IMG/VR virus record: IMGVR_UViG_3300032250_000072
Location: 1 to 37,086 of that record
Strand: one strand, 5' to 3'
From: a virus
Lineage: Duplodnaviria; Caudoviricetes
Length of the DNA: 37,086 bases
Below, one piece after another: positions 1 to 37,086 of this stretch. The notes beneath the pieces were generated by a model. The model was not told where the DNA came from, did not search any database, and was given only the letters and a program-made list of their open reading frames with translations. Within the stretch, counting starts at the first letter, position 1; each line of letters begins with the position of its first letter. Position numbers and translations under genes: made by a program.

Positions 1-1
1 A

Positions 2-313
2 GCCAAGGATTTGAAAGACGAGGAGGCCCGAGCCGAGGCCACCCTGATAAAGGAAATGCGTGAGCAGCAACTCACAGCTATCGGTGGCAAGCTGGTGCGG
101 CTTGCCATACCCACCGTGCCGGAGTACGTCCCTGCCGTTAAGGACTGGGACGCGTTCTACAAGCACATTCTGCAGTCGGGCGACTTTAGCCTGCTGCACA
201 AGCGCATCGGCACCCAGGCGTGTAAAGAACGCTGGGACGCTGGTGAAGAAGTGCCGGGGGTCGAAAAGTTCCCGGTGTACAAGTTATCCAAGTCTGAAGT
301 GAAAGGATCCTAA
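2..313 (+). CDS. Conserved phage replication-region protein (5'-truncated at window edge)
   Basis: Frame is open from the window start. The VKDWDAFY...FSLLHKR...GEEVPGV pattern is typical of small proteins upstream of phage SSB/polA genes. Stop at 311-313 abuts the next gene. Confidence 0.7.
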   Translation, partial: AKDLKDEEARAEATLIKEMREQQLTAIGGKLVRLAIPTVPEYVPAVKDWDAFYKHILQSGDFSLLHKRIGTQACKERWDAGEEVPGVEKFPVYKLSKSEVKGS

Positions 314-314
314 C

Positions 315-1106
315 ATGGCTACGACCAACGAGATTGTTACCACCCAGGCCAGCGCCCTTGCCCTGCCAAACGATGTGCTCGCCGCCCTTGCTGACGAGGC
401 GCGAGCCGCCGCCGCTACCGAGCGCCCCGCCGTGGGCCGCATTAGTTTGAAGAGTGGGGTTATGTCCTACGCCGGAGCACCCGTGCCCGGTAACAAGATG
501 GAGGCTATTGTGCTCACCGCCAGCTTCCGCAACGTGTGGTACGCCGGACGGTACGACCCCAACAACATCGTCAACCCAAGCTGCTTTGCACTCAGCATGA
601 GTGACGATGGCATGGCACCGCACGCTAACGTCAGCAAGCCGCCGCACAGCGCCTGCAACGGATGCGCCAATAACGAGTGGGGCAGCGACCCCAACGGTGG
701 CCGAGGCAAAGCCTGCAAGCAGACGCGCCGCTTGGTGCTGTTGCCGGGGCATGCCATGGACACCGGGCCGGACGCGCTGCGCACTGCCGAGATGGCGATT
801 ATGGACCTGCCTGTCACTAGCGTGAAGAACTACAGCAGCTTCGTAAACTCGCTTACTGCGAGCACCAACATGCCGACGTATGCCGCCGTGGCTGAAATTA
901 GCGTTACGCCCGATGCTAAATCGCAGTTCAAGGTACAGTTCCGCCCCATGCGCGTGGTGCCCAGCTTGGACCACCTGCAAGCCATCAAAACCCGGCTGGA
1001 CGGCGCACGGCAACTGGCGCTGGAGCCCTACGCCGAGACCACTGACCCCGACGACGTGGACGACACTCCGCCCGCCAAGGCTCCCACCAAGGCCAAGAAG
1101 TTCTAA
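315..1106 (+). CDS. Putative ssDNA-binding/annealing protein with Cys (Zn) motif
   Basis: GAAAGGA SD upstream. YDP..P.C and CxxC.N..GS...GKACK motifs, an acidic then basic C-terminal tail, and position directly upstream of polA. Confidence 0.65.
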   Translation: MATTNEIVTTQASALALPNDVLAALADEARAAAATERPAVGRISLKSGVMSYAGAPVPGNKMEAIVLTASFRNVWYAGRYDPNNIVNPSCFALSMSDDGMAPHANVSKPPHSACNGCANNEWGSDPNGGRGKACKQTRRLVLLPGHAMDTGPDALRTAEMAIMDLPVTSVKNYSSFVNSLTASTNMPTYAAVAEISVTPDAKSQFKVQFRPMRVVPSLDHLQAIKTRLDGARQLALEPYAETTDPDDVDDTPPAKAPTKAKKF

Positions 1107-1113
1107 CCGTTTT

Positions 1114-1186
1114 GGAGGTAGCTGTGAGCGTGGCTAGGCTTCTCCTCCCTGAGCCACTAGCCCGCTCGTAACCAGCAGCATGCTCC
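1114..1186 (+). ncRNA. Candidate structured RNA: long hairpin with CUCCUCCCU (anti-Shine-Dalgarno-like) loop
   Basis: Nested pairings GGAG 1114-1117/CTCC 1183-1186, GCTG/CAGC, GAGCG/CGCTC, GGCTAG 1132-1137/CTAGCC 1157-1162 and GCT/AGC enclose a pyrimidine loop at about 1142-1150. Confidence 0.4.
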
Positions 1187-1244
1187 GCCCACCCCTGGCA
1201 AAGTCAGTTGCCAAAGCGTTCAGCCGGGGGTGGGCTTTTTATTT
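1187..1244 (+). terminator. Rho-independent terminator/attenuator-like hairpin upstream of polA
   Basis: GCCCACCCCTGGC (1187-1199) pairs with GCCGGGGGTGGGC (1223-1235, one G-U), followed by TTTTTATTT. Confidence 0.65.
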
Positions 1245-1254
1245 GGAGTGCAAA

Positions 1255-3063
1255 ATTCTAACCATCGACTTTGAGACCGAAGCGATAGATGGCAACCCCA
1301 TCTACAACCCGCCGCGCCCGGTAGGCGTGTCAATCAAACCAGAGGGGAAGGAATCACGCTACTATGCGTGGGGCCATGGCAGTGACAACAACTGCACGTT
1401 TGAGGATGGGCGGGCTGCGCTGCTCACCGCACTGGCTAAGGACAACGAGGGCTACCTCGCCCACAACGCGCCGTTTGAAGCCGCCGTGCTCAAACGCTGG
1501 TTCAACTACGTGGAGCCCGACCCCCTGCTTGTGCACGACACGCAGTACCTGCTCTTCCTAGTGGATCCGTATGCCAATACGTTCAGCCTCAAGCCAAGTG
1601 CGGAGCGCATTTTGGGCCTGCCCCCTGACGAACGTGACGAGGTTCAACGCTGGGTGTTGAACCACATTCCCGGCTCTAAGAAGAGCGACTGGGGCGCTTA
1701 CATCTCCCGTGCACCGGGCAGTCTGGTGGGGCCCTACGCCATTGGCGACACTGACCGTACCCGCGCCCTGTACGACGCGCTGTACCCCCGCATTCTGCAA
1801 GCGGGCATGCTGGAGCCCTACCGCCGTGAGCAGAAGTTGATGCCCATTCTGTTTGCCAGCAGCGAGCGTGGCGTGCGCCTGGACACTGAGCGCCTTGCCG
1901 CAGACATTGCCACGTACACCGCCGCCAAGCAGAAGGCAGAGCAGTACATCCACAGCGTGCTGGGCGACTTTAACATTGACAGTGACGCTGAACTTGCTGC
2001 CGCCTTGGACCGTACAGGACAGGTCACCCAGTGGGTGCTAACCCCAACGGGCAAGCGTAGCACTAGCCGTAAGAACTTGGTCGGAAGGGTTAAGGACCCG
2101 TCGCTGCTTGCTTACCTTGCCTACCGGGGGGTGCTCGCTACGTGCCTGGGAACCTTTGCCGAGCCCTGGCTTGCACAGGCCGAGCGTGAAGGTGGCCGCG
2201 TGCACCCGCAGTGGAACCAAGTGCGTGGTGACCGTGGCGCGGACGGTGACATGTCCGGCACGCGGACGGGCCGCATGTCCTGCCGGGGGCCTAACTTGCA
2301 GAACCCACCCAACGAGTTTGAGGGGCTTGTGGTACCTGACGACCTGCCAGCCCCCATGATTATGCGGCGGTACCTCCTACCCGAGGAGGGACATGTGTGG
2401 CTCAAGCGTGACTTTAGTGCGCAGGAGATGCGCATCATGGCCCACTTTGCCGAGGGCAGGCTGTTTGACGCCTTCCGCCTTGACCCAACCACAGACCCTC
2501 ACGTTGCCGTGCAGAAGATGATTAAGGAGCTGCTGGGCATAGACATGCCCCGCAAGTACGTGAAGATCACAGGCTTTGGAATTATGTATGGACGCGGAGT
2601 GCCAAACCTATCTGTTGCCCTGGGAGTTGATCAAGACGAAGGCAAGCGCGTACGAGACGCTTACTATGCAGCTCTGCCGGAGATCCAACAACTCAGTTAC
2701 GATACGCGCAACCGGGGCAAGCGTGGACAGTTCATACGCACTTGGGGTGGGCGAGTGTATTACCGTGAGCCTGACCCCGCAAGGGATCTCAGTTACAAGC
2801 TGCTCAACTACCTCATCCAAGGCAGCGCGGCGGACCAAACCAAGCAAAGCATGATAGACTGGGAGCGTGACCGTGCCCCTGGCGATGTGCTGCTGGCCGC
2901 TGTACACGACGAAGTTAACATCTCCGCCCCTGCGGATGATGTGCCGGGTGCCATGCGGCGTCTGCGCCTAGCCATGAACGCCGACAGATTTGACGTTCCA
3001 TTCCGTAGCGAAGGCTACACCGGCCCTAACTGGGGCGACATTGAGGGGTACCAAGATGACTGA
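1255..3063 (+). CDS. polA: Family A DNA polymerase with 3'-5' exonuclease domain (start uncertain: ATT 1255, TTG 1243 or ATG 1180)
   Basis: ExoI TIDFET, ExoII HNAPFE, ExoIII YAIGD, TRTGRMS..PNLQN, motif A DFSAQEMR, motif B RKYVKITGFGIMYG (Phe at the 762-equivalent), NYLIQGSAAD, motif C VHDE. Confidence 0.97.
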   Translation: MLTIDFETEAIDGNPIYNPPRPVGVSIKPEGKESRYYAWGHGSDNNCTFEDGRAALLTALAKDNEGYLAHNAPFEAAVLKRWFNYVEPDPLLVHDTQYLLFLVDPYANTFSLKPSAERILGLPPDERDEVQRWVLNHIPGSKKSDWGAYISRAPGSLVGPYAIGDTDRTRALYDALYPRILQAGMLEPYRREQKLMPILFASSERGVRLDTERLAADIATYTAAKQKAEQYIHSVLGDFNIDSDAELAAALDRTGQVTQWVLTPTGKRSTSRKNLVGRVKDPSLLAYLAYRGVLATCLGTFAEPWLAQAEREGGRVHPQWNQVRGDRGADGDMSGTRTGRMSCRGPNLQNPPNEFEGLVVPDDLPAPMIMRRYLLPEEGHVWLKRDFSAQEMRIMAHFAEGRLFDAFRLDPTTDPHVAVQKMIKELLGIDMPRKYVKITGFGIMYGRGVPNLSVALGVDQDEGKRVRDAYYAALPEIQQLSYDTRNRGKRGQFIRTWGGRVYYREPDPARDLSYKLLNYLIQGSAADQTKQSMIDWERDRAPGDVLLAAVHDEVNISAPADDVPGAMRRLRLAMNADRFDVPFRSEGYTGPNWGDIEGYQDD

Positions 3064-3775
3064 CGATACACAGATGAACGTAAAGCCCGCATTCCGCTGG
3101 AGCTTCAGCCAGTGGGAGGCGTACAACCAGTGCCCGCAGAAGTGGAACTTCCAGAGCAAGTTGAAGCTGCCGCGCCGTCCGCCGGGGCCTGCTGCCGCCC
3201 GTGGCTTGCAGATGCACGACACGGTGGAGCAGTACATCAAAGGTGCGGACCCCAGCGTGCTGCACCCAGACATTGACCGTAAGTACATCCCCATTCTGGA
3301 CGCTTACCGCAACCACCCCAACGGGGACCGTCACACCGAGAAGAAGCTGGCCTTTGACCACGAGTGGTACCTCTGCTCGCCGCAGAGCAAGTTCGCTGCC
3401 TGCGTGGCGGTGCTTGACGCTGTGCGCTACAACAAGAGTGGTGCAGACGTCAAGGGCGTGCTGGAGATTGGCGAGTGGAAGAGCGGCAAGCCCAAGGACA
3501 CCCACGGTGACCAACGCAAGCTCTACGCTATGTTCGGCATGCGGGCGTGGCTGGCGGACGAGGTGCGCGTGACCACCTACTACTTGGAGGACACCGCCGC
3601 CCCGCAGCGTGTGGTGCTGGCGAGCGAGTCTGGCTACGACAAGCTGAAGGCCCTCTGGCAGGACCGTATTAGCACCATGCAGCGTGACGAAATATGTGCG
3701 CCGCGCCCTGGCTTCTACTGCCGGTTTTGTGACTACGCCAAGTCACAAGGCGGGCCATGCCAATTTGGTGCTTGA
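3056..3775 (+). CDS. PD-(D/E)XK Cas4/RecB-like exonuclease
   Basis: WSFS...CP, G..MH..VE, LD...EWKSGK, Q..LYA and a C-terminal CRFC...C cluster. ATG 3056 overlaps the polA end. Confidence 0.9.
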   Translation: MTDDTQMNVKPAFRWSFSQWEAYNQCPQKWNFQSKLKLPRRPPGPAAARGLQMHDTVEQYIKGADPSVLHPDIDRKYIPILDAYRNHPNGDRHTEKKLAFDHEWYLCSPQSKFAACVAVLDAVRYNKSGADVKGVLEIGEWKSGKPKDTHGDQRKLYAMFGMRAWLADEVRVTTYYLEDTAAPQRVVLASESGYDKLKALWQDRISTMQRDEICAPRPGFYCRFCDYAKSQGGPCQFGA

Positions 3776-3778
3776 CCC

Positions 3779-4240
3779 GTGCGTGAAAGCTACATAGAAG
3801 GGAAGGTGAAACGCTGGGCACGCGCCAAGGGCGTCCTGCCACTGAAGATGAACCCCGCCAGTACGGCGGGGTATCCTGATGATCTATTTGTGTTTCGCGG
3901 GCGTGTGGCATTCATAGAGTTCAAAGCGCCGGGGCGCAAGCCTCGGCCTCTACAGCATGCACGTATTGCGGAACTTCGAGAACAGGGATGCCCTGTAGGA
4001 GTGATTGATAATGTCGACGACGGAATTGCGTTCTTGGAAGCCGCGCTCTTATCAAGAGCAAGCGGTGCGCTTAGGAGTCTCGCAGGCGTGCGCTGGGTTT
4101 CTTTTACGACCCGGCATGGGCAAGACTACTATCAGCTATGCGATAATCAAGATATTGAAGAGCAAGGGCTTGATCAAGCGCACGCTGGTGATAGCCCCTC
4201 TGCGGGTGGTGTACAACGTCTGGCCCAAGCAGAAGAATGA
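3779..4240 (+). CDS. VRR-NUC domain nuclease
   Basis: ESYIE, GYPD, FIEFKAPG..P.PLQ motifs, located upstream of the SNF2 helicase. The C-terminal ~65 codons overlap the helicase. Confidence 0.9.
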   Translation: MRESYIEGKVKRWARAKGVLPLKMNPASTAGYPDDLFVFRGRVAFIEFKAPGRKPRPLQHARIAELREQGCPVGVIDNVDDGIAFLEAALLSRASGALRSLAGVRWVSFTTRHGQDYYQLCDNQDIEEQGLDQAHAGDSPSAGGVQRLAQAEE

Positions 4241-5402
4241 TTGGGCCGAGTTTGCTGACCTACGCGTCAAGGTGCTGCACGGCAAGCACCGCCTAGACAA
4301 CCTGCACGACCTTGACGCCGACATCTACTGCATAAACCCCGAAGGGCTGGAGTGGCTTGACACACCAGAGAACCTTGTCTGGATGCGCCAGCACTTTGAT
4401 GTGCTGATTGTTGACGAGTCCACCAAGTTCAAAAACACGGGCACGCAGCGGTTCAAGAGGATACGTAAGTTTATCCAGCACTTCAAGCGCCGGTACATCC
4501 TCACAGGTACGTTCACTCCCAATGGGTTGATGGATCTGTTTGGGCAGGTCTACCTGCTGGACGAGGGCGCTGCGCTGGGGCGCTTTATCACCCACTACAA
4601 GACCAAGTACTTCTACCCCACTGACTACATGGGCTACAACCTAGCCCCGCACGCGTGGGCGATGGAGGAGATTGCCAGCAAAATAGAGCCCCTTACCCTG
4701 GTGCTTGACCGTGAGGGCAACCTAGACATGCCAGAGCTCATCTTCAACGATGTGCTGGTTGACCTACCCCCCACCGCCCGCAAGCAGTACGACCAGATGG
4801 AGGCCCACATGCTTGCTACGCTAGATGCCGAGCTGGTGGTGGCTGCCAATGCGGCTGTCGCTACGAGTAAGTGCAGACAGATAGCCAATGGGTGCCTATT
4901 CACCAACGCGGGCGATGGCACCTGGACTGACCTACACGACGCTAAGATAGACGCACTCAAAGACTTGGTTGAGGAGCTCAGCGGGGAGAGTGTGCTGGTG
5001 GTGTACGAGTTTAAGCCAGACCTGGACAAGCTGCGCAAAGCCTTCCCCAACGCGGTGCTGCTCACCGGGGGCAACGCCGCGCAGGACGCCAAGCACATCG
5101 GCCTATTTGCGGGCGGGTTTGTGCAGATGGGGCTGGGGCAGTTCACCAGCATTAGCCTTGGCATTGACGGCTTGCAGAACAAGTGCCGCAACGTAATCAT
5201 GTTCGGCCTTACGTGGAACTTGCAAGACTACAGCCAAACCATTGACCGTATCTGGCGTCAAGGCCAGCAAGCCGACACTGTGATTGTGCACCGACTCATC
5301 GCCAAGGACACCGTGGACGAGCGCGTACTCCGTGTACTGAACAATAAGGACGCTACGCAGAGCAACTTCCTTACACTGTTGAAGAGTATGAAGCGCCAAT
5401 AG
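4011..5402 (+). CDS. SNF2-like SF2 helicase
   Basis: PRSYQ Q-motif, PGMGKT Walker A, VIAPLRV, IVDES Walker B, LTGT, GIDGLQ, QTIDRIWRQGQ. AGGAG SD at 3997-4001. Confidence 0.95.
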   Translation: MSTTELRSWKPRSYQEQAVRLGVSQACAGFLLRPGMGKTTISYAIIKILKSKGLIKRTLVIAPLRVVYNVWPKQKNDWAEFADLRVKVLHGKHRLDNLHDLDADIYCINPEGLEWLDTPENLVWMRQHFDVLIVDESTKFKNTGTQRFKRIRKFIQHFKRRYILTGTFTPNGLMDLFGQVYLLDEGAALGRFITHYKTKYFYPTDYMGYNLAPHAWAMEEIASKIEPLTLVLDREGNLDMPELIFNDVLVDLPPTARKQYDQMEAHMLATLDAELVVAANAAVATSKCRQIANGCLFTNAGDGTWTDLHDAKIDALKDLVEELSGESVLVVYEFKPDLDKLRKAFPNAVLLTGGNAAQDAKHIGLFAGGFVQMGLGQFTSISLGIDGLQNKCRNVIMFGLTWNLQDYSQTIDRIWRQGQQADTVIVHRLIAKDTVDERVLRVLNNKDATQSNFLTLLKSMKRQ

Positions 5403-5411
5403 GCTGTGGCT

Positions 5412-5482
5412 ATTGAGAAACATTCTCAATTGGAAAATACAATTTGCCTGTGAAACTCAAAAAGGCATAATTAACTCTCAAT
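5412..5482 (+). promoter_or_regulatory. Candidate sigma70-like promoter with operator-like palindrome heading the DNA-modification operon
   Basis: Markedly AT-rich intergenic stretch. Perfect inverted repeat ATTGAGAA-ACA-TTCTCAAT (5412-5430), TTGCCT (5444-5449)-16 nt-CATAAT (5466-5471), and an extra half-site TCTCAAT at 5476-5482. Confidence 0.6.
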
Positions 5483-5496
5483 GGTACTAGTTTGCG

Positions 5497-6444
5497 ATGA
5501 ACATCTTTTATTTAGACCACAACCCGCGCACCGCTGCCGAAATGATGCACGACAAGCATGTGGTCAAAATGATTCTCGAAACGGCACAAATCCTCAGTTC
5601 AGTGTGTCATCGACACGACACTTGGATTGAGGAAATGTATCGCCCCACGCACAAAAACCATCCCAGCGTGCTGTGGGCAGGCGACAGTGCTGACAATTTT
5701 TGGTGGCTGTACGCGCACGGACTATGGCTGTGCAAAGAATTTGAGTATCGATACAACCACCATCACAAGAGCTCAGACGTTATCGAATTGATGCCGTACT
5801 TTGCTCCCAAACAGTTCCCACTCCCGTACTGGACACCGCCTCCGCAGGCTATGCCAGATGAATTCAAAATTGCCGGTGACAGCGTTGCTGCTTACCGAGC
5901 ATACTACCTGGGGCGGAAGGTAGAGCAAAGTGGTTGGACACGCCGCCCCGTGCCAACGTTCGTTTTAGAAGGAAAAGCCAACATGGCTAAGAAGAAGCAA
6001 GTGGAGTCCGCTGAGACTTCTACCTCCGCAGCGGCAGACGCACCGGCTGCACCCAAGAACGCACCGGGTGCCCCCATCGGCGCACGTGGCCCGAAGGGCG
6101 TGGCACTGGACGCCATTGTTAGCCTCAAGGTTGAGGGCAACCCCAAGCGTCCGGGCAGCAAGGCGCACGACGTATTTGCACAGTACGTGGACGGGATGAC
6201 GGTACAGCAGTTCCTTGACGCCGTGGGCCAAGCCGCTACTCCCAACCTCGTGTACGATGCAGCGCACGGCTTTATCGCCATTGAGGGGTACGACCCCAAG
6301 CTGGTGTTGAAGAAGGAGCGTGCCCCCAAGGCAGAAAAGGCTCCTAAGGAGCCCAAGGCCCCCCGTGGCAAGAAGGCCAAAGCCGCCGCTGAGGCAGCCC
6401 CTGCCTCCGTTGACGACGTAGCGGTTGAAGAGACCATCGACTGA
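5497..6444 (+). CDS. Pyrimidine dimer DNA glycosylase/endonuclease V-like protein fused in frame to a basic DNA-binding-like domain
   Basis: MNIFYLD, DKHVVKMILETAQILS, THKNHPS..W, PQAMPDE, AYRAYY motifs. The C-terminal half has an NPKRPGSKAH..F..Y.DGMTV domain and Lys/Ala/Pro repeats. Confidence 0.8.
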   Translation: MNIFYLDHNPRTAAEMMHDKHVVKMILETAQILSSVCHRHDTWIEEMYRPTHKNHPSVLWAGDSADNFWWLYAHGLWLCKEFEYRYNHHHKSSDVIELMPYFAPKQFPLPYWTPPPQAMPDEFKIAGDSVAAYRAYYLGRKVEQSGWTRRPVPTFVLEGKANMAKKKQVESAETSTSAAADAPAAPKNAPGAPIGARGPKGVALDAIVSLKVEGNPKRPGSKAHDVFAQYVDGMTVQQFLDAVGQAATPNLVYDAAHGFIAIEGYDPKLVLKKERAPKAEKAPKEPKAPRGKKAKAAAEAAPASVDDVAVEETID

Positions 6445-7232
6445 TGGCCATGGACGTCCTTATTCCAACATACGGGCGTCCACAACAAGACAGGCAGCAT
6501 ACCCTCCGTGCTCTTAGAGCCGAGGGCGTGCTGCCTGTTCTAGTTGTGCAGCACCGTGAGCACACTCAGTACGCGTGGTACGACGGGCCCGTGCACGTGT
6601 TGCCGCCGCACATCAAAACCGTAGCCCCTACACGGGACTACTTGATGCACAACGATATCTGGAAGGAGCGCTTTGTCGTCATGCTTGATGATGACCTGCA
6701 CTTCTTTGCCCGCCGCGTGGACGAGCCCACCAAGTTCCGCGCCCTGGTGCCTTCTGAACTGCGCCGCATGCTAGACCAAATTGAGGGTAGGTTAGACCTC
6801 TACCCCCACGTGGGCATCGCTCCACGGGAGGGTGGCAACCGTAACACGGAACAAGTGATGCTCAACACGCGCATCATGCGCGTGCTGGGATATGACAGGC
6901 ACTACCTCCGCGCCCACAACATTACGTTTACGCCCATGCCCGTAATGGAAGACTTCCACGTTAGTTTGCAGATTCTTAAATCTGGCAAGGATACGCTGGT
7001 GCTCAACAACTGGTGCAACAACCAAGCCGAGGGTAGCGACGCCCCCGGTGGCTGCTCCAGCTACCGCACCATGGCGCTCCAGGCCGAGGCAGCGCATCTG
7101 CTTGCTGCGCTGCACAAGCCCTACGTCAGTGTAGTGGAGAAAGAAACCAAGACCGCTTGGGGTGGTGGCACACGTACCGACGTAGTGGTGTACTGGAAGA
7201 AAGCGAGACAGCATGCTGCATCTAACGCATGA
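6444..7232 (+). CDS. GT-A fold glycosyltransferase, TAGT / base-J glucosyltransferase (GREB1)-like
   Basis: IPTYGR, TRDYL, VMLDDD (DxD), MEDFHVSLQIL..G and APGGCSSYRT motifs. Translationally coupled (TGATG) within the modification operon. Confidence 0.8.
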   Translation: MAMDVLIPTYGRPQQDRQHTLRALRAEGVLPVLVVQHREHTQYAWYDGPVHVLPPHIKTVAPTRDYLMHNDIWKERFVVMLDDDLHFFARRVDEPTKFRALVPSELRRMLDQIEGRLDLYPHVGIAPREGGNRNTEQVMLNTRIMRVLGYDRHYLRAHNITFTPMPVMEDFHVSLQILKSGKDTLVLNNWCNNQAEGSDAPGGCSSYRTMALQAEAAHLLAALHKPYVSVVEKETKTAWGGGTRTDVVVYWKKARQHAASNA

Positions 7233-8043
7233 GCTTGCCTACTGGATAAATGAGCGCCACCGCATCAAGCTCGCCAAGGAGGCAAAGGACACTCCACCCT
7301 GGAGCACGGACCCTGTGTTCAACACTGTGCGGTTCTGCAACGTACACCGGGAAGACGATAAGGTAACCCGTTGGATCCGCAAGTATTGGAACCGTGGTAC
7401 CGACCCCGCTTGGCGGTTTGTGGTGGGCCGCATGATCAACCTGCCTGAGAGCCTTGAGCAGTTGCTGTACTGTGACTTCCCCTGGCAGATGAAAGATGCG
7501 CTGAAGAAGCGCGTTGCCCAGGGACACAAGGTGTTCACCAGTGCGTACACCATCAGTACGTGTGGGCGCAGCATGGACAAGTTGGACTATGTGTTTGATC
7601 ATGTTGTGGGCGGCACCCCTGCAGAACTTAACTACAGTGGGCTGTCCTACGCTGCCGCTAGCTTAGAAGTTGTAGATGGGCTGGGCAGTTTTCTAGCAGG
7701 GCAAGTGGTTGCTGACATGAAGAATACTCACGGCCACCCCCTGCACGACGCACCTGATTGGTGGACATGGTCAGCGCCTGGGCCGGGTAGCCTGCGGGGG
7801 TTGAGCTGGTACTTCAACAAGGAGGCAATGCTGAATGAGATTCAGTCAATAACTCCTAGAGAATACAGGCACGCTCTGCGTGCTTGCAGGCATGAGGTTG
7901 ACCCACTTGTGCGGCCAGAGGTGCCACGCATTAGTGACCAAGACTTCCAAAACTGCTTGTGCGAGTTCAGCAAGTGGTGCAAGGTCAAGTACATGAACGG
8001 ACATGTGAGGAACAGATATGACCCCCTTCTTTCAGCGCGTTGA
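7213..8043 (+). CDS. aGPT-PPlase clade 1-like alpha-helical (HhH glycosylase-fold) DNA base hypermodification protein
   Basis: WINERHRI...PPWSTDPVF..RFCNVHREDD, helix-hairpin-helix GLGSFLAGQVVAD, PGPGSLRGL, QNCLCEFSK. Confidence 0.85.
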   Translation: MLHLTHELAYWINERHRIKLAKEAKDTPPWSTDPVFNTVRFCNVHREDDKVTRWIRKYWNRGTDPAWRFVVGRMINLPESLEQLLYCDFPWQMKDALKKRVAQGHKVFTSAYTISTCGRSMDKLDYVFDHVVGGTPAELNYSGLSYAAASLEVVDGLGSFLAGQVVADMKNTHGHPLHDAPDWWTWSAPGPGSLRGLSWYFNKEAMLNEIQSITPREYRHALRACRHEVDPLVRPEVPRISDQDFQNCLCEFSKWCKVKYMNGHVRNRYDPLLSAR

Positions 8044-8404
8044 TGACTTTAACCGCATGTACGGGTTGCCTGCGCCCGCTACACCGACGATGATTAGCCC
8101 CGTGCGCCTGCGGCAGTTCAAAGCCATGTTGCTTGAGGAAGTTGCCGAGGGCGACTCCGCTCTAGACGTTGCTGACCTTGCCGACTGGCTGGGGGACATG
8201 ATTGTGTACTGCACCAGTGAGGCCCGCCGCCACGGGCTACCGATTGAGGAAGTGTTGCACATCATAATGGACAGCAACTCATCCAAGCTGGGTGCTGATG
8301 GCACCCCCATAATCAACCAAGAGACAGGAAAGGTAGAGAAAGGACCAAGCTACTGGAAGCCTGAGCCCAAGATTCGTACTCTTTTGATGGAGAAGATGAA
8401 GTGA
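8018..8404 (+). CDS. MazG-like/all-alpha dNTP pyrophosphohydrolase (probable dUTPase/dTTPase)
   Basis: V..FN..YG, EEVAE, DWLGDMIVY, SNSSKLGADG.P, GKVEKGP.YW.PE. Confidence 0.85.
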   Translation: MTPFFQRVDDFNRMYGLPAPATPTMISPVRLRQFKAMLLEEVAEGDSALDVADLADWLGDMIVYCTSEARRHGLPIEEVLHIIMDSNSSKLGADGTPIINQETGKVEKGPSYWKPEPKIRTLLMEKMK

Positions 8405-9375
8405 TTCACAGCATAACTGAGACCAATGTGAACGGTGCGTTTGACACCGCATGGCACTACCTGAGCGTGGCTGGCGTGGAGGAGCCCAGCCGTAACGGAC
8501 CCGTACTGGTTGCCCCCACCCCGGTGATGACCACCTACCTGCGCCCCACGGAGCGGGTGTTATTCAGCCCCCGGCGCGACGCCAACCACGTGTTCCACTT
8601 GATGGAATCTATTTGGATGCTGGCTGGGCTTAGTGACGTAGAGTGGCTAAGCCAATTCAGCAGCAACATCAGCACCTACGCGGAGCCTGACGGCTACATC
8701 CACGGGGCGTATGGAGCACGCTGGCGCAACTGGTTTAATGACGGTGAGTACGACCAACTGCCCGTTATCATCAACACACTGCGCACCAACCCGCAGAGCA
8801 GACAAGCCGTGTTGCAGATGTGGGACCCCACTGCTGATCTTGAAGGTGAGTGGCGCGATAGGCCCTGCAACACCGCCATCTATTTTGACTGCCGTGGCGG
8901 CAAGCTGAACATGACGGTGACCTGCCGCAGCAACGACATTTTGTGGGGCTGCTACGGAGCCAACGCCGTGCACATGAGCGTGTTGCAGGAGGTGATTGCT
9001 CACGCCGTGGGGGTGCCCGTGGGAGTGTACAGGCAGTTCAGCAACAACTGGCACGCCTACACAGACAACGACAAGGTTAAGGACTTTCTAAAGTATCCGC
9101 CCGTAGGGGGCTTTGATTACTATGAGAGTGGCCGCACAGTGGCAATACCCCTCATCTCGGGCAAGGAAACGTGGCAACACTTCCTCGACGACTGTGAGCG
9201 GGTTGTTAACGGCTTCCGCGCCGTGGATACATTCTTCATGGATAAGGTGGCCGTACCCCTGCGGGACGCGTACCTAGCCCGTAAGGCTGGCGAAAGTTAC
9301 GACATCCGCAACGTGCCAGAGTGTGATTGGAAGTTGGGTTTTCAACAGTGGTGTGAAAGGAGAGAAATCAAGTGA
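8401..9375 (+). CDS. Thymidylate synthase-fold enzyme, probable dUMP hydroxymethylase
   Basis: SRNG, ESIWMLAG, GAYG.RWR, DQL, SRQAV..MWDP, catalytic PC, RSND.LWG.YGAN, NWHAY. Context is a base-modification operon. Confidence 0.85.
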   Translation: MIHSITETNVNGAFDTAWHYLSVAGVEEPSRNGPVLVAPTPVMTTYLRPTERVLFSPRRDANHVFHLMESIWMLAGLSDVEWLSQFSSNISTYAEPDGYIHGAYGARWRNWFNDGEYDQLPVIINTLRTNPQSRQAVLQMWDPTADLEGEWRDRPCNTAIYFDCRGGKLNMTVTCRSNDILWGCYGANAVHMSVLQEVIAHAVGVPVGVYRQFSNNWHAYTDNDKVKDFLKYPPVGGFDYYESGRTVAIPLISGKETWQHFLDDCERVVNGFRAVDTFFMDKVAVPLRDAYLARKAGESYDIRNVPECDWKLGFQQWCERREIK

Positions 9376-9839
9376 ACGCAAACGAGAAGCAAGTGGGCGG
9401 AGACCACTACCGCACGCATGGGCAGAAGCTCCAGCACTGGGACTTGGCCGTGATGTACCAGTGGGATCCTTTCCAGTATCAGGTAACCAAGTACCTGATG
9501 CGCTGGAAGTACAAGCACCGCACGCATGACAAGCGGCTTGAGGACTTGAAGAAGGCTGCGCACTTTCTGCAAAAGTACATCGAAGTTGCCACAGAGTATG
9601 ATGCGCCCCAAGCTGTAGAGAGCAAGGAACTGGGCACGGGGTTCTTACCCATCCGCCAGCAGGCTGCTGAGATCCTTAGCAATGAGGACTGGCAGTGCGA
9701 GGGCTACTACGGCGACCTCACCCAGCACTACCGCTGCAAGCACTGCGGCACTATGGTACGGGCTGCGACGCTAGAGGACGCCCACCAAGCCCACGGCGCG
9801 TGCCCTACTGGGCAGGGCTACGTTAACCAAGGCGACTAA
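9372..9839 (+). CDS. DUF3310 (T7 gp1.7-like, possible nucleotide kinase) with C-terminal Cys/His cluster
   Basis: QVGGDHY, KYLMRWKYK, EDLKKAAHFL, then C...CKHCG...H..H..C. Confidence 0.8.
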   Translation: MNANEKQVGGDHYRTHGQKLQHWDLAVMYQWDPFQYQVTKYLMRWKYKHRTHDKRLEDLKKAAHFLQKYIEVATEYDAPQAVESKELGTGFLPIRQQAAEILSNEDWQCEGYYGDLTQHYRCKHCGTMVRAATLEDAHQAHGACPTGQGYVNQGD

Positions 9840-9848
9840 CGTCGTACA

Positions 9849-9894
9849 CATAGGGGTTTACCCTGTGGCGGGTGAGGCATCTCACCCGCACAAT
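9849..9894 (+). promoter_or_regulatory. Palindromic site plus hairpin / candidate promoter upstream of the heptose operon
   Basis: CATAGGG-GTTTA-CCCTGTG imperfect palindrome (9849-9867), perfect 9-bp stem GCGGGTGAG-GCAT-CTCACCCGC (9868-9889), and a CACAAT -10-like hexamer (9889-9894). Confidence 0.45.
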
Positions 9895-9925
9895 ACAGGT
9901 ACCCCAACAACCAACCGGGTGTTAG

Positions 9926-10174
9926 ATGAAGACATATCAGGTGTACTACATGCGGCGGCACATCCCCCCTGAGGGGAGTGTGCACGTTGCAGCAGACCGT
10001 ATGGGCACGGTGCAGGGCACCTCCCGCCGCGATGCCCTGGCAGCCGCCAAGGGGCTATTCCCAAATCTCAAAAATCACGTTGCCGTGGAGATGATAGATG
10101 ATAGAACTCAACCCGTTCCGCAAGCCAAGTCCGTTGCGTATCGCAGCCGCCGCGCTGGAGGAGGCCGAGCGTAA
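9926..10174 (+). CDS. Small hypothetical protein
   Basis: First ATG ORF after the intergenic element, co-directional. 3' end overlaps the next ORF. Confidence 0.5.
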   Translation: MKTYQVYYMRRHIPPEGSVHVAADRMGTVQGTSRRDALAAAKGLFPNLKNHVAVEMIDDRTQPVPQAKSVAYRSRRAGGGRA

Positions 10175-10316
10175 CCGGCTGACAGCCGTTGCAGAGCGAG
10201 AGTACTATGCCGCAATGGAAGAAATGCTCGTTCGCCGCATTGCTCGCCTGCGCCGCGAGGTGGTGCAACTCACACAGGAGGCCGAAAGTGTCAAAAAAGA
10301 TTCTAGTGGTGGGTGA
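10098..10316 (+). CDS. Small coiled-coil hypothetical protein
   Basis: GGAG SD upstream and helical pattern (LEEAERNRL...REYY.A....RIARLR) seen in small phage proteins. Confidence 0.65.
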   Translation: MIELNPFRKPSPLRIAAAALEEAERNRLTAVAEREYYAAMEEMLVRRIARLRREVVQLTQEAESVKKDSSGG

Positions 10317-11199
10317 CAGCATGCTGGACGTGCGCATTGACTGCGAGGTCACGCGCATAAGCCCAGAGGCACCCATCCCCATTTACGACGTAGACCACGA
10401 GCAATGCTACGCCGGAGGCGCTGCCAACGTAGCCTTGAACATCAAGGCTATGGGCGGAGACGTTAAGCTACTCACCGCTGTGGGGGAGGATGTAGCGGGC
10501 ACATCCCTACTCGATATTCTCACTGGTAGCGACCTAGCCTACCAGTCCTGCCCGGTGGAGCGCACCACTACCAAGACGCGCCTGTTTGTCAACAATGTGG
10601 TGCGTGCCCGCATTGACGAGGACCACATACTCAGCGAGCCAGAGGCTGAGCGCATGAACGACGCGCTCAACGACCTGTTTTACGAGTACGGTGTGATCGT
10701 ATTTAGTGACTATGGCAAGGGCGCTCTGCGGTATGTAGACGCAATGCTTGACGCGTGTGCCTACGGGCGCATCACACTGGTAGACCCCAAGGGCTCCAAC
10801 TGGGGTAAGTATGAAAATGCCACCTACGTCAAGGCCAATGCGGCTGAGGTTGAGGCGGTGGGCATGTCGCAGTACAGAATACCAACGGAGTATGGGTTCG
10901 CCAAGTTGATCAAAACAGCGAGTGGCGCTGGGTCAGAAATTATTGGCTGCAACTACCGAGACGATGCGCAGCATGTTCCTCCCCTGCCCGTACAGTGTGT
11001 TGACCCAACTGGTGCCGGTGATAGCTATTTGGCTGCCTTGGCGGTGGGTTTGGCAGAGGGACTACCACTGTACGACGCCTGTTTGCGTGGTAGCGTGGCC
11101 GGTGCCCTTGCAACGCGCCACGTAGGCACGGCTGTGATCACTAGAGAGGAGATTGAAGAATGCTTGCCAAGATTATTGAACAACACAACTCAGCTGTAA
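10288..11199 (+). CDS. hldA: D-glycero-beta-D-manno-heptose-7-phosphate kinase (stand-alone HldE/RfaE domain I, PfkB family)
   Basis: ILVVGDSMLD, RISPEAPIPI, GGAANVA.NI, TTTKTR, SDYGKG, VDPKG, DPTGAGD. GTG start at 10288 with AGGAGG SD. Confidence 0.95.
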   Translation: MSKKILVVGDSMLDVRIDCEVTRISPEAPIPIYDVDHEQCYAGGAANVALNIKAMGGDVKLLTAVGEDVAGTSLLDILTGSDLAYQSCPVERTTTKTRLFVNNVVRARIDEDHILSEPEAERMNDALNDLFYEYGVIVFSDYGKGALRYVDAMLDACAYGRITLVDPKGSNWGKYENATYVKANAAEVEAVGMSQYRIPTEYGFAKLIKTASGAGSEIIGCNYRDDAQHVPPLPVQCVDPTGAGDSYLAALAVGLAEGLPLYDACLRGSVAGALATRHVGTAVITREEIEECLPRLLNNTTQL

Positions 11200-11714
11200 G
11201 TGCTCTACTGGAGCAGGAAAGCACCATCAACGCGATGGCGCAGACACTAGCGGATTGTATTGCTCAGGGTGGTACCATCTACCTGTGTGGCAACGGTGGC
11301 AGCGCGGCGGATTGTCAACACATTGCGGCAGAATTGGTGGGCCGCTTTAAGCGGGAGCGGGGCGGCTACGCCGCCGTGGCGCTGACTACAGACACATCCA
11401 TACTCACCGCTGTGGGCAACGACTACGGATTTGAGTCAGTGTTCTCCCGTCAGGTAGATGCGCTGGCCTGTGATGGGGATGTGCTGCTGTGCTTCAGCAC
11501 CAGTGGCAACAGCGCCAACGTAGTCAAGGCGGCAGAGGTTGCTGGGGCGCTGGGTGTGACTGTGCTGGCATTCACGGGCCGCAACGAGGGGGTGCTGTGG
11601 CGGTTTGCTGACCACACCTTGTGCGTCAACAGTACAGACACCGCACGCATACAGGAGTGTCACATTCTAGTGGGACACATTCTTTGCCAGATGGTTGAGG
11701 AGGCCTTGCAGTGA
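11160..11714 (+). CDS. gmhA: Sedoheptulose-7-phosphate (phosphoheptose) isomerase
   Basis: CGNGGSAADCQHIAAEL, TAVGNDYGF..VFSRQ, STSGNS, TARIQECH...GH. Confidence 0.97.
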   Translation: MLAKIIEQHNSAVSALLEQESTINAMAQTLADCIAQGGTIYLCGNGGSAADCQHIAAELVGRFKRERGGYAAVALTTDTSILTAVGNDYGFESVFSRQVDALACDGDVLLCFSTSGNSANVVKAAEVAGALGVTVLAFTGRNEGVLWRFADHTLCVNSTDTARIQECHILVGHILCQMVEEALQ

Positions 11715-12142
11715 ACGCCCGTATTTGGACCAATGGATGCTTTGACCTGCTGCACGCGGGGCACGTCATGTTCCTTGAACGTGCGGCCAAACTGGGCACG
11801 CTCACCGTGTTCATGAACAGTGACGCAAGCGTCCGCGCCCTGAAGGGCAACCACCGCCCCATAGTGCCCGAAGCCTACCGCCGCCGCGTGCTGGAAGCTC
11901 TCCGCTGCGTGGCGAACGTACACATCTTCAGCGGCCCTAACCCCGTTGAGTACTGGAGTACACTGGGCACTGTACCTGACATCTACGTAAAGGACAGCGA
12001 GTGTGACGTTGCTCACAGCGCCGAGGGGCAGTGGCTGCTCAGCAAGGGCGTGGCGGTGACTGTGTTGCCTCGCGTGCCAGACATTAGTACCACCATACTT
12101 GAGCGTCGCATCCGTGGCGGAGAATCGAGCAGCGTTTCTTGA
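11711..12142 (+). CDS. hldC: Heptose-1-phosphate nucleotidyltransferase (stand-alone HldE/RfaE domain II)
   Basis: TNGCFDLLHAGH (HIGH motif), NSDASVRALKG..RPI, PDIYVK, RVPDISTT. Confidence 0.93.
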   Translation: MNARIWTNGCFDLLHAGHVMFLERAAKLGTLTVFMNSDASVRALKGNHRPIVPEAYRRRVLEALRCVANVHIFSGPNPVEYWSTLGTVPDIYVKDSECDVAHSAEGQWLLSKGVAVTVLPRVPDISTTILERRIRGGESSSVS

Positions 12143-12614
12143 CAGGGACGGAACCCTAATACGGGACGTTCCCTACTTGAATGACCCCACGCAAGTACAG
12201 ATACTGCCGGGGGTGGTGCCTGCTCTACGCAATCTAATTGATTGTGGATACCTGCTAATCGTAGTCACTAATCAAAGCGGCATTGGTCGGTGGCGGATAA
12301 CTAAGGCTCAGTACACTGCGGTGCACCGCCGCATGCTGGATTTACTCGGGCAGCACGGGGTGTACATCACAGGTACGTACTACTGTCCCCACACGCCGGA
12401 TGCTGGCTGCGCCTGCCGCAAGCCTGGAACCGCCATGTTTGAGCGCGCAGCCCGTGACTTTGACATTGACTTGGCCGAGAGCCTAATGTTTGGAGATAAA
12501 GAAAGTGACATGGTGCCCTGCGTTGGCAAATGTATCCGTGTACCAAAAGACGGCTCCTGGGCCACGTGGTACCGCCCCCGCTACCCTAGCCCTACCCCAC
12601 CCGCAAAAACGTAG
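12114..12614 (+). CDS. gmhB: D-glycero-D-manno-heptose-1,7-bisphosphate phosphatase (HAD IIIA)
   Basis: FLDRDGTL, VTNQSGIGR, CPH....C.CRKP, GDKESD. Start could be GTG 12114 or TTG 12099. Confidence 0.95.
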   Translation: MAENRAAFLDRDGTLIRDVPYLNDPTQVQILPGVVPALRNLIDCGYLLIVVTNQSGIGRWRITKAQYTAVHRRMLDLLGQHGVYITGTYYCPHTPDAGCACRKPGTAMFERAARDFDIDLAESLMFGDKESDMVPCVGKCIRVPKDGSWATWYRPRYPSPTPPAKT

Positions 12615-12668
12615 CCACGGGGCGTCTGATAAGTCGCATGGGCATGTGCTAGCGGTGTGGGTGGCCGC

Positions 12669-12905
12669 ATGAGCCTAGTGACGTCAGTTTGCGTGTATTT
12701 TGCCACTCACCCAGGTAGCGAACTTACCGCACCAGACATTGCACTGCGCTGGAGTGTAGACCCCAACAACGTCCGCAAGACGCTCAAGTACGCTGAGGTT
12801 AAGGGTTGGATTACTTGTGCGAAGAAGCCCAACCCCACCCGCGCCACCAAGCAGATATTGTTCTACACCGCAGGCCCACGCCTGCTAAAGGAGATTGGAA
12901 GATGA
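12669..12905 (+). CDS. Small winged-helix/HTH-like DNA-binding protein
   Basis: ELTAPDIALRWSVDPNNVRKTL....KGWI pattern. Coupled to the next gene. Confidence 0.55.
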   Translation: MSLVTSVCVYFATHPGSELTAPDIALRWSVDPNNVRKTLKYAEVKGWITCAKKPNPTRATKQILFYTAGPRLLKEIGR

Positions 12906-13099
12906 CCTCTCGAATCCCCAAAGGCTGCGACCAGCAGGGCCGTCACACCCAGGCCGCCGAGCCTTGTACAGAACTAGGCTACGAAGAGCCCGACTTCTAT
13001 GGACGCGAGTTCTGGAAAGAAGAAGGCATAGCCCTGATAGTTTTAGCCGTCGCGGTTGTGGCCATCATGGGTACTCTGGCCGCGCTCTACACAACCTAA
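12902..13099 (+). CDS. Small membrane protein
   Basis: ATG 12902 overlaps the upstream stop. GCDQQGR..AAE motif and C-terminal hydrophobic helix. Confidence 0.6.
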   Translation: MTSRIPKGCDQQGRHTQAAEPCTELGYEEPDFYGREFWKEEGIALIVLAVAVVAIMGTLAALYTT

Positions 13100-13104
13100 G
13101 ACCG

Positions 13105-13563
13105 TCAGAGCAAAGCAGCTTCGGCTGCGCGGCGTCGTACCAAACCCGGTAGCACTCGGCCTCCGCCGCGTGTCCACAGCATCAGTTGCGCCTTGGCGTC
13201 TTCCCAGTCACCATCGTCCACGCGCTTGCGCAGCGTGCTGGCCCGGTATCTGGCCACGCCGAGGTTGTAGGCGAAGTCTGTCATCGCGCCGAGTGCTCGC
13301 GGACGCGCCAGGAGGCCCGGAGAGGCCTGCAAAACGCCTGCTAGGTAGTTGTGCCTCAACTCATGCACCAGCCACGCCTCAGCGGTCTCCTTGCTGATCG
13401 GCGCGTGCTCCATCGTCACTTTGCTGCCGTCAGGCTTCCAGACCGTGCCGTAGCCTATGGTGGGATACCCTGCTGGGCAGATGTACGGCTGAAGACTCAG
13501 CCCTTCAAAAGGGCGGCACAGAGCAGCGGCGATGTCTACCGCCTCACTTGCTGGACCGCTCAT
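13105..13563 (-). CDS. Endolysin, GH24 phage lysozyme
   Basis: FEGLSLQPYICPAGYPTIGYG (E-x8-C-x5-T), DFAYNLG, LPGLVRRRAAE. Confidence 0.95.
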   Translation of the reverse strand: MSGPASEAVDIAAALCRPFEGLSLQPYICPAGYPTIGYGTVWKPDGSKVTMEHAPISKETAEAWLVHELRHNYLAGVLQASPGLLARPRALGAMTDFAYNLGVARYRASTLRKRVDDGDWEDAKAQLMLWTRGGGRVLPGLVRRRAAEAALL

Positions 13564-14017
13564 ACACCCGTCCGACAAACCAGAAGGAGATGATCATGTT
13601 GAAGACAGCAAGATCGTCTGCGCCCCACATCGTGACCAAGACCTCTTTCCAGTTGCCGTTCTGGTCTATGGCAATCAAGAAGGAAGCAATCTTCACAGAG
13701 GCGTACAGAGCCAGGAAAGCGTAAGTGACCATCGGGCGCACCAGCGCTGAGATTGCAGAGACAAACCAGCCGGCATTCTTGGCGGTCTCGGATTGCTCCT
13801 TGAACGCCTGAGCCATCGTGTCCATCTCGGCCATCGTCATCTGCGCTTCGACCTGCCGCATGGCGATCTCACCCCGGATCTTGGCAAACTCCATCTCGGC
13901 TTCGACCATGCGAAGCTCATGCGCCCGTTCATTCTTCTTATCAAAGAGCTTAAACACCTCTGGCGCGAGGCGAAGCAAACCGCCAAACAGACCACCAATC
14001 AGCGATTCAAACATCAC
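13544..14017 (-). CDS. Putative holin (3-TM type)
   Basis: Hydrophobic segments, SALVRP..TY and IISFWFVGR motifs, directly upstream of the lysozyme. Confidence 0.7.
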   Translation of the reverse strand: MMFESLIGGLFGGLLRLAPEVFKLFDKKNERAHELRMVEAEMEFAKIRGEIAMRQVEAQMTMAEMDTMAQAFKEQSETAKNAGWFVSAISALVRPMVTYAFLALYASVKIASFLIAIDQNGNWKEVLVTMWGADDLAVFNMIISFWFVGRVYERSSK

Positions 14018-14286
14018 TTGGCTCCTTTGATACGTTCGCGCTCTTCAAGCAGCCTGACCTTAACCTGCAGCTCGTTGATGTGGTTCATCAACTGCTCTTT
14101 GAGAATGGCGCGTTTCTCTGCGGACAGAGGGCTGTCTGTGGGCACGCCAGTGGATGTGATAAGCGCAGGCATGTTGCCTTCGATTTTGGTCAGACGCTCA
14201 GAGAAAGAATTCACTTGCCCCAGCAGCCATGCGATACAGGCCACCACGATGGGGATGATCGCTTTCAGTACGTCTGACCAAGCCAT
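14014..14286 (-). CDS. Small membrane-anchored coiled-coil protein (lysis cassette)
   Basis: MAWSDVLKAIIPIVVACIAWLL N-terminal TM followed by a coiled coil. Confidence 0.6.
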   Translation of the reverse strand: MAWSDVLKAIIPIVVACIAWLLGQVNSFSERLTKIEGNMPALITSTGVPTDSPLSAEKRAILKEQLMNHINELQVKVRLLEERERIKGAK

Positions 14287-14288
14287 GG

Positions 14289-14555
14289 TCACTTCCCAAT
14301 CAGTTTGGTGCCGTATTGCAGCAGCGCGAACAGCGTGACCGCCAGACCCCAGACGCCGATGCCACGATTGACCCACATCTCCAGGCGCCGGTCCAACTTC
14401 TGTGTGTGAGCCTCATTGGCAGCCACGCGCTGCTCAACGCGGCCGATGCGCTCTCCCTGGTTAGAGAGTCTTTCCTCCACCAGCACAAGCCGGGTTACGG
14501 CCTCGGTGAGCTTGTCGACCTTGGACTCAAGGCGCTTGAAGTCATCGTCCGTCAT
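14289..14555 (-). CDS. XhlA-like coiled-coil + C-terminal TM protein
   Basis: Heptad repeat (RLESKVDKL...IGRVEQRV) then a C-terminal TM. Start uncertain (14555-14573). Confidence 0.55.
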   Translation of the reverse strand: MTDDDFKRLESKVDKLTEAVTRLVLVEERLSNQGERIGRVEQRVAANEAHTQKLDRRLEMWVNRGIGVWGLAVTLFALLQYGTKLIGK

Positions 14556-14569
14556 AAAAGAGGGCTCCA

Positions 14570-17500
14570 TCACTGCTCTTCGTCAGCATTGTACGTAACA
14601 GCACCGCCCGCCGCAACCGCCCCACCCATGCTGAATAGTTGAGTGCGCTTGGCCTTCTTGGGGTCAATGGGTACTTCCCACCAGCCGTGGCCCTTGTCGT
14701 CCTTAACCTGCTTGCCACCGAGCGACTTGAGGTAGTTGGCAACCTCTTTCTTGTACCGATCGTAGATGCCTTGGTGCTCGGGGTACTCGAACTTGTCGGA
14801 CACACGGGTCAGCTTGTTGATGGTATCCTCAGTCAAGTTAGCGGTGCCCATGTTGCTCCAAATTGGTTCGCCAATCTGGTTACCCGTAGCGTCAATGGGG
14901 TAGCGCTCGGCTTCCCAAATACCAGTCTCGTCTACGCGGACGTTGCCGGTATAGGTCCAGTCATTGGCGGTGCCTGCTCTACTGCCCACAAGGCGTCTGT
15001 CCGCTAGCTCAGGGGCCATAACCTCTCCGGGGGTTACTTCTATCCTGCGGGGCCACCCCTCCACAGCGGCAACGGTGTCAGCGTCTGCAAAACGGACCAC
15101 TGGGGGTACAGGCTTGTACTGCTCAACCTCAAGGGCCCGCTGCGCAAAGTCCTCAGCTTCTTTTCTGAACGGGGCGGTAGCGGCAGCTATCATTCTATCG
15201 GTGCGGTTGAATCCCTGCTCGACGTAAGAGTTTTCTATCTGCTTGGCATACTTGAGTGCAGACTTTGCTCGGTTGCGCAGGCTCTCGTACTCAGGGTTAA
15301 GCTGCGGCGTGGCGGCACGGCTCAGCTCCTCGCGAATCAGGCGACGTTCCCAGTTCTTGAACATGGGGCGCTGCGCGGTGGCTGCGGCACCTTCCGCCAA
15401 CTTAGCGCTGTGCTCGCTGCTAAGTAGGCTCAGTGTGTTGCTAATGTCCCTAAGTTCTTCATGTAGTGCAATACTGAGAGCTAAGTGTTGCTCATTTGGT
15501 GGGCGGGGTAACCCCCCAGCGCCGAGTGGTGTGTCGGGCATAGAGGCTATATAGCGGAGTAAGTCACCCTCATTTCCAAACTGCACGCCAATGCCAAGAG
15601 CGTTGCTAATTTCAGTAGATAGCCTGCTACTAATTCCATCTTCCAGTAGCATAACAAAATCTGGATTAGCTTGCAGTAGCTGCTCTTGCTTACTAATGAT
15701 ATCTTTTGCAGCAGTGCTCGCCCACGTAATGTCTTCGCCTTGGGCGGTGTAGGGATATAGCTGTCGTATAGGGATTACAACTGCCTCTTGAGCTATCACA
15801 TTATCAAAGGCGCTCTGCAAGCGTGTGCGCTCTTCTTCGGACAGTTCTTTGCCAGCTTTCTGCACAAGATCGGACTGGATCTCCACCACATGGGGGATGC
15901 CTACCTCATCCTCAAACGCCCTGGTATGTCCGAAGTAATTCGGGTCACGGAAGTGATTGTTCGTTGCCGTGGGGGTGGGGCTGCGGTGGATAGTGGTACG
16001 TGCGTTCTGCGCGTTGGGCTCACCCATGCCGAACGTCCACTGAGATGGCGTGAGGTTGCGGTCAATATTTTCAAGTCCGTAGTCGGCAAACCTGTCAACG
16101 TCTTTAGGTGCCAGCCCGTATGGCTCAGTCTCACGGCGGACGCCCGCTACCAAGTCCTCAGCGGAGATGCTGTCCCCCTCCTGCCCAGACAGCACGCGCT
16201 CTAGCACATCCTTCTCAGCCTTGGTGACCTCGGGGCGGCGCATTTGGTCGCGGATTTCGGACATGGGGATCACCGTGCGCTTACCCGGCAGGTTTTCCAG
16301 CGTGCGGAGCGTGTAGGGCTCGTCCTCCAGCACCTCGCGCAGTGAGCGCTCAGGGCCCATGCTGGCAGCCGGGGCGGCAACCCGTTTGGTTCCGTAGCGT
16401 CCACCAGTCAACTCACCAATCGTCTTCAATGCCTCGGGCGGGCGGTCAAGCGCCATCATGCCTTCGCGCATCGGGAATATGTCCCGCCGCTCCTCGGGCG
16501 TGAGGTCCATGCGGGTTTGCGTCAGGCGGGCGCGGGCCTCACCTTGGTTACGCATGTACTGCTCGTAACGACCAGCTTCGGTTGGCTCGGCAATCCTGGC
16601 CTTTTGGTACGCTTCTCTAAGCCGAGCCTGTGCTGCGTCCACACGTTGCTTAAGTGGGTCTAGCGGCACATTTCTAATTATCCTAAGCGTGGCGTCCCGC
16701 AGCATTCCGTCTTGCGCAAATGTGCTTTCATTTTCGGGATTGTATTTCCCGGCAGCTCCAAAATTTTCAGCTATTCCGTAATAATTAGCCCTATCAACTA
16801 CTTCATCAAGAGCTTGCTCGGGGGTCATGCCCGGAGTTTTATCCATTAGCCGACGAGCTTGAAGAGCTGTGGCATCCGCATCAAAGTTTATCTTATCACC
16901 CTCGAGCCGAAGGTTCCAGCTATCGCCCGCTTCTTTAATCGTCTCAGGCGCAATGCCGTAGTCCTTGCCCGCAAAATAGTCAATGCCGTGCTGCGTTTCG
17001 TGCCCCATAATGGCACGTCCGTAGGTCTCACCTGGGCGGAGATATTTGGAACTAAGACGGATAGCTCCCATACCAGGGGCGCTAGGGTCAAAGTGACCTG
17101 CGGTACGCTTGCCGCCCAGGTCAGCCTGCGTGACAAAGTCAACCTGCATCTCCGCCAGCTCGGGGATGCGCTGGAATAGTTCTGGGTGCTCAATTACATC
17201 GGCGTACTTCAAGCCTTTGATGGGCGCAGTCAAGCTATTGTTGGCATTCTCCAGCGCGGCCTCTAGTTGCTCGTTTGTACGTTGCTGCGCCAGCGTCAGC
17301 GCCTTGGGGGATGGGTCCTGCCCCGTCTGTACGCGGATAGTGCGTGCTGCATTGCCCATGCTGCCGCCACGGTCCAAAATATCGCGGACCTGCATGGCAA
17401 CTTCAATATCACTAATGCGCTGCACAATCGGCTCCCGTGCGGCCTTGACAGCCTCGAGAGCCTTAAACTTCATCTTGTCGTCGCTAAGCTCTACAGCCCA

Positions 17501-18229
17501 GGAGCCGTCAAGGTCACGCACCAAGCCGGTCTGCACCAGTACGTCGTCAGGAGAGGTGCCCTTGGCCTCAAGTTCCTGCGCGATGCTGATGTTGGCTTTT
17601 TCCTGCGGTGTGAAAAACGCCTCTGGCAAAAACGTGCCACGCTGCCCACGCGCCATGGGGGACGTGACCGCATTTGCAGCCATTGACTCCCCCAGGGCAA
17701 CCCCCGCACTCTTCAACGCCTTGGCTACGCCAGGGGCAACCTCACGGGCAGCAAACGCCCCAGGCACTGTCTGCGCCACGGCACCAAGGTACTCCAGCGC
17801 GGCGGTGCCGTAGTCTCCCCGCTCAAAAGCACCGGCAGCACGCTCGGTGCTGCGGTAGCCTTCTTCCATAAAGTAGGGCAGTGCGGGCAACAGGGGTATA
17901 TCAAGCAACCCAGCGCCGAGTGGCAGGTTGCTTTGTGGACCACCCAGCACGGTCTGTACCATGCGGCGGGCACCAGCACGCTCTACGCCCAGCCCTTCTA
18001 GTGCTGACTGTGCACGGGCAACGTCACGCTCCCGCGTGGTGGGGCGGTACTCACGCATCTCGGCCGGTGGGGCTGGACGCGTGGGCTGCGCACGCACCAC
18101 ACTCGGCGGAGTGGGTGCCACGGGCTGCATGTAACTTGGACGCCACGGGGCGTCCAGCGGAGAGTCAGGGCGGCGAGGTACCTCGCCTGTTTCATAGCCT
18201 GGATCTAGTTGCTCGTCCATCACGGCCAT
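14570..18229 (-). CDS. Large internal virion/ejection (polyvalent) protein with LPD23-like region and zincin HExxH motif
   Basis: 1219 aa. TG..RDLDGSW..E.SD and HPELF..IPEL (LPD23-like), HETQH, GEARAR..Q.R, HF..PNY.GH.R...EIQSD. Last gene of the ejection block. Confidence 0.75.
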   Translation of the reverse strand: MAVMDEQLDPGYETGEVPRRPDSPLDAPWRPSYMQPVAPTPPSVVRAQPTRPAPPAEMREYRPTTRERDVARAQSALEGLGVERAGARRMVQTVLGGPQSNLPLGAGLLDIPLLPALPYFMEEGYRSTERAAGAFERGDYGTAALEYLGAVAQTVPGAFAAREVAPGVAKALKSAGVALGESMAANAVTSPMARGQRGTFLPEAFFTPQEKANISIAQELEAKGTSPDDVLVQTGLVRDLDGSWAVELSDDKMKFKALEAVKAAREPIVQRISDIEVAMQVRDILDRGGSMGNAARTIRVQTGQDPSPKALTLAQQRTNEQLEAALENANNSLTAPIKGLKYADVIEHPELFQRIPELAEMQVDFVTQADLGGKRTAGHFDPSAPGMGAIRLSSKYLRPGETYGRAIMGHETQHGIDYFAGKDYGIAPETIKEAGDSWNLRLEGDKINFDADATALQARRLMDKTPGMTPEQALDEVVDRANYYGIAENFGAAGKYNPENESTFAQDGMLRDATLRIIRNVPLDPLKQRVDAAQARLREAYQKARIAEPTEAGRYEQYMRNQGEARARLTQTRMDLTPEERRDIFPMREGMMALDRPPEALKTIGELTGGRYGTKRVAAPAASMGPERSLREVLEDEPYTLRTLENLPGKRTVIPMSEIRDQMRRPEVTKAEKDVLERVLSGQEGDSISAEDLVAGVRRETEPYGLAPKDVDRFADYGLENIDRNLTPSQWTFGMGEPNAQNARTTIHRSPTPTATNNHFRDPNYFGHTRAFEDEVGIPHVVEIQSDLVQKAGKELSEEERTRLQSAFDNVIAQEAVVIPIRQLYPYTAQGEDITWASTAAKDIISKQEQLLQANPDFVMLLEDGISSRLSTEISNALGIGVQFGNEGDLLRYIASMPDTPLGAGGLPRPPNEQHLALSIALHEELRDISNTLSLLSSEHSAKLAEGAAATAQRPMFKNWERRLIREELSRAATPQLNPEYESLRNRAKSALKYAKQIENSYVEQGFNRTDRMIAAATAPFRKEAEDFAQRALEVEQYKPVPPVVRFADADTVAAVEGWPRRIEVTPGEVMAPELADRRLVGSRAGTANDWTYTGNVRVDETGIWEAERYPIDATGNQIGEPIWSNMGTANLTEDTINKLTRVSDKFEYPEHQGIYDRYKKEVANYLKSLGGKQVKDDKGHGWWEVPIDPKKAKRTQLFSMGGAVAAGGAVTYNADEEQ

Positions 18230-18239
18230 TGCAAGCCCC

Positions 18240-19409
18240 TCAATCGTACTTCAATGCAGTCAAAAATCCCGCGCTTTGCGCAGCACTGAGCTTGTCCCGC
18301 AGGCCAGAGAAGTATTCGTCTTCAATGTCGGGTTCAGCTTCAGCAGAATAAATCTTGTCCAGTGTAGACATGGCACGGCGCATCGCCTGCTTGGCGGAGG
18401 TGCCATACCCATCCACAGCAAGTGGATACTCACCCGCACTGACCCACAAGTCACGCTCTACAATGGCGGTGCCGTCAGCGTTCATGTCCGGCATGCGGCG
18501 CAGTTGCACCATCATTGGCTGAGCGTGCACAGCCACCCCACGGGTGATGCCGTACACGGGTGCGCCCGGCTCCTCAGCCTCGATCTTGACGTAGTACGCC
18601 ATGTCCTCAGTGCGGTAGGTGGCAGTGTCCTTGGCAGACAACGCATCCAGCGCCCACTGCACGGGGTCATTGGTGGGCTGGGCGGTGCTCTGTACAGCCC
18701 AGCGACACTTGACCTTGAAGACGAAGACCTCCCCATCCGCGCTGATGCAGCACTTAGCCATGGCCGTGCCACGGAGCCCGCGCTGCATCAATAAGTCAGT
18801 CAGCGTGCCCAGCGTGTTGTCAAACAGGGGGGAGTCCTCCACCCAGCGGCTGATGCCCGTGTGGGTGAGGCTTTCCTGCACGGGGCCCAGCCACCCATCG
18901 CGGCCCATGTGGCGCAGCACCGTGGCCTGGAGTCCTTCCACGTAGTCTTGCAAAAGCAGACTGCCCTCGGGCGTGGGCATGCTGCGCACATGCGCCAGCA
19001 TATCAGCAGCAGAGTGAGACTCGTAGGTGTCCAGCTCTTCGCCCTTCAGCACGTAGCGGGCAGGCTTGGCGTATAGATGCTTGATCAGCGCATCAACGGT
19101 TGTGAACTGCTCCGTAGCGGGTGTAAGGGTGGCGTAATCCTCAAACTTCATGGAGCACGGAGTGTTCCACACGGGGTAGCCCCGCTGCACTAGTTGACGC
19201 AGCTTGGGCTCAAACTTATCACACCCACAGTTGAAGATTAGATCTGCCCAGCCGGTGTGGGCCACCCAGTTGTCAACCCGCTCAAAGCCACGGAAGCCAT
19301 TGCCCACCTCAGTATCTGGAGCGTACCACTTCACAGTATGTCCTGCCTGTGCAGCACGCAGCACAAGGCTGAGCGCCTTGGCGTCTTGGTCGAGCAGCAG
19401 GAGCTTCAT
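18240..19409 (-). CDS. Divergent PurD-like ATP-grasp protein
   Basis: N-terminal Rossmann-like MKLLLLD...AGHTVKW..WADLI, YVLKG and LLQDYVEG resemble phage PurD-like ATP-grasp proteins. Several catalytic motifs appear eroded. Confidence 0.55.
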   Translation of the reverse strand: MKLLLLDQDAKALSLVLRAAQAGHTVKWYAPDTEVGNGFRGFERVDNWVAHTGWADLIFNCGCDKFEPKLRQLVQRGYPVWNTPCSMKFEDYATLTPATEQFTTVDALIKHLYAKPARYVLKGEELDTYESHSAADMLAHVRSMPTPEGSLLLQDYVEGLQATVLRHMGRDGWLGPVQESLTHTGISRWVEDSPLFDNTLGTLTDLLMQRGLRGTAMAKCCISADGEVFVFKVKCRWAVQSTAQPTNDPVQWALDALSAKDTATYRTEDMAYYVKIEAEEPGAPVYGITRGVAVHAQPMMVQLRRMPDMNADGTAIVERDLWVSAGEYPLAVDGYGTSAKQAMRRAMSTLDKIYSAEAEPDIEDEYFSGLRDKLSAAQSAGFLTALKYD

Positions 19410-21157
19410 TCTGTTTCCTCACCCATGAGGAATGGAGCACGCTCACGGCGGGGCTGGGCTGCCACCCCCATAGTGACCATACCCGGTACGGCGGGCGCAA
19501 CGGGCGCTGTAGGTACCCTACCCCTAGGTTGTGCCATTAGGCGCTGGTAGCGCTCACCAGCGGCCATGCTGCGCACCGCTGGGCGGGCAGCAGCACCGGC
19601 AGCAAGCCCCGCCGCAATGCCGGGTTGACCGCTGAAGAGTGCTGCCGGAATACCTGCGCCCATGGCCCAGTCGCTAAGGACCATACCCTCCGGGGTGGTG
19701 AGTCCTTCAGTCTTCCGCATCACGCTGGGCATGGCGGCAGCAGCGTCAGCCACGCGGCGCATGTTGCCGGTGAGTGGCTCTCCCTTTTCCATAGCGCGAC
19801 GTAACGCCTGAGGATCTACCTTGCCGGTAGTTAGATTGGTAGTATCCTCAACCACGTAAGTCTTGGCATAGAGCTCCCGTGCACGACGGAACCTATCCAA
19901 CGCCCCTTGCCTGTTGGTCTGGCTAAGGTGAGTCTCCAGCAAATCTTCCATCATGTTAGCCGCCTCCTTAAAGGCGTAGGCGGCATCGATGCTCTCGCTG
20001 GGTGCGTCAGTGCGCTTGAGTGTGCGGGTGGCGATATCTCGGAAATTTTTGGTGATGTCTACAATCTCCTTGGGGGTCAGGGTGTTGAGCTTCCCCATAG
20101 AGCCGCGCAAGAGCTCTAGCTTACCAGCAGCATACATCTCGGGCATAGCATTTTTCATGCTGCGGAAACGTTCATCTAAATCCTGTACCTTGGTGACCCA
20201 GGCTGGGTCCGTAGCGCGGACGTTAATCACATCAGGGAGGGAGCGCAGTTGCTCGTATACCGAACCTGCTTGCTTACGGAGATCTTTAACTACGTCCTCA
20301 TCCAGCCGCCCGGTGGGGGACAAGCCGAGGTCCTGCCGCACGAGTTGGCTGGCTCGCTCCTCGTTGTACTGCACCAACCGCTTGACCAGTGGGGCTTGCT
20401 TGGCTACGGACTCAACTGCTACGTTCACCGCCCCACCACGGGACTCAGTAGGCAGAGCACGGAAACCCGACTGCTGGGCAGCGGCAATAGCATCCTGCTC
20501 TTGCGTGAACTGCGCAGGGCCCGTGGGGCGTCCAGGCCGAGCACGCAGTGCTTGCCTTCCACCCACGGCGGTAAGGGCAACCTCAGGAGTCGCTTTGCCA
20601 ACCACTTCACCCGCCATGCGGCCCTGCTCACCGCCCACCAGTTCCCCAACCGCACCACCAACCTGACCAGCAGCCTCAGTTGCTGCAACAAACGGGGCTG
20701 ACGCCATGGCCGTGAACGCTTGCCCCGCCTGTGTACGGGGCTGGTACGTCATGGCTTGCTGCACGCTCTCCACAGCCTCAGCCCCACGGGCCAGGGCTTG
20801 CTCGGTGGGTTTGCCAGTAGCAATGTCGTACGCCGTGCGGCCAAGCCCCATCACCCCCGCTACCGGAGTTGCCACCGCACCAGTGACCATGGTGGCCGGT
20901 GTTTCCAGCAGAGCACCGGCCAGAGCCTTTGCCGTACCCTTGACAACATCCATCGGCGCAGGCATGGGCGCAATCTGCGGACGGAGTTGCCCCGTGGGGG
21001 CCGGTACAACGTCACCACTGGCTTGCGCAGCGCGGTAGCGAGCCCATTCCTCCCGTGGAGCGTAGATACTTGGCTGCCGCATGCGGGGACGCACGGGCTC
21101 CCAGCCCTCAACACGAGCGTCCGGTACGGTCTCCCAGGTAGCTTCGGTAGCCATCAC
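19406..21157 (-). CDS. Internal virion / DNA ejection protein
   Basis: 583 aa, Ala/Gly-rich helical, TYQPRT.AG motif, position in the ejection block. Confidence 0.65.
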   Translation of the reverse strand: MMATEATWETVPDARVEGWEPVRPRMRQPSIYAPREEWARYRAAQASGDVVPAPTGQLRPQIAPMPAPMDVVKGTAKALAGALLETPATMVTGAVATPVAGVMGLGRTAYDIATGKPTEQALARGAEAVESVQQAMTYQPRTQAGQAFTAMASAPFVAATEAAGQVGGAVGELVGGEQGRMAGEVVGKATPEVALTAVGGRQALRARPGRPTGPAQFTQEQDAIAAAQQSGFRALPTESRGGAVNVAVESVAKQAPLVKRLVQYNEERASQLVRQDLGLSPTGRLDEDVVKDLRKQAGSVYEQLRSLPDVINVRATDPAWVTKVQDLDERFRSMKNAMPEMYAAGKLELLRGSMGKLNTLTPKEIVDITKNFRDIATRTLKRTDAPSESIDAAYAFKEAANMMEDLLETHLSQTNRQGALDRFRRARELYAKTYVVEDTTNLTTGKVDPQALRRAMEKGEPLTGNMRRVADAAAAMPSVMRKTEGLTTPEGMVLSDWAMGAGIPAALFSGQPGIAAGLAAGAAARPAVRSMAAGERYQRLMAQPRGRVPTAPVAPAVPGMVTMGVAAQPRRERAPFLMGEETE

Positions 21158-23151
21158 TGTGCCTTTCTGCGCTGTTGCACCGTACCATCAGGGCCAATGC
21201 GGTAGTCAAATTTATCAGGCTCGTACGTGCGGTTAGCCCGACGGAGCGCGTCTCTGATTGCGCCAGTCTGGTCTGCTGCGGGAGCTGCGGGAGCCGCTGC
21301 TGCTGGTTCACCGGGTGGGGGTACGTCCACACCCAAGCGCCGCAACTCCTCACGCGTGGAGCGCACATCAGCCATTGCACGGCTCCGTGCGGTGGGGTCC
21401 GTGGCCGTGTTCATGCGCTGGAGCGCAGCGTCATACTCTTGACGAAGAATGGTGGCGCGATCTTGGTCCCTACCCGCTTGCGTGGCCGGGGGCACCGTGG
21501 TGCCTTCACCGCGCTTAGGGGGTGGAGAGATGCTGGTAATCAGCTGCTGCTTGGCCCCTTCCACGCCACGCTGGCGGGCCTCAATCATGTCCTTAAACGG
21601 CTGCTTGAACGCGAGCAACTGGCTGAGGTTGGTGTTGGGGTCCAGCATGCGCTCGGCAAGCTGCTTGTACGCTACCGGAGTGCCCGCAGCGCCCGTGGCA
21701 CCGCTGGTGACGCGTGCCGCCTCGTCGATGAACGCGGTGTACAGCGCATTCATGCCAGAGAAAGTGGGTTCACCCGCAATCTCAGTAGCGGCGCGGTTCC
21801 AGTATCTGCGGACAAGCGGAGAGTCAGGCCCACCAATTTTCTTAAGTTCGGCCTCCATCTTGTCAAGAATACCGATCAACTCCTTCTCACCAGCGGAAAG
21901 AATAACGTCCTGCGTGGTGATGCGCTTCAGCGCCTCTTGACCCGCACGGGCCATGGAAGCTTGCACGCCTGCGGAGGTAGCTGTCTCCCCACGGGAGGCC
22001 ATGTCCTGCACAAAGTTGCGGAGGAACAGCACGCGGTCCCTACGTGCAGCGGCCCCAGTACCGAAGCTAGGTACTGGAATCTGCCGCCCATACACGCGGG
22101 AGTACTCTGCCAGCTTGGCGTTCTCGTCAGATGTGAGGTCAGGCACCTCATCAAGTCCAGAACGTGCACGCGCCGCCGCAACGCTCCCTACCTTAAATGC
22201 ATCAGCGGGCAGGGACGGCACCGGGGTGCGCGTACCGTCCTTATTAACCTGCACGGTCTGCCGCATGGAGCGGCTAGTCTCGTAGATGTTGCCTTGCGGG
22301 TCAGTGTACTGTTCCCAGTCTCGGCCCGTGGTGGGGGCTGCACCGCGTGCGGTGACAATCGGCTTCAGCTCTGCGGGGTTTCCGATGTACTGGTTACCCG
22401 TGGTGGTGTCAACCAGTCCAACTCCCGGCACGTTGGCAACCACCTTACCGTCTGGGGCAATAAGATTCTCAGTTTTGCCCGTAGAAGCCGCCTTAGCGCG
22501 GGCAGCCTCCAGCGCATTCTTTATCTGTGTGGTTTGGTACTTGCTGGCGCTAATGATTCCAGGCAACACCTCAGGCGTCACTGCCTGTAGGCTCTGTACC
22601 ACCTGTTCATTGAACATGGGTGTGTTGGGCCCTGCCATGCGCCCCTGCATATTGACGACCAGCTTGGCCCGGTTGTCATTAAATTTGGCAAGTGCGCTCT
22701 CAGCACCACCGGCCTCAAGGTCTGACTCGTACTGGCGCTGCAACGCATCGAGGAATGGCATTGCGCTCTCAATGCCCGCGCTGTAGGCGGACAGTTCATC
22801 CTCACGCAAGCCTGAGATCTTCTTTTGAAGATCCATATCAGCAGTTTTTAGCTTCTGCGCTTGCTCGCCAAGACGAGTGAAGTACTCAGGGCTCACGCGG
22901 CCCCTAAGTTGCGTCAGAGCACGTTCAATACCCGGAGGGGTGAACAAATCACCACCAGAGCGGATGTAACTCTGTACAGCGGCACGGTCATTTTGCGCAG
23001 ACTGCTGAGCACGCATCTTGGTCTGCGTGTCAGCCATCGTACCGGCAAGGGAGTAGGCCTCTTCAATAGCGCCGGTGACGTTTACGGGGGTGAACTGTGC
23101 CCGCATAGGCACAGCAGCCGCACCCTGCATAAGAGAAAAGTCTACAGCCAT
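21154..23151 (-). CDS. Internal virion / DNA ejection protein
   Basis: 665 aa Ala/Gln-rich helical protein between other ejection genes. Confidence 0.65.
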   Translation of the reverse strand: MAVDFSLMQGAAAVPMRAQFTPVNVTGAIEEAYSLAGTMADTQTKMRAQQSAQNDRAAVQSYIRSGGDLFTPPGIERALTQLRGRVSPEYFTRLGEQAQKLKTADMDLQKKISGLREDELSAYSAGIESAMPFLDALQRQYESDLEAGGAESALAKFNDNRAKLVVNMQGRMAGPNTPMFNEQVVQSLQAVTPEVLPGIISASKYQTTQIKNALEAARAKAASTGKTENLIAPDGKVVANVPGVGLVDTTTGNQYIGNPAELKPIVTARGAAPTTGRDWEQYTDPQGNIYETSRSMRQTVQVNKDGTRTPVPSLPADAFKVGSVAAARARSGLDEVPDLTSDENAKLAEYSRVYGRQIPVPSFGTGAAARRDRVLFLRNFVQDMASRGETATSAGVQASMARAGQEALKRITTQDVILSAGEKELIGILDKMEAELKKIGGPDSPLVRRYWNRAATEIAGEPTFSGMNALYTAFIDEAARVTSGATGAAGTPVAYKQLAERMLDPNTNLSQLLAFKQPFKDMIEARQRGVEGAKQQLITSISPPPKRGEGTTVPPATQAGRDQDRATILRQEYDAALQRMNTATDPTARSRAMADVRSTREELRRLGVDVPPPGEPAAAAPAAPAADQTGAIRDALRRANRTYEPDKFDYRIGPDGTVQQRRKAQ

Positions 23152-23154
23152 ACC

Positions 23155-24102
23155 TCACCCCACCATGTCGTAGTCGACCATCAAGTACCCGGCGGGGCCG
23201 CGCTGCACGGCTTGCGGCTTGCGCTGTGCGAGCTCTTGTGCCATAACGCCCATGCGGGGCTCGTCATCATTAACCATGCGGTAGGCGTAGATTGTATCAC
23301 CTTCAAAAGTCTTACCTACAGGGCGAGCATCCCGCTTGGCCCGCATGTCAGACGTGCCCATACCCAGCGTCGGCACACCGCCAGACAACAAATCAAAACT
23401 GCCGCCACCGCCTGCTGGCAATGCGGGGCTGCTCAAACTAACGCCCTGCGTAGGTAGGGAATAGTCAACTCCGCCACCGCCACCAAAAAGATTTCTCAAT
23501 ACGTCCATCTGGCCCAGTTGCTTGCCCAGATTGGACACAGCACTGCCGTAGATGTTGCCCTGCGCCACTTGACTGCCCGCCAGCGCACCACCCGCAGCCA
23601 GCGCCGCGTTGGAGGACACATCGGCCACCCGACCCACCTCAGTCTGACCGACCTGTGCAAGAGACTGGATAGGCTTCAAGTTAGCCTCAAGCTGTGCAAG
23701 GTACTGGTTGAATGCTTGGTTCTGGTACTGAGCGCCAACCTTCTGCCCGTACTCGGTCAACCCCGCCAGCGTGTTGGAGCTGAGCAGCCCACCCCTGCTA
23801 GCGGCAGACTGCTCAATAGCCTCCCTGCCTGTAGCAAGGGCAGTCTGCATAGCGGGGGCGTTCATAGCATCAGCCATGCTGAACTGTGCTCTAAACTCAC
23901 CACCGGGGGCTAGTCCGGTTTGCAGGCGTTGCAGAGCGGTCTTACCCGCCTCGACCCAAGGGGCTCGCTGAGCGGCCTGTATTTCTGCAGCGCGGGTGGC
24001 AGCGTCAGCTTGCGTCTGGGCTGCATTCTCCGCCCCACTAGCGGCCATGTCTGCCGCTATGAGACTACCGCCAATAGTTAGCACAGCAGCAAAGATAGGC
24101 AT
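23155..24102 (-). CDS. DNA transfer (P22 gp7-like) protein with C-terminal peptidase S74/intramolecular chaperone-like domain
   Basis: AAQTQADAA..A, PW.EAG..AL, SAASRGGLLS..TL..L..YGQ. C-terminal SDMRAKRD...IYAYR...GVMAQE...P.AV...YLMVDY. GGAG SD. Confidence 0.8.
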   Translation of the reverse strand: MPIFAAVLTIGGSLIAADMAASGAENAAQTQADAATRAAEIQAAQRAPWVEAGKTALQRLQTGLAPGGEFRAQFSMADAMNAPAMQTALATGREAIEQSAASRGGLLSSNTLAGLTEYGQKVGAQYQNQAFNQYLAQLEANLKPIQSLAQVGQTEVGRVADVSSNAALAAGGALAGSQVAQGNIYGSAVSNLGKQLGQMDVLRNLFGGGGGVDYSLPTQGVSLSSPALPAGGGGSFDLLSGGVPTLGMGTSDMRAKRDARPVGKTFEGDTIYAYRMVNDDEPRMGVMAQELAQRKPQAVQRGPAGYLMVDYDMVG

Positions 24103-24103
24103 T

Positions 24104-24433
24104 TCAGTTCTCCACAATCAGTTGTGCGTCTACCTTATCAGGGTCAGTTTCATCCGTGTGGTGGATGCAGTACCACACGCTGTCTTTAATTGACGAGATA
24201 GAGTGGCTGAGCCCCGCTGGAATGTTGATCACTGCTGGGGCGTGATACTCGCGCTTTCTTTCACCAAGCTGGACCAACACGTGCCCGCTTGCGAGAATAG
24301 ACATGTGGTCGTGCGTATGGCGATGCTGAATGAGCATGCGCCCAGCGGGAATGGTTATTTCCTTGGCGTACACACCACTAGAAAAGTGGTGTGTTACTTC
24401 GCAGCCAAGTTGCTCAAGGGGGTGCAGCTCCAT
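24104..24433 (-). CDS. Cupin-domain protein
   Basis: HHFSSGVYAKE..IPAG....QHRHTHDH.SIL..G...IPAG..H. Confidence 0.8.
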   Translation of the reverse strand: MELHPLEQLGCEVTHHFSSGVYAKEITIPAGRMLIQHRHTHDHMSILASGHVLVQLGERKREYHAPAVINIPAGLSHSISSIKDSVWYCIHHTDETDPDKVDAQLIVEN

Positions 24434-24471
24434 ACCTGTGCAGTGTACCGCGTGGCGGGCACAGTCCGCAA

Positions 24472-24807
24472 CTAGGATACTTCACGTCCACTAGCGCGGA
24501 TGTTGATGGCGGTTGCCGTACCGGCGATTGTAGAGATGAACCCGCTGGGCGCAAGCACATGTCCCACCAACTCGGGGAATGTGTAAGTCTCGCTAGCCTG
24601 GAGCGTCTTGGTCTTGGTGATCAAGTTTTGGTTGCCTGCGGTGTCAGATGGGGTGACAAGGTTAACGCTGATCGTGGCCGCTGACGCGCTGTAGTTCGTC
24701 GCGGTAAACTTGTCGATGATCGTCGTTACACCCGTGGCGGTGTACTGCGTGGTCTGCGTGTTCTCGGCAATCTTGGCCGGGATCAGGACTTTGACGGTGA
24801 CGGTCAT
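24472..24807 (-). CDS. Small tail-associated structural protein
   Basis: Thr-rich beta-type protein (IIDKFTATN, ETYTFPELVG) directly downstream of the tail fibre. Confidence 0.65.
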   Translation of the reverse strand: MTVTVKVLIPAKIAENTQTTQYTATGVTTIIDKFTATNYSASAATISVNLVTPSDTAGNQNLITKTKTLQASETYTFPELVGHVLAPSGFISTIAGTATAINIRASGREVS

Positions 24808-24809
24808 GA

Positions 24810-26084
24810 TTAGGTCGCCTGTGTTTGAGCCGTAAGAATGCCGTTGGTAAACGTCATGCTGCCATCGGCACCACCGGCTGTGAGCTTCGCGGTGGTAATA
24901 GTGGCCGAGATGCCAGTGTTTTGAAACGCCATTGTTCCAAGACCTGTTACCGCAATAGTTTGCGTCGTGGTGCCAGTGATGCTGATGTTTGACCCAGCCG
25001 CCAAATTTGTAGCGATTGTCGCCGACCCAACGCCGTTGGTCACTGCAATTCCGGTGCCTGCTGTCAACGCGGCTGTGGTGAAGTCAGTTCCGTTCCCAAT
25101 CAGCATCTGGCCATTGGTCGGATTGCCAGTACCCAAACCCATCGCGTCGCGTGCGGCAGTGGGCGCAGTGTTTTCCCACCGCGCATCCACTCCGTCATAC
25201 ACGAGAAAATCGTTAGCCGCAACGCTGATAATCTCGACGTTGCTGTCTGTGCCGCCAAGGACTGAGCCAGGAACGATGCGAATGCCCATTGACCCAGATC
25301 CTGCGACGGCGGCGTTGATGACTTCGCCAACATAAGTCTTTTGGTTGGGTGCTGACGGCTTGACCTTTGTCATTCTGCCAACAAACGCGGGGTTGTAGTA
25401 CAGCGCATCTCCGTCCGCCCACGTCTCGCCGACGCTGCTGCCTGTGGTGTTGAACCCGCGCAAAACGCCGCTAATCTGTATGAGGCCAAACCCGTTCAAC
25501 GCAATCGTCTCAGCGGCCACGCCTACGATCTGGTTAGGGTCAACCAATCCAAGGGGTGTAGGCGCAGCAGTGATGGTTCCTGACGCACCCACCGCGCCCG
25601 TGTGGTAACACAACTGCCCTTTGGTGATGGCAGAAGACGCCCTGACGTAAACGTATTCAGACTCGCCAACACGCTGCAACACATTGGCCGTCATCTGGAT
25701 GCCCAGCGTCGTGCCACCGGCCCATGCCGCTGTGCCCGTATCGGTAGGAACATGCTCAGGTGTTGTATCGAATGTCGTCCATGGCAAGTTAGCTTGTTGC
25801 AGCGCAGAAAACGTACCTAGCTCTTGCCGGGGGAGTGTCTGTAACTCTTGCAGGGCAGCAGAGACATCACACTCTTGCCGGGGGAGTGTCTGTAACTCTT
25901 GCAGGGCAGCTAACAGCGCAGCAGATAAAGATGTTAGAGCACTGATGGGGCTTGGACCAATGTCTTCCTGACCCTCAGAAGCAGCTACAAGATTCCGCAA
26001 CTGATCAAACCACGCAAGCCATGCGTTAGTTAATCCACCCTGTGGGGTGGCTATGGGAAGCTGTAGCGGTGGTGGGCTAATCAT
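24810..26084 (-). CDS. Tail fibre/spike protein
   Basis: N-terminal PI....G....W..WF anchor. Gly/Thr/Ala-rich with GQMLIGNG, LTAGTGI.VTNG.G, GLGTMA.QN and GSMTFTNGILT fibre motifs. Confidence 0.8.
   Translation of the reverse strand: MISPPPLQLPIATPQGGLTNAWLAWFDQLRNLVAASEGQEDIGPSPISALTSLSAALLAALQELQTLPRQECDVSAALQELQTLPRQELGTFSALQQANLPWTTFDTTPEHVPTDTGTAAWAGGTTLGIQMTANVLQRVGESEYVYVRASSAITKGQLCYHTGAVGASGTITAAPTPLGLVDPNQIVGVAAETIALNGFGLIQISGVLRGFNTTGSSVGETWADGDALYYNPAFVGRMTKVKPSAPNQKTYVGEVINAAVAGSGSMGIRIVPGSVLGGTDSNVEIISVAANDFLVYDGVDARWENTAPTAARDAMGLGTGNPTNGQMLIGNGTDFTTAALTAGTGIAVTNGVGSATIATNLAAGSNISITGTTTQTIAVTGLGTMAFQNTGISATITTAKLTAGGADGSMTFTNGILTAQTQAT
25821..25910. repeat. Exact 39-bp direct repeat, period 51 bp, inside the tail fibre gene
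   Basis: CTCTTGCCGGGGGAGTGTCTGTAACTCTTGCAGGGCAGC at 25821-25859 and 25872-25910, encoding AALQELQTLPRQE twice. Confidence 0.95.
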
Positions 26085-27519
26085 CTCCGCCCTCGATGTC
26101 TACACTACCGGAAGCCAGTACAAACTTGACTGGGTCTGTGAGCGTTATTTCCACAACAAAGTCCCGTGCCGAGCCCAACCTGCGCAGAATAACACGAGTA
26201 TTGAACTCACCGATCTTGCCCAGAGGCACCCAGCGCTCATTGCCAAAAACGTGTCCCCCGTTGCGGGAGATGCGCAGTACCACCTGCGGGTCAACGCCCG
26301 GGGTAGGTACCGTGCCATTAAGGCCAACGCCAGTCTCAAAGTCAAGAAAAAGTTCAGAGATTGTAAACTCATTCCCTTGATTACGAACGTGGCGTGTGAC
26401 AACCTGCCGCTTGATGGGGATGCCGTTATCAGTGTAGGTGTCTGTACGCAGCTCGTAGATACGCCCTGTTGTTTCATCCGTGACGTAGTTGCGACCATTG
26501 AACGTCACCCCATACTGCGCAAAGTGACGGGCTGTCTCTGTTACGCCAGTCTGTGCTTCGTGCCAAATGGCAGTCCTTGTATCGTAGGCAAATGACCTAT
26601 TCTCTGTGGGGAATGTAATCTGATAGATGGGGTGTCCGTACACACTGTACGTGAACGCCACCGCATCATCCACACGGCTAAACGATGAGAACAGCGTGTT
26701 TAGGTCAGAGTCGCTAATTTCCTCAGGAATAAAGCCGTTCAACCTAATTACCGAGAGGCCACCATCCGGCGCATAGCCGAGGAAGACATAGGTGTTGCTC
26801 ACCTCAACAGTAGAAAGATCAGCAGCCAGACCCCAGCTCTGCGTGGCACCGTTGATGCGCTGATAGGGCAGGGGCAGTGAACCTACATCCTGCCAAAACT
26901 CAATGGACTGCTGGCCCCACAACACCAGCGCACCGTTCAAGTTGCCTACGCGCACCAGTAGGTCACTGCTATTTTCCTTGGTGCCAGTAATGGGTAGCGA
27001 GCCAAGGTAGGTCCAGTTCAACCCATCCAACAGCGCACTGACGTAAAACTCCCGCGTACCGGGCTTGTTGACGACAAAGCGCCCGTTGAGAAAAATTACG
27101 GACGATGCCCCAACGGGGAAGAACGTGGACGTGATGGCGGTAAGCGTACCGGACGCCACCGTGTAGACGTAGCCCGTGCTACCTGTGACGATGATTAGCT
27201 GGATGCTGTTGTCTGCAATTTCAACGCGTCCACTACCGCCAAAAATTCCACCGGCTAGAGCTGTGTACACCCCCGCCGTGGTCACCGAGTACAGCGTGTC
27301 ACCCGCCACAACATACATGGTGGTGCCGATTACGTGCCACCCCCGCACGGGAGACTTAGGCAGCGTAGCCCATACCACACTGCCAGGAGTGCCCAGCAAC
27401 ACCACGGCGGAGCGGTCTTGGTCTTTGCGAATATCGTAAAGACAGTTCACCCGCCGTTGGCGGGTTACGATGTCCGATATTGCGCGGATACCAGTACCGA
27501 ACAGCGGTATGGTACGCAC
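26077..27519 (-). CDS. P22 gp10-like tail hub / DNA stabilization protein
   Basis: Beta-propeller-like N-terminus, SIEFW, Y...GH..Y..TFPT....YD.....WHE, ETGVG, LRISRNGG..FG, G.IGE...RV..RRLG.ARD. GTG start 27519. Confidence 0.88.
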   Translation of the reverse strand: MRTIPLFGTGIRAISDIVTRQRRVNCLYDIRKDQDRSAVVLLGTPGSVVWATLPKSPVRGWHVIGTTMYVVAGDTLYSVTTAGVYTALAGGIFGGSGRVEIADNSIQLIIVTGSTGYVYTVASGTLTAITSTFFPVGASSVIFLNGRFVVNKPGTREFYVSALLDGLNWTYLGSLPITGTKENSSDLLVRVGNLNGALVLWGQQSIEFWQDVGSLPLPYQRINGATQSWGLAADLSTVEVSNTYVFLGYAPDGGLSVIRLNGFIPEEISDSDLNTLFSSFSRVDDAVAFTYSVYGHPIYQITFPTENRSFAYDTRTAIWHEAQTGVTETARHFAQYGVTFNGRNYVTDETTGRIYELRTDTYTDNGIPIKRQVVTRHVRNQGNEFTISELFLDFETGVGLNGTVPTPGVDPQVVLRISRNGGHVFGNERWVPLGKIGEFNTRVILRRLGSARDFVVEITLTDPVKFVLASGSVDIEGGDD

Positions 27520-27520
27520 G

Positions 27521-28474
27521 TTAGTCTTCCCCAGGTTGGAAGTACATTGTAGACCGCTCTGCGTCGCCCTGCCGCGCAATCAACAGCGCGGTATTCTTCA
27601 GCCCCTCCATCTTAGGAGACCACTGAGCCTTGAACATGGGGGCAATTTGCTCACTCAGGCCCCAGCACAGCGCCAAGTACCACTCCTGCGGATAGTATGG
27701 GTTATCCGCGTTTGCAATCATGTCTTGGATTGGCTCTTGGTACGTGATGACGATATGGCTGCGCGTGTCTCCCGCACTACCGACGTCTGTGTACACTCTA
27801 GAAGTGCCAAGCCCACGCTCAAAGTAAATGGCGGTTGGGTCGCCCGAGTACAGGGGATCTGCTTTGTTGGGCAGATAGTCATAGTCCTGTACCGTCATAA
27901 GATCTAGGGGAGTATCCGTATTATTGATGTCGCGCAGAATGGCAGTCTCAATATCTTTTGGATTTTGAGCCGCCACGCTGTAGAAAAATACCGGGTTGCC
28001 GCTGGCCGCGCTACTGGGGAGTGCAACAGTTAGGTTGACTGTGGTACCTACCACGCTGCTCACGCCAGAGTAATGTAGAGCACCGCTGTCCAGGTACAGA
28101 GCTATCGTACTTGCTGTGGAAATGCCCGTGGCGCTGTCAACAATAATCGCTGTAGCGGCTGCCGCAGCCGACGCAGTGGTTGTGGTGCTGCTAAGATCAT
28201 TAGTCCAGCCCTGTACACTGGGACCGATAGTGTACGTGCCTGTACTGTTGTTGAGCAGCAGATGCCCCCGCTTGCGTGTCCACACTTTGAGGCCTGGGGC
28301 AAAGTCAGTTTTCCCCATCCACTGCTTGCACATCATGTTGAGCATGAGTGTGCAGTCGCTCATTTCATTAGCGGTGGGCTGCTCAGCGGGGTCCAGCTTG
28401 CCGATATTCAGCATAGCTTGCCGCACTATCTCATATTTTGTGACTCCAAAGGAGTAGATGCCGCTAGTCGCCAT
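27521..28474 (-). CDS. Head-tail adaptor (P22 gp4-like) with Ser/Thr/Ala-rich insertion
   Basis: MATSG.Y.F, A...IG, LNMM.KQW, PQEWYLAL.WGL. Lies upstream of the gp10-like gene. Confidence 0.7.
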   Translation of the reverse strand: MATSGIYSFGVTKYEIVRQAMLNIGKLDPAEQPTANEMSDCTLMLNMMCKQWMGKTDFAPGLKVWTRKRGHLLLNNSTGTYTIGPSVQGWTNDLSSTTTTASAAAAATAIIVDSATGISTASTIALYLDSGALHYSGVSSVVGTTVNLTVALPSSAASGNPVFFYSVAAQNPKDIETAILRDINNTDTPLDLMTVQDYDYLPNKADPLYSGDPTAIYFERGLGTSRVYTDVGSAGDTRSHIVITYQEPIQDMIANADNPYYPQEWYLALCWGLSEQIAPMFKAQWSPKMEGLKNTALLIARQGDAERSTMYFQPGED

Positions 28475-28478
28475 GGGG

Positions 28479-29546
28479 TTACGCCGCTTCTCGTTTTGCC
28501 GTTACGCAGTCACGCAGCACATTGTACACGGCACCCCAGGCTTGCCCAATAGTGATGTCCTTTTGGCACTGTGCAGTGCCGCTTTCTTCATCGCGAGTGC
28601 AACCTGTCCAGTTGTAGTGCAGCAGATGGCATGCCGGGGCAGCGTTGGCACCCCGGCCTGCGCACGTAGTATTTTCGCTCCATAGGGGAGTGGTGTTGAC
28701 CCAGTCACGTGTCAGGTTCTCGTGCGTGCTGTGGGACAAGAACACCACCTTTGCCATTGGCTCGCAAGCCATGGCATTCATAACTCCGGTCTCAGGCCCA
28801 ATAACTAGATCAACCTCTTGACAGAAGCTGAGCGTCTCCCGGATAGACCAGACACCAGACTTTTTGAGAATGCGTTGCTCATTCTCCCAGCCAGCCTCCA
28901 GCAACACGCAGTCATGTCCACCAGTCAGCACTATGCGTGCAGTGGGGAACTCTACAAGAATGCTAGCCAGCACGTTGTCTAAGCCAGCCCAGACTTTGTG
29001 TACGCTGCTCCCCGCCAATGACCACACCACCACCGGCCCGTCACCCAACTTGGTACGCTCTCGCTTGGCCCACTTAACTTCATCAGGAGTGGGGTAGAAG
29101 TGAGAGTCCAGAACATACGGAATTTCTGCAATCGCGTGCTGAAACTCTACGTAGTTTCTATTCATCAAGCTGTGGCGAACTTGGGGTGGATACAGTGCCA
29201 CCGTGCGGCCCTGCATACCGAGCAGCGTGCCCTCCACTGATTCGCTGAGGTTGACCCACTTGTCAAACTTCTTTTTATGCCAGTTCCAGAAGTCCATCAG
29301 ATTGCCGTTGGGCACTTGGTCCTTATCAAACAGTACCAAGTTGTCAATATTGGGGTCGTGCAGTACGACGTCAGCTCCCGGCAAACTGGAGAATACCGTG
29401 ACGTGATATCCTTCTTTCTTAAGACCAGCCCACACGCTGCTGGCTTGCATCAGGTCACCAAATGCGCCGTAGCGCACTACACAAGCAGTCTTTGCAGGCT
29501 TGTCGTTCTTGTAGCTGAATCTGTGCGTGTATTTGTTGCTCACCAC
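28479..29546 (-). CDS. GT9-family (GT-B) heptosyltransferase-like glycosyltransferase with C-terminal Cys cluster
   Basis: VVRYGAFGDLMQ, HDPNID, GSSVHKVW, SIRETL.....DLVIGPETGVMNA (D/E-S/T-G..H/N motif of WaaC/WaaF-like enzymes), C-terminal C..CH..H..C..C. Confidence 0.88.
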   Translation of the reverse strand: MVSNKYTHRFSYKNDKPAKTACVVRYGAFGDLMQASSVWAGLKKEGYHVTVFSSLPGADVVLHDPNIDNLVLFDKDQVPNGNLMDFWNWHKKKFDKWVNLSESVEGTLLGMQGRTVALYPPQVRHSLMNRNYVEFQHAIAEIPYVLDSHFYPTPDEVKWAKRERTKLGDGPVVVWSLAGSSVHKVWAGLDNVLASILVEFPTARIVLTGGHDCVLLEAGWENEQRILKKSGVWSIRETLSFCQEVDLVIGPETGVMNAMACEPMAKVVFLSHSTHENLTRDWVNTTPLWSENTTCAGRGANAAPACHLLHYNWTGCTRDEESGTAQCQKDITIGQAWGAVYNVLRDCVTAKREAA

Positions 29547-29806
29547 TTCACCTTATCTGCCCAATATGCTGGAGACTCTTTACCCTTGGCAATGTTCTTA
29601 GCGTGCCGCGCCTTGAATGACTCACGTCGCTTGCGCTCGGCTTCAGACTCGCCCTCTTTCTTTGGGCTGCCGCTAACGCCCTGCTGTCCAAAGCGAATAA
29701 CACGCTCCTTGCCGTCCCAGCACGCCTTTACCACGTGGCTCTTGGTGGGGTGCCCCGGCGTGCGTTGAGGCTTGTTGCACGCCATGTCGGCCTTCTTAAC
29801 CGCCAC
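29540..29806 (-). CDS. Conserved small basic phage protein
   Basis: NKP.RTP.HP.KSHVV, IRFGQQG, RRESFKARH, AYWADKVKW. Confidence 0.75.
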   Translation of the reverse strand: MAVKKADMACNKPQRTPGHPTKSHVVKACWDGKERVIRFGQQGVSGSPKKEGESEAERKRRESFKARHAKNIAKGKESPAYWADKVKW

Positions 29807-29990
29807 GCTTCTTCCTCATAACGTCAAGGGTCTGAGCAAGACGGGCACGCTGGCCCATTTTTCCTGACTTTTTGGCTGCGGTAGCCAGTTCCTCTTGAGG
29901 AATATTCTCGCCGCGCTTGATGCCAAGCGACTTGCGCAAAGCGCCAGGGCGCTCAATGGCCTCACCAATCCAATACTGCTGCTTAGGCAC
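29796..29990 (-). CDS. Conserved small basic phage protein
   Basis: WI..AI..PGALRKSLG...G..IP, G.RARLAQTL. GTG start at 29990 with AAGGAG upstream. Confidence 0.7.
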   Translation of the reverse strand: MPKQQYWIGEAIERPGALRKSLGIKRGENIPQEELATAAKKSGKMGQRARLAQTLDVMRKKRGG

Positions 29991-30159
29991 GCTTCTTCTC
30001 CTTTGCTGCATTCATGTTGTCGACAAGATTGGGATACGGTCTACCCGCTGCTTTGGCCGTGCGCTTGGCCTTAGCTTTCTGCTCGGGGGTCAAAGGCTTG
30101 GATGGACCAAGGTCTTTGCGGCGGGGCACTTCCCACACTGGCTTTTCAGACTTTTTCAT
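29983..30159 (-). CDS. 58-aa basic phage protein (not in the supplied ORF track)
   Basis: Manual translation MKKSEKPVWEVPRRKDLGPSKPLTPEQKAKAKRTAKAAGRPYPNLVDNMNAAKEKKRA*. Overlaps both neighbours in coupled fashion and fills the gap. Confidence 0.75.
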   Translation of the reverse strand: MKKSEKPVWEVPRRKDLGPSKPLTPEQKAKAKRTAKAAGRPYPNLVDNMNAAKEKKRA

Positions 30160-30677
30160 AGCTTCTTGAATATGAAAAGTAGACTATACTCATCGTCTTC
30201 ATTGCGCTTTTGGAAGTCTACCAAGTCCCACGACCCAACAAGGCGCATGGCGTCAACTACACGGTCATAGTTCACGTTCCACTTGTGGTCAGGATTGGCA
30301 CCGGGTTCTCCAACTTTGGGATACTCGTCCTCATCGGGCAGGTACAAAATCAGGTACCCGCCCTGCTTGACCACGCGGAACCACTCTTTGAGTGCTGAGG
30401 CGTAGTCTGTAATGTGCTCCAATGTGTGGCTGCTGTATGCAAAATCCATGCTTTGGCTTGCAAACATATCCAACTTGGTGGCGTCCTCACACATAATGTC
30501 TGGCCGCACGCTAAAACCGAACTGCGCGTGGTGCATGTTGTCCACACTGATGGCGTGGGGCAGCACCTTAAAGTCGCCTGCACCAATGTCTAGGCCACGG
30601 CCCCGCAAGTAGGGAGCAACCTCCCAAACTATCTTTCTAGACTCGGCCTTGTACGGCGCACTTGCAGACCAAACCAT
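30156..30677 (-). CDS. Class I SAM-dependent methyltransferase (Methyltransf_11-like)
   Basis: GLDIGAG motif I, DAT, DFAYSSHTLEH, EWFRVVKQGGYLILYLP. Confidence 0.9.
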   Translation of the reverse strand: MVWSASAPYKAESRKIVWEVAPYLRGRGLDIGAGDFKVLPHAISVDNMHHAQFGFSVRPDIMCEDATKLDMFASQSMDFAYSSHTLEHITDYASALKEWFRVVKQGGYLILYLPDEDEYPKVGEPGANPDHKWNVNYDRVVDAMRLVGSWDLVDFQKRNEDDEYSLLFIFKKL

Positions 30678-30679
30678 AG

Positions 30680-31033
30680 TTACAGAGCTCCAGCTTCCTC
30701 AGGCAACTTCCACATGGTTGCCTTGTTGTATGAAAACTTTACCACACCCAGCAAGGCAGCGGCCTTGTTGACCGAATCCCAAGACTGATTATTTTCTTCA
30801 GCAATCTTGTACACGGCAGACTTAGACAGTGGGCCTCCCTTCAAAATATTTAGAAGAAAGAGCCGCCCACTATCTACTTGATCAGTCTCAACAATTAAGT
30901 CGGGTTGGACGGGAGCCACCTTAGGAGGATCGACAAGCTCTCCGCTAGCATTGAACAGCAGCCCGTTTTGCTCAAACTTGGCTACCTTGTGCCCGACAAT
31001 AGTTCCAAAAGGCTTAGTCCTGTCCAACTTCAC
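30680..31033 (-). CDS. Hypothetical protein (head gene region)
   Basis: GTG start MKLDRTKPFG, FEQNG..FNA.G, possible C-terminal HTH-like segment. Confidence 0.6.
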   Translation of the reverse strand: MKLDRTKPFGTIVGHKVAKFEQNGLLFNASGELVDPPKVAPVQPDLIVETDQVDSGRLFLLNILKGGPLSKSAVYKIAEENNQSWDSVNKAAALLGVVKFSYNKATMWKLPEEAGAL

Positions 31034-31034
31034 T

Positions 31035-31322
31035 TTACATCCTCGACATCGTGTTGTTACGGGGAACAATGTACTCCGGTTGGCCGGGGTCAATGTCAAC
31101 CACCACGCCCTCCAGACCATTCATGCGCAGCTTGCGGTAGCCCATGTCCATTTCTGTGATGGTACCGGGCTGCTCAAACATACAGTCAGGAGGCGCTTGG
31201 TACGAGTACTGTGCGGTGTCAGTGGGGGTGCGGCGGGCGCTGGCAGCATCTGCCCAGGCCTCACCTCCGTCAGCGCGGCCAGTCACCGTAAGCTGATTGT
31301 TTTTCTCTTGAAGGAACAGCAT
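31035..31322 (-). CDS. Hypothetical protein
   Basis: ATG 31322 (MLFLQEK) has a GGAG SD. Alternative start 31337. Confidence 0.6.
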   Translation of the reverse strand: MLFLQEKNNQLTVTGRADGGEAWADAASARRTPTDTAQYSYQAPPDCMFEQPGTITEMDMGYRKLRMNGLEGVVVDIDPGQPEYIVPRNNTMSRM

Positions 31323-31341
31323 TTGTTGAATCTCCATGGGA

Positions 31342-31368
31342 ATAAAGGGGGCACGCAGCCCCCTTTAT
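31342..31368 (-). terminator. Rho-independent terminator downstream of capsid genes
   Basis: Perfect 11-bp inverted repeat ATAAAGGGGGC-ACGCA-GCCCCCTTTAT. Confidence 0.75.
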
Positions 31369-31387
31369 AGTCTAACGCACCGAGTGC

Positions 31388-31582
31388 TCAGTACCCATCG
31401 CCGGGGTACGACACATCCACCAGCTTGACCATTCGCATGTCGCGAATATCAGCCATGGGCTGATTGCTAATATCGTAGCCCGGAGGCATGACATTGAACT
31501 TGGTCATCTCGCCGTCGGGCGTGCCCTTCTTGTCGATGTAACCAGAAGTCTGGAAACCGACCATTTCCTTTTCCATTGCCAT
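31388..31582 (-). CDS. Small hypothetical protein
   Basis: AGGAG SD, SGYI.KKGTP, FN..PPG motif. Confidence 0.7.
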   Translation of the reverse strand: MAMEKEMVGFQTSGYIDKKGTPDGEMTKFNVMPPGYDISNQPMADIRDMRMVKLVDVSYPGDGY

Positions 31583-31596
31583 TTCAGTTCTCCTAC

Positions 31597-32124
31597 TTAG
31601 GCGGGCTTGGTGAGGTTGGCATCGTACGCAAGGCCATACTCGATGGCGAATGCGCTGATTGCCGTGGCGTCGGTACCGCGAAGGATGTGCACCGTATCAC
31701 CAGCGAAGACGTCAATGCCGCCTTCTGCCGTGTTGGTGCCAGCCTGCACGTTGCCCGTGGTGCCGGTTCCAGAAAGCTGGATGCGGGTAAACACGCCAGC
31801 AGTCATGGTTCCGGTGCCCGTGCCAAACGACAACGCAAACGGACCGTGCGTCGCCGTGGAGGTCGCCGCGCCGTTACGACCAAACACATGAATCAGACTA
31901 AACTGATCTGCGTTAATCGCAACTTGCGTGCCGGTACCATTCCACGCAGTCTGCGTGCTAGTGCCCGCAGTCAGCGAAGCTGCTTGAACCGCAAAAACCT
32001 TCATGTTAGTGAAGGCTACGAACTTGCCAAAGTTCGTACTTGCACCCGCCGTGTTTTGACCAAACCCATGCGACATGCGAGCAACGCTTGCCGGGTGGTC
32101 GTACGCAACAGAAACTTGTGACAT
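31597..32124 (-). CDS. Putative capsid decoration/minor head protein
   Basis: Directly after the capsid gene with strong AGGAGG SD. Thr/Gly/Ala-rich, YDHP motif. Confidence 0.65.
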   Translation of the reverse strand: MSQVSVAYDHPASVARMSHGFGQNTAGASTNFGKFVAFTNMKVFAVQAASLTAGTSTQTAWNGTGTQVAINADQFSLIHVFGRNGAATSTATHGPFALSFGTGTGTMTAGVFTRIQLSGTGTTGNVQAGTNTAEGGIDVFAGDTVHILRGTDATAISAFAIEYGLAYDANLTKPA

Positions 32125-32139
32125 GATGTAGTCCTCCTA

Positions 32140-33111
32140 TTAGGCTTGAGAGTCCCACTTCACAATGCGGGCGTTAGACGCCAGCGTGTGAACAATACCG
32201 AAGCCGCCCAGGTAGTACCAAGCGACACCCTTGCTGCGACCATAATCGCTGGGGATCTTGCCACGCATTTCTTCAGGAACTGCGATAGCTTCTGCCACCG
32301 TGTCGTTACCGAAGAAGAAGATCCAGTCGCTGTCGCCACCAGTCCAGGGCGTACCATTCAGACCGTCGGTACTATTGCCCTTGACGATGTTGGTCTGCTC
32401 GACGTAGCGAACGTTCTCGTAGCGGCCGATCTCGCCGTTCATGATCAGCTTGAAGCCAGTCTCACTGTACTGGTGGATGGTCTCAAGATTGTTCTTGAAC
32501 GTGCGCAGCGTGGTGGGCCAAGCCAGAGCGTAGTAGTCGTCGCCAATGTAGGCGGGAATATTGCGCTCCTTCATCGTGTCAACGATAGCCTTTGCATGGC
32601 TGTTGTTGAACGCGATTTGGTTAGTCCCAGTCACCGTGCCGTTGGTGTACAGGCTGATGGCGGCGGTGTCAGTGCCCCCGGTGGGGATAACACGCAGCGG
32701 CGTCTGATTGAACTGATACCAAGCAAGCCGGTCAAACGACTTGACAGCATCGTTCTTCAACACCTTCTGAATCAACTCCATGACGGGGAACTTGGACAGG
32801 TTGTCCAGCTTACCCGAGTACGGCACGCTGTTGCCAGCCTCACTGATCGTCAGAGTACCCTGAGTGATCGTGAAGTTGGTTTCAGGCATGGTGTTGGTTT
32901 CCACCAAGTTCCCGCCTGCCGTAGCAACGTCAGAGAAGACGTCCCACGTAAAGATGTCACCCTTCTTCTTGCCTTGCTGCGAGGCGTCGCGCACGTCAGC
33001 GAACTGACGGAACTTCACCAGCGGTTGCACCGCCATACGCAGCACGTTACTCAGCTGACGGCTGTACATAAAGCCGCCCAGCGAGTTGACTGCCCAGACT
33101 TGTCCGGCCAT
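32140..33111 (-). CDS. Major capsid protein (N4-gp56-like, HK97 fold)
   Basis: AGQVW....GG, KFRQF, E.GNSVPYSGKL, GEIGRYENVRYVEQ, DYGRSKGVAWY. AAAGGAG SD, follows the scaffold. Confidence 0.9.
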   Translation of the reverse strand: MAGQVWAVNSLGGFMYSRQLSNVLRMAVQPLVKFRQFADVRDASQQGKKKGDIFTWDVFSDVATAGGNLVETNTMPETNFTITQGTLTISEAGNSVPYSGKLDNLSKFPVMELIQKVLKNDAVKSFDRLAWYQFNQTPLRVIPTGGTDTAAISLYTNGTVTGTNQIAFNNSHAKAIVDTMKERNIPAYIGDDYYALAWPTTLRTFKNNLETIHQYSETGFKLIMNGEIGRYENVRYVEQTNIVKGNSTDGLNGTPWTGGDSDWIFFFGNDTVAEAIAVPEEMRGKIPSDYGRSKGVAWYYLGGFGIVHTLASNARIVKWDSQA

Positions 33112-33123
33112 GATTCTACTCCT

Positions 33124-34092
33124 TTAGCTTCTCATCCACTGAGGACCCCCGCGCCGCTGTGCCATGGAGGCAATCACGGAACTCGGGGAATCATCCACAT
33201 CATCTTCCTCAACCTTCACAGGCTTCGACTTGACGGAGGCCGTCGCTGTCGGAACCTTGGGGGCTGAGGCCTTACGCTCTGCCTTGGTAGCCATCGTTGT
33301 CTCGGCTGGCTTAGGAGCCGGAGCGATAGATTGCTTCCAAGTGCGAATTTCCTCGCCAATCGTGGAGTATCGTTCCCAGTACGAGCGCTGGTCACCTTCC
33401 TTAAGAAGTTGTGCGTCCCTGTCAAGGGCAATCTTCTTCAGAATGGGGTCAGACCAAACATCCGTGTACTCGGAGCTGAACTTTTCGATGGCTTGGTTAA
33501 AGGCAAGGCGTTCGTCGATAGTGCGGGAGACGTCGTCCCTACTGAGGGATGGACGAGCACTCGTCTGTTCGCGCAGCTTACGCAACGCGACAGTGGCCTC
33601 TTCTTCTGTGCCCACTTGTATAGCGCGGACAAGCGCTCGATCTTCTTCGTCTTGACGACGCCGAATTTCAGCTTCATCAACCTCAGGCCGGGCGATTTGC
33701 TCCAGCTTGCGGCGGGCTTCTGCTGCTTGACGGAGGTACTCGTCAGCAGCTTCAATCTTTTGTGCACGTTCGATCAACTGAGCTTCAGTTAGTTCGAGCT
33801 CTTTGCCATTGACCTTAATGCGGTAACGCCTGGGCTCCGCGCTGGTGGGGACAGTGGCCTCATCACCAGGAGACTGCTCCTCATCGGAGCCCGTGGTGTC
33901 GTCTGTCTCTACTTGCGCAGACTCTACAGCATACGGCTCAGTAGAGCCGTCGTCATTGACGTTGGCGAATTCATCAGCGCGTCCAGCATCCGTCTGATCA
34001 GCAATAGCGTTCAGGCGAGCGACACGGTCATCATTAGATGACCCAATGACGTCTTGTTCGTCACTAGACTGATTGACTTCGTCTTCATTCAT
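33124..34092 (-). CDS. Capsid scaffolding protein
   Basis: Acidic N-terminus, IKVNGKE.E, coiled coil, immediately upstream of the capsid gene. Confidence 0.8.
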   Translation of the reverse strand: MNEDEVNQSSDEQDVIGSSNDDRVARLNAIADQTDAGRADEFANVNDDGSTEPYAVESAQVETDDTTGSDEEQSPGDEATVPTSAEPRRYRIKVNGKELELTEAQLIERAQKIEAADEYLRQAAEARRKLEQIARPEVDEAEIRRRQDEEDRALVRAIQVGTEEEATVALRKLREQTSARPSLSRDDVSRTIDERLAFNQAIEKFSSEYTDVWSDPILKKIALDRDAQLLKEGDQRSYWERYSTIGEEIRTWKQSIAPAPKPAETTMATKAERKASAPKVPTATASVKSKPVKVEEDDVDDSPSSVIASMAQRRGGPQWMRS

Positions 34093-34363
34093 CTGACTCT
34101 TCTCCTTCTAAAAGCTCAAGCGCCTTGAGTCCGTCCAACACAGCTTGTGAAAGCCACTGCTCAAACATTTCAGCCACACGGGCTTCGTTCTGAGCTTTCA
34201 TCACTGCGCGGGTGTCGGTTGGGTCTACAGACTTTAGGCTTTGGATGGCCTCACTATAACACTCCTGCGCACGGTTGCGCAAGTATTGGCCCACACCAGA
34301 ACCCCAAAAAAGTTCAACTTCTTTACCAAACCCAGCACGCTCAAACAATTCTTGATTATCCAC
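34085..34363 (-). CDS. Hypothetical protein (portal-scaffold interval type)
   Basis: 92-aa helical ORF coupled to the scaffold, with SD. Confidence 0.65.
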   Translation of the reverse strand: MDNQELFERAGFGKEVELFWGSGVGQYLRNRAQECYSEAIQSLKSVDPTDTRAVMKAQNEARVAEMFEQWLSQAVLDGLKALELLEGEESDE

Positions 34364-34371
34364 ACACTACC

Positions 34372-34896
34372 TCACGAAAGCAGACGGACACCGCCACCCC
34401 CTAGGGCAGCAAACACGAGCTCAGCTTCCTGTTGCTGGAGCTCAGTGTAGGCAATAAGAAATTCTTGATCTTCCTCTATAATTACCTTGAGTTCGGCAGC
34501 GGACTGTTGCAGGGCTTGATAATTTTCATCTGCAATGCGCCTCTGCTGAATATCTAGCTCTAGCTTGGCAATGTCTCGCTGGAGGCTCCTAAGCTGATCA
34601 AATTCTCCACGGTAGGTGGTGAGCTTACGCACCACGCGTTGCGCCTGGGGTTCTGCAGATGCAGAGAGAGCGGCCACCACCTGCCTGATCTCGGGGGTGG
34701 TGTCATCACCACGCAGCAAGCTCTCCAGCCTAGCACGTTCTTGAACTCTCCACGCTTCCCACTCTAAACGCTTGCGTCTGTGTCGCAGCGCCGTACCACC
34801 TCCACCACCCTGCAGAATGGGTGGAGGTGGGGGTGCAGCGGCCCCCCAAGAGCTACCCCAGGACTTGCCCCACGACAGGCCCCAAGCCGAAGCCAC
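34372..34896 (-). CDS. Hypothetical protein with N-terminal SWG repeats and coiled coil
   Basis: MASAWGLSWGKSWGSSWG, poly-Pro/Gly linker. Confidence 0.65.
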   Translation of the reverse strand: MASAWGLSWGKSWGSSWGAAAPPPPPILQGGGGGTALRHRRKRLEWEAWRVQERARLESLLRGDDTTPEIRQVVAALSASAEPQAQRVVRKLTTYRGEFDQLRSLQRDIAKLELDIQQRRIADENYQALQQSAAELKVIIEEDQEFLIAYTELQQQEAELVFAALGGGGVRLLS

Positions 34897-35754
34897 CTAC
34901 ACTGGCCCCCAGGGGTTAACCTCGGTGCCCTCGCCCGCAACCACGTAGTCGTTGACCTTGCGGATGTCGGAGTGGATGGGCGTAGTCTGCGCAGCAGTCA
35001 GCACAGCCTGAGCTATCTGATTGGCTGTGGGGTCCAAACTTGCAGTGAGCGTGCGGCTCACATAGGTCCACACAGCTTGCGCAAGTGTATTGTAGTCAAC
35101 CCCGCCTGATGCAGCAAGGTTCAACTTGTTGCCCATCGTGCCTGGATCGTTGAAGTCTGCGGCAATCGTTTCCCATACCGCCGCTGACAGGGACTGCGGG
35201 CTCAGCTCGGTGAACGGCGTGATGTCGCCCGACAGGTTGCCCGTGGCCTTGACCGTGGCGCTGTTTGAGAACTGCACGAGCGCGGCGCCCACGGCGTCAA
35301 CGATGGCCCCGAGGGTAGCGTTGTTGACCGTGAACGAGAAGGACGTGCTGCCAGATGCGGACAGGGCACCAGCCAAGTTGGCCGCAAGGTTGAACGTGAT
35401 CGACGTGGAGCCGACCGCCGAGACGATCAGTTGCCCGTCTGCCGGGTTGACAGTAATCGTGACCGTCGAGTCGCCGCTGATGTTGACGCCCGCCGCGAGG
35501 TTCAGCGTACCCGGCGTGACCGTCACCACCAGATTGGTGAACGACGACATCGCCCCCGGCTTGTACGGTAGCACCCACGACGATGGCGCGAGGTGCCCGG
35601 AGGGGATGCCCGCCAGCTTGGACGGAATGCCCTCGCCCACGGACTGGTTCATCCGGTCACCACGGCCCCACAGGGGGCGCAGCGTGCCGGGATCGCCACC
35701 GATCAGGCGCAGTGGCAACTGCGCCAGGATCGTAGTGTTTTGCTTGAGTGCCAT
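34897..35754 (-). CDS. Putative virion structural protein
   Basis: Ser/Thr/Ala/Gly-rich, repeated AVW motifs, C-terminal KVN...V.G.GT..NPWGP. Confidence 0.65.
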   Translation of the reverse strand: MALKQNTTILAQLPLRLIGGDPGTLRPLWGRGDRMNQSVGEGIPSKLAGIPSGHLAPSSWVLPYKPGAMSSFTNLVVTVTPGTLNLAAGVNISGDSTVTITVNPADGQLIVSAVGSTSITFNLAANLAGALSASGSTSFSFTVNNATLGAIVDAVGAALVQFSNSATVKATGNLSGDITPFTELSPQSLSAAVWETIAADFNDPGTMGNKLNLAASGGVDYNTLAQAVWTYVSRTLTASLDPTANQIAQAVLTAAQTTPIHSDIRKVNDYVVAGEGTEVNPWGPV

Positions 35755-36632
35755 CAGCCCCAGCCGAACTCAGCCGCGCCGTAGAAATTGGTGCTAGCCG
35801 CCGTGGCCGCGCCCGCAAAGTAAAGCCATGTCAGACAGGCACCATCCATCACGCGAGGCAGGCTTGGCAACTGGTTGAGCAGATCGCGCTCGGCAGCAAC
35901 GGACACCGTGGTCAGAGGCAGCGTCAGCAGGGGCTTCGCAAGGCACAGCGCCCCGGTGCCGGTGTTTGCGGCGGACATGGTGACCGAGGCCACGTTGGAC
36001 ACGCCTGTGTCACCGCTTGCCAGCGGCAGGAACGGCCCGTAGTTGTTCGCCGCCGTTCCCGAGTGGCTGATGTGCGGCGTGATGGCCGAGGCGGTCATGG
36101 CCACGGTGACCGGCAGCGTGCGGCCCGAGGTTGGCGTGGTGTTGGAGTAGCTGACCGCGATGTTCTGCGCCGTCAAGCCTGCAGTGGCGGTCTGCACCCA
36201 GAACAGTCGGCACCCGGCCCCGTTGGTGTAGCGCAGGCTCGGCGTGCCCGTCAGCGTCTGAGCCACAGCGCTGTTGTTGCTGATGCCGGGCCAGTAGCCT
36301 TGTAGGTCCACCAGCATGAGCTGTCCAGGCACCCCGGTGGCCACGCCCGTGAGCGCCTGCACGTTGAGGATGTGCTTGGTGTCGGGGCTGACGTTGCCGC
36401 CGTGCGGCAGCCCGAAGATCTGCGTGCCGTTGCCCGTTGCGGCGTCGCATGTCCTCCAGGCCAGCGCGGTGCCAGCCCAGGCATTTGCGACAGGCGTTCC
36501 GCCCAGGGCGCTGAAGTCGTACCACCGGCCAGCCGTGTAGGCGGCAGCGCCCGTGATCTTGTTCCAGTCGGAGCGGTTGAACTTGCCGCTTGTGATCTCG
36601 TTGACGAGATCGTCCATCGATGAGAAAGGCAT
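35754..36632 (-). CDS. Putative virion structural protein (beta-rich)
   Basis: Start MPFSSMDDL at 36632. PFLPLASGDTGV, LAKPL, FGWG. Confidence 0.65.
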   Translation of the reverse strand: MPFSSMDDLVNEITSGKFNRSDWNKITGAAAYTAGRWYDFSALGGTPVANAWAGTALAWRTCDAATGNGTQIFGLPHGGNVSPDTKHILNVQALTGVATGVPGQLMLVDLQGYWPGISNNSAVAQTLTGTPSLRYTNGAGCRLFWVQTATAGLTAQNIAVSYSNTTPTSGRTLPVTVAMTASAITPHISHSGTAANNYGPFLPLASGDTGVSNVASVTMSAANTGTGALCLAKPLLTLPLTTVSVAAERDLLNQLPSLPRVMDGACLTWLYFAGAATAASTNFYGAAEFGWG

Positions 36633-36634
36633 GG

Positions 36635-37086
36635 TTATCCCCAGGCAAATTGCAAGAAGCCGCGCAGTAACGGAGCGTTCGCGCTGCCGTTGTTCAGTAT
36701 CCAGTTGAGGTACGCGCCGGTCTCGATCTTTGGGCACGAAGCCGAGTGCGGCAGCATGGTCTTCTCTGCCGCTGTGGAGTTCTCGCGTATCTGCAGATGC
36801 GCCAGCGGCTTAATCAGCACCGCGTTGAATAGTCCGCCGGGTGATCCTGATACTGTGATCGACTCAATGCTGCGGATGCCCGTGTCACCACTATTTAACG
36901 GGATGAATGGCGACAACGCGCCAACGGCAGTCGTGGCATCCGATGTGTTTGCGAGGGCGCCGATGACCGTGTTGGTGACCAACCCAGCGGTTGAGATGCG
37001 CCCAGACACTCCGTCGGAGTTGGTGTAGCTGATCGTCACGCTGCCGACCTGCGTCATGGGCGAGGCCACCACAATCATGCACTGTA
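36635..37086 (-). CDS. Putative virion structural protein, paralogue of the downstream gene (5'-truncated)
   Basis: SYTNSDG.SGR, PFIPLNSGDTGIRSI, LIKPLA, FAWG. Confidence 0.65.
   Translation of the reverse strand, partial: QCMIVVASPMTQVGSVTISYTNSDGVSGRISTAGLVTNTVIGALANTSDATTAVGALSPFIPLNSGDTGIRSIESITVSGSPGGLFNAVLIKPLAHLQIRENSTAAEKTMLPHSASCPKIETGAYLNWILNNGSANAPLLRGFLQFAWG

Follow-up and report, generated by a model that had tools for sequence, protein, structure and literature searches.

A predicted NDP-heptose pathway of an uncultured freshwater phage tracks a capsid-operon GT9-fold enzyme and not the adjacent DNA glycosyltransferase

The window, i.e., the whole stretch of 37,086 nt analyzed here (IMGVR_UViG_3300032250_000072, Caudoviricetes), derives from an uncultured freshwater phage and is 66% complete. 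Since a 31.7-kb contig from another run is collinear with positions 4000-14995, the gene layout is not an assembly chimera. On the plus strand, a DNA-modification block headed by a Pyr_excise gene is followed by an intact four-gene set, hldA-gmhA-hldC-gmhB, at 10288-12614:

5497..6444, plus strand: Pyr_excise (DenV-like) N-terminal domain with a Lys/Ala-rich C-terminal part (PF03013, E 8.6e-10; phrog_624)
6444..7232, plus strand: TAGT, a base-J-type GT-A DNA glycosyltransferase (PF20691, E 1e-20; phrog_842)
7213..8043, plus strand: 5-hmdU DNA kinase, helical domain, HMUDK_hel (PF18723, E 1.5e-29)
8018..8404, plus strand: MazG-like nucleotide pyrophosphohydrolase (PF01503; phrog_671)
8401..9375, plus strand: thymidylate-synthase (TS) homolog, predicted dUMP hydroxymethylase (PF00303, E 2.3e-24; phrog_5131)
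9372..9839, plus strand: nucleotide-kinase ORF (phrog_236 nucleotide kinase, E 1.3e-11), which we take to be DUF3310-like
10288..11199, plus strand: HldA-like heptose-7-phosphate kinase, PfkB (best NCBIfam match rfaE_dom_I, TIGR02198, E 2.7e-58)
11160..11714, plus strand: GmhA sedoheptulose-7-phosphate isomerase (NF010546, E 6.1e-59; TIGR00441, E 1e-57)
11711..12142, plus strand: HldC heptose-1-phosphate nucleotidyltransferase (rfaE_dom_II, TIGR02199, E 1e-31)
12114..12614 (alternative start 12099), plus strand: GmhB heptose-1,7-bisphosphate phosphatase (NF006506, E 5.9e-41)

The TAGT had already been recognized in a preliminary description of this DNA, and its identity is borne out by a PF20691 score of 75 bits versus a cut-off of 27.5 and by the motifs R..DDD..EDF, with R..DDD..EDY/F being invariant or near-invariant in the TAGT alignment. 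The TS homolog shows the catalytic cysteine (PCN) and an RSND...GAN motif with an Asn presumably conferring dUMP specificity, and its best PDB match is a CMP hydroxymethylase. In an extract of PMC13326640, N177 is listed near C5 of dUMP. As judged from sequence, TS homolog and 5-hmdU kinase would represent the source of the hydroxymethylated pyrimidine, probably 5-hydroxymethyluracil (5hmU). The amino-acid:DNA transferase PF18724 was absent from G000, G001, G004, and G011 and detected in the control G010. The MazG-like gene is dispensable, being missing in L001 and skipped by the contig from another run. Characterized TET-associated phage glycosyltransferases use UDP-Glc/GlcNAc (PMC8256090), and the TAGT likely glycosylates 5hmU with a UDP-hexose, as a module separate from the heptose genes. 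The trio of TAGT, 5-hmdU kinase and TS is common and may represent a phage equivalent of base J; a chemical characterization of it was not found in the literature.

All four steps from sedoheptulose-7-P to NDP-heptose had been proposed to be encoded at 10288-12614, in agreement with best profile matches, motifs and dN/dS values. The four heptose families are the top NCBIfam matches for the four genes, yet each scores under the curated cut-off. Catalytic motifs are kept in all four enzymes, among them DPTGAGD, SDYGKG, and RISPEAP in the HldA-like kinase and DRDGT, CPH..C.CRKP, and GDK in GmhB, and GmhA reaches 199 bits with the phosphoheptose isomerase profile versus 126.5 with DiaA. The hldA gene starts with GTG at 10288, behind a ribosome-binding site AGGAGG at 10276-10281, and dN/dS values of 0.07-0.28 versus two relatives show that the heptose genes are under purifying selection. 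The genes adjoin the base-modification operon, though the previous wording 'immediately downstream' is slightly loose, since the presumably DUF3310-like kinase ORF as well as two small ORFs separate the TS homolog from hldA. Because the C-terminal motif of HldC is VPDISTT in place of (F/L)XXGRSTT (STTR5), the motif reported for CDP/UDP promiscuity of heptose nucleotidyltransferases (PMC11573728), the enzyme is predicted to be ADP-specific; an Arg before S-T-T/S was absent from every STT motif examined in the HldC comparison. The HldD epimerase required for the L,D form (PF01370) was found in 0 of 5 records and in 0 of 3 at a completeness of at least 90%, the window itself being 66% complete. 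The phage likely makes NDP-heptose that it uses itself.

On the minus strand, the GT9 heptosyltransferase-like gene previously located among head-tail genes is corroborated by fold and position, as it sits between the major capsid gene and adaptor/Hc3 genes, with the methyltransferase, small basic ORFs, adaptor and Hc3 as neighbors:

27521..28474, minus strand: adaptor-like gene, next to GT9 and upstream of Hc3 (phrog_578), with a Ser/Thr-rich patch near residue 91; adaptor role suggested by position
28479..29546, minus strand: GT9-fold heptosyltransferase-like enzyme (predicted structure, fold comparison, homologs)
30156..30677, minus strand: SAM-dependent methyltransferase, MTase (PF08241, E 1.3e-12)
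31597..32124, minus strand: small Ser/Thr-rich protein (22% Ser+Thr), conserved directly after the capsid gene; no PHROG match
32140..33111, minus strand: major capsid protein (phrog_1357, E 1.2e-18)

The ORF at 28479-29546 gave no Pfam or NCBIfam glycosyltransferase match, including PF01075 and the TIGR heptosyltransferase families, and is assigned to GT9 by the fold of its AF2 model (pLDDT 88.5). Top Foldseek matches of this model (E 3.8e-14) are 3TOV, WaaF, WaaC, and TibC, with VIA Z scores of 24.2, 23.3, 19.7, and 19.6, respectively, and with the plant NDH subunit 7wff_a at 19.0, versus 13.4 for the next fold; the alignments cover 267-292 residues at an rmsd of 3.8-5.1 and at 10-15% identity to solved enzymes. 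The ADP-heptose transferases WaaF, WaaC, and TibC are thus among the four closest characterized or named GT9 folds. Many, not all, homologs carry PF01075, and TIGR02201 and TIGR02193 are matched by 12 and 9 of 24 family members, respectively, albeit weakly and far under cut-off (best E 6.8e-5 for TIGR02201). Key residues are R25-YGAFG-D31, with D31 as the predicted base, GPETG..N257 and Cys295/306/316/327. Asp31, predicted to be catalytic, the residues of the donor loop and the cysteines are invariant or nearly so, with G30-D31 being invariant in two alignments of 35 and 24 sequences; the G-D motif aligns to 'LGD' of 3TOV at E 0.069, and the D-T/S-G loop also aligns weakly.

The methyltransferase at 30156-30677, not mentioned in the preliminary description, corresponds to the split-off N-terminal half of an MTase-GT9 fusion, the two parts being fused in most of 120 homologs among the matches listed. 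In 64 of 64 informative loci, the MTase is either upstream of or fused to GT9, and the adaptor-like gene follows at most 3 kb downstream of GT9 in all 75 loci long enough to tell. Median identity amounts to 86% for the major capsid protein (42 family loci) and to 60% for GT9 and MTase versus 50% for the adaptor, 46% for Hc3 and 41% for the scaffold. The MTase-GT9 family encompasses 489 viral stretches (one profile scan) and 2,755 protein clusters, with soil and freshwater as habitat. No cultured lytic member was found in INPHARED. Prophage-like loci are present in genomes of Proteobacteria, including cultured Paraburkholderia and Pseudothauera strains, and an own HldA scores above cut-off in four of five genomes with prophage-like GT9 loci.

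A co-occurrence comparison across phage genomes, as suggested in the preliminary description, shows heptose genes tracking GT9 and not TAGT. In three complete relatives (G031, G134, and G135), late-operon heptose genes accompany MTase-GT9, and HMUDK, TAGT and TS are absent, the profiles being detected in the control G001. In G134, gmhA stands ahead of scaffold/capsid and hldE overlaps the MTase-GT9 end by 11 nt, while hldC, gmhB, hldA, and gmhA are interleaved with terminase genes in G135. G036 is of an unrelated long-tail type, with a capsid-protease fusion and a tail tube, and likewise has MTase-GT9 directly behind the capsid gene and gmhA plus hldE among packaging genes. Relocation of heptose genes to the terminase/capsid operon, where they even abut MTase-GT9, in complete genomes free of 5hmU/TAGT genes makes GT9 a likely consumer. 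On the other hand, none of 49 more distant phage records with TAGT/kinase contained gmhA, among them 20 that are at least 90% complete, with the query being positive in GT9-chosen genomes. All four heptose genes lie beside TAGT in 4 of 55 informative TAGT clusters; G028 (complete) and G088 (93%) possess TAGT without heptose genes, and G007, with a TAGT 61% identical to that of the window, has retained just a gmhB-like gene. Among the non-identical TAGTs closest to that of the window is one from the complete genome L313/G085, devoid of gmhA and GT9. Heptose-linked TAGTs form two tree groups, each mixed with heptose-free ones, and three relatives with heptose genes carry, at the TAGT position, an unrelated T4-BGT-like protein, the family of which also occurs without heptose genes.

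We regard it as the best explanation, and a somewhat probable one, that ADP-heptose feeds the late MTase-GT9, likely giving methylated heptose on a virion component, and that the TAGT separately adds UDP-hexose to 5hmU. GmhA, HldA, GmhB, and HldC would convert sedoheptulose-7-P to ADP-heptose, expected in the D,D form unless epimerized by the host because a C6 epimerase is not encoded. In the window, the supply genes end the replication/nucleotide-metabolism arm, a location that would suit donor synthesis before late assembly. Late in infection, GT9 (Asp31 base) might move heptose onto a hydroxyl of a structural protein or growing glycan, with the major capsid protein, the small post-capsid protein (31597..32124, also a candidate decoration protein) and the adaptor as candidate acceptors, and the partner MTase would O-methylate the transferred sugar. 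Most family members might draw ADP-heptose from the Gram-negative host, and a minority including the window phage would bring their own supply. Modelled fold and gene neighborhood suggest the use of ADP-heptose by GT9. Against this explanation stands that acceptor, donor and product are all ones we infer for an enzyme only 10-15% identical to solved ones, and that a host lipid- or LPS-linked acceptor fits GT9 precedent equally well as a protein. Moreover, gmhA is present in 2 and missing from 8 of 10 genomes at least 90% complete chosen by GT9, so that the term 'self-contained' used previously is overstated, and five complete genomes of the core clade (G009, G010, G018, G020, and G029) possess neither the 5hmU+GT operon nor heptose genes. 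In the HldA tree, 5hmU-adjacent clusters fall into two groups, a pattern that might reflect recruitment to DNA on more than one occasion.

The preliminary description had proposed a phage-made heptose donor with two sinks, of which own use, with GT9 as likely consumer, is supported, whereas the TAGT as second sink is not, as TAGT-kinase-TS modules mostly occur without heptose genes. That NDP-heptose of the sub-lineage also serves the DNA glycosyltransferase, resulting in heptosyl-hydroxymethyluracil besides feeding GT9, is accordingly an unlikely reading. It draws on the physical adjacency of heptose genes and 5hmU operon in the window, G001-G004, G008, G011, G032, and G044, on all four genes directly following this operon in the window sub-lineage with a DNA-glycosyltransferase candidate (TAGT or BGT-like) always near, and on both HldA groups occupying the same position. 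In addition, the BGT-like swap partner resembles, by an atlas match serving as a lead only, the class of the heptosylating GT53 of Pyle et al. (bioRxiv 10.1101/2023.12.21.572611), where, in the extract, a BGT-like enzyme plus kinase/HAD and CTP-transferase made heptosyl-5hmC and sugar type did not follow glycosyltransferase subclass. Extracts of the literature also have RB69 and DLP3 encoding their own NDP-arabinose route for DNA (PMC13326640) and T4-type DNA glycosyltransferases clustered with donor genes in these examples. However, neighboring genes on one arm are co-inherited, reducing the adjacency to one or two events, TAGT and BGT-like families are each found without heptose genes, as are the nearest TAGT relatives and the early arm of G088, and the ADP-specificity predicted for HldC contrasts with the UDP-sugars taken by tested TET-associated phage enzymes. 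A single ADP-heptose pool for genome and particle, from which TAGT would write heptosyl-hmU, as a heptosylated 'base J', into DNA and MTase-GT9 build a methyl-heptose coat on the capsid, appears quite unlikely.

Alternatively, GT9, MTase and heptose genes might alter the envelope of the host (its LPS core or a different surface glycan) and thereby block superinfection, as phage 'LPS genes' are commonly interpreted and as proposed for those of P-SSM2 (extracts of PMC1079782; PMC7824862). LPS-core enzymes are indeed the best fold matches of GT9 and the MTase-GT9 family includes prophage-like loci in bacteria, but this role is rather doubtful, as all 75 informative loci have GT9 fixed in place, with capsid genes on one side and neck genes on the other, and as it comes after the capsid gene in virion modules of unrelated type, too, a position that would imply late expression in a near-lysis cell and not lysogenic conversion. 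Receptor-conversion genes tend to be variable, whereas the GT9 gene is core. Finally, a GT9 with a different nucleotide sugar or acting as non-catalytic assembly factor, the heptose genes being a loosely associated auxiliary cassette, would agree with most family members having no heptose genes, with a GT9-fold protein serving as plant NDH complex subunit (7wff_a, Z 19.0) and with other sugar genes adjoining GT9 in G031 (GT4-like) and G033 (GT8-like and MptE-like), but is improbable in view of the invariant or nearly invariant Asp31, donor-loop residues and cysteines, the direct overlap of hldE with MTase-GT9 in G134 and the finding of heptose genes only alongside GT9 in family records covering the head region.

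Each component of the ADP-heptose/MTase-GT9 route has precedent, and no paper on a capsid-operon heptose/MTase-GT9 module was found in the literature. With supply genes relocating beside it, the MTase-GT9 family offers a specific, testable reason why viruses make NDP-heptose. If virions carry methyl-heptose, virion glycosylation would extend beyond mycobacteriophages to a large soil and freshwater family with prophage-like loci, and some phage 'LPS genes' would be recast as virion-modifying. Since cultured strains of Paraburkholderia and Pseudothauera carry prophage-like copies, a test is within reach.

Among known systems, the bacterial autotransporter heptosyltransferases (BAHT) TibC/AAH (PDB 4RAP; extract of PMC4358343) share with the window enzyme the GT9 fold (Z 19.6) and four conserved C-lobe cysteines, use ADP-D,D-heptose, the donor that the window pathway would supply, and provide a protein-acceptor precedent. 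Unlike TibC, to which it is 13% identical, the window GT9 is without the N-terminal beta-barrel (TibC residues 1-97; the model aligns from residue 10 onward to TibC from 88 onward), has a C-x10-C-x9-C-x10-C spacing versus the C339/342/358/370 iron finger, is coupled to a SAM methyltransferase and resides in a capsid operon; an autotransporter partner does not adjoin it. The LPS inner-core heptosyltransferases WaaF/WaaC/WaaQ (GT9, PF01075; 1PSW, 2H1F) and the Veillonella GT9 3TOV are the best structural matches, whereas the window enzyme, compared to the former, shows no PF01075/TIGR match and a viral late-gene context. Phage-encoded glycosyltransferases decorate mycobacteriophage capsid proteins (Freeman et al., 2023, cited in PMC11256854), in another host group and in a citing passage that names neither GT9 nor heptose, and neither a fusion to a methyltransferase nor a donor made by the phage. 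Regarding DNA glycosylation, and as far as the extracts go, contig 53 with its heptosyl-5hmC (bioRxiv 10.1101/2023.12.21.572611) is similar in hydroxymethyl-pyrimidine handle, DNA glycosyltransferase and donor genes beside DNA-modification genes, RB69/DLP3 (PMC13326640) in own donor genes adjoining such genes and the M6/ViI pathways (PMC8989533) in the 5-hmdU kinase, the latter differing by the amino-acid:DNA transferase. Unlike the phage DNA glycosylation systems, the window combines a uracil-type TS homolog with a GT-A TAGT, its heptose genes are canonical GmhA/HldA/HldC/GmhB versus HAD-APH and CTP-transferase in contig 53, and genes of this type do not track the DNA glycosyltransferase. Viral NDP-heptose enzymes have been reported to make ADP-heptose (Tang et al., 2024, according to the authors' commentary, PMC11573728), the role of NDP-heptose in viruses being called unsolved there, and hldC-hldA-gmhA of P-SSM2 are read as host-LPS remodelling (extract of PMC1079782). 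The window likewise encodes heptose pathway genes but, in contrast to these accounts, co-occurrence in its family points to a specific viral consumer.

The heptosyltransferase-like ORF 28479-29546 (GT9) is a core late gene of its virus family. A profile scan retrieved 489 viral stretches carrying GT9, and among the best 80 of these together with 18 further loci (a redundant sample in which close kin are over-represented), the adaptor gene lies within 3 kb downstream of GT9 in 75 of the 75 sufficiently long loci, and a SAM methyltransferase (MTase) is found upstream of or fused to it in all 64 informative ones. Median identity to the window is 60% for both GT9 and MTase versus 50% for the adaptor, 46% for Hc3 and 41% for scaffold. 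Moreover, GT9 occurs in 29 loci of bacterial or archaeal genome assemblies, mostly adjoining the same capsid gene; cultured Paraburkholderia (L472, Paraburkholderia sp. C35; L475, P. rhynchosiae WSM 3937) and Pseudothauera (L486, P. rhizosphaerae) are among the bacterial carriers, their elements being prophage-like, and an own HldA scoring above cut-off was found in four of five tested genomes with such loci. The relevant features of the window are as follows.

6444-7232, left arm, base-J-type DNA glycosyltransferase (TAGT)
7213-8043, left arm, 5-hmdU kinase
8401-9375, left arm, TS homolog
10288-12614, + strand, hldA-gmhA-hldC-gmhB
18240-19409, - strand, conserved 389-aa protein among the ejection genes
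24104-24433, - strand, cupin gene ahead of the ejection genes
24810-26084, fibre gene
28479-29546, - strand, GT9
29540-30159, - strand, three small basic ORFs between MTase and GT9
30156-30677, - strand, MTase

The window, a linear virus fragment of 37,086 bp that is 66% complete, bears polA, exonuclease, VRR-NUC, helicase and the DNA-modification block on its left arm (+) and scaffold, major capsid, adaptor, Hc3 head closure, fibre and ejection-type genes on its right arm (-), the latter suggesting a short-tailed phage. Its DNA was found mostly in freshwater and lake metagenomes, which come from 11 studies and may include the source run itself, with no RNA dataset listed, and positions 4000-14995 are collinear with a 31.7-kb contig from another run. 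A promoter and terminator scan stayed at chance (5 found versus 3.8) and is uninformative on operon boundaries, and a repeat search gave nothing of relevance. The fibre gene contains a 51-nt tandem duplication of 80% identity (25797-25898). The 389-aa protein is present across the family without Pfam or PHROG match and, by eye, appears ATP-grasp-like. Together with the cupin gene, Asp/Asn-hydroxylase-like or TylF/FkbM methyltransferase genes in late operons of relatives are hinting at further virion tailoring.

On its own, ORF 28479-29546 gave nothing useful with Pfam, PHROG and NCBIfam profiles, and PDB sequence searches returned only 3TOV (E 0.17 and 0.069); its predicted structure (pLDDT 88.5), however, matches GT9 structures best. 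Most homologs carry the SAM methyltransferase as an N-terminal fusion, while the split form with a separate MTase ORF is confined to the window and its closest kin. INPHARED holds no GT9 relative, hence no usable cultured lytic member, and only 12 gmhA-like records.

The four heptose genes were located where the preliminary description had placed them, and the best NCBIfam match of each is a heptose-specific family, albeit with all scores under the curated cut-off. Catalytic motifs are kept in all four, and dN/dS against the related loci L001 and L002 is 0.07-0.28. A PF01370 epimerase was found in none of five records searched. The (F/L)XXGRSTT motif, a reported mark of CDP/UDP promiscuity (PMC11573728), is missing from HldC, whose C-terminal sequence is VPDISTT; the enzyme is predicted to prefer ATP. 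The predicted pathway product is ADP-D,D-heptose.

In relatives, these genes occupy two positions. Placement A has the whole set of four behind TS, where the replication arm ends, either with TAGT (window, G001-G004 and G008) or, in G011, G032 and G044, with TAGT replaced in its slot by an unrelated protein that is T4-BGT-like by atlas lead only. In placement B, heptose genes are part of the late operon, namely upstream of terminase (G021, G031, G033, G038-G042), interleaved with terminase genes (G135) or around the capsid gene (G134), where hldE (L398:7878-9218) overlaps MTase-GT9 (6179-7888). The genomes G031, G134 and G135 are complete and bear terminal repeats; searches for kinase, TAGT and TS found none in these three, with the control G001 being the single positive of five records per search; likewise, TS was found in none of five partial placement-B records. 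G032, G134 and G135 were obtained via heptose queries and serve as examples, not frequencies. In G036, which has a capsid-protease fusion and a tail tube, MTase-GT9 is directly 3' of the capsid gene, and gmhA and hldE adjoin ORFs that look by eye like terminase and portal. Among 10 genomes picked by GT9 and at least 90% complete, only two possess gmhA (G001, G011) and a third (G031) just hldA and hldC, so that an own heptose supply is optional. GT9 was not found in the fragmentary heptose-bearing records G035, G039-G045 and G084, which stop short of the neck genes, and neither was it found in large viruses from other groups that carry gmhA; none of these was counted for or against a link between GT9 and heptose genes. 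In G136, hldA and a short gmhA precede transketolase-like and radical-SAM-like ORFs (by eye) upstream of terminase (L394:4285-8113), a possible modified-heptose route.

Most likely, phage enzymes would convert sedoheptulose-7-phosphate to ADP-heptose, from which GT9 (Asp31) would transfer heptose onto a virion component late in infection, probably followed by methylation of the transferred heptose by MTase. On a separate DNA route, T would be replaced by 5hmU, to which TAGT would then add host UDP-hexose.

The preliminary description had instead proposed that phage-made NDP-heptose serves DNA, via TAGT, the virion, via GT9, or both. Its gene observations hold, and its interpretation is partly supported. 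Profile matches confirm TAGT, MazG, the TS homolog and the helical domain of the 5-hmdU kinase. Clustering of 126 TAGT loci at 95% identity gave 74 clusters, 55 with at least 6.5 kb downstream; all four heptose genes are present in only four of these 55, all close kin of the window. A whole-record search of 49 more distant loci (38 TAGT, 3 BGT-like, 8 kinase only; close kin left out) found gmhA in none, including the 20 at least 90% complete, and GT9 in one (G088). Both G088 and G028 combine GT9 with TAGT-kinase-TS and are devoid of heptose genes, and G007 has kept only a gmhB-like gene of the set. In a FastTree phylogeny of 64 TAGTs, heptose-linked members fall into two groups, and that of the window also holds L310, L312 and L313, all without heptose cluster, the last belonging to the complete genome G085, in which gmhA and GT9 are both missing. 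The annotation of cultured phiJL001 shows no heptose gene within the 18.8 kb surrounding its TAGT and dUMP hydroxymethylase. A CTP-transferase-like gene near TAGT in the low-GC group L346-L381 was rejected as heptose pathway, gmhA, hldA and gmhB all being absent. Heptose genes are thus unnecessary to TAGT.

Nevertheless, the proposal of heptose also reaching DNA is kept alive, though improbable, by several points. Placement A always adjoins a 5hmU operon with a DNA glycosyltransferase candidate, complete core-clade genomes without such an operon (G009, G010, G018, G020, G029) also lack heptose genes, and placement A splits into two starred groups in the HldA tree, with long branches flagged. 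In addition, the Pyle preprint (bioRxiv 10.1101/2023.12.21.572611) reports heptosyl-5hmC reconstituted with a BGT-like enzyme, kinase/HAD and CTP-transferase, sugar type not following glycosyltransferase subclass, and PMC13326640 reports NDP-arabinose made for DNA by RB69 and DLP3. However, placement-A genes share one arm and are inherited together, and donor synthesis would also fit naturally at the end of a nucleotide-metabolism operon. Reading the heptose and GT9 genes as host LPS booster (AMG), a role in host LPS having been proposed for the LPS genes of P-SSM2 (PMC1079782, PMC7824862), is less credible due to gene position.

As to the separate DNA route, the RSND...GAN motif of the TS homolog points to dUMP as substrate, Asn at this position marking dUMP specificity. 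An amino-acid:DNA transferase to accompany the kinase was not found in the window, G001, G004 and G011 but is present in G010. The TAGT, 5-hmdU kinase and TS trio without this transferase is widespread (window 6444-9375, L240-L382), kinase stretches being estimated at about 660, and the base it makes is apparently undescribed; open-access titles and abstract starts gave no description of a TAGT-plus-kinase product. PMC8989533 covers 5hmdU kinase pathways of M6 and ViI, and PMC8256090 covers TET-associated phage glycosyltransferases.

A family of about 300 aa occupies the TAGT slot ahead of the kinase in L141:4278-5189, L005:5880-6803, L265, L279 and L294, and occurs both with and without heptose genes. 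Its BGT-like label stems from an atlas lead to PF09198 clusters (0.95 and 0.94, with only 160-164 shared features) and from motifs expected of BGT; the AF2 model is poor (pLDDT 45.7) and PDB profile searches were empty. The complete 69.6-kb phage G126 (L276:15388-18184) encodes 5-hmdU kinase, TS, a GT-B-looking ORF, a HAD/kinase-like fusion (phrog_1238) and a CTP-transferase, resembling the contig-53 heptose set of Pyle but in a 5hmU background, which makes it a stronger heptosyl-hmU candidate than the window. The same virion module is paired with differing DNA chemistries in G009 (PurZ/adenylosuccinate-synthase-like gene, L168:10964-12070), G010 (amino-acid:DNA transferase set, L173:6168-7954) and G020 (ThyX plus dATP/dGTP diphosphohydrolase, L183:15910-17120); G020 also matches PF25187, the CBASS inhibitor Acb3 (L182:7303-7944, E 1.9e-39).

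A phage capsid-operon GT9 or heptosylated virion was not found described in open-access titles and abstract starts. In its mode of action, GT9 of the window may be likened to TibC/WaaF (for TibC/AAH heptosyltransferases, PMC4358343), but lacking a beta-barrel, differing in Cys spacing and having no autotransporter at hand, it is ruled out as a TibC-type BAHT. Behind the module stand known kinds, namely viral heptose enzymes, GT9 protein heptosylation and virion glycosylation, the latter as in mycobacteriophages (cited in PMC11256854), and with cultured bacterial carriers the GT9 module is within experimental reach.

What the first reader, a model, noticed from the sequence alone, without database searches (positions are those of the whole stretch)
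6444..12614. Predicted heptosyl-hydroxymethyluracil (base J analogue) DNA hypermodification pathway
Seen: a translationally coupled run of TAGT-like GT, aGPT-PPlase1-like protein, MazG-like pyrophosphatase, TS homologue and DUF3310, followed within about 450 bp by the heptose operon. Known: hmU phages use a dUMP hydroxymethylase, a dUTP/dTTP pyrophosphatase and a kinase, and kinetoplastid JGT glucosylates hmU. Inference: dUTP -> dUMP -> hmdUMP -> hmdUTP, incorporation by the phage PolA, then post-replicative glycosylation. The only sugar-nucleotide pathway in the window makes heptose, so heptose is the candidate donor. This would protect against restriction and CRISPR nucleases.
Basis: partly seen in the sequence, partly recalled or inferred. 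Interest (0 to 1): 0.88.

Follow-up and report, generated by a model that had tools for sequence, protein, structure and literature searches.

The report
Phage sugar-hmU cassette plus heptose supply
An uncultured freshwater phage carries genes that likely swap thymine for a sugar-tagged hydroxymethyluracil in its DNA, but the heptose-making genes next door more likely feed a second, heptose-type sugar transferase among its capsid genes, which would likely sugar-coat the virus particle; no chemistry has been measured.

Summary
All genes are real. The thymidylate-synthase homologue has the active-site residues of phage M6's dUMP hydroxymethylase. The glycosyltransferase is a GT-A TAGT. No M6-type hmU kinase or amino-acid transferase was found. 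A base-J-like glycosyl-hmU is therefore likely.

The heptose link is weak. Of 50 TAGT-bearing virus records, gmhA occurs in 5 of 8 with GT9 and 0 of 42 without. Ten other records, two complete, have gmhA plus GT9 but no hmU synthase; in one phage HldE overlaps the GT9 stop. Beside the operon the DNA transferase changes among three types.

Best reading: two systems, glycosyl-hmU with an unknown sugar, and NDP-heptose for a probable virion glycan (0.6). Heptosyl-hmU stays possible (about 0.2). The scan reported this before on other DNA (e1-6315599); that note pointed me to GT9, and I retested it here.

The parts
6444..7232 (+). TAGT-family GT-A glycosyltransferase; predicted DNA hmU glycosyltransferase, donor unknown
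   Evidence: PF20691 E 1e-20; D82-D83-D84 invariant in 107 homologues; model pLDDT 95, GT-A matches TarP/RmlT
7213..8043 (+). PF18723 (aGPT-PPlase1 / HMUDK_hel) helical protein, homologue of M6 gp55; function unknown
   Evidence: 28% to M6 gp55, E 2e-29; present in 72 of 75 TAGT loci
8018..8404 (+). MazG-like nucleotide pyrophosphohydrolase, optional
   Evidence: deleted in close relatives
8401..9375 (+). predicted dUMP hydroxymethylase
   Evidence: 45% full length to M6 gp58; D153, C156, N157, D179, N188 invariant in 61 of 61 aligned sequences including M6 gp58
9372..9839 (+). DUF3310-like protein, homologue of M6 gp61
   Evidence: M6 gp61 E 8e-9; homologues hit PF11753; PHROG label 'nucleotide kinase' is unverified
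10288..11199 (+). HldE kinase domain (heptose-7-phosphate kinase); ORF opens at 10189, probable start 10288
   Evidence: TIGR02198 E 2.7e-58; start and upstream AGGAGG
11160..11714 (+). GmhA sedoheptulose-7-phosphate isomerase
   Evidence: TIGR00441 E 1e-57
11711..12142 (+). HldE nucleotidyltransferase domain, Arg five residues before STT (STTR5-like)
   Evidence: TIGR02199 E 1e-31; motif read; motif described in PMC11461863 passages
12099..12614 (+). GmhB heptose-bisphosphate phosphatase
   Evidence: NF006506 E 5.9e-41
28479..29546 (-). GT9 heptosyltransferase-fold protein in the head operon, between capsid and connector genes; likely user of the NDP-heptose
   Evidence: 52 of 90 aligned homologues hit PF01075; Foldseek E 8.7e-13 GT9, 1.5e-12 WaaF; Z 24.3 and 23.3, WaaC/TibC about 20
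30156..30677 (-). SAM methyltransferase, fused to the GT9 in most relatives
   Evidence: PF08241 E 1.3e-12; 80 of 90 GT9 homologues carry the domain
1180..3063 (+). Family A DNA polymerase that would incorporate hmdUTP
   Evidence: PF00476 E 5.9e-49

Best explanation
The finding likely joins two separate systems: a kinase-less cassette that likely puts a sugar of unknown identity on hydroxymethyluracil in the phage DNA, and an NDP-heptose pathway that likely supplies the GT9 transferase and methyltransferase in the capsid operon, which would likely build a methylated heptose glycan on a virion protein. [quoted passage not shown]
For: hmU side: TS in 75 of 75 TAGT loci with at least 5.5 kb downstream, gmhA in only 6; TS residues; no ADDT in the window or a 91%-complete relative while M6 rings. 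Heptose-GT9 link: gmhA in 5 of 8 GT9-positive and 0 of 42 GT9-negative TAGT records, including 0 of 20 that are at least 90% complete. Ten records have gmhA plus GT9 and no hmU synthase: G073, G078, G086, G106, G118, G119, G125, G127, G128, G137. G118 and G127 are 100% complete and also lack TAGT, with positive controls ringing. In G128 a fused HldE overlaps the stop of the methyltransferase-GT9 gene (same layout in G127). Their GmhAs are scattered on the tree. GT9 lies in 36 of 36 capsid loci that reach the connector, and its nearest folds are ADP-heptose transferases. Heptose-flanked TAGTs form two clades with no private shared residue; two relatives put a T4-beta-GT-like gene in that slot.
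Against: In all 9 distinct hmU-cluster phages seen with the operon, it sits directly behind the cluster on the early strand, not beside GT9. L324 has it there with a GmhA outside the main clade. The 5 gmhA-positive TAGT records are one lineage (two nearly identical), so Fisher p 2.6e-5 overstates independence. Most GT9 phages lack gmhA (2 of 39 GT9-selected records; 0 of 7 near-complete), so host heptose usually suffices, and it could equally supply TAGT. 42 of 50 gmhA-selected records lack this GT9 (mostly fragments). The only phage heptose transferase shown to act on DNA is T4-beta-GT-like, like the slot gene of L249/L324. The GT9 acceptor could be host LPS.
Confidence: 0.6

Rival explanations
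1. Heptosyl-hmU, alone or sharing the donor with GT9: TAGT transfers heptose from ADP-, CDP- or UDP-heptose to hmU in DNA.
For: Operon directly behind the hmU cluster in 9 of 9 hmU phages that have it. The STTR5-like Arg would allow UDP/CDP-heptose, a donor type GT-A enzymes could use. Heptosyl-hmC is known, and that paper finds sugar type does not follow cluster subclass.
Against: gmhA never seen in 42 TAGT records lacking GT9. The sister TAGT (L009, 61%) keeps only gmhB. No convergent residues. The same Arg occurs in GT9-only phages L259 and L301. The TAGT model's listed matches include no heptosyltransferase.
Confidence: 0.2
2. The heptose and GT9 modify the host surface (LPS core) for superinfection exclusion or serotype change, not the virion; the DNA part is as in the best explanation.
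For: Top folds are the LPS-type GT9 and WaaF (Z 24.3, 23.3), ahead of the protein transferase TibC (20.2, tied with WaaC). GT9 also lies in capsid-gene loci within bacterial genomes.
Against: Fixed position between capsid and connector genes in 36 of 36 loci implies late expression, a poor time for exclusion (inference).
Confidence: 0.12
3. DNA carries plain hmU, or the TS makes dTMP, and TAGT does not act on DNA.
For: No biochemistry; no dCMP deaminase or HD hydrolase homologue of M6 found; MazG optional; the palindrome test failed its M6 control.
Against: TS residues match M6 gp58; TAGT is tied to the TS in 75 of 75 loci; related GT-A enzymes glycosylate DNA.
Confidence: 0.08

Closest known systems
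Thymidine hypermodification clusters of Pseudomonas phage M6/YuA, PaMx11 and Salmonella phage ViI (PMC5889632, PMC8989533)
   Same: dUMP hydroxymethylase (45% to M6 gp58), gp55-like PF18723 protein, gp61-like DUF3310, PolA.
   Different: No gp54 P-loop hmU kinase, no gp51 amino-acid:DNA transferase, no HD hydrolase or dCMP deaminase homologue found; a TAGT instead. The window is 66% complete, the relative G003 91%.
Kinetoplastid base J (JBP + JGT) and phage TAGT/GT-A DNA glycosyltransferases (10.1101/2023.12.21.572611; T6 TAGT in PMC13390438)
   Same: GT-A fold with DXD motif, PF20691; predicted acceptor hmU as for JGT.
   Different: hmU would be made before replication by a TS homologue, not by a dioxygenase. 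Tested phage GT-As act on hmC or add a second sugar. Donor unknown here.
Contig 53 heptosyl-hmC pathway (10.1101/2023.12.21.572611, section 7)
   Same: Phage-encoded phosphatase, kinase and nucleotidyltransferase making a heptose donor near a DNA transferase.
   Different: There the transferase is T4-beta-GT-like GT-B, the base is C and the kinase is an APH-like fusion. Here the DNA transferase is GT-A, the base is U, the genes are GmhA/HldE/GmhB, and a GT9 is present.
GT9 ADP-heptose transferases WaaF (1psw), WaaC (2h1h), TibC (4rap)
   Same: GT-B fold, Z 20-24 over 260-284 residues.
   Different: 9-16% identity; viral, in a head operon, paired or fused with a methyltransferase; acceptor unknown.
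Mycobacteriophage virion glycosylation (Freeman 2023; seen only as cited in PMC12619734)
   Same: Phage-encoded transferases decorating virion proteins.
   Different: Different head clade; a heptose-type GT9 plus methyltransferase and a phage-made donor are proposed here.

Membership tests
dUMP hydroxymethylase (M6 gp58 type) | Catalytic Cys (E. coli ThyA C146) | tested here: met
   C156, 61 of 61
dUMP hydroxymethylase (M6 gp58 type) | Asn at ThyA 177 (uracil), not Asp (cytosine) | tested here: met
   N188 aligns with the Asp of the CMP hydroxymethylase 5b6d; same as M6
dUMP hydroxymethylase (M6 gp58 type) | Position 143 not Leu; position 169 Asp (not the Asn of 5-hydroxy-dCMP synthases) | tested here: met
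   D153 and D179, as in M6 gp58; criteria from PMC13326640 section 28
dUMP hydroxymethylase (M6 gp58 type) | Makes hmdUMP | not testable with these tools
   needs assay
5-HMUDK/ADDT hypermodification pathway (M6, ViI, PhiW-14) | Amino-acid:DNA transferase (PF18724) | tested here: not met
   absent from window and G003, rings in M6; records incomplete
5-HMUDK/ADDT hypermodification pathway (M6, ViI, PhiW-14) | P-loop 5-hmdU DNA kinase | tested here: inconclusive
   no tblastn hit with M6 gp54; PF18748 search had no positive control; records incomplete
TAGT / JGT-like GT-A DNA glycosyltransferases | PF20691 above cut-off, GT-A fold, DXD | tested here: met
   75 bits vs cut-off 27.5
TAGT / JGT-like GT-A DNA glycosyltransferases | Transfers sugar to hydroxymethylpyrimidine in DNA | not testable with these tools
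   context only
Contig-53-type heptosyl-pyrimidine system | T4-beta-GT-like GT-B DNA transferase | tested here: not met
   window transferase is GT-A; the GT-B gene of L249 has no match in the window
Contig-53-type heptosyl-pyrimidine system | Donor genes required for the modified base | not testable with these tools
   co-occurrence points to GT9
ADP-heptose pathway (GmhA, HldE, GmhB) | Isomerase, kinase, phosphatase and nucleotidyltransferase all present | tested here: met
   best NCBIfam hits, all under curated cut-offs
GT9 heptosyltransferases | GT9 fold and PF01075 relationship | tested here: met
   PF01075 in 52 of 90 homologues, not in the window protein itself
GT9 heptosyltransferases | Uses NDP-heptose | not testable with these tools
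   context only
Protein heptosyltransferases (TibC/Aah) | Iron finger, thumb and dodecamer (features recalled, except 'iron-containing dodecameric' in the PDB titles) | not tested
   TibC Z 20.2 tied with WaaC; four C-terminal Cys in the window protein, three invariant, not compared further

The most novel reading that the evidence does not exclude
One phage-made NDP-heptose pool feeds two transferases: TAGT writes heptosyl-hydroxymethyluracil, a heptose base J, into the genome, and the GT9-methyltransferase pair coats the virion with methylated heptose.
Probability: 0.17. Interest if true: 0.82.

Novelty: new variant of a known kind. Interest (0 to 1): 0.5.

Why it matters
I found no report of a measured glycosyl-hmU in a phage or of a heptosylated phage particle (searches; open-access library only). 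The TAGT cassette is widespread (359 viral matches) and the GT9 is a core head gene of a large clade (585 matches), so either product would be common and untested. The gene families and TS-plus-GT clusters are already described computationally, and heptose on phage cytosine is known. Practical point: adjacency of a sugar pathway to a DNA transferase does not identify the donor.

Tried and rejected
Palindrome avoidance as a sign of modified T: T-free 6-mer palindromes are at 0.15 of expectation in the window against 0.67-0.92 for T-containing ones, and 32 hmU loci differ from 18 loci without a detected TS (p 0.011). But the M6 fragment goes the other way, TS-less G118 shows 0.20, and the loci are related, so I give it no weight. 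Sequence searches of the GT9 against Pfam, NCBIfam, PHROGs, PDB and cultured phages found nothing; fold and homologues identified it. TET (PF12851) and PF18748 searches rang nowhere and had no positive control. One search lacked a control and was replaced. Promoter and terminator scans were near chance. No RNA holder listed. Ser/Thr content names no acceptor. The careful TAGT tree did not finish; the quick tree is used. Cultured phages gave no full heptose operon of this type. Iyer 2013 (PMC3763556) was not held. No complex prediction was run.
Full report
Setting. The window is a whole virus record, 66% complete by CheckV. A + strand replication arm (PolA, nuclease, helicase) ends at about 13 kb and meets a - strand lysis and virion arm. 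Listed holders are mostly freshwater metagenomes; four were laid and hold close relatives.

Observation. One contig from another study spans 6000-12874. The MazG-like gene is dispensable: near-identical phages delete it, and a single-query tblastn finds it in 9 of 75 loci, which may undercount.

The hmU side. The TS homologue is 45% identical over its length to M6 gp58. At E. coli ThyA positions 143, 146, 147, 169 and 177 it has D, C, N, D, N, invariant in 61 of 61 sequences including M6 and PhiJL001. By the criteria in PMC13326640 section 28 this means a uracil substrate, no D169N hydroxylase signature, and a non-Leu 143. ORF 7213-8043 is the homologue of M6 gp55, which was not needed for the glycinyl product in PMC8989533 section 16; its role is open. 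M6 gp54 kinase, gp51 transferase, gp59 and gp65 found no homologue in the window or in fetched parts of G003 and four other relatives. PF18724 rang in M6 only. TAGT is a confident GT-A model. Of 160 TAGT loci (duplicates kept), 75 had at least 5.5 kb downstream and were counted: TS 75, PF18723 gene 72, DUF3310 70, gmhA 6. Direct glycosylation of hmU is the simplest chemistry. It is inferred, not shown.

The missed gene. ORF 28479-29546 lies between the capsid gene and the head connector. Its homologues are labelled ADP-heptose:LPS heptosyltransferase by JGI, usually fused to a methyltransferase; 52 of 90 hit PF01075. Its model (pLDDT 93) matches GT9 3tov, WaaF, WaaC and TibC at Z 24-20; after three plant NDH subunits at about 19, unrelated GT-B enzymes follow at 15 or less. 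It is present in 36 of 36 capsid-selected loci that reach the connector, out of 80.

Who uses the heptose. I searched 50 of the 80 viral TAGT records whole, mostly the longer ones. GT9 was in 8 and gmhA in 5, all 5 GT9-positive; 0 of 42 GT9-negative records had gmhA, including 0 of 20 at least 90% complete. These five are one lineage. The independent evidence comes from other phages. Among 39 GT9-selected records, G073 and G086 have gmhA and no TS match. Among gmhA-selected records (50 tested, chosen from the 80 shown of 297, plus 5), full GT9 matches were G078, G106, G118, G119, G125, G127, G128, G137 and G138; only G138 has the hmU synthase. G118 and G127 are complete and lack TAGT and the L249-type GT-B gene, with controls ringing. 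A Pfam scan of 82 heuristic G127/G128 ORFs and 45 G118 ORFs (first 40 kb) showed no base-modifying enzyme. In G127/G128 gmhA lies before the capsid gene and fused HldE overlaps the end of the methyltransferase-GT9 gene. Gene orders differ and the GmhAs of these phages are scattered on a quick tree, which suggests repeated pairing of heptose genes with GT9.

The DNA transferase beside the operon is not constant. Heptose-flanked TAGTs form two clades, forced apart by well-supported branches (56 rows; loci too short to call were dropped). They share no private residue; control pairings gave 0-5. L249 and L324 carry a T4-beta-GT-like gene in that slot.

Against my reading. In all nine distinct hmU phages with the operon it follows the hmU cluster directly, and L324 has it there with a more distant GmhA. 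G077 has operon and hmU cluster with no GT9 match, but is only 30% complete; L086 and L109 are short contigs not tested. Most GT9 phages have no gmhA and most gmhA contigs have no such GT9, so the operon is optional cargo and the host can supply heptose to either enzyme. Heptosyl-hmC from a phage GT-B is published. The STTR5-like Arg allows UDP- or CDP-heptose in principle but is also in GT9-only phages. The position may simply be the end of the early transcript, where metabolic cargo lands (inference).

Literature seen. 10.1101/2023.12.21.572611: passages and sections 7 and 9; supplements not seen, so GT53 could not be compared. PMC13326640: passages and section 28. PMC8989533: passages and section 16. 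Passages only: PMC5889632, PMC11461863 (a commentary on Tang 2024), PMC13229309, PMC12619734, PMC12801897, PMC13390438, PMC8670742, PMC11946847. Iyer 2013 and Freeman 2023: seen only as cited by these. No measured phage glycosyl-hmU or heptosylated virion turned up in searches; subscription papers are not covered.

Verdict. hmU synthesis about 0.9; glycosyl-hmU about 0.8; heptose on DNA about 0.2; heptose mainly for the GT9 pair about 0.7, most likely on a virion protein. A new variant of known kinds, already noted several times by this scan. Interest 0.5.

Noticed in passing
window 18240-19409 (-): 389-aa protein in the virion arm with no family hit, conserved at about 27-34% in many GT9 phages; looks by eye like an ATP-grasp ligase (recalled resemblance, untested).
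   Followed up: no
window 5497-6444 (+): Pyrimidine-dimer-glycosylase-like domain (PF03013) fused to a Lys/Ala-rich DNA-binding-like tail, overlapping the TAGT start; the N-terminal domain is missing in L249 and L324.
   Followed up: partly
window 14570-18229 (-): 1219-aa large polyvalent protein with an LPD23 domain next to the lysis genes.
   Followed up: no
L009 13864-15010: Sister phage keeps only gmhB at the operon site, behind an unrelated ORF; it has GT9.
   Followed up: partly
L249 5877-6803 and L324 4278-5189: T4-beta-GT-like GT-B gene replaces TAGT in the same hmU cassette beside the heptose operon; the best candidates for a true heptosyl-hmU.
   Followed up: partly
G052 44316-45305: Complete GT9 phage with the hmU synthase but neither TAGT, the L249-type GT-B, nor gmhA; its partner enzyme was not examined.
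   Followed up: no
L008 (Ralstonia phage RSL1) 11259-19653: Cultured phage with three TAGT-like genes, nucleotidyltransferases, a sulfotransferase-like gene and an hmU-type TS: a testable glycosyl-hmU candidate. PhiJL001 (L005) and LuckyBarnes (L007) also pair TAGT with a TS.
   Followed up: no
window, whole: CCGCGG, CGCGCG and ACCGGT are absent (expected 10-13 each), pointing to host restriction pressure.
   Followed up: partly
L417, L418, L433, L434: The capsid-methyltransferase-GT9 block lies in long contigs of Paraburkholderia, Aromatoleum and Pseudothauera genomes, probably prophages that could be induced.
   Followed up: partly
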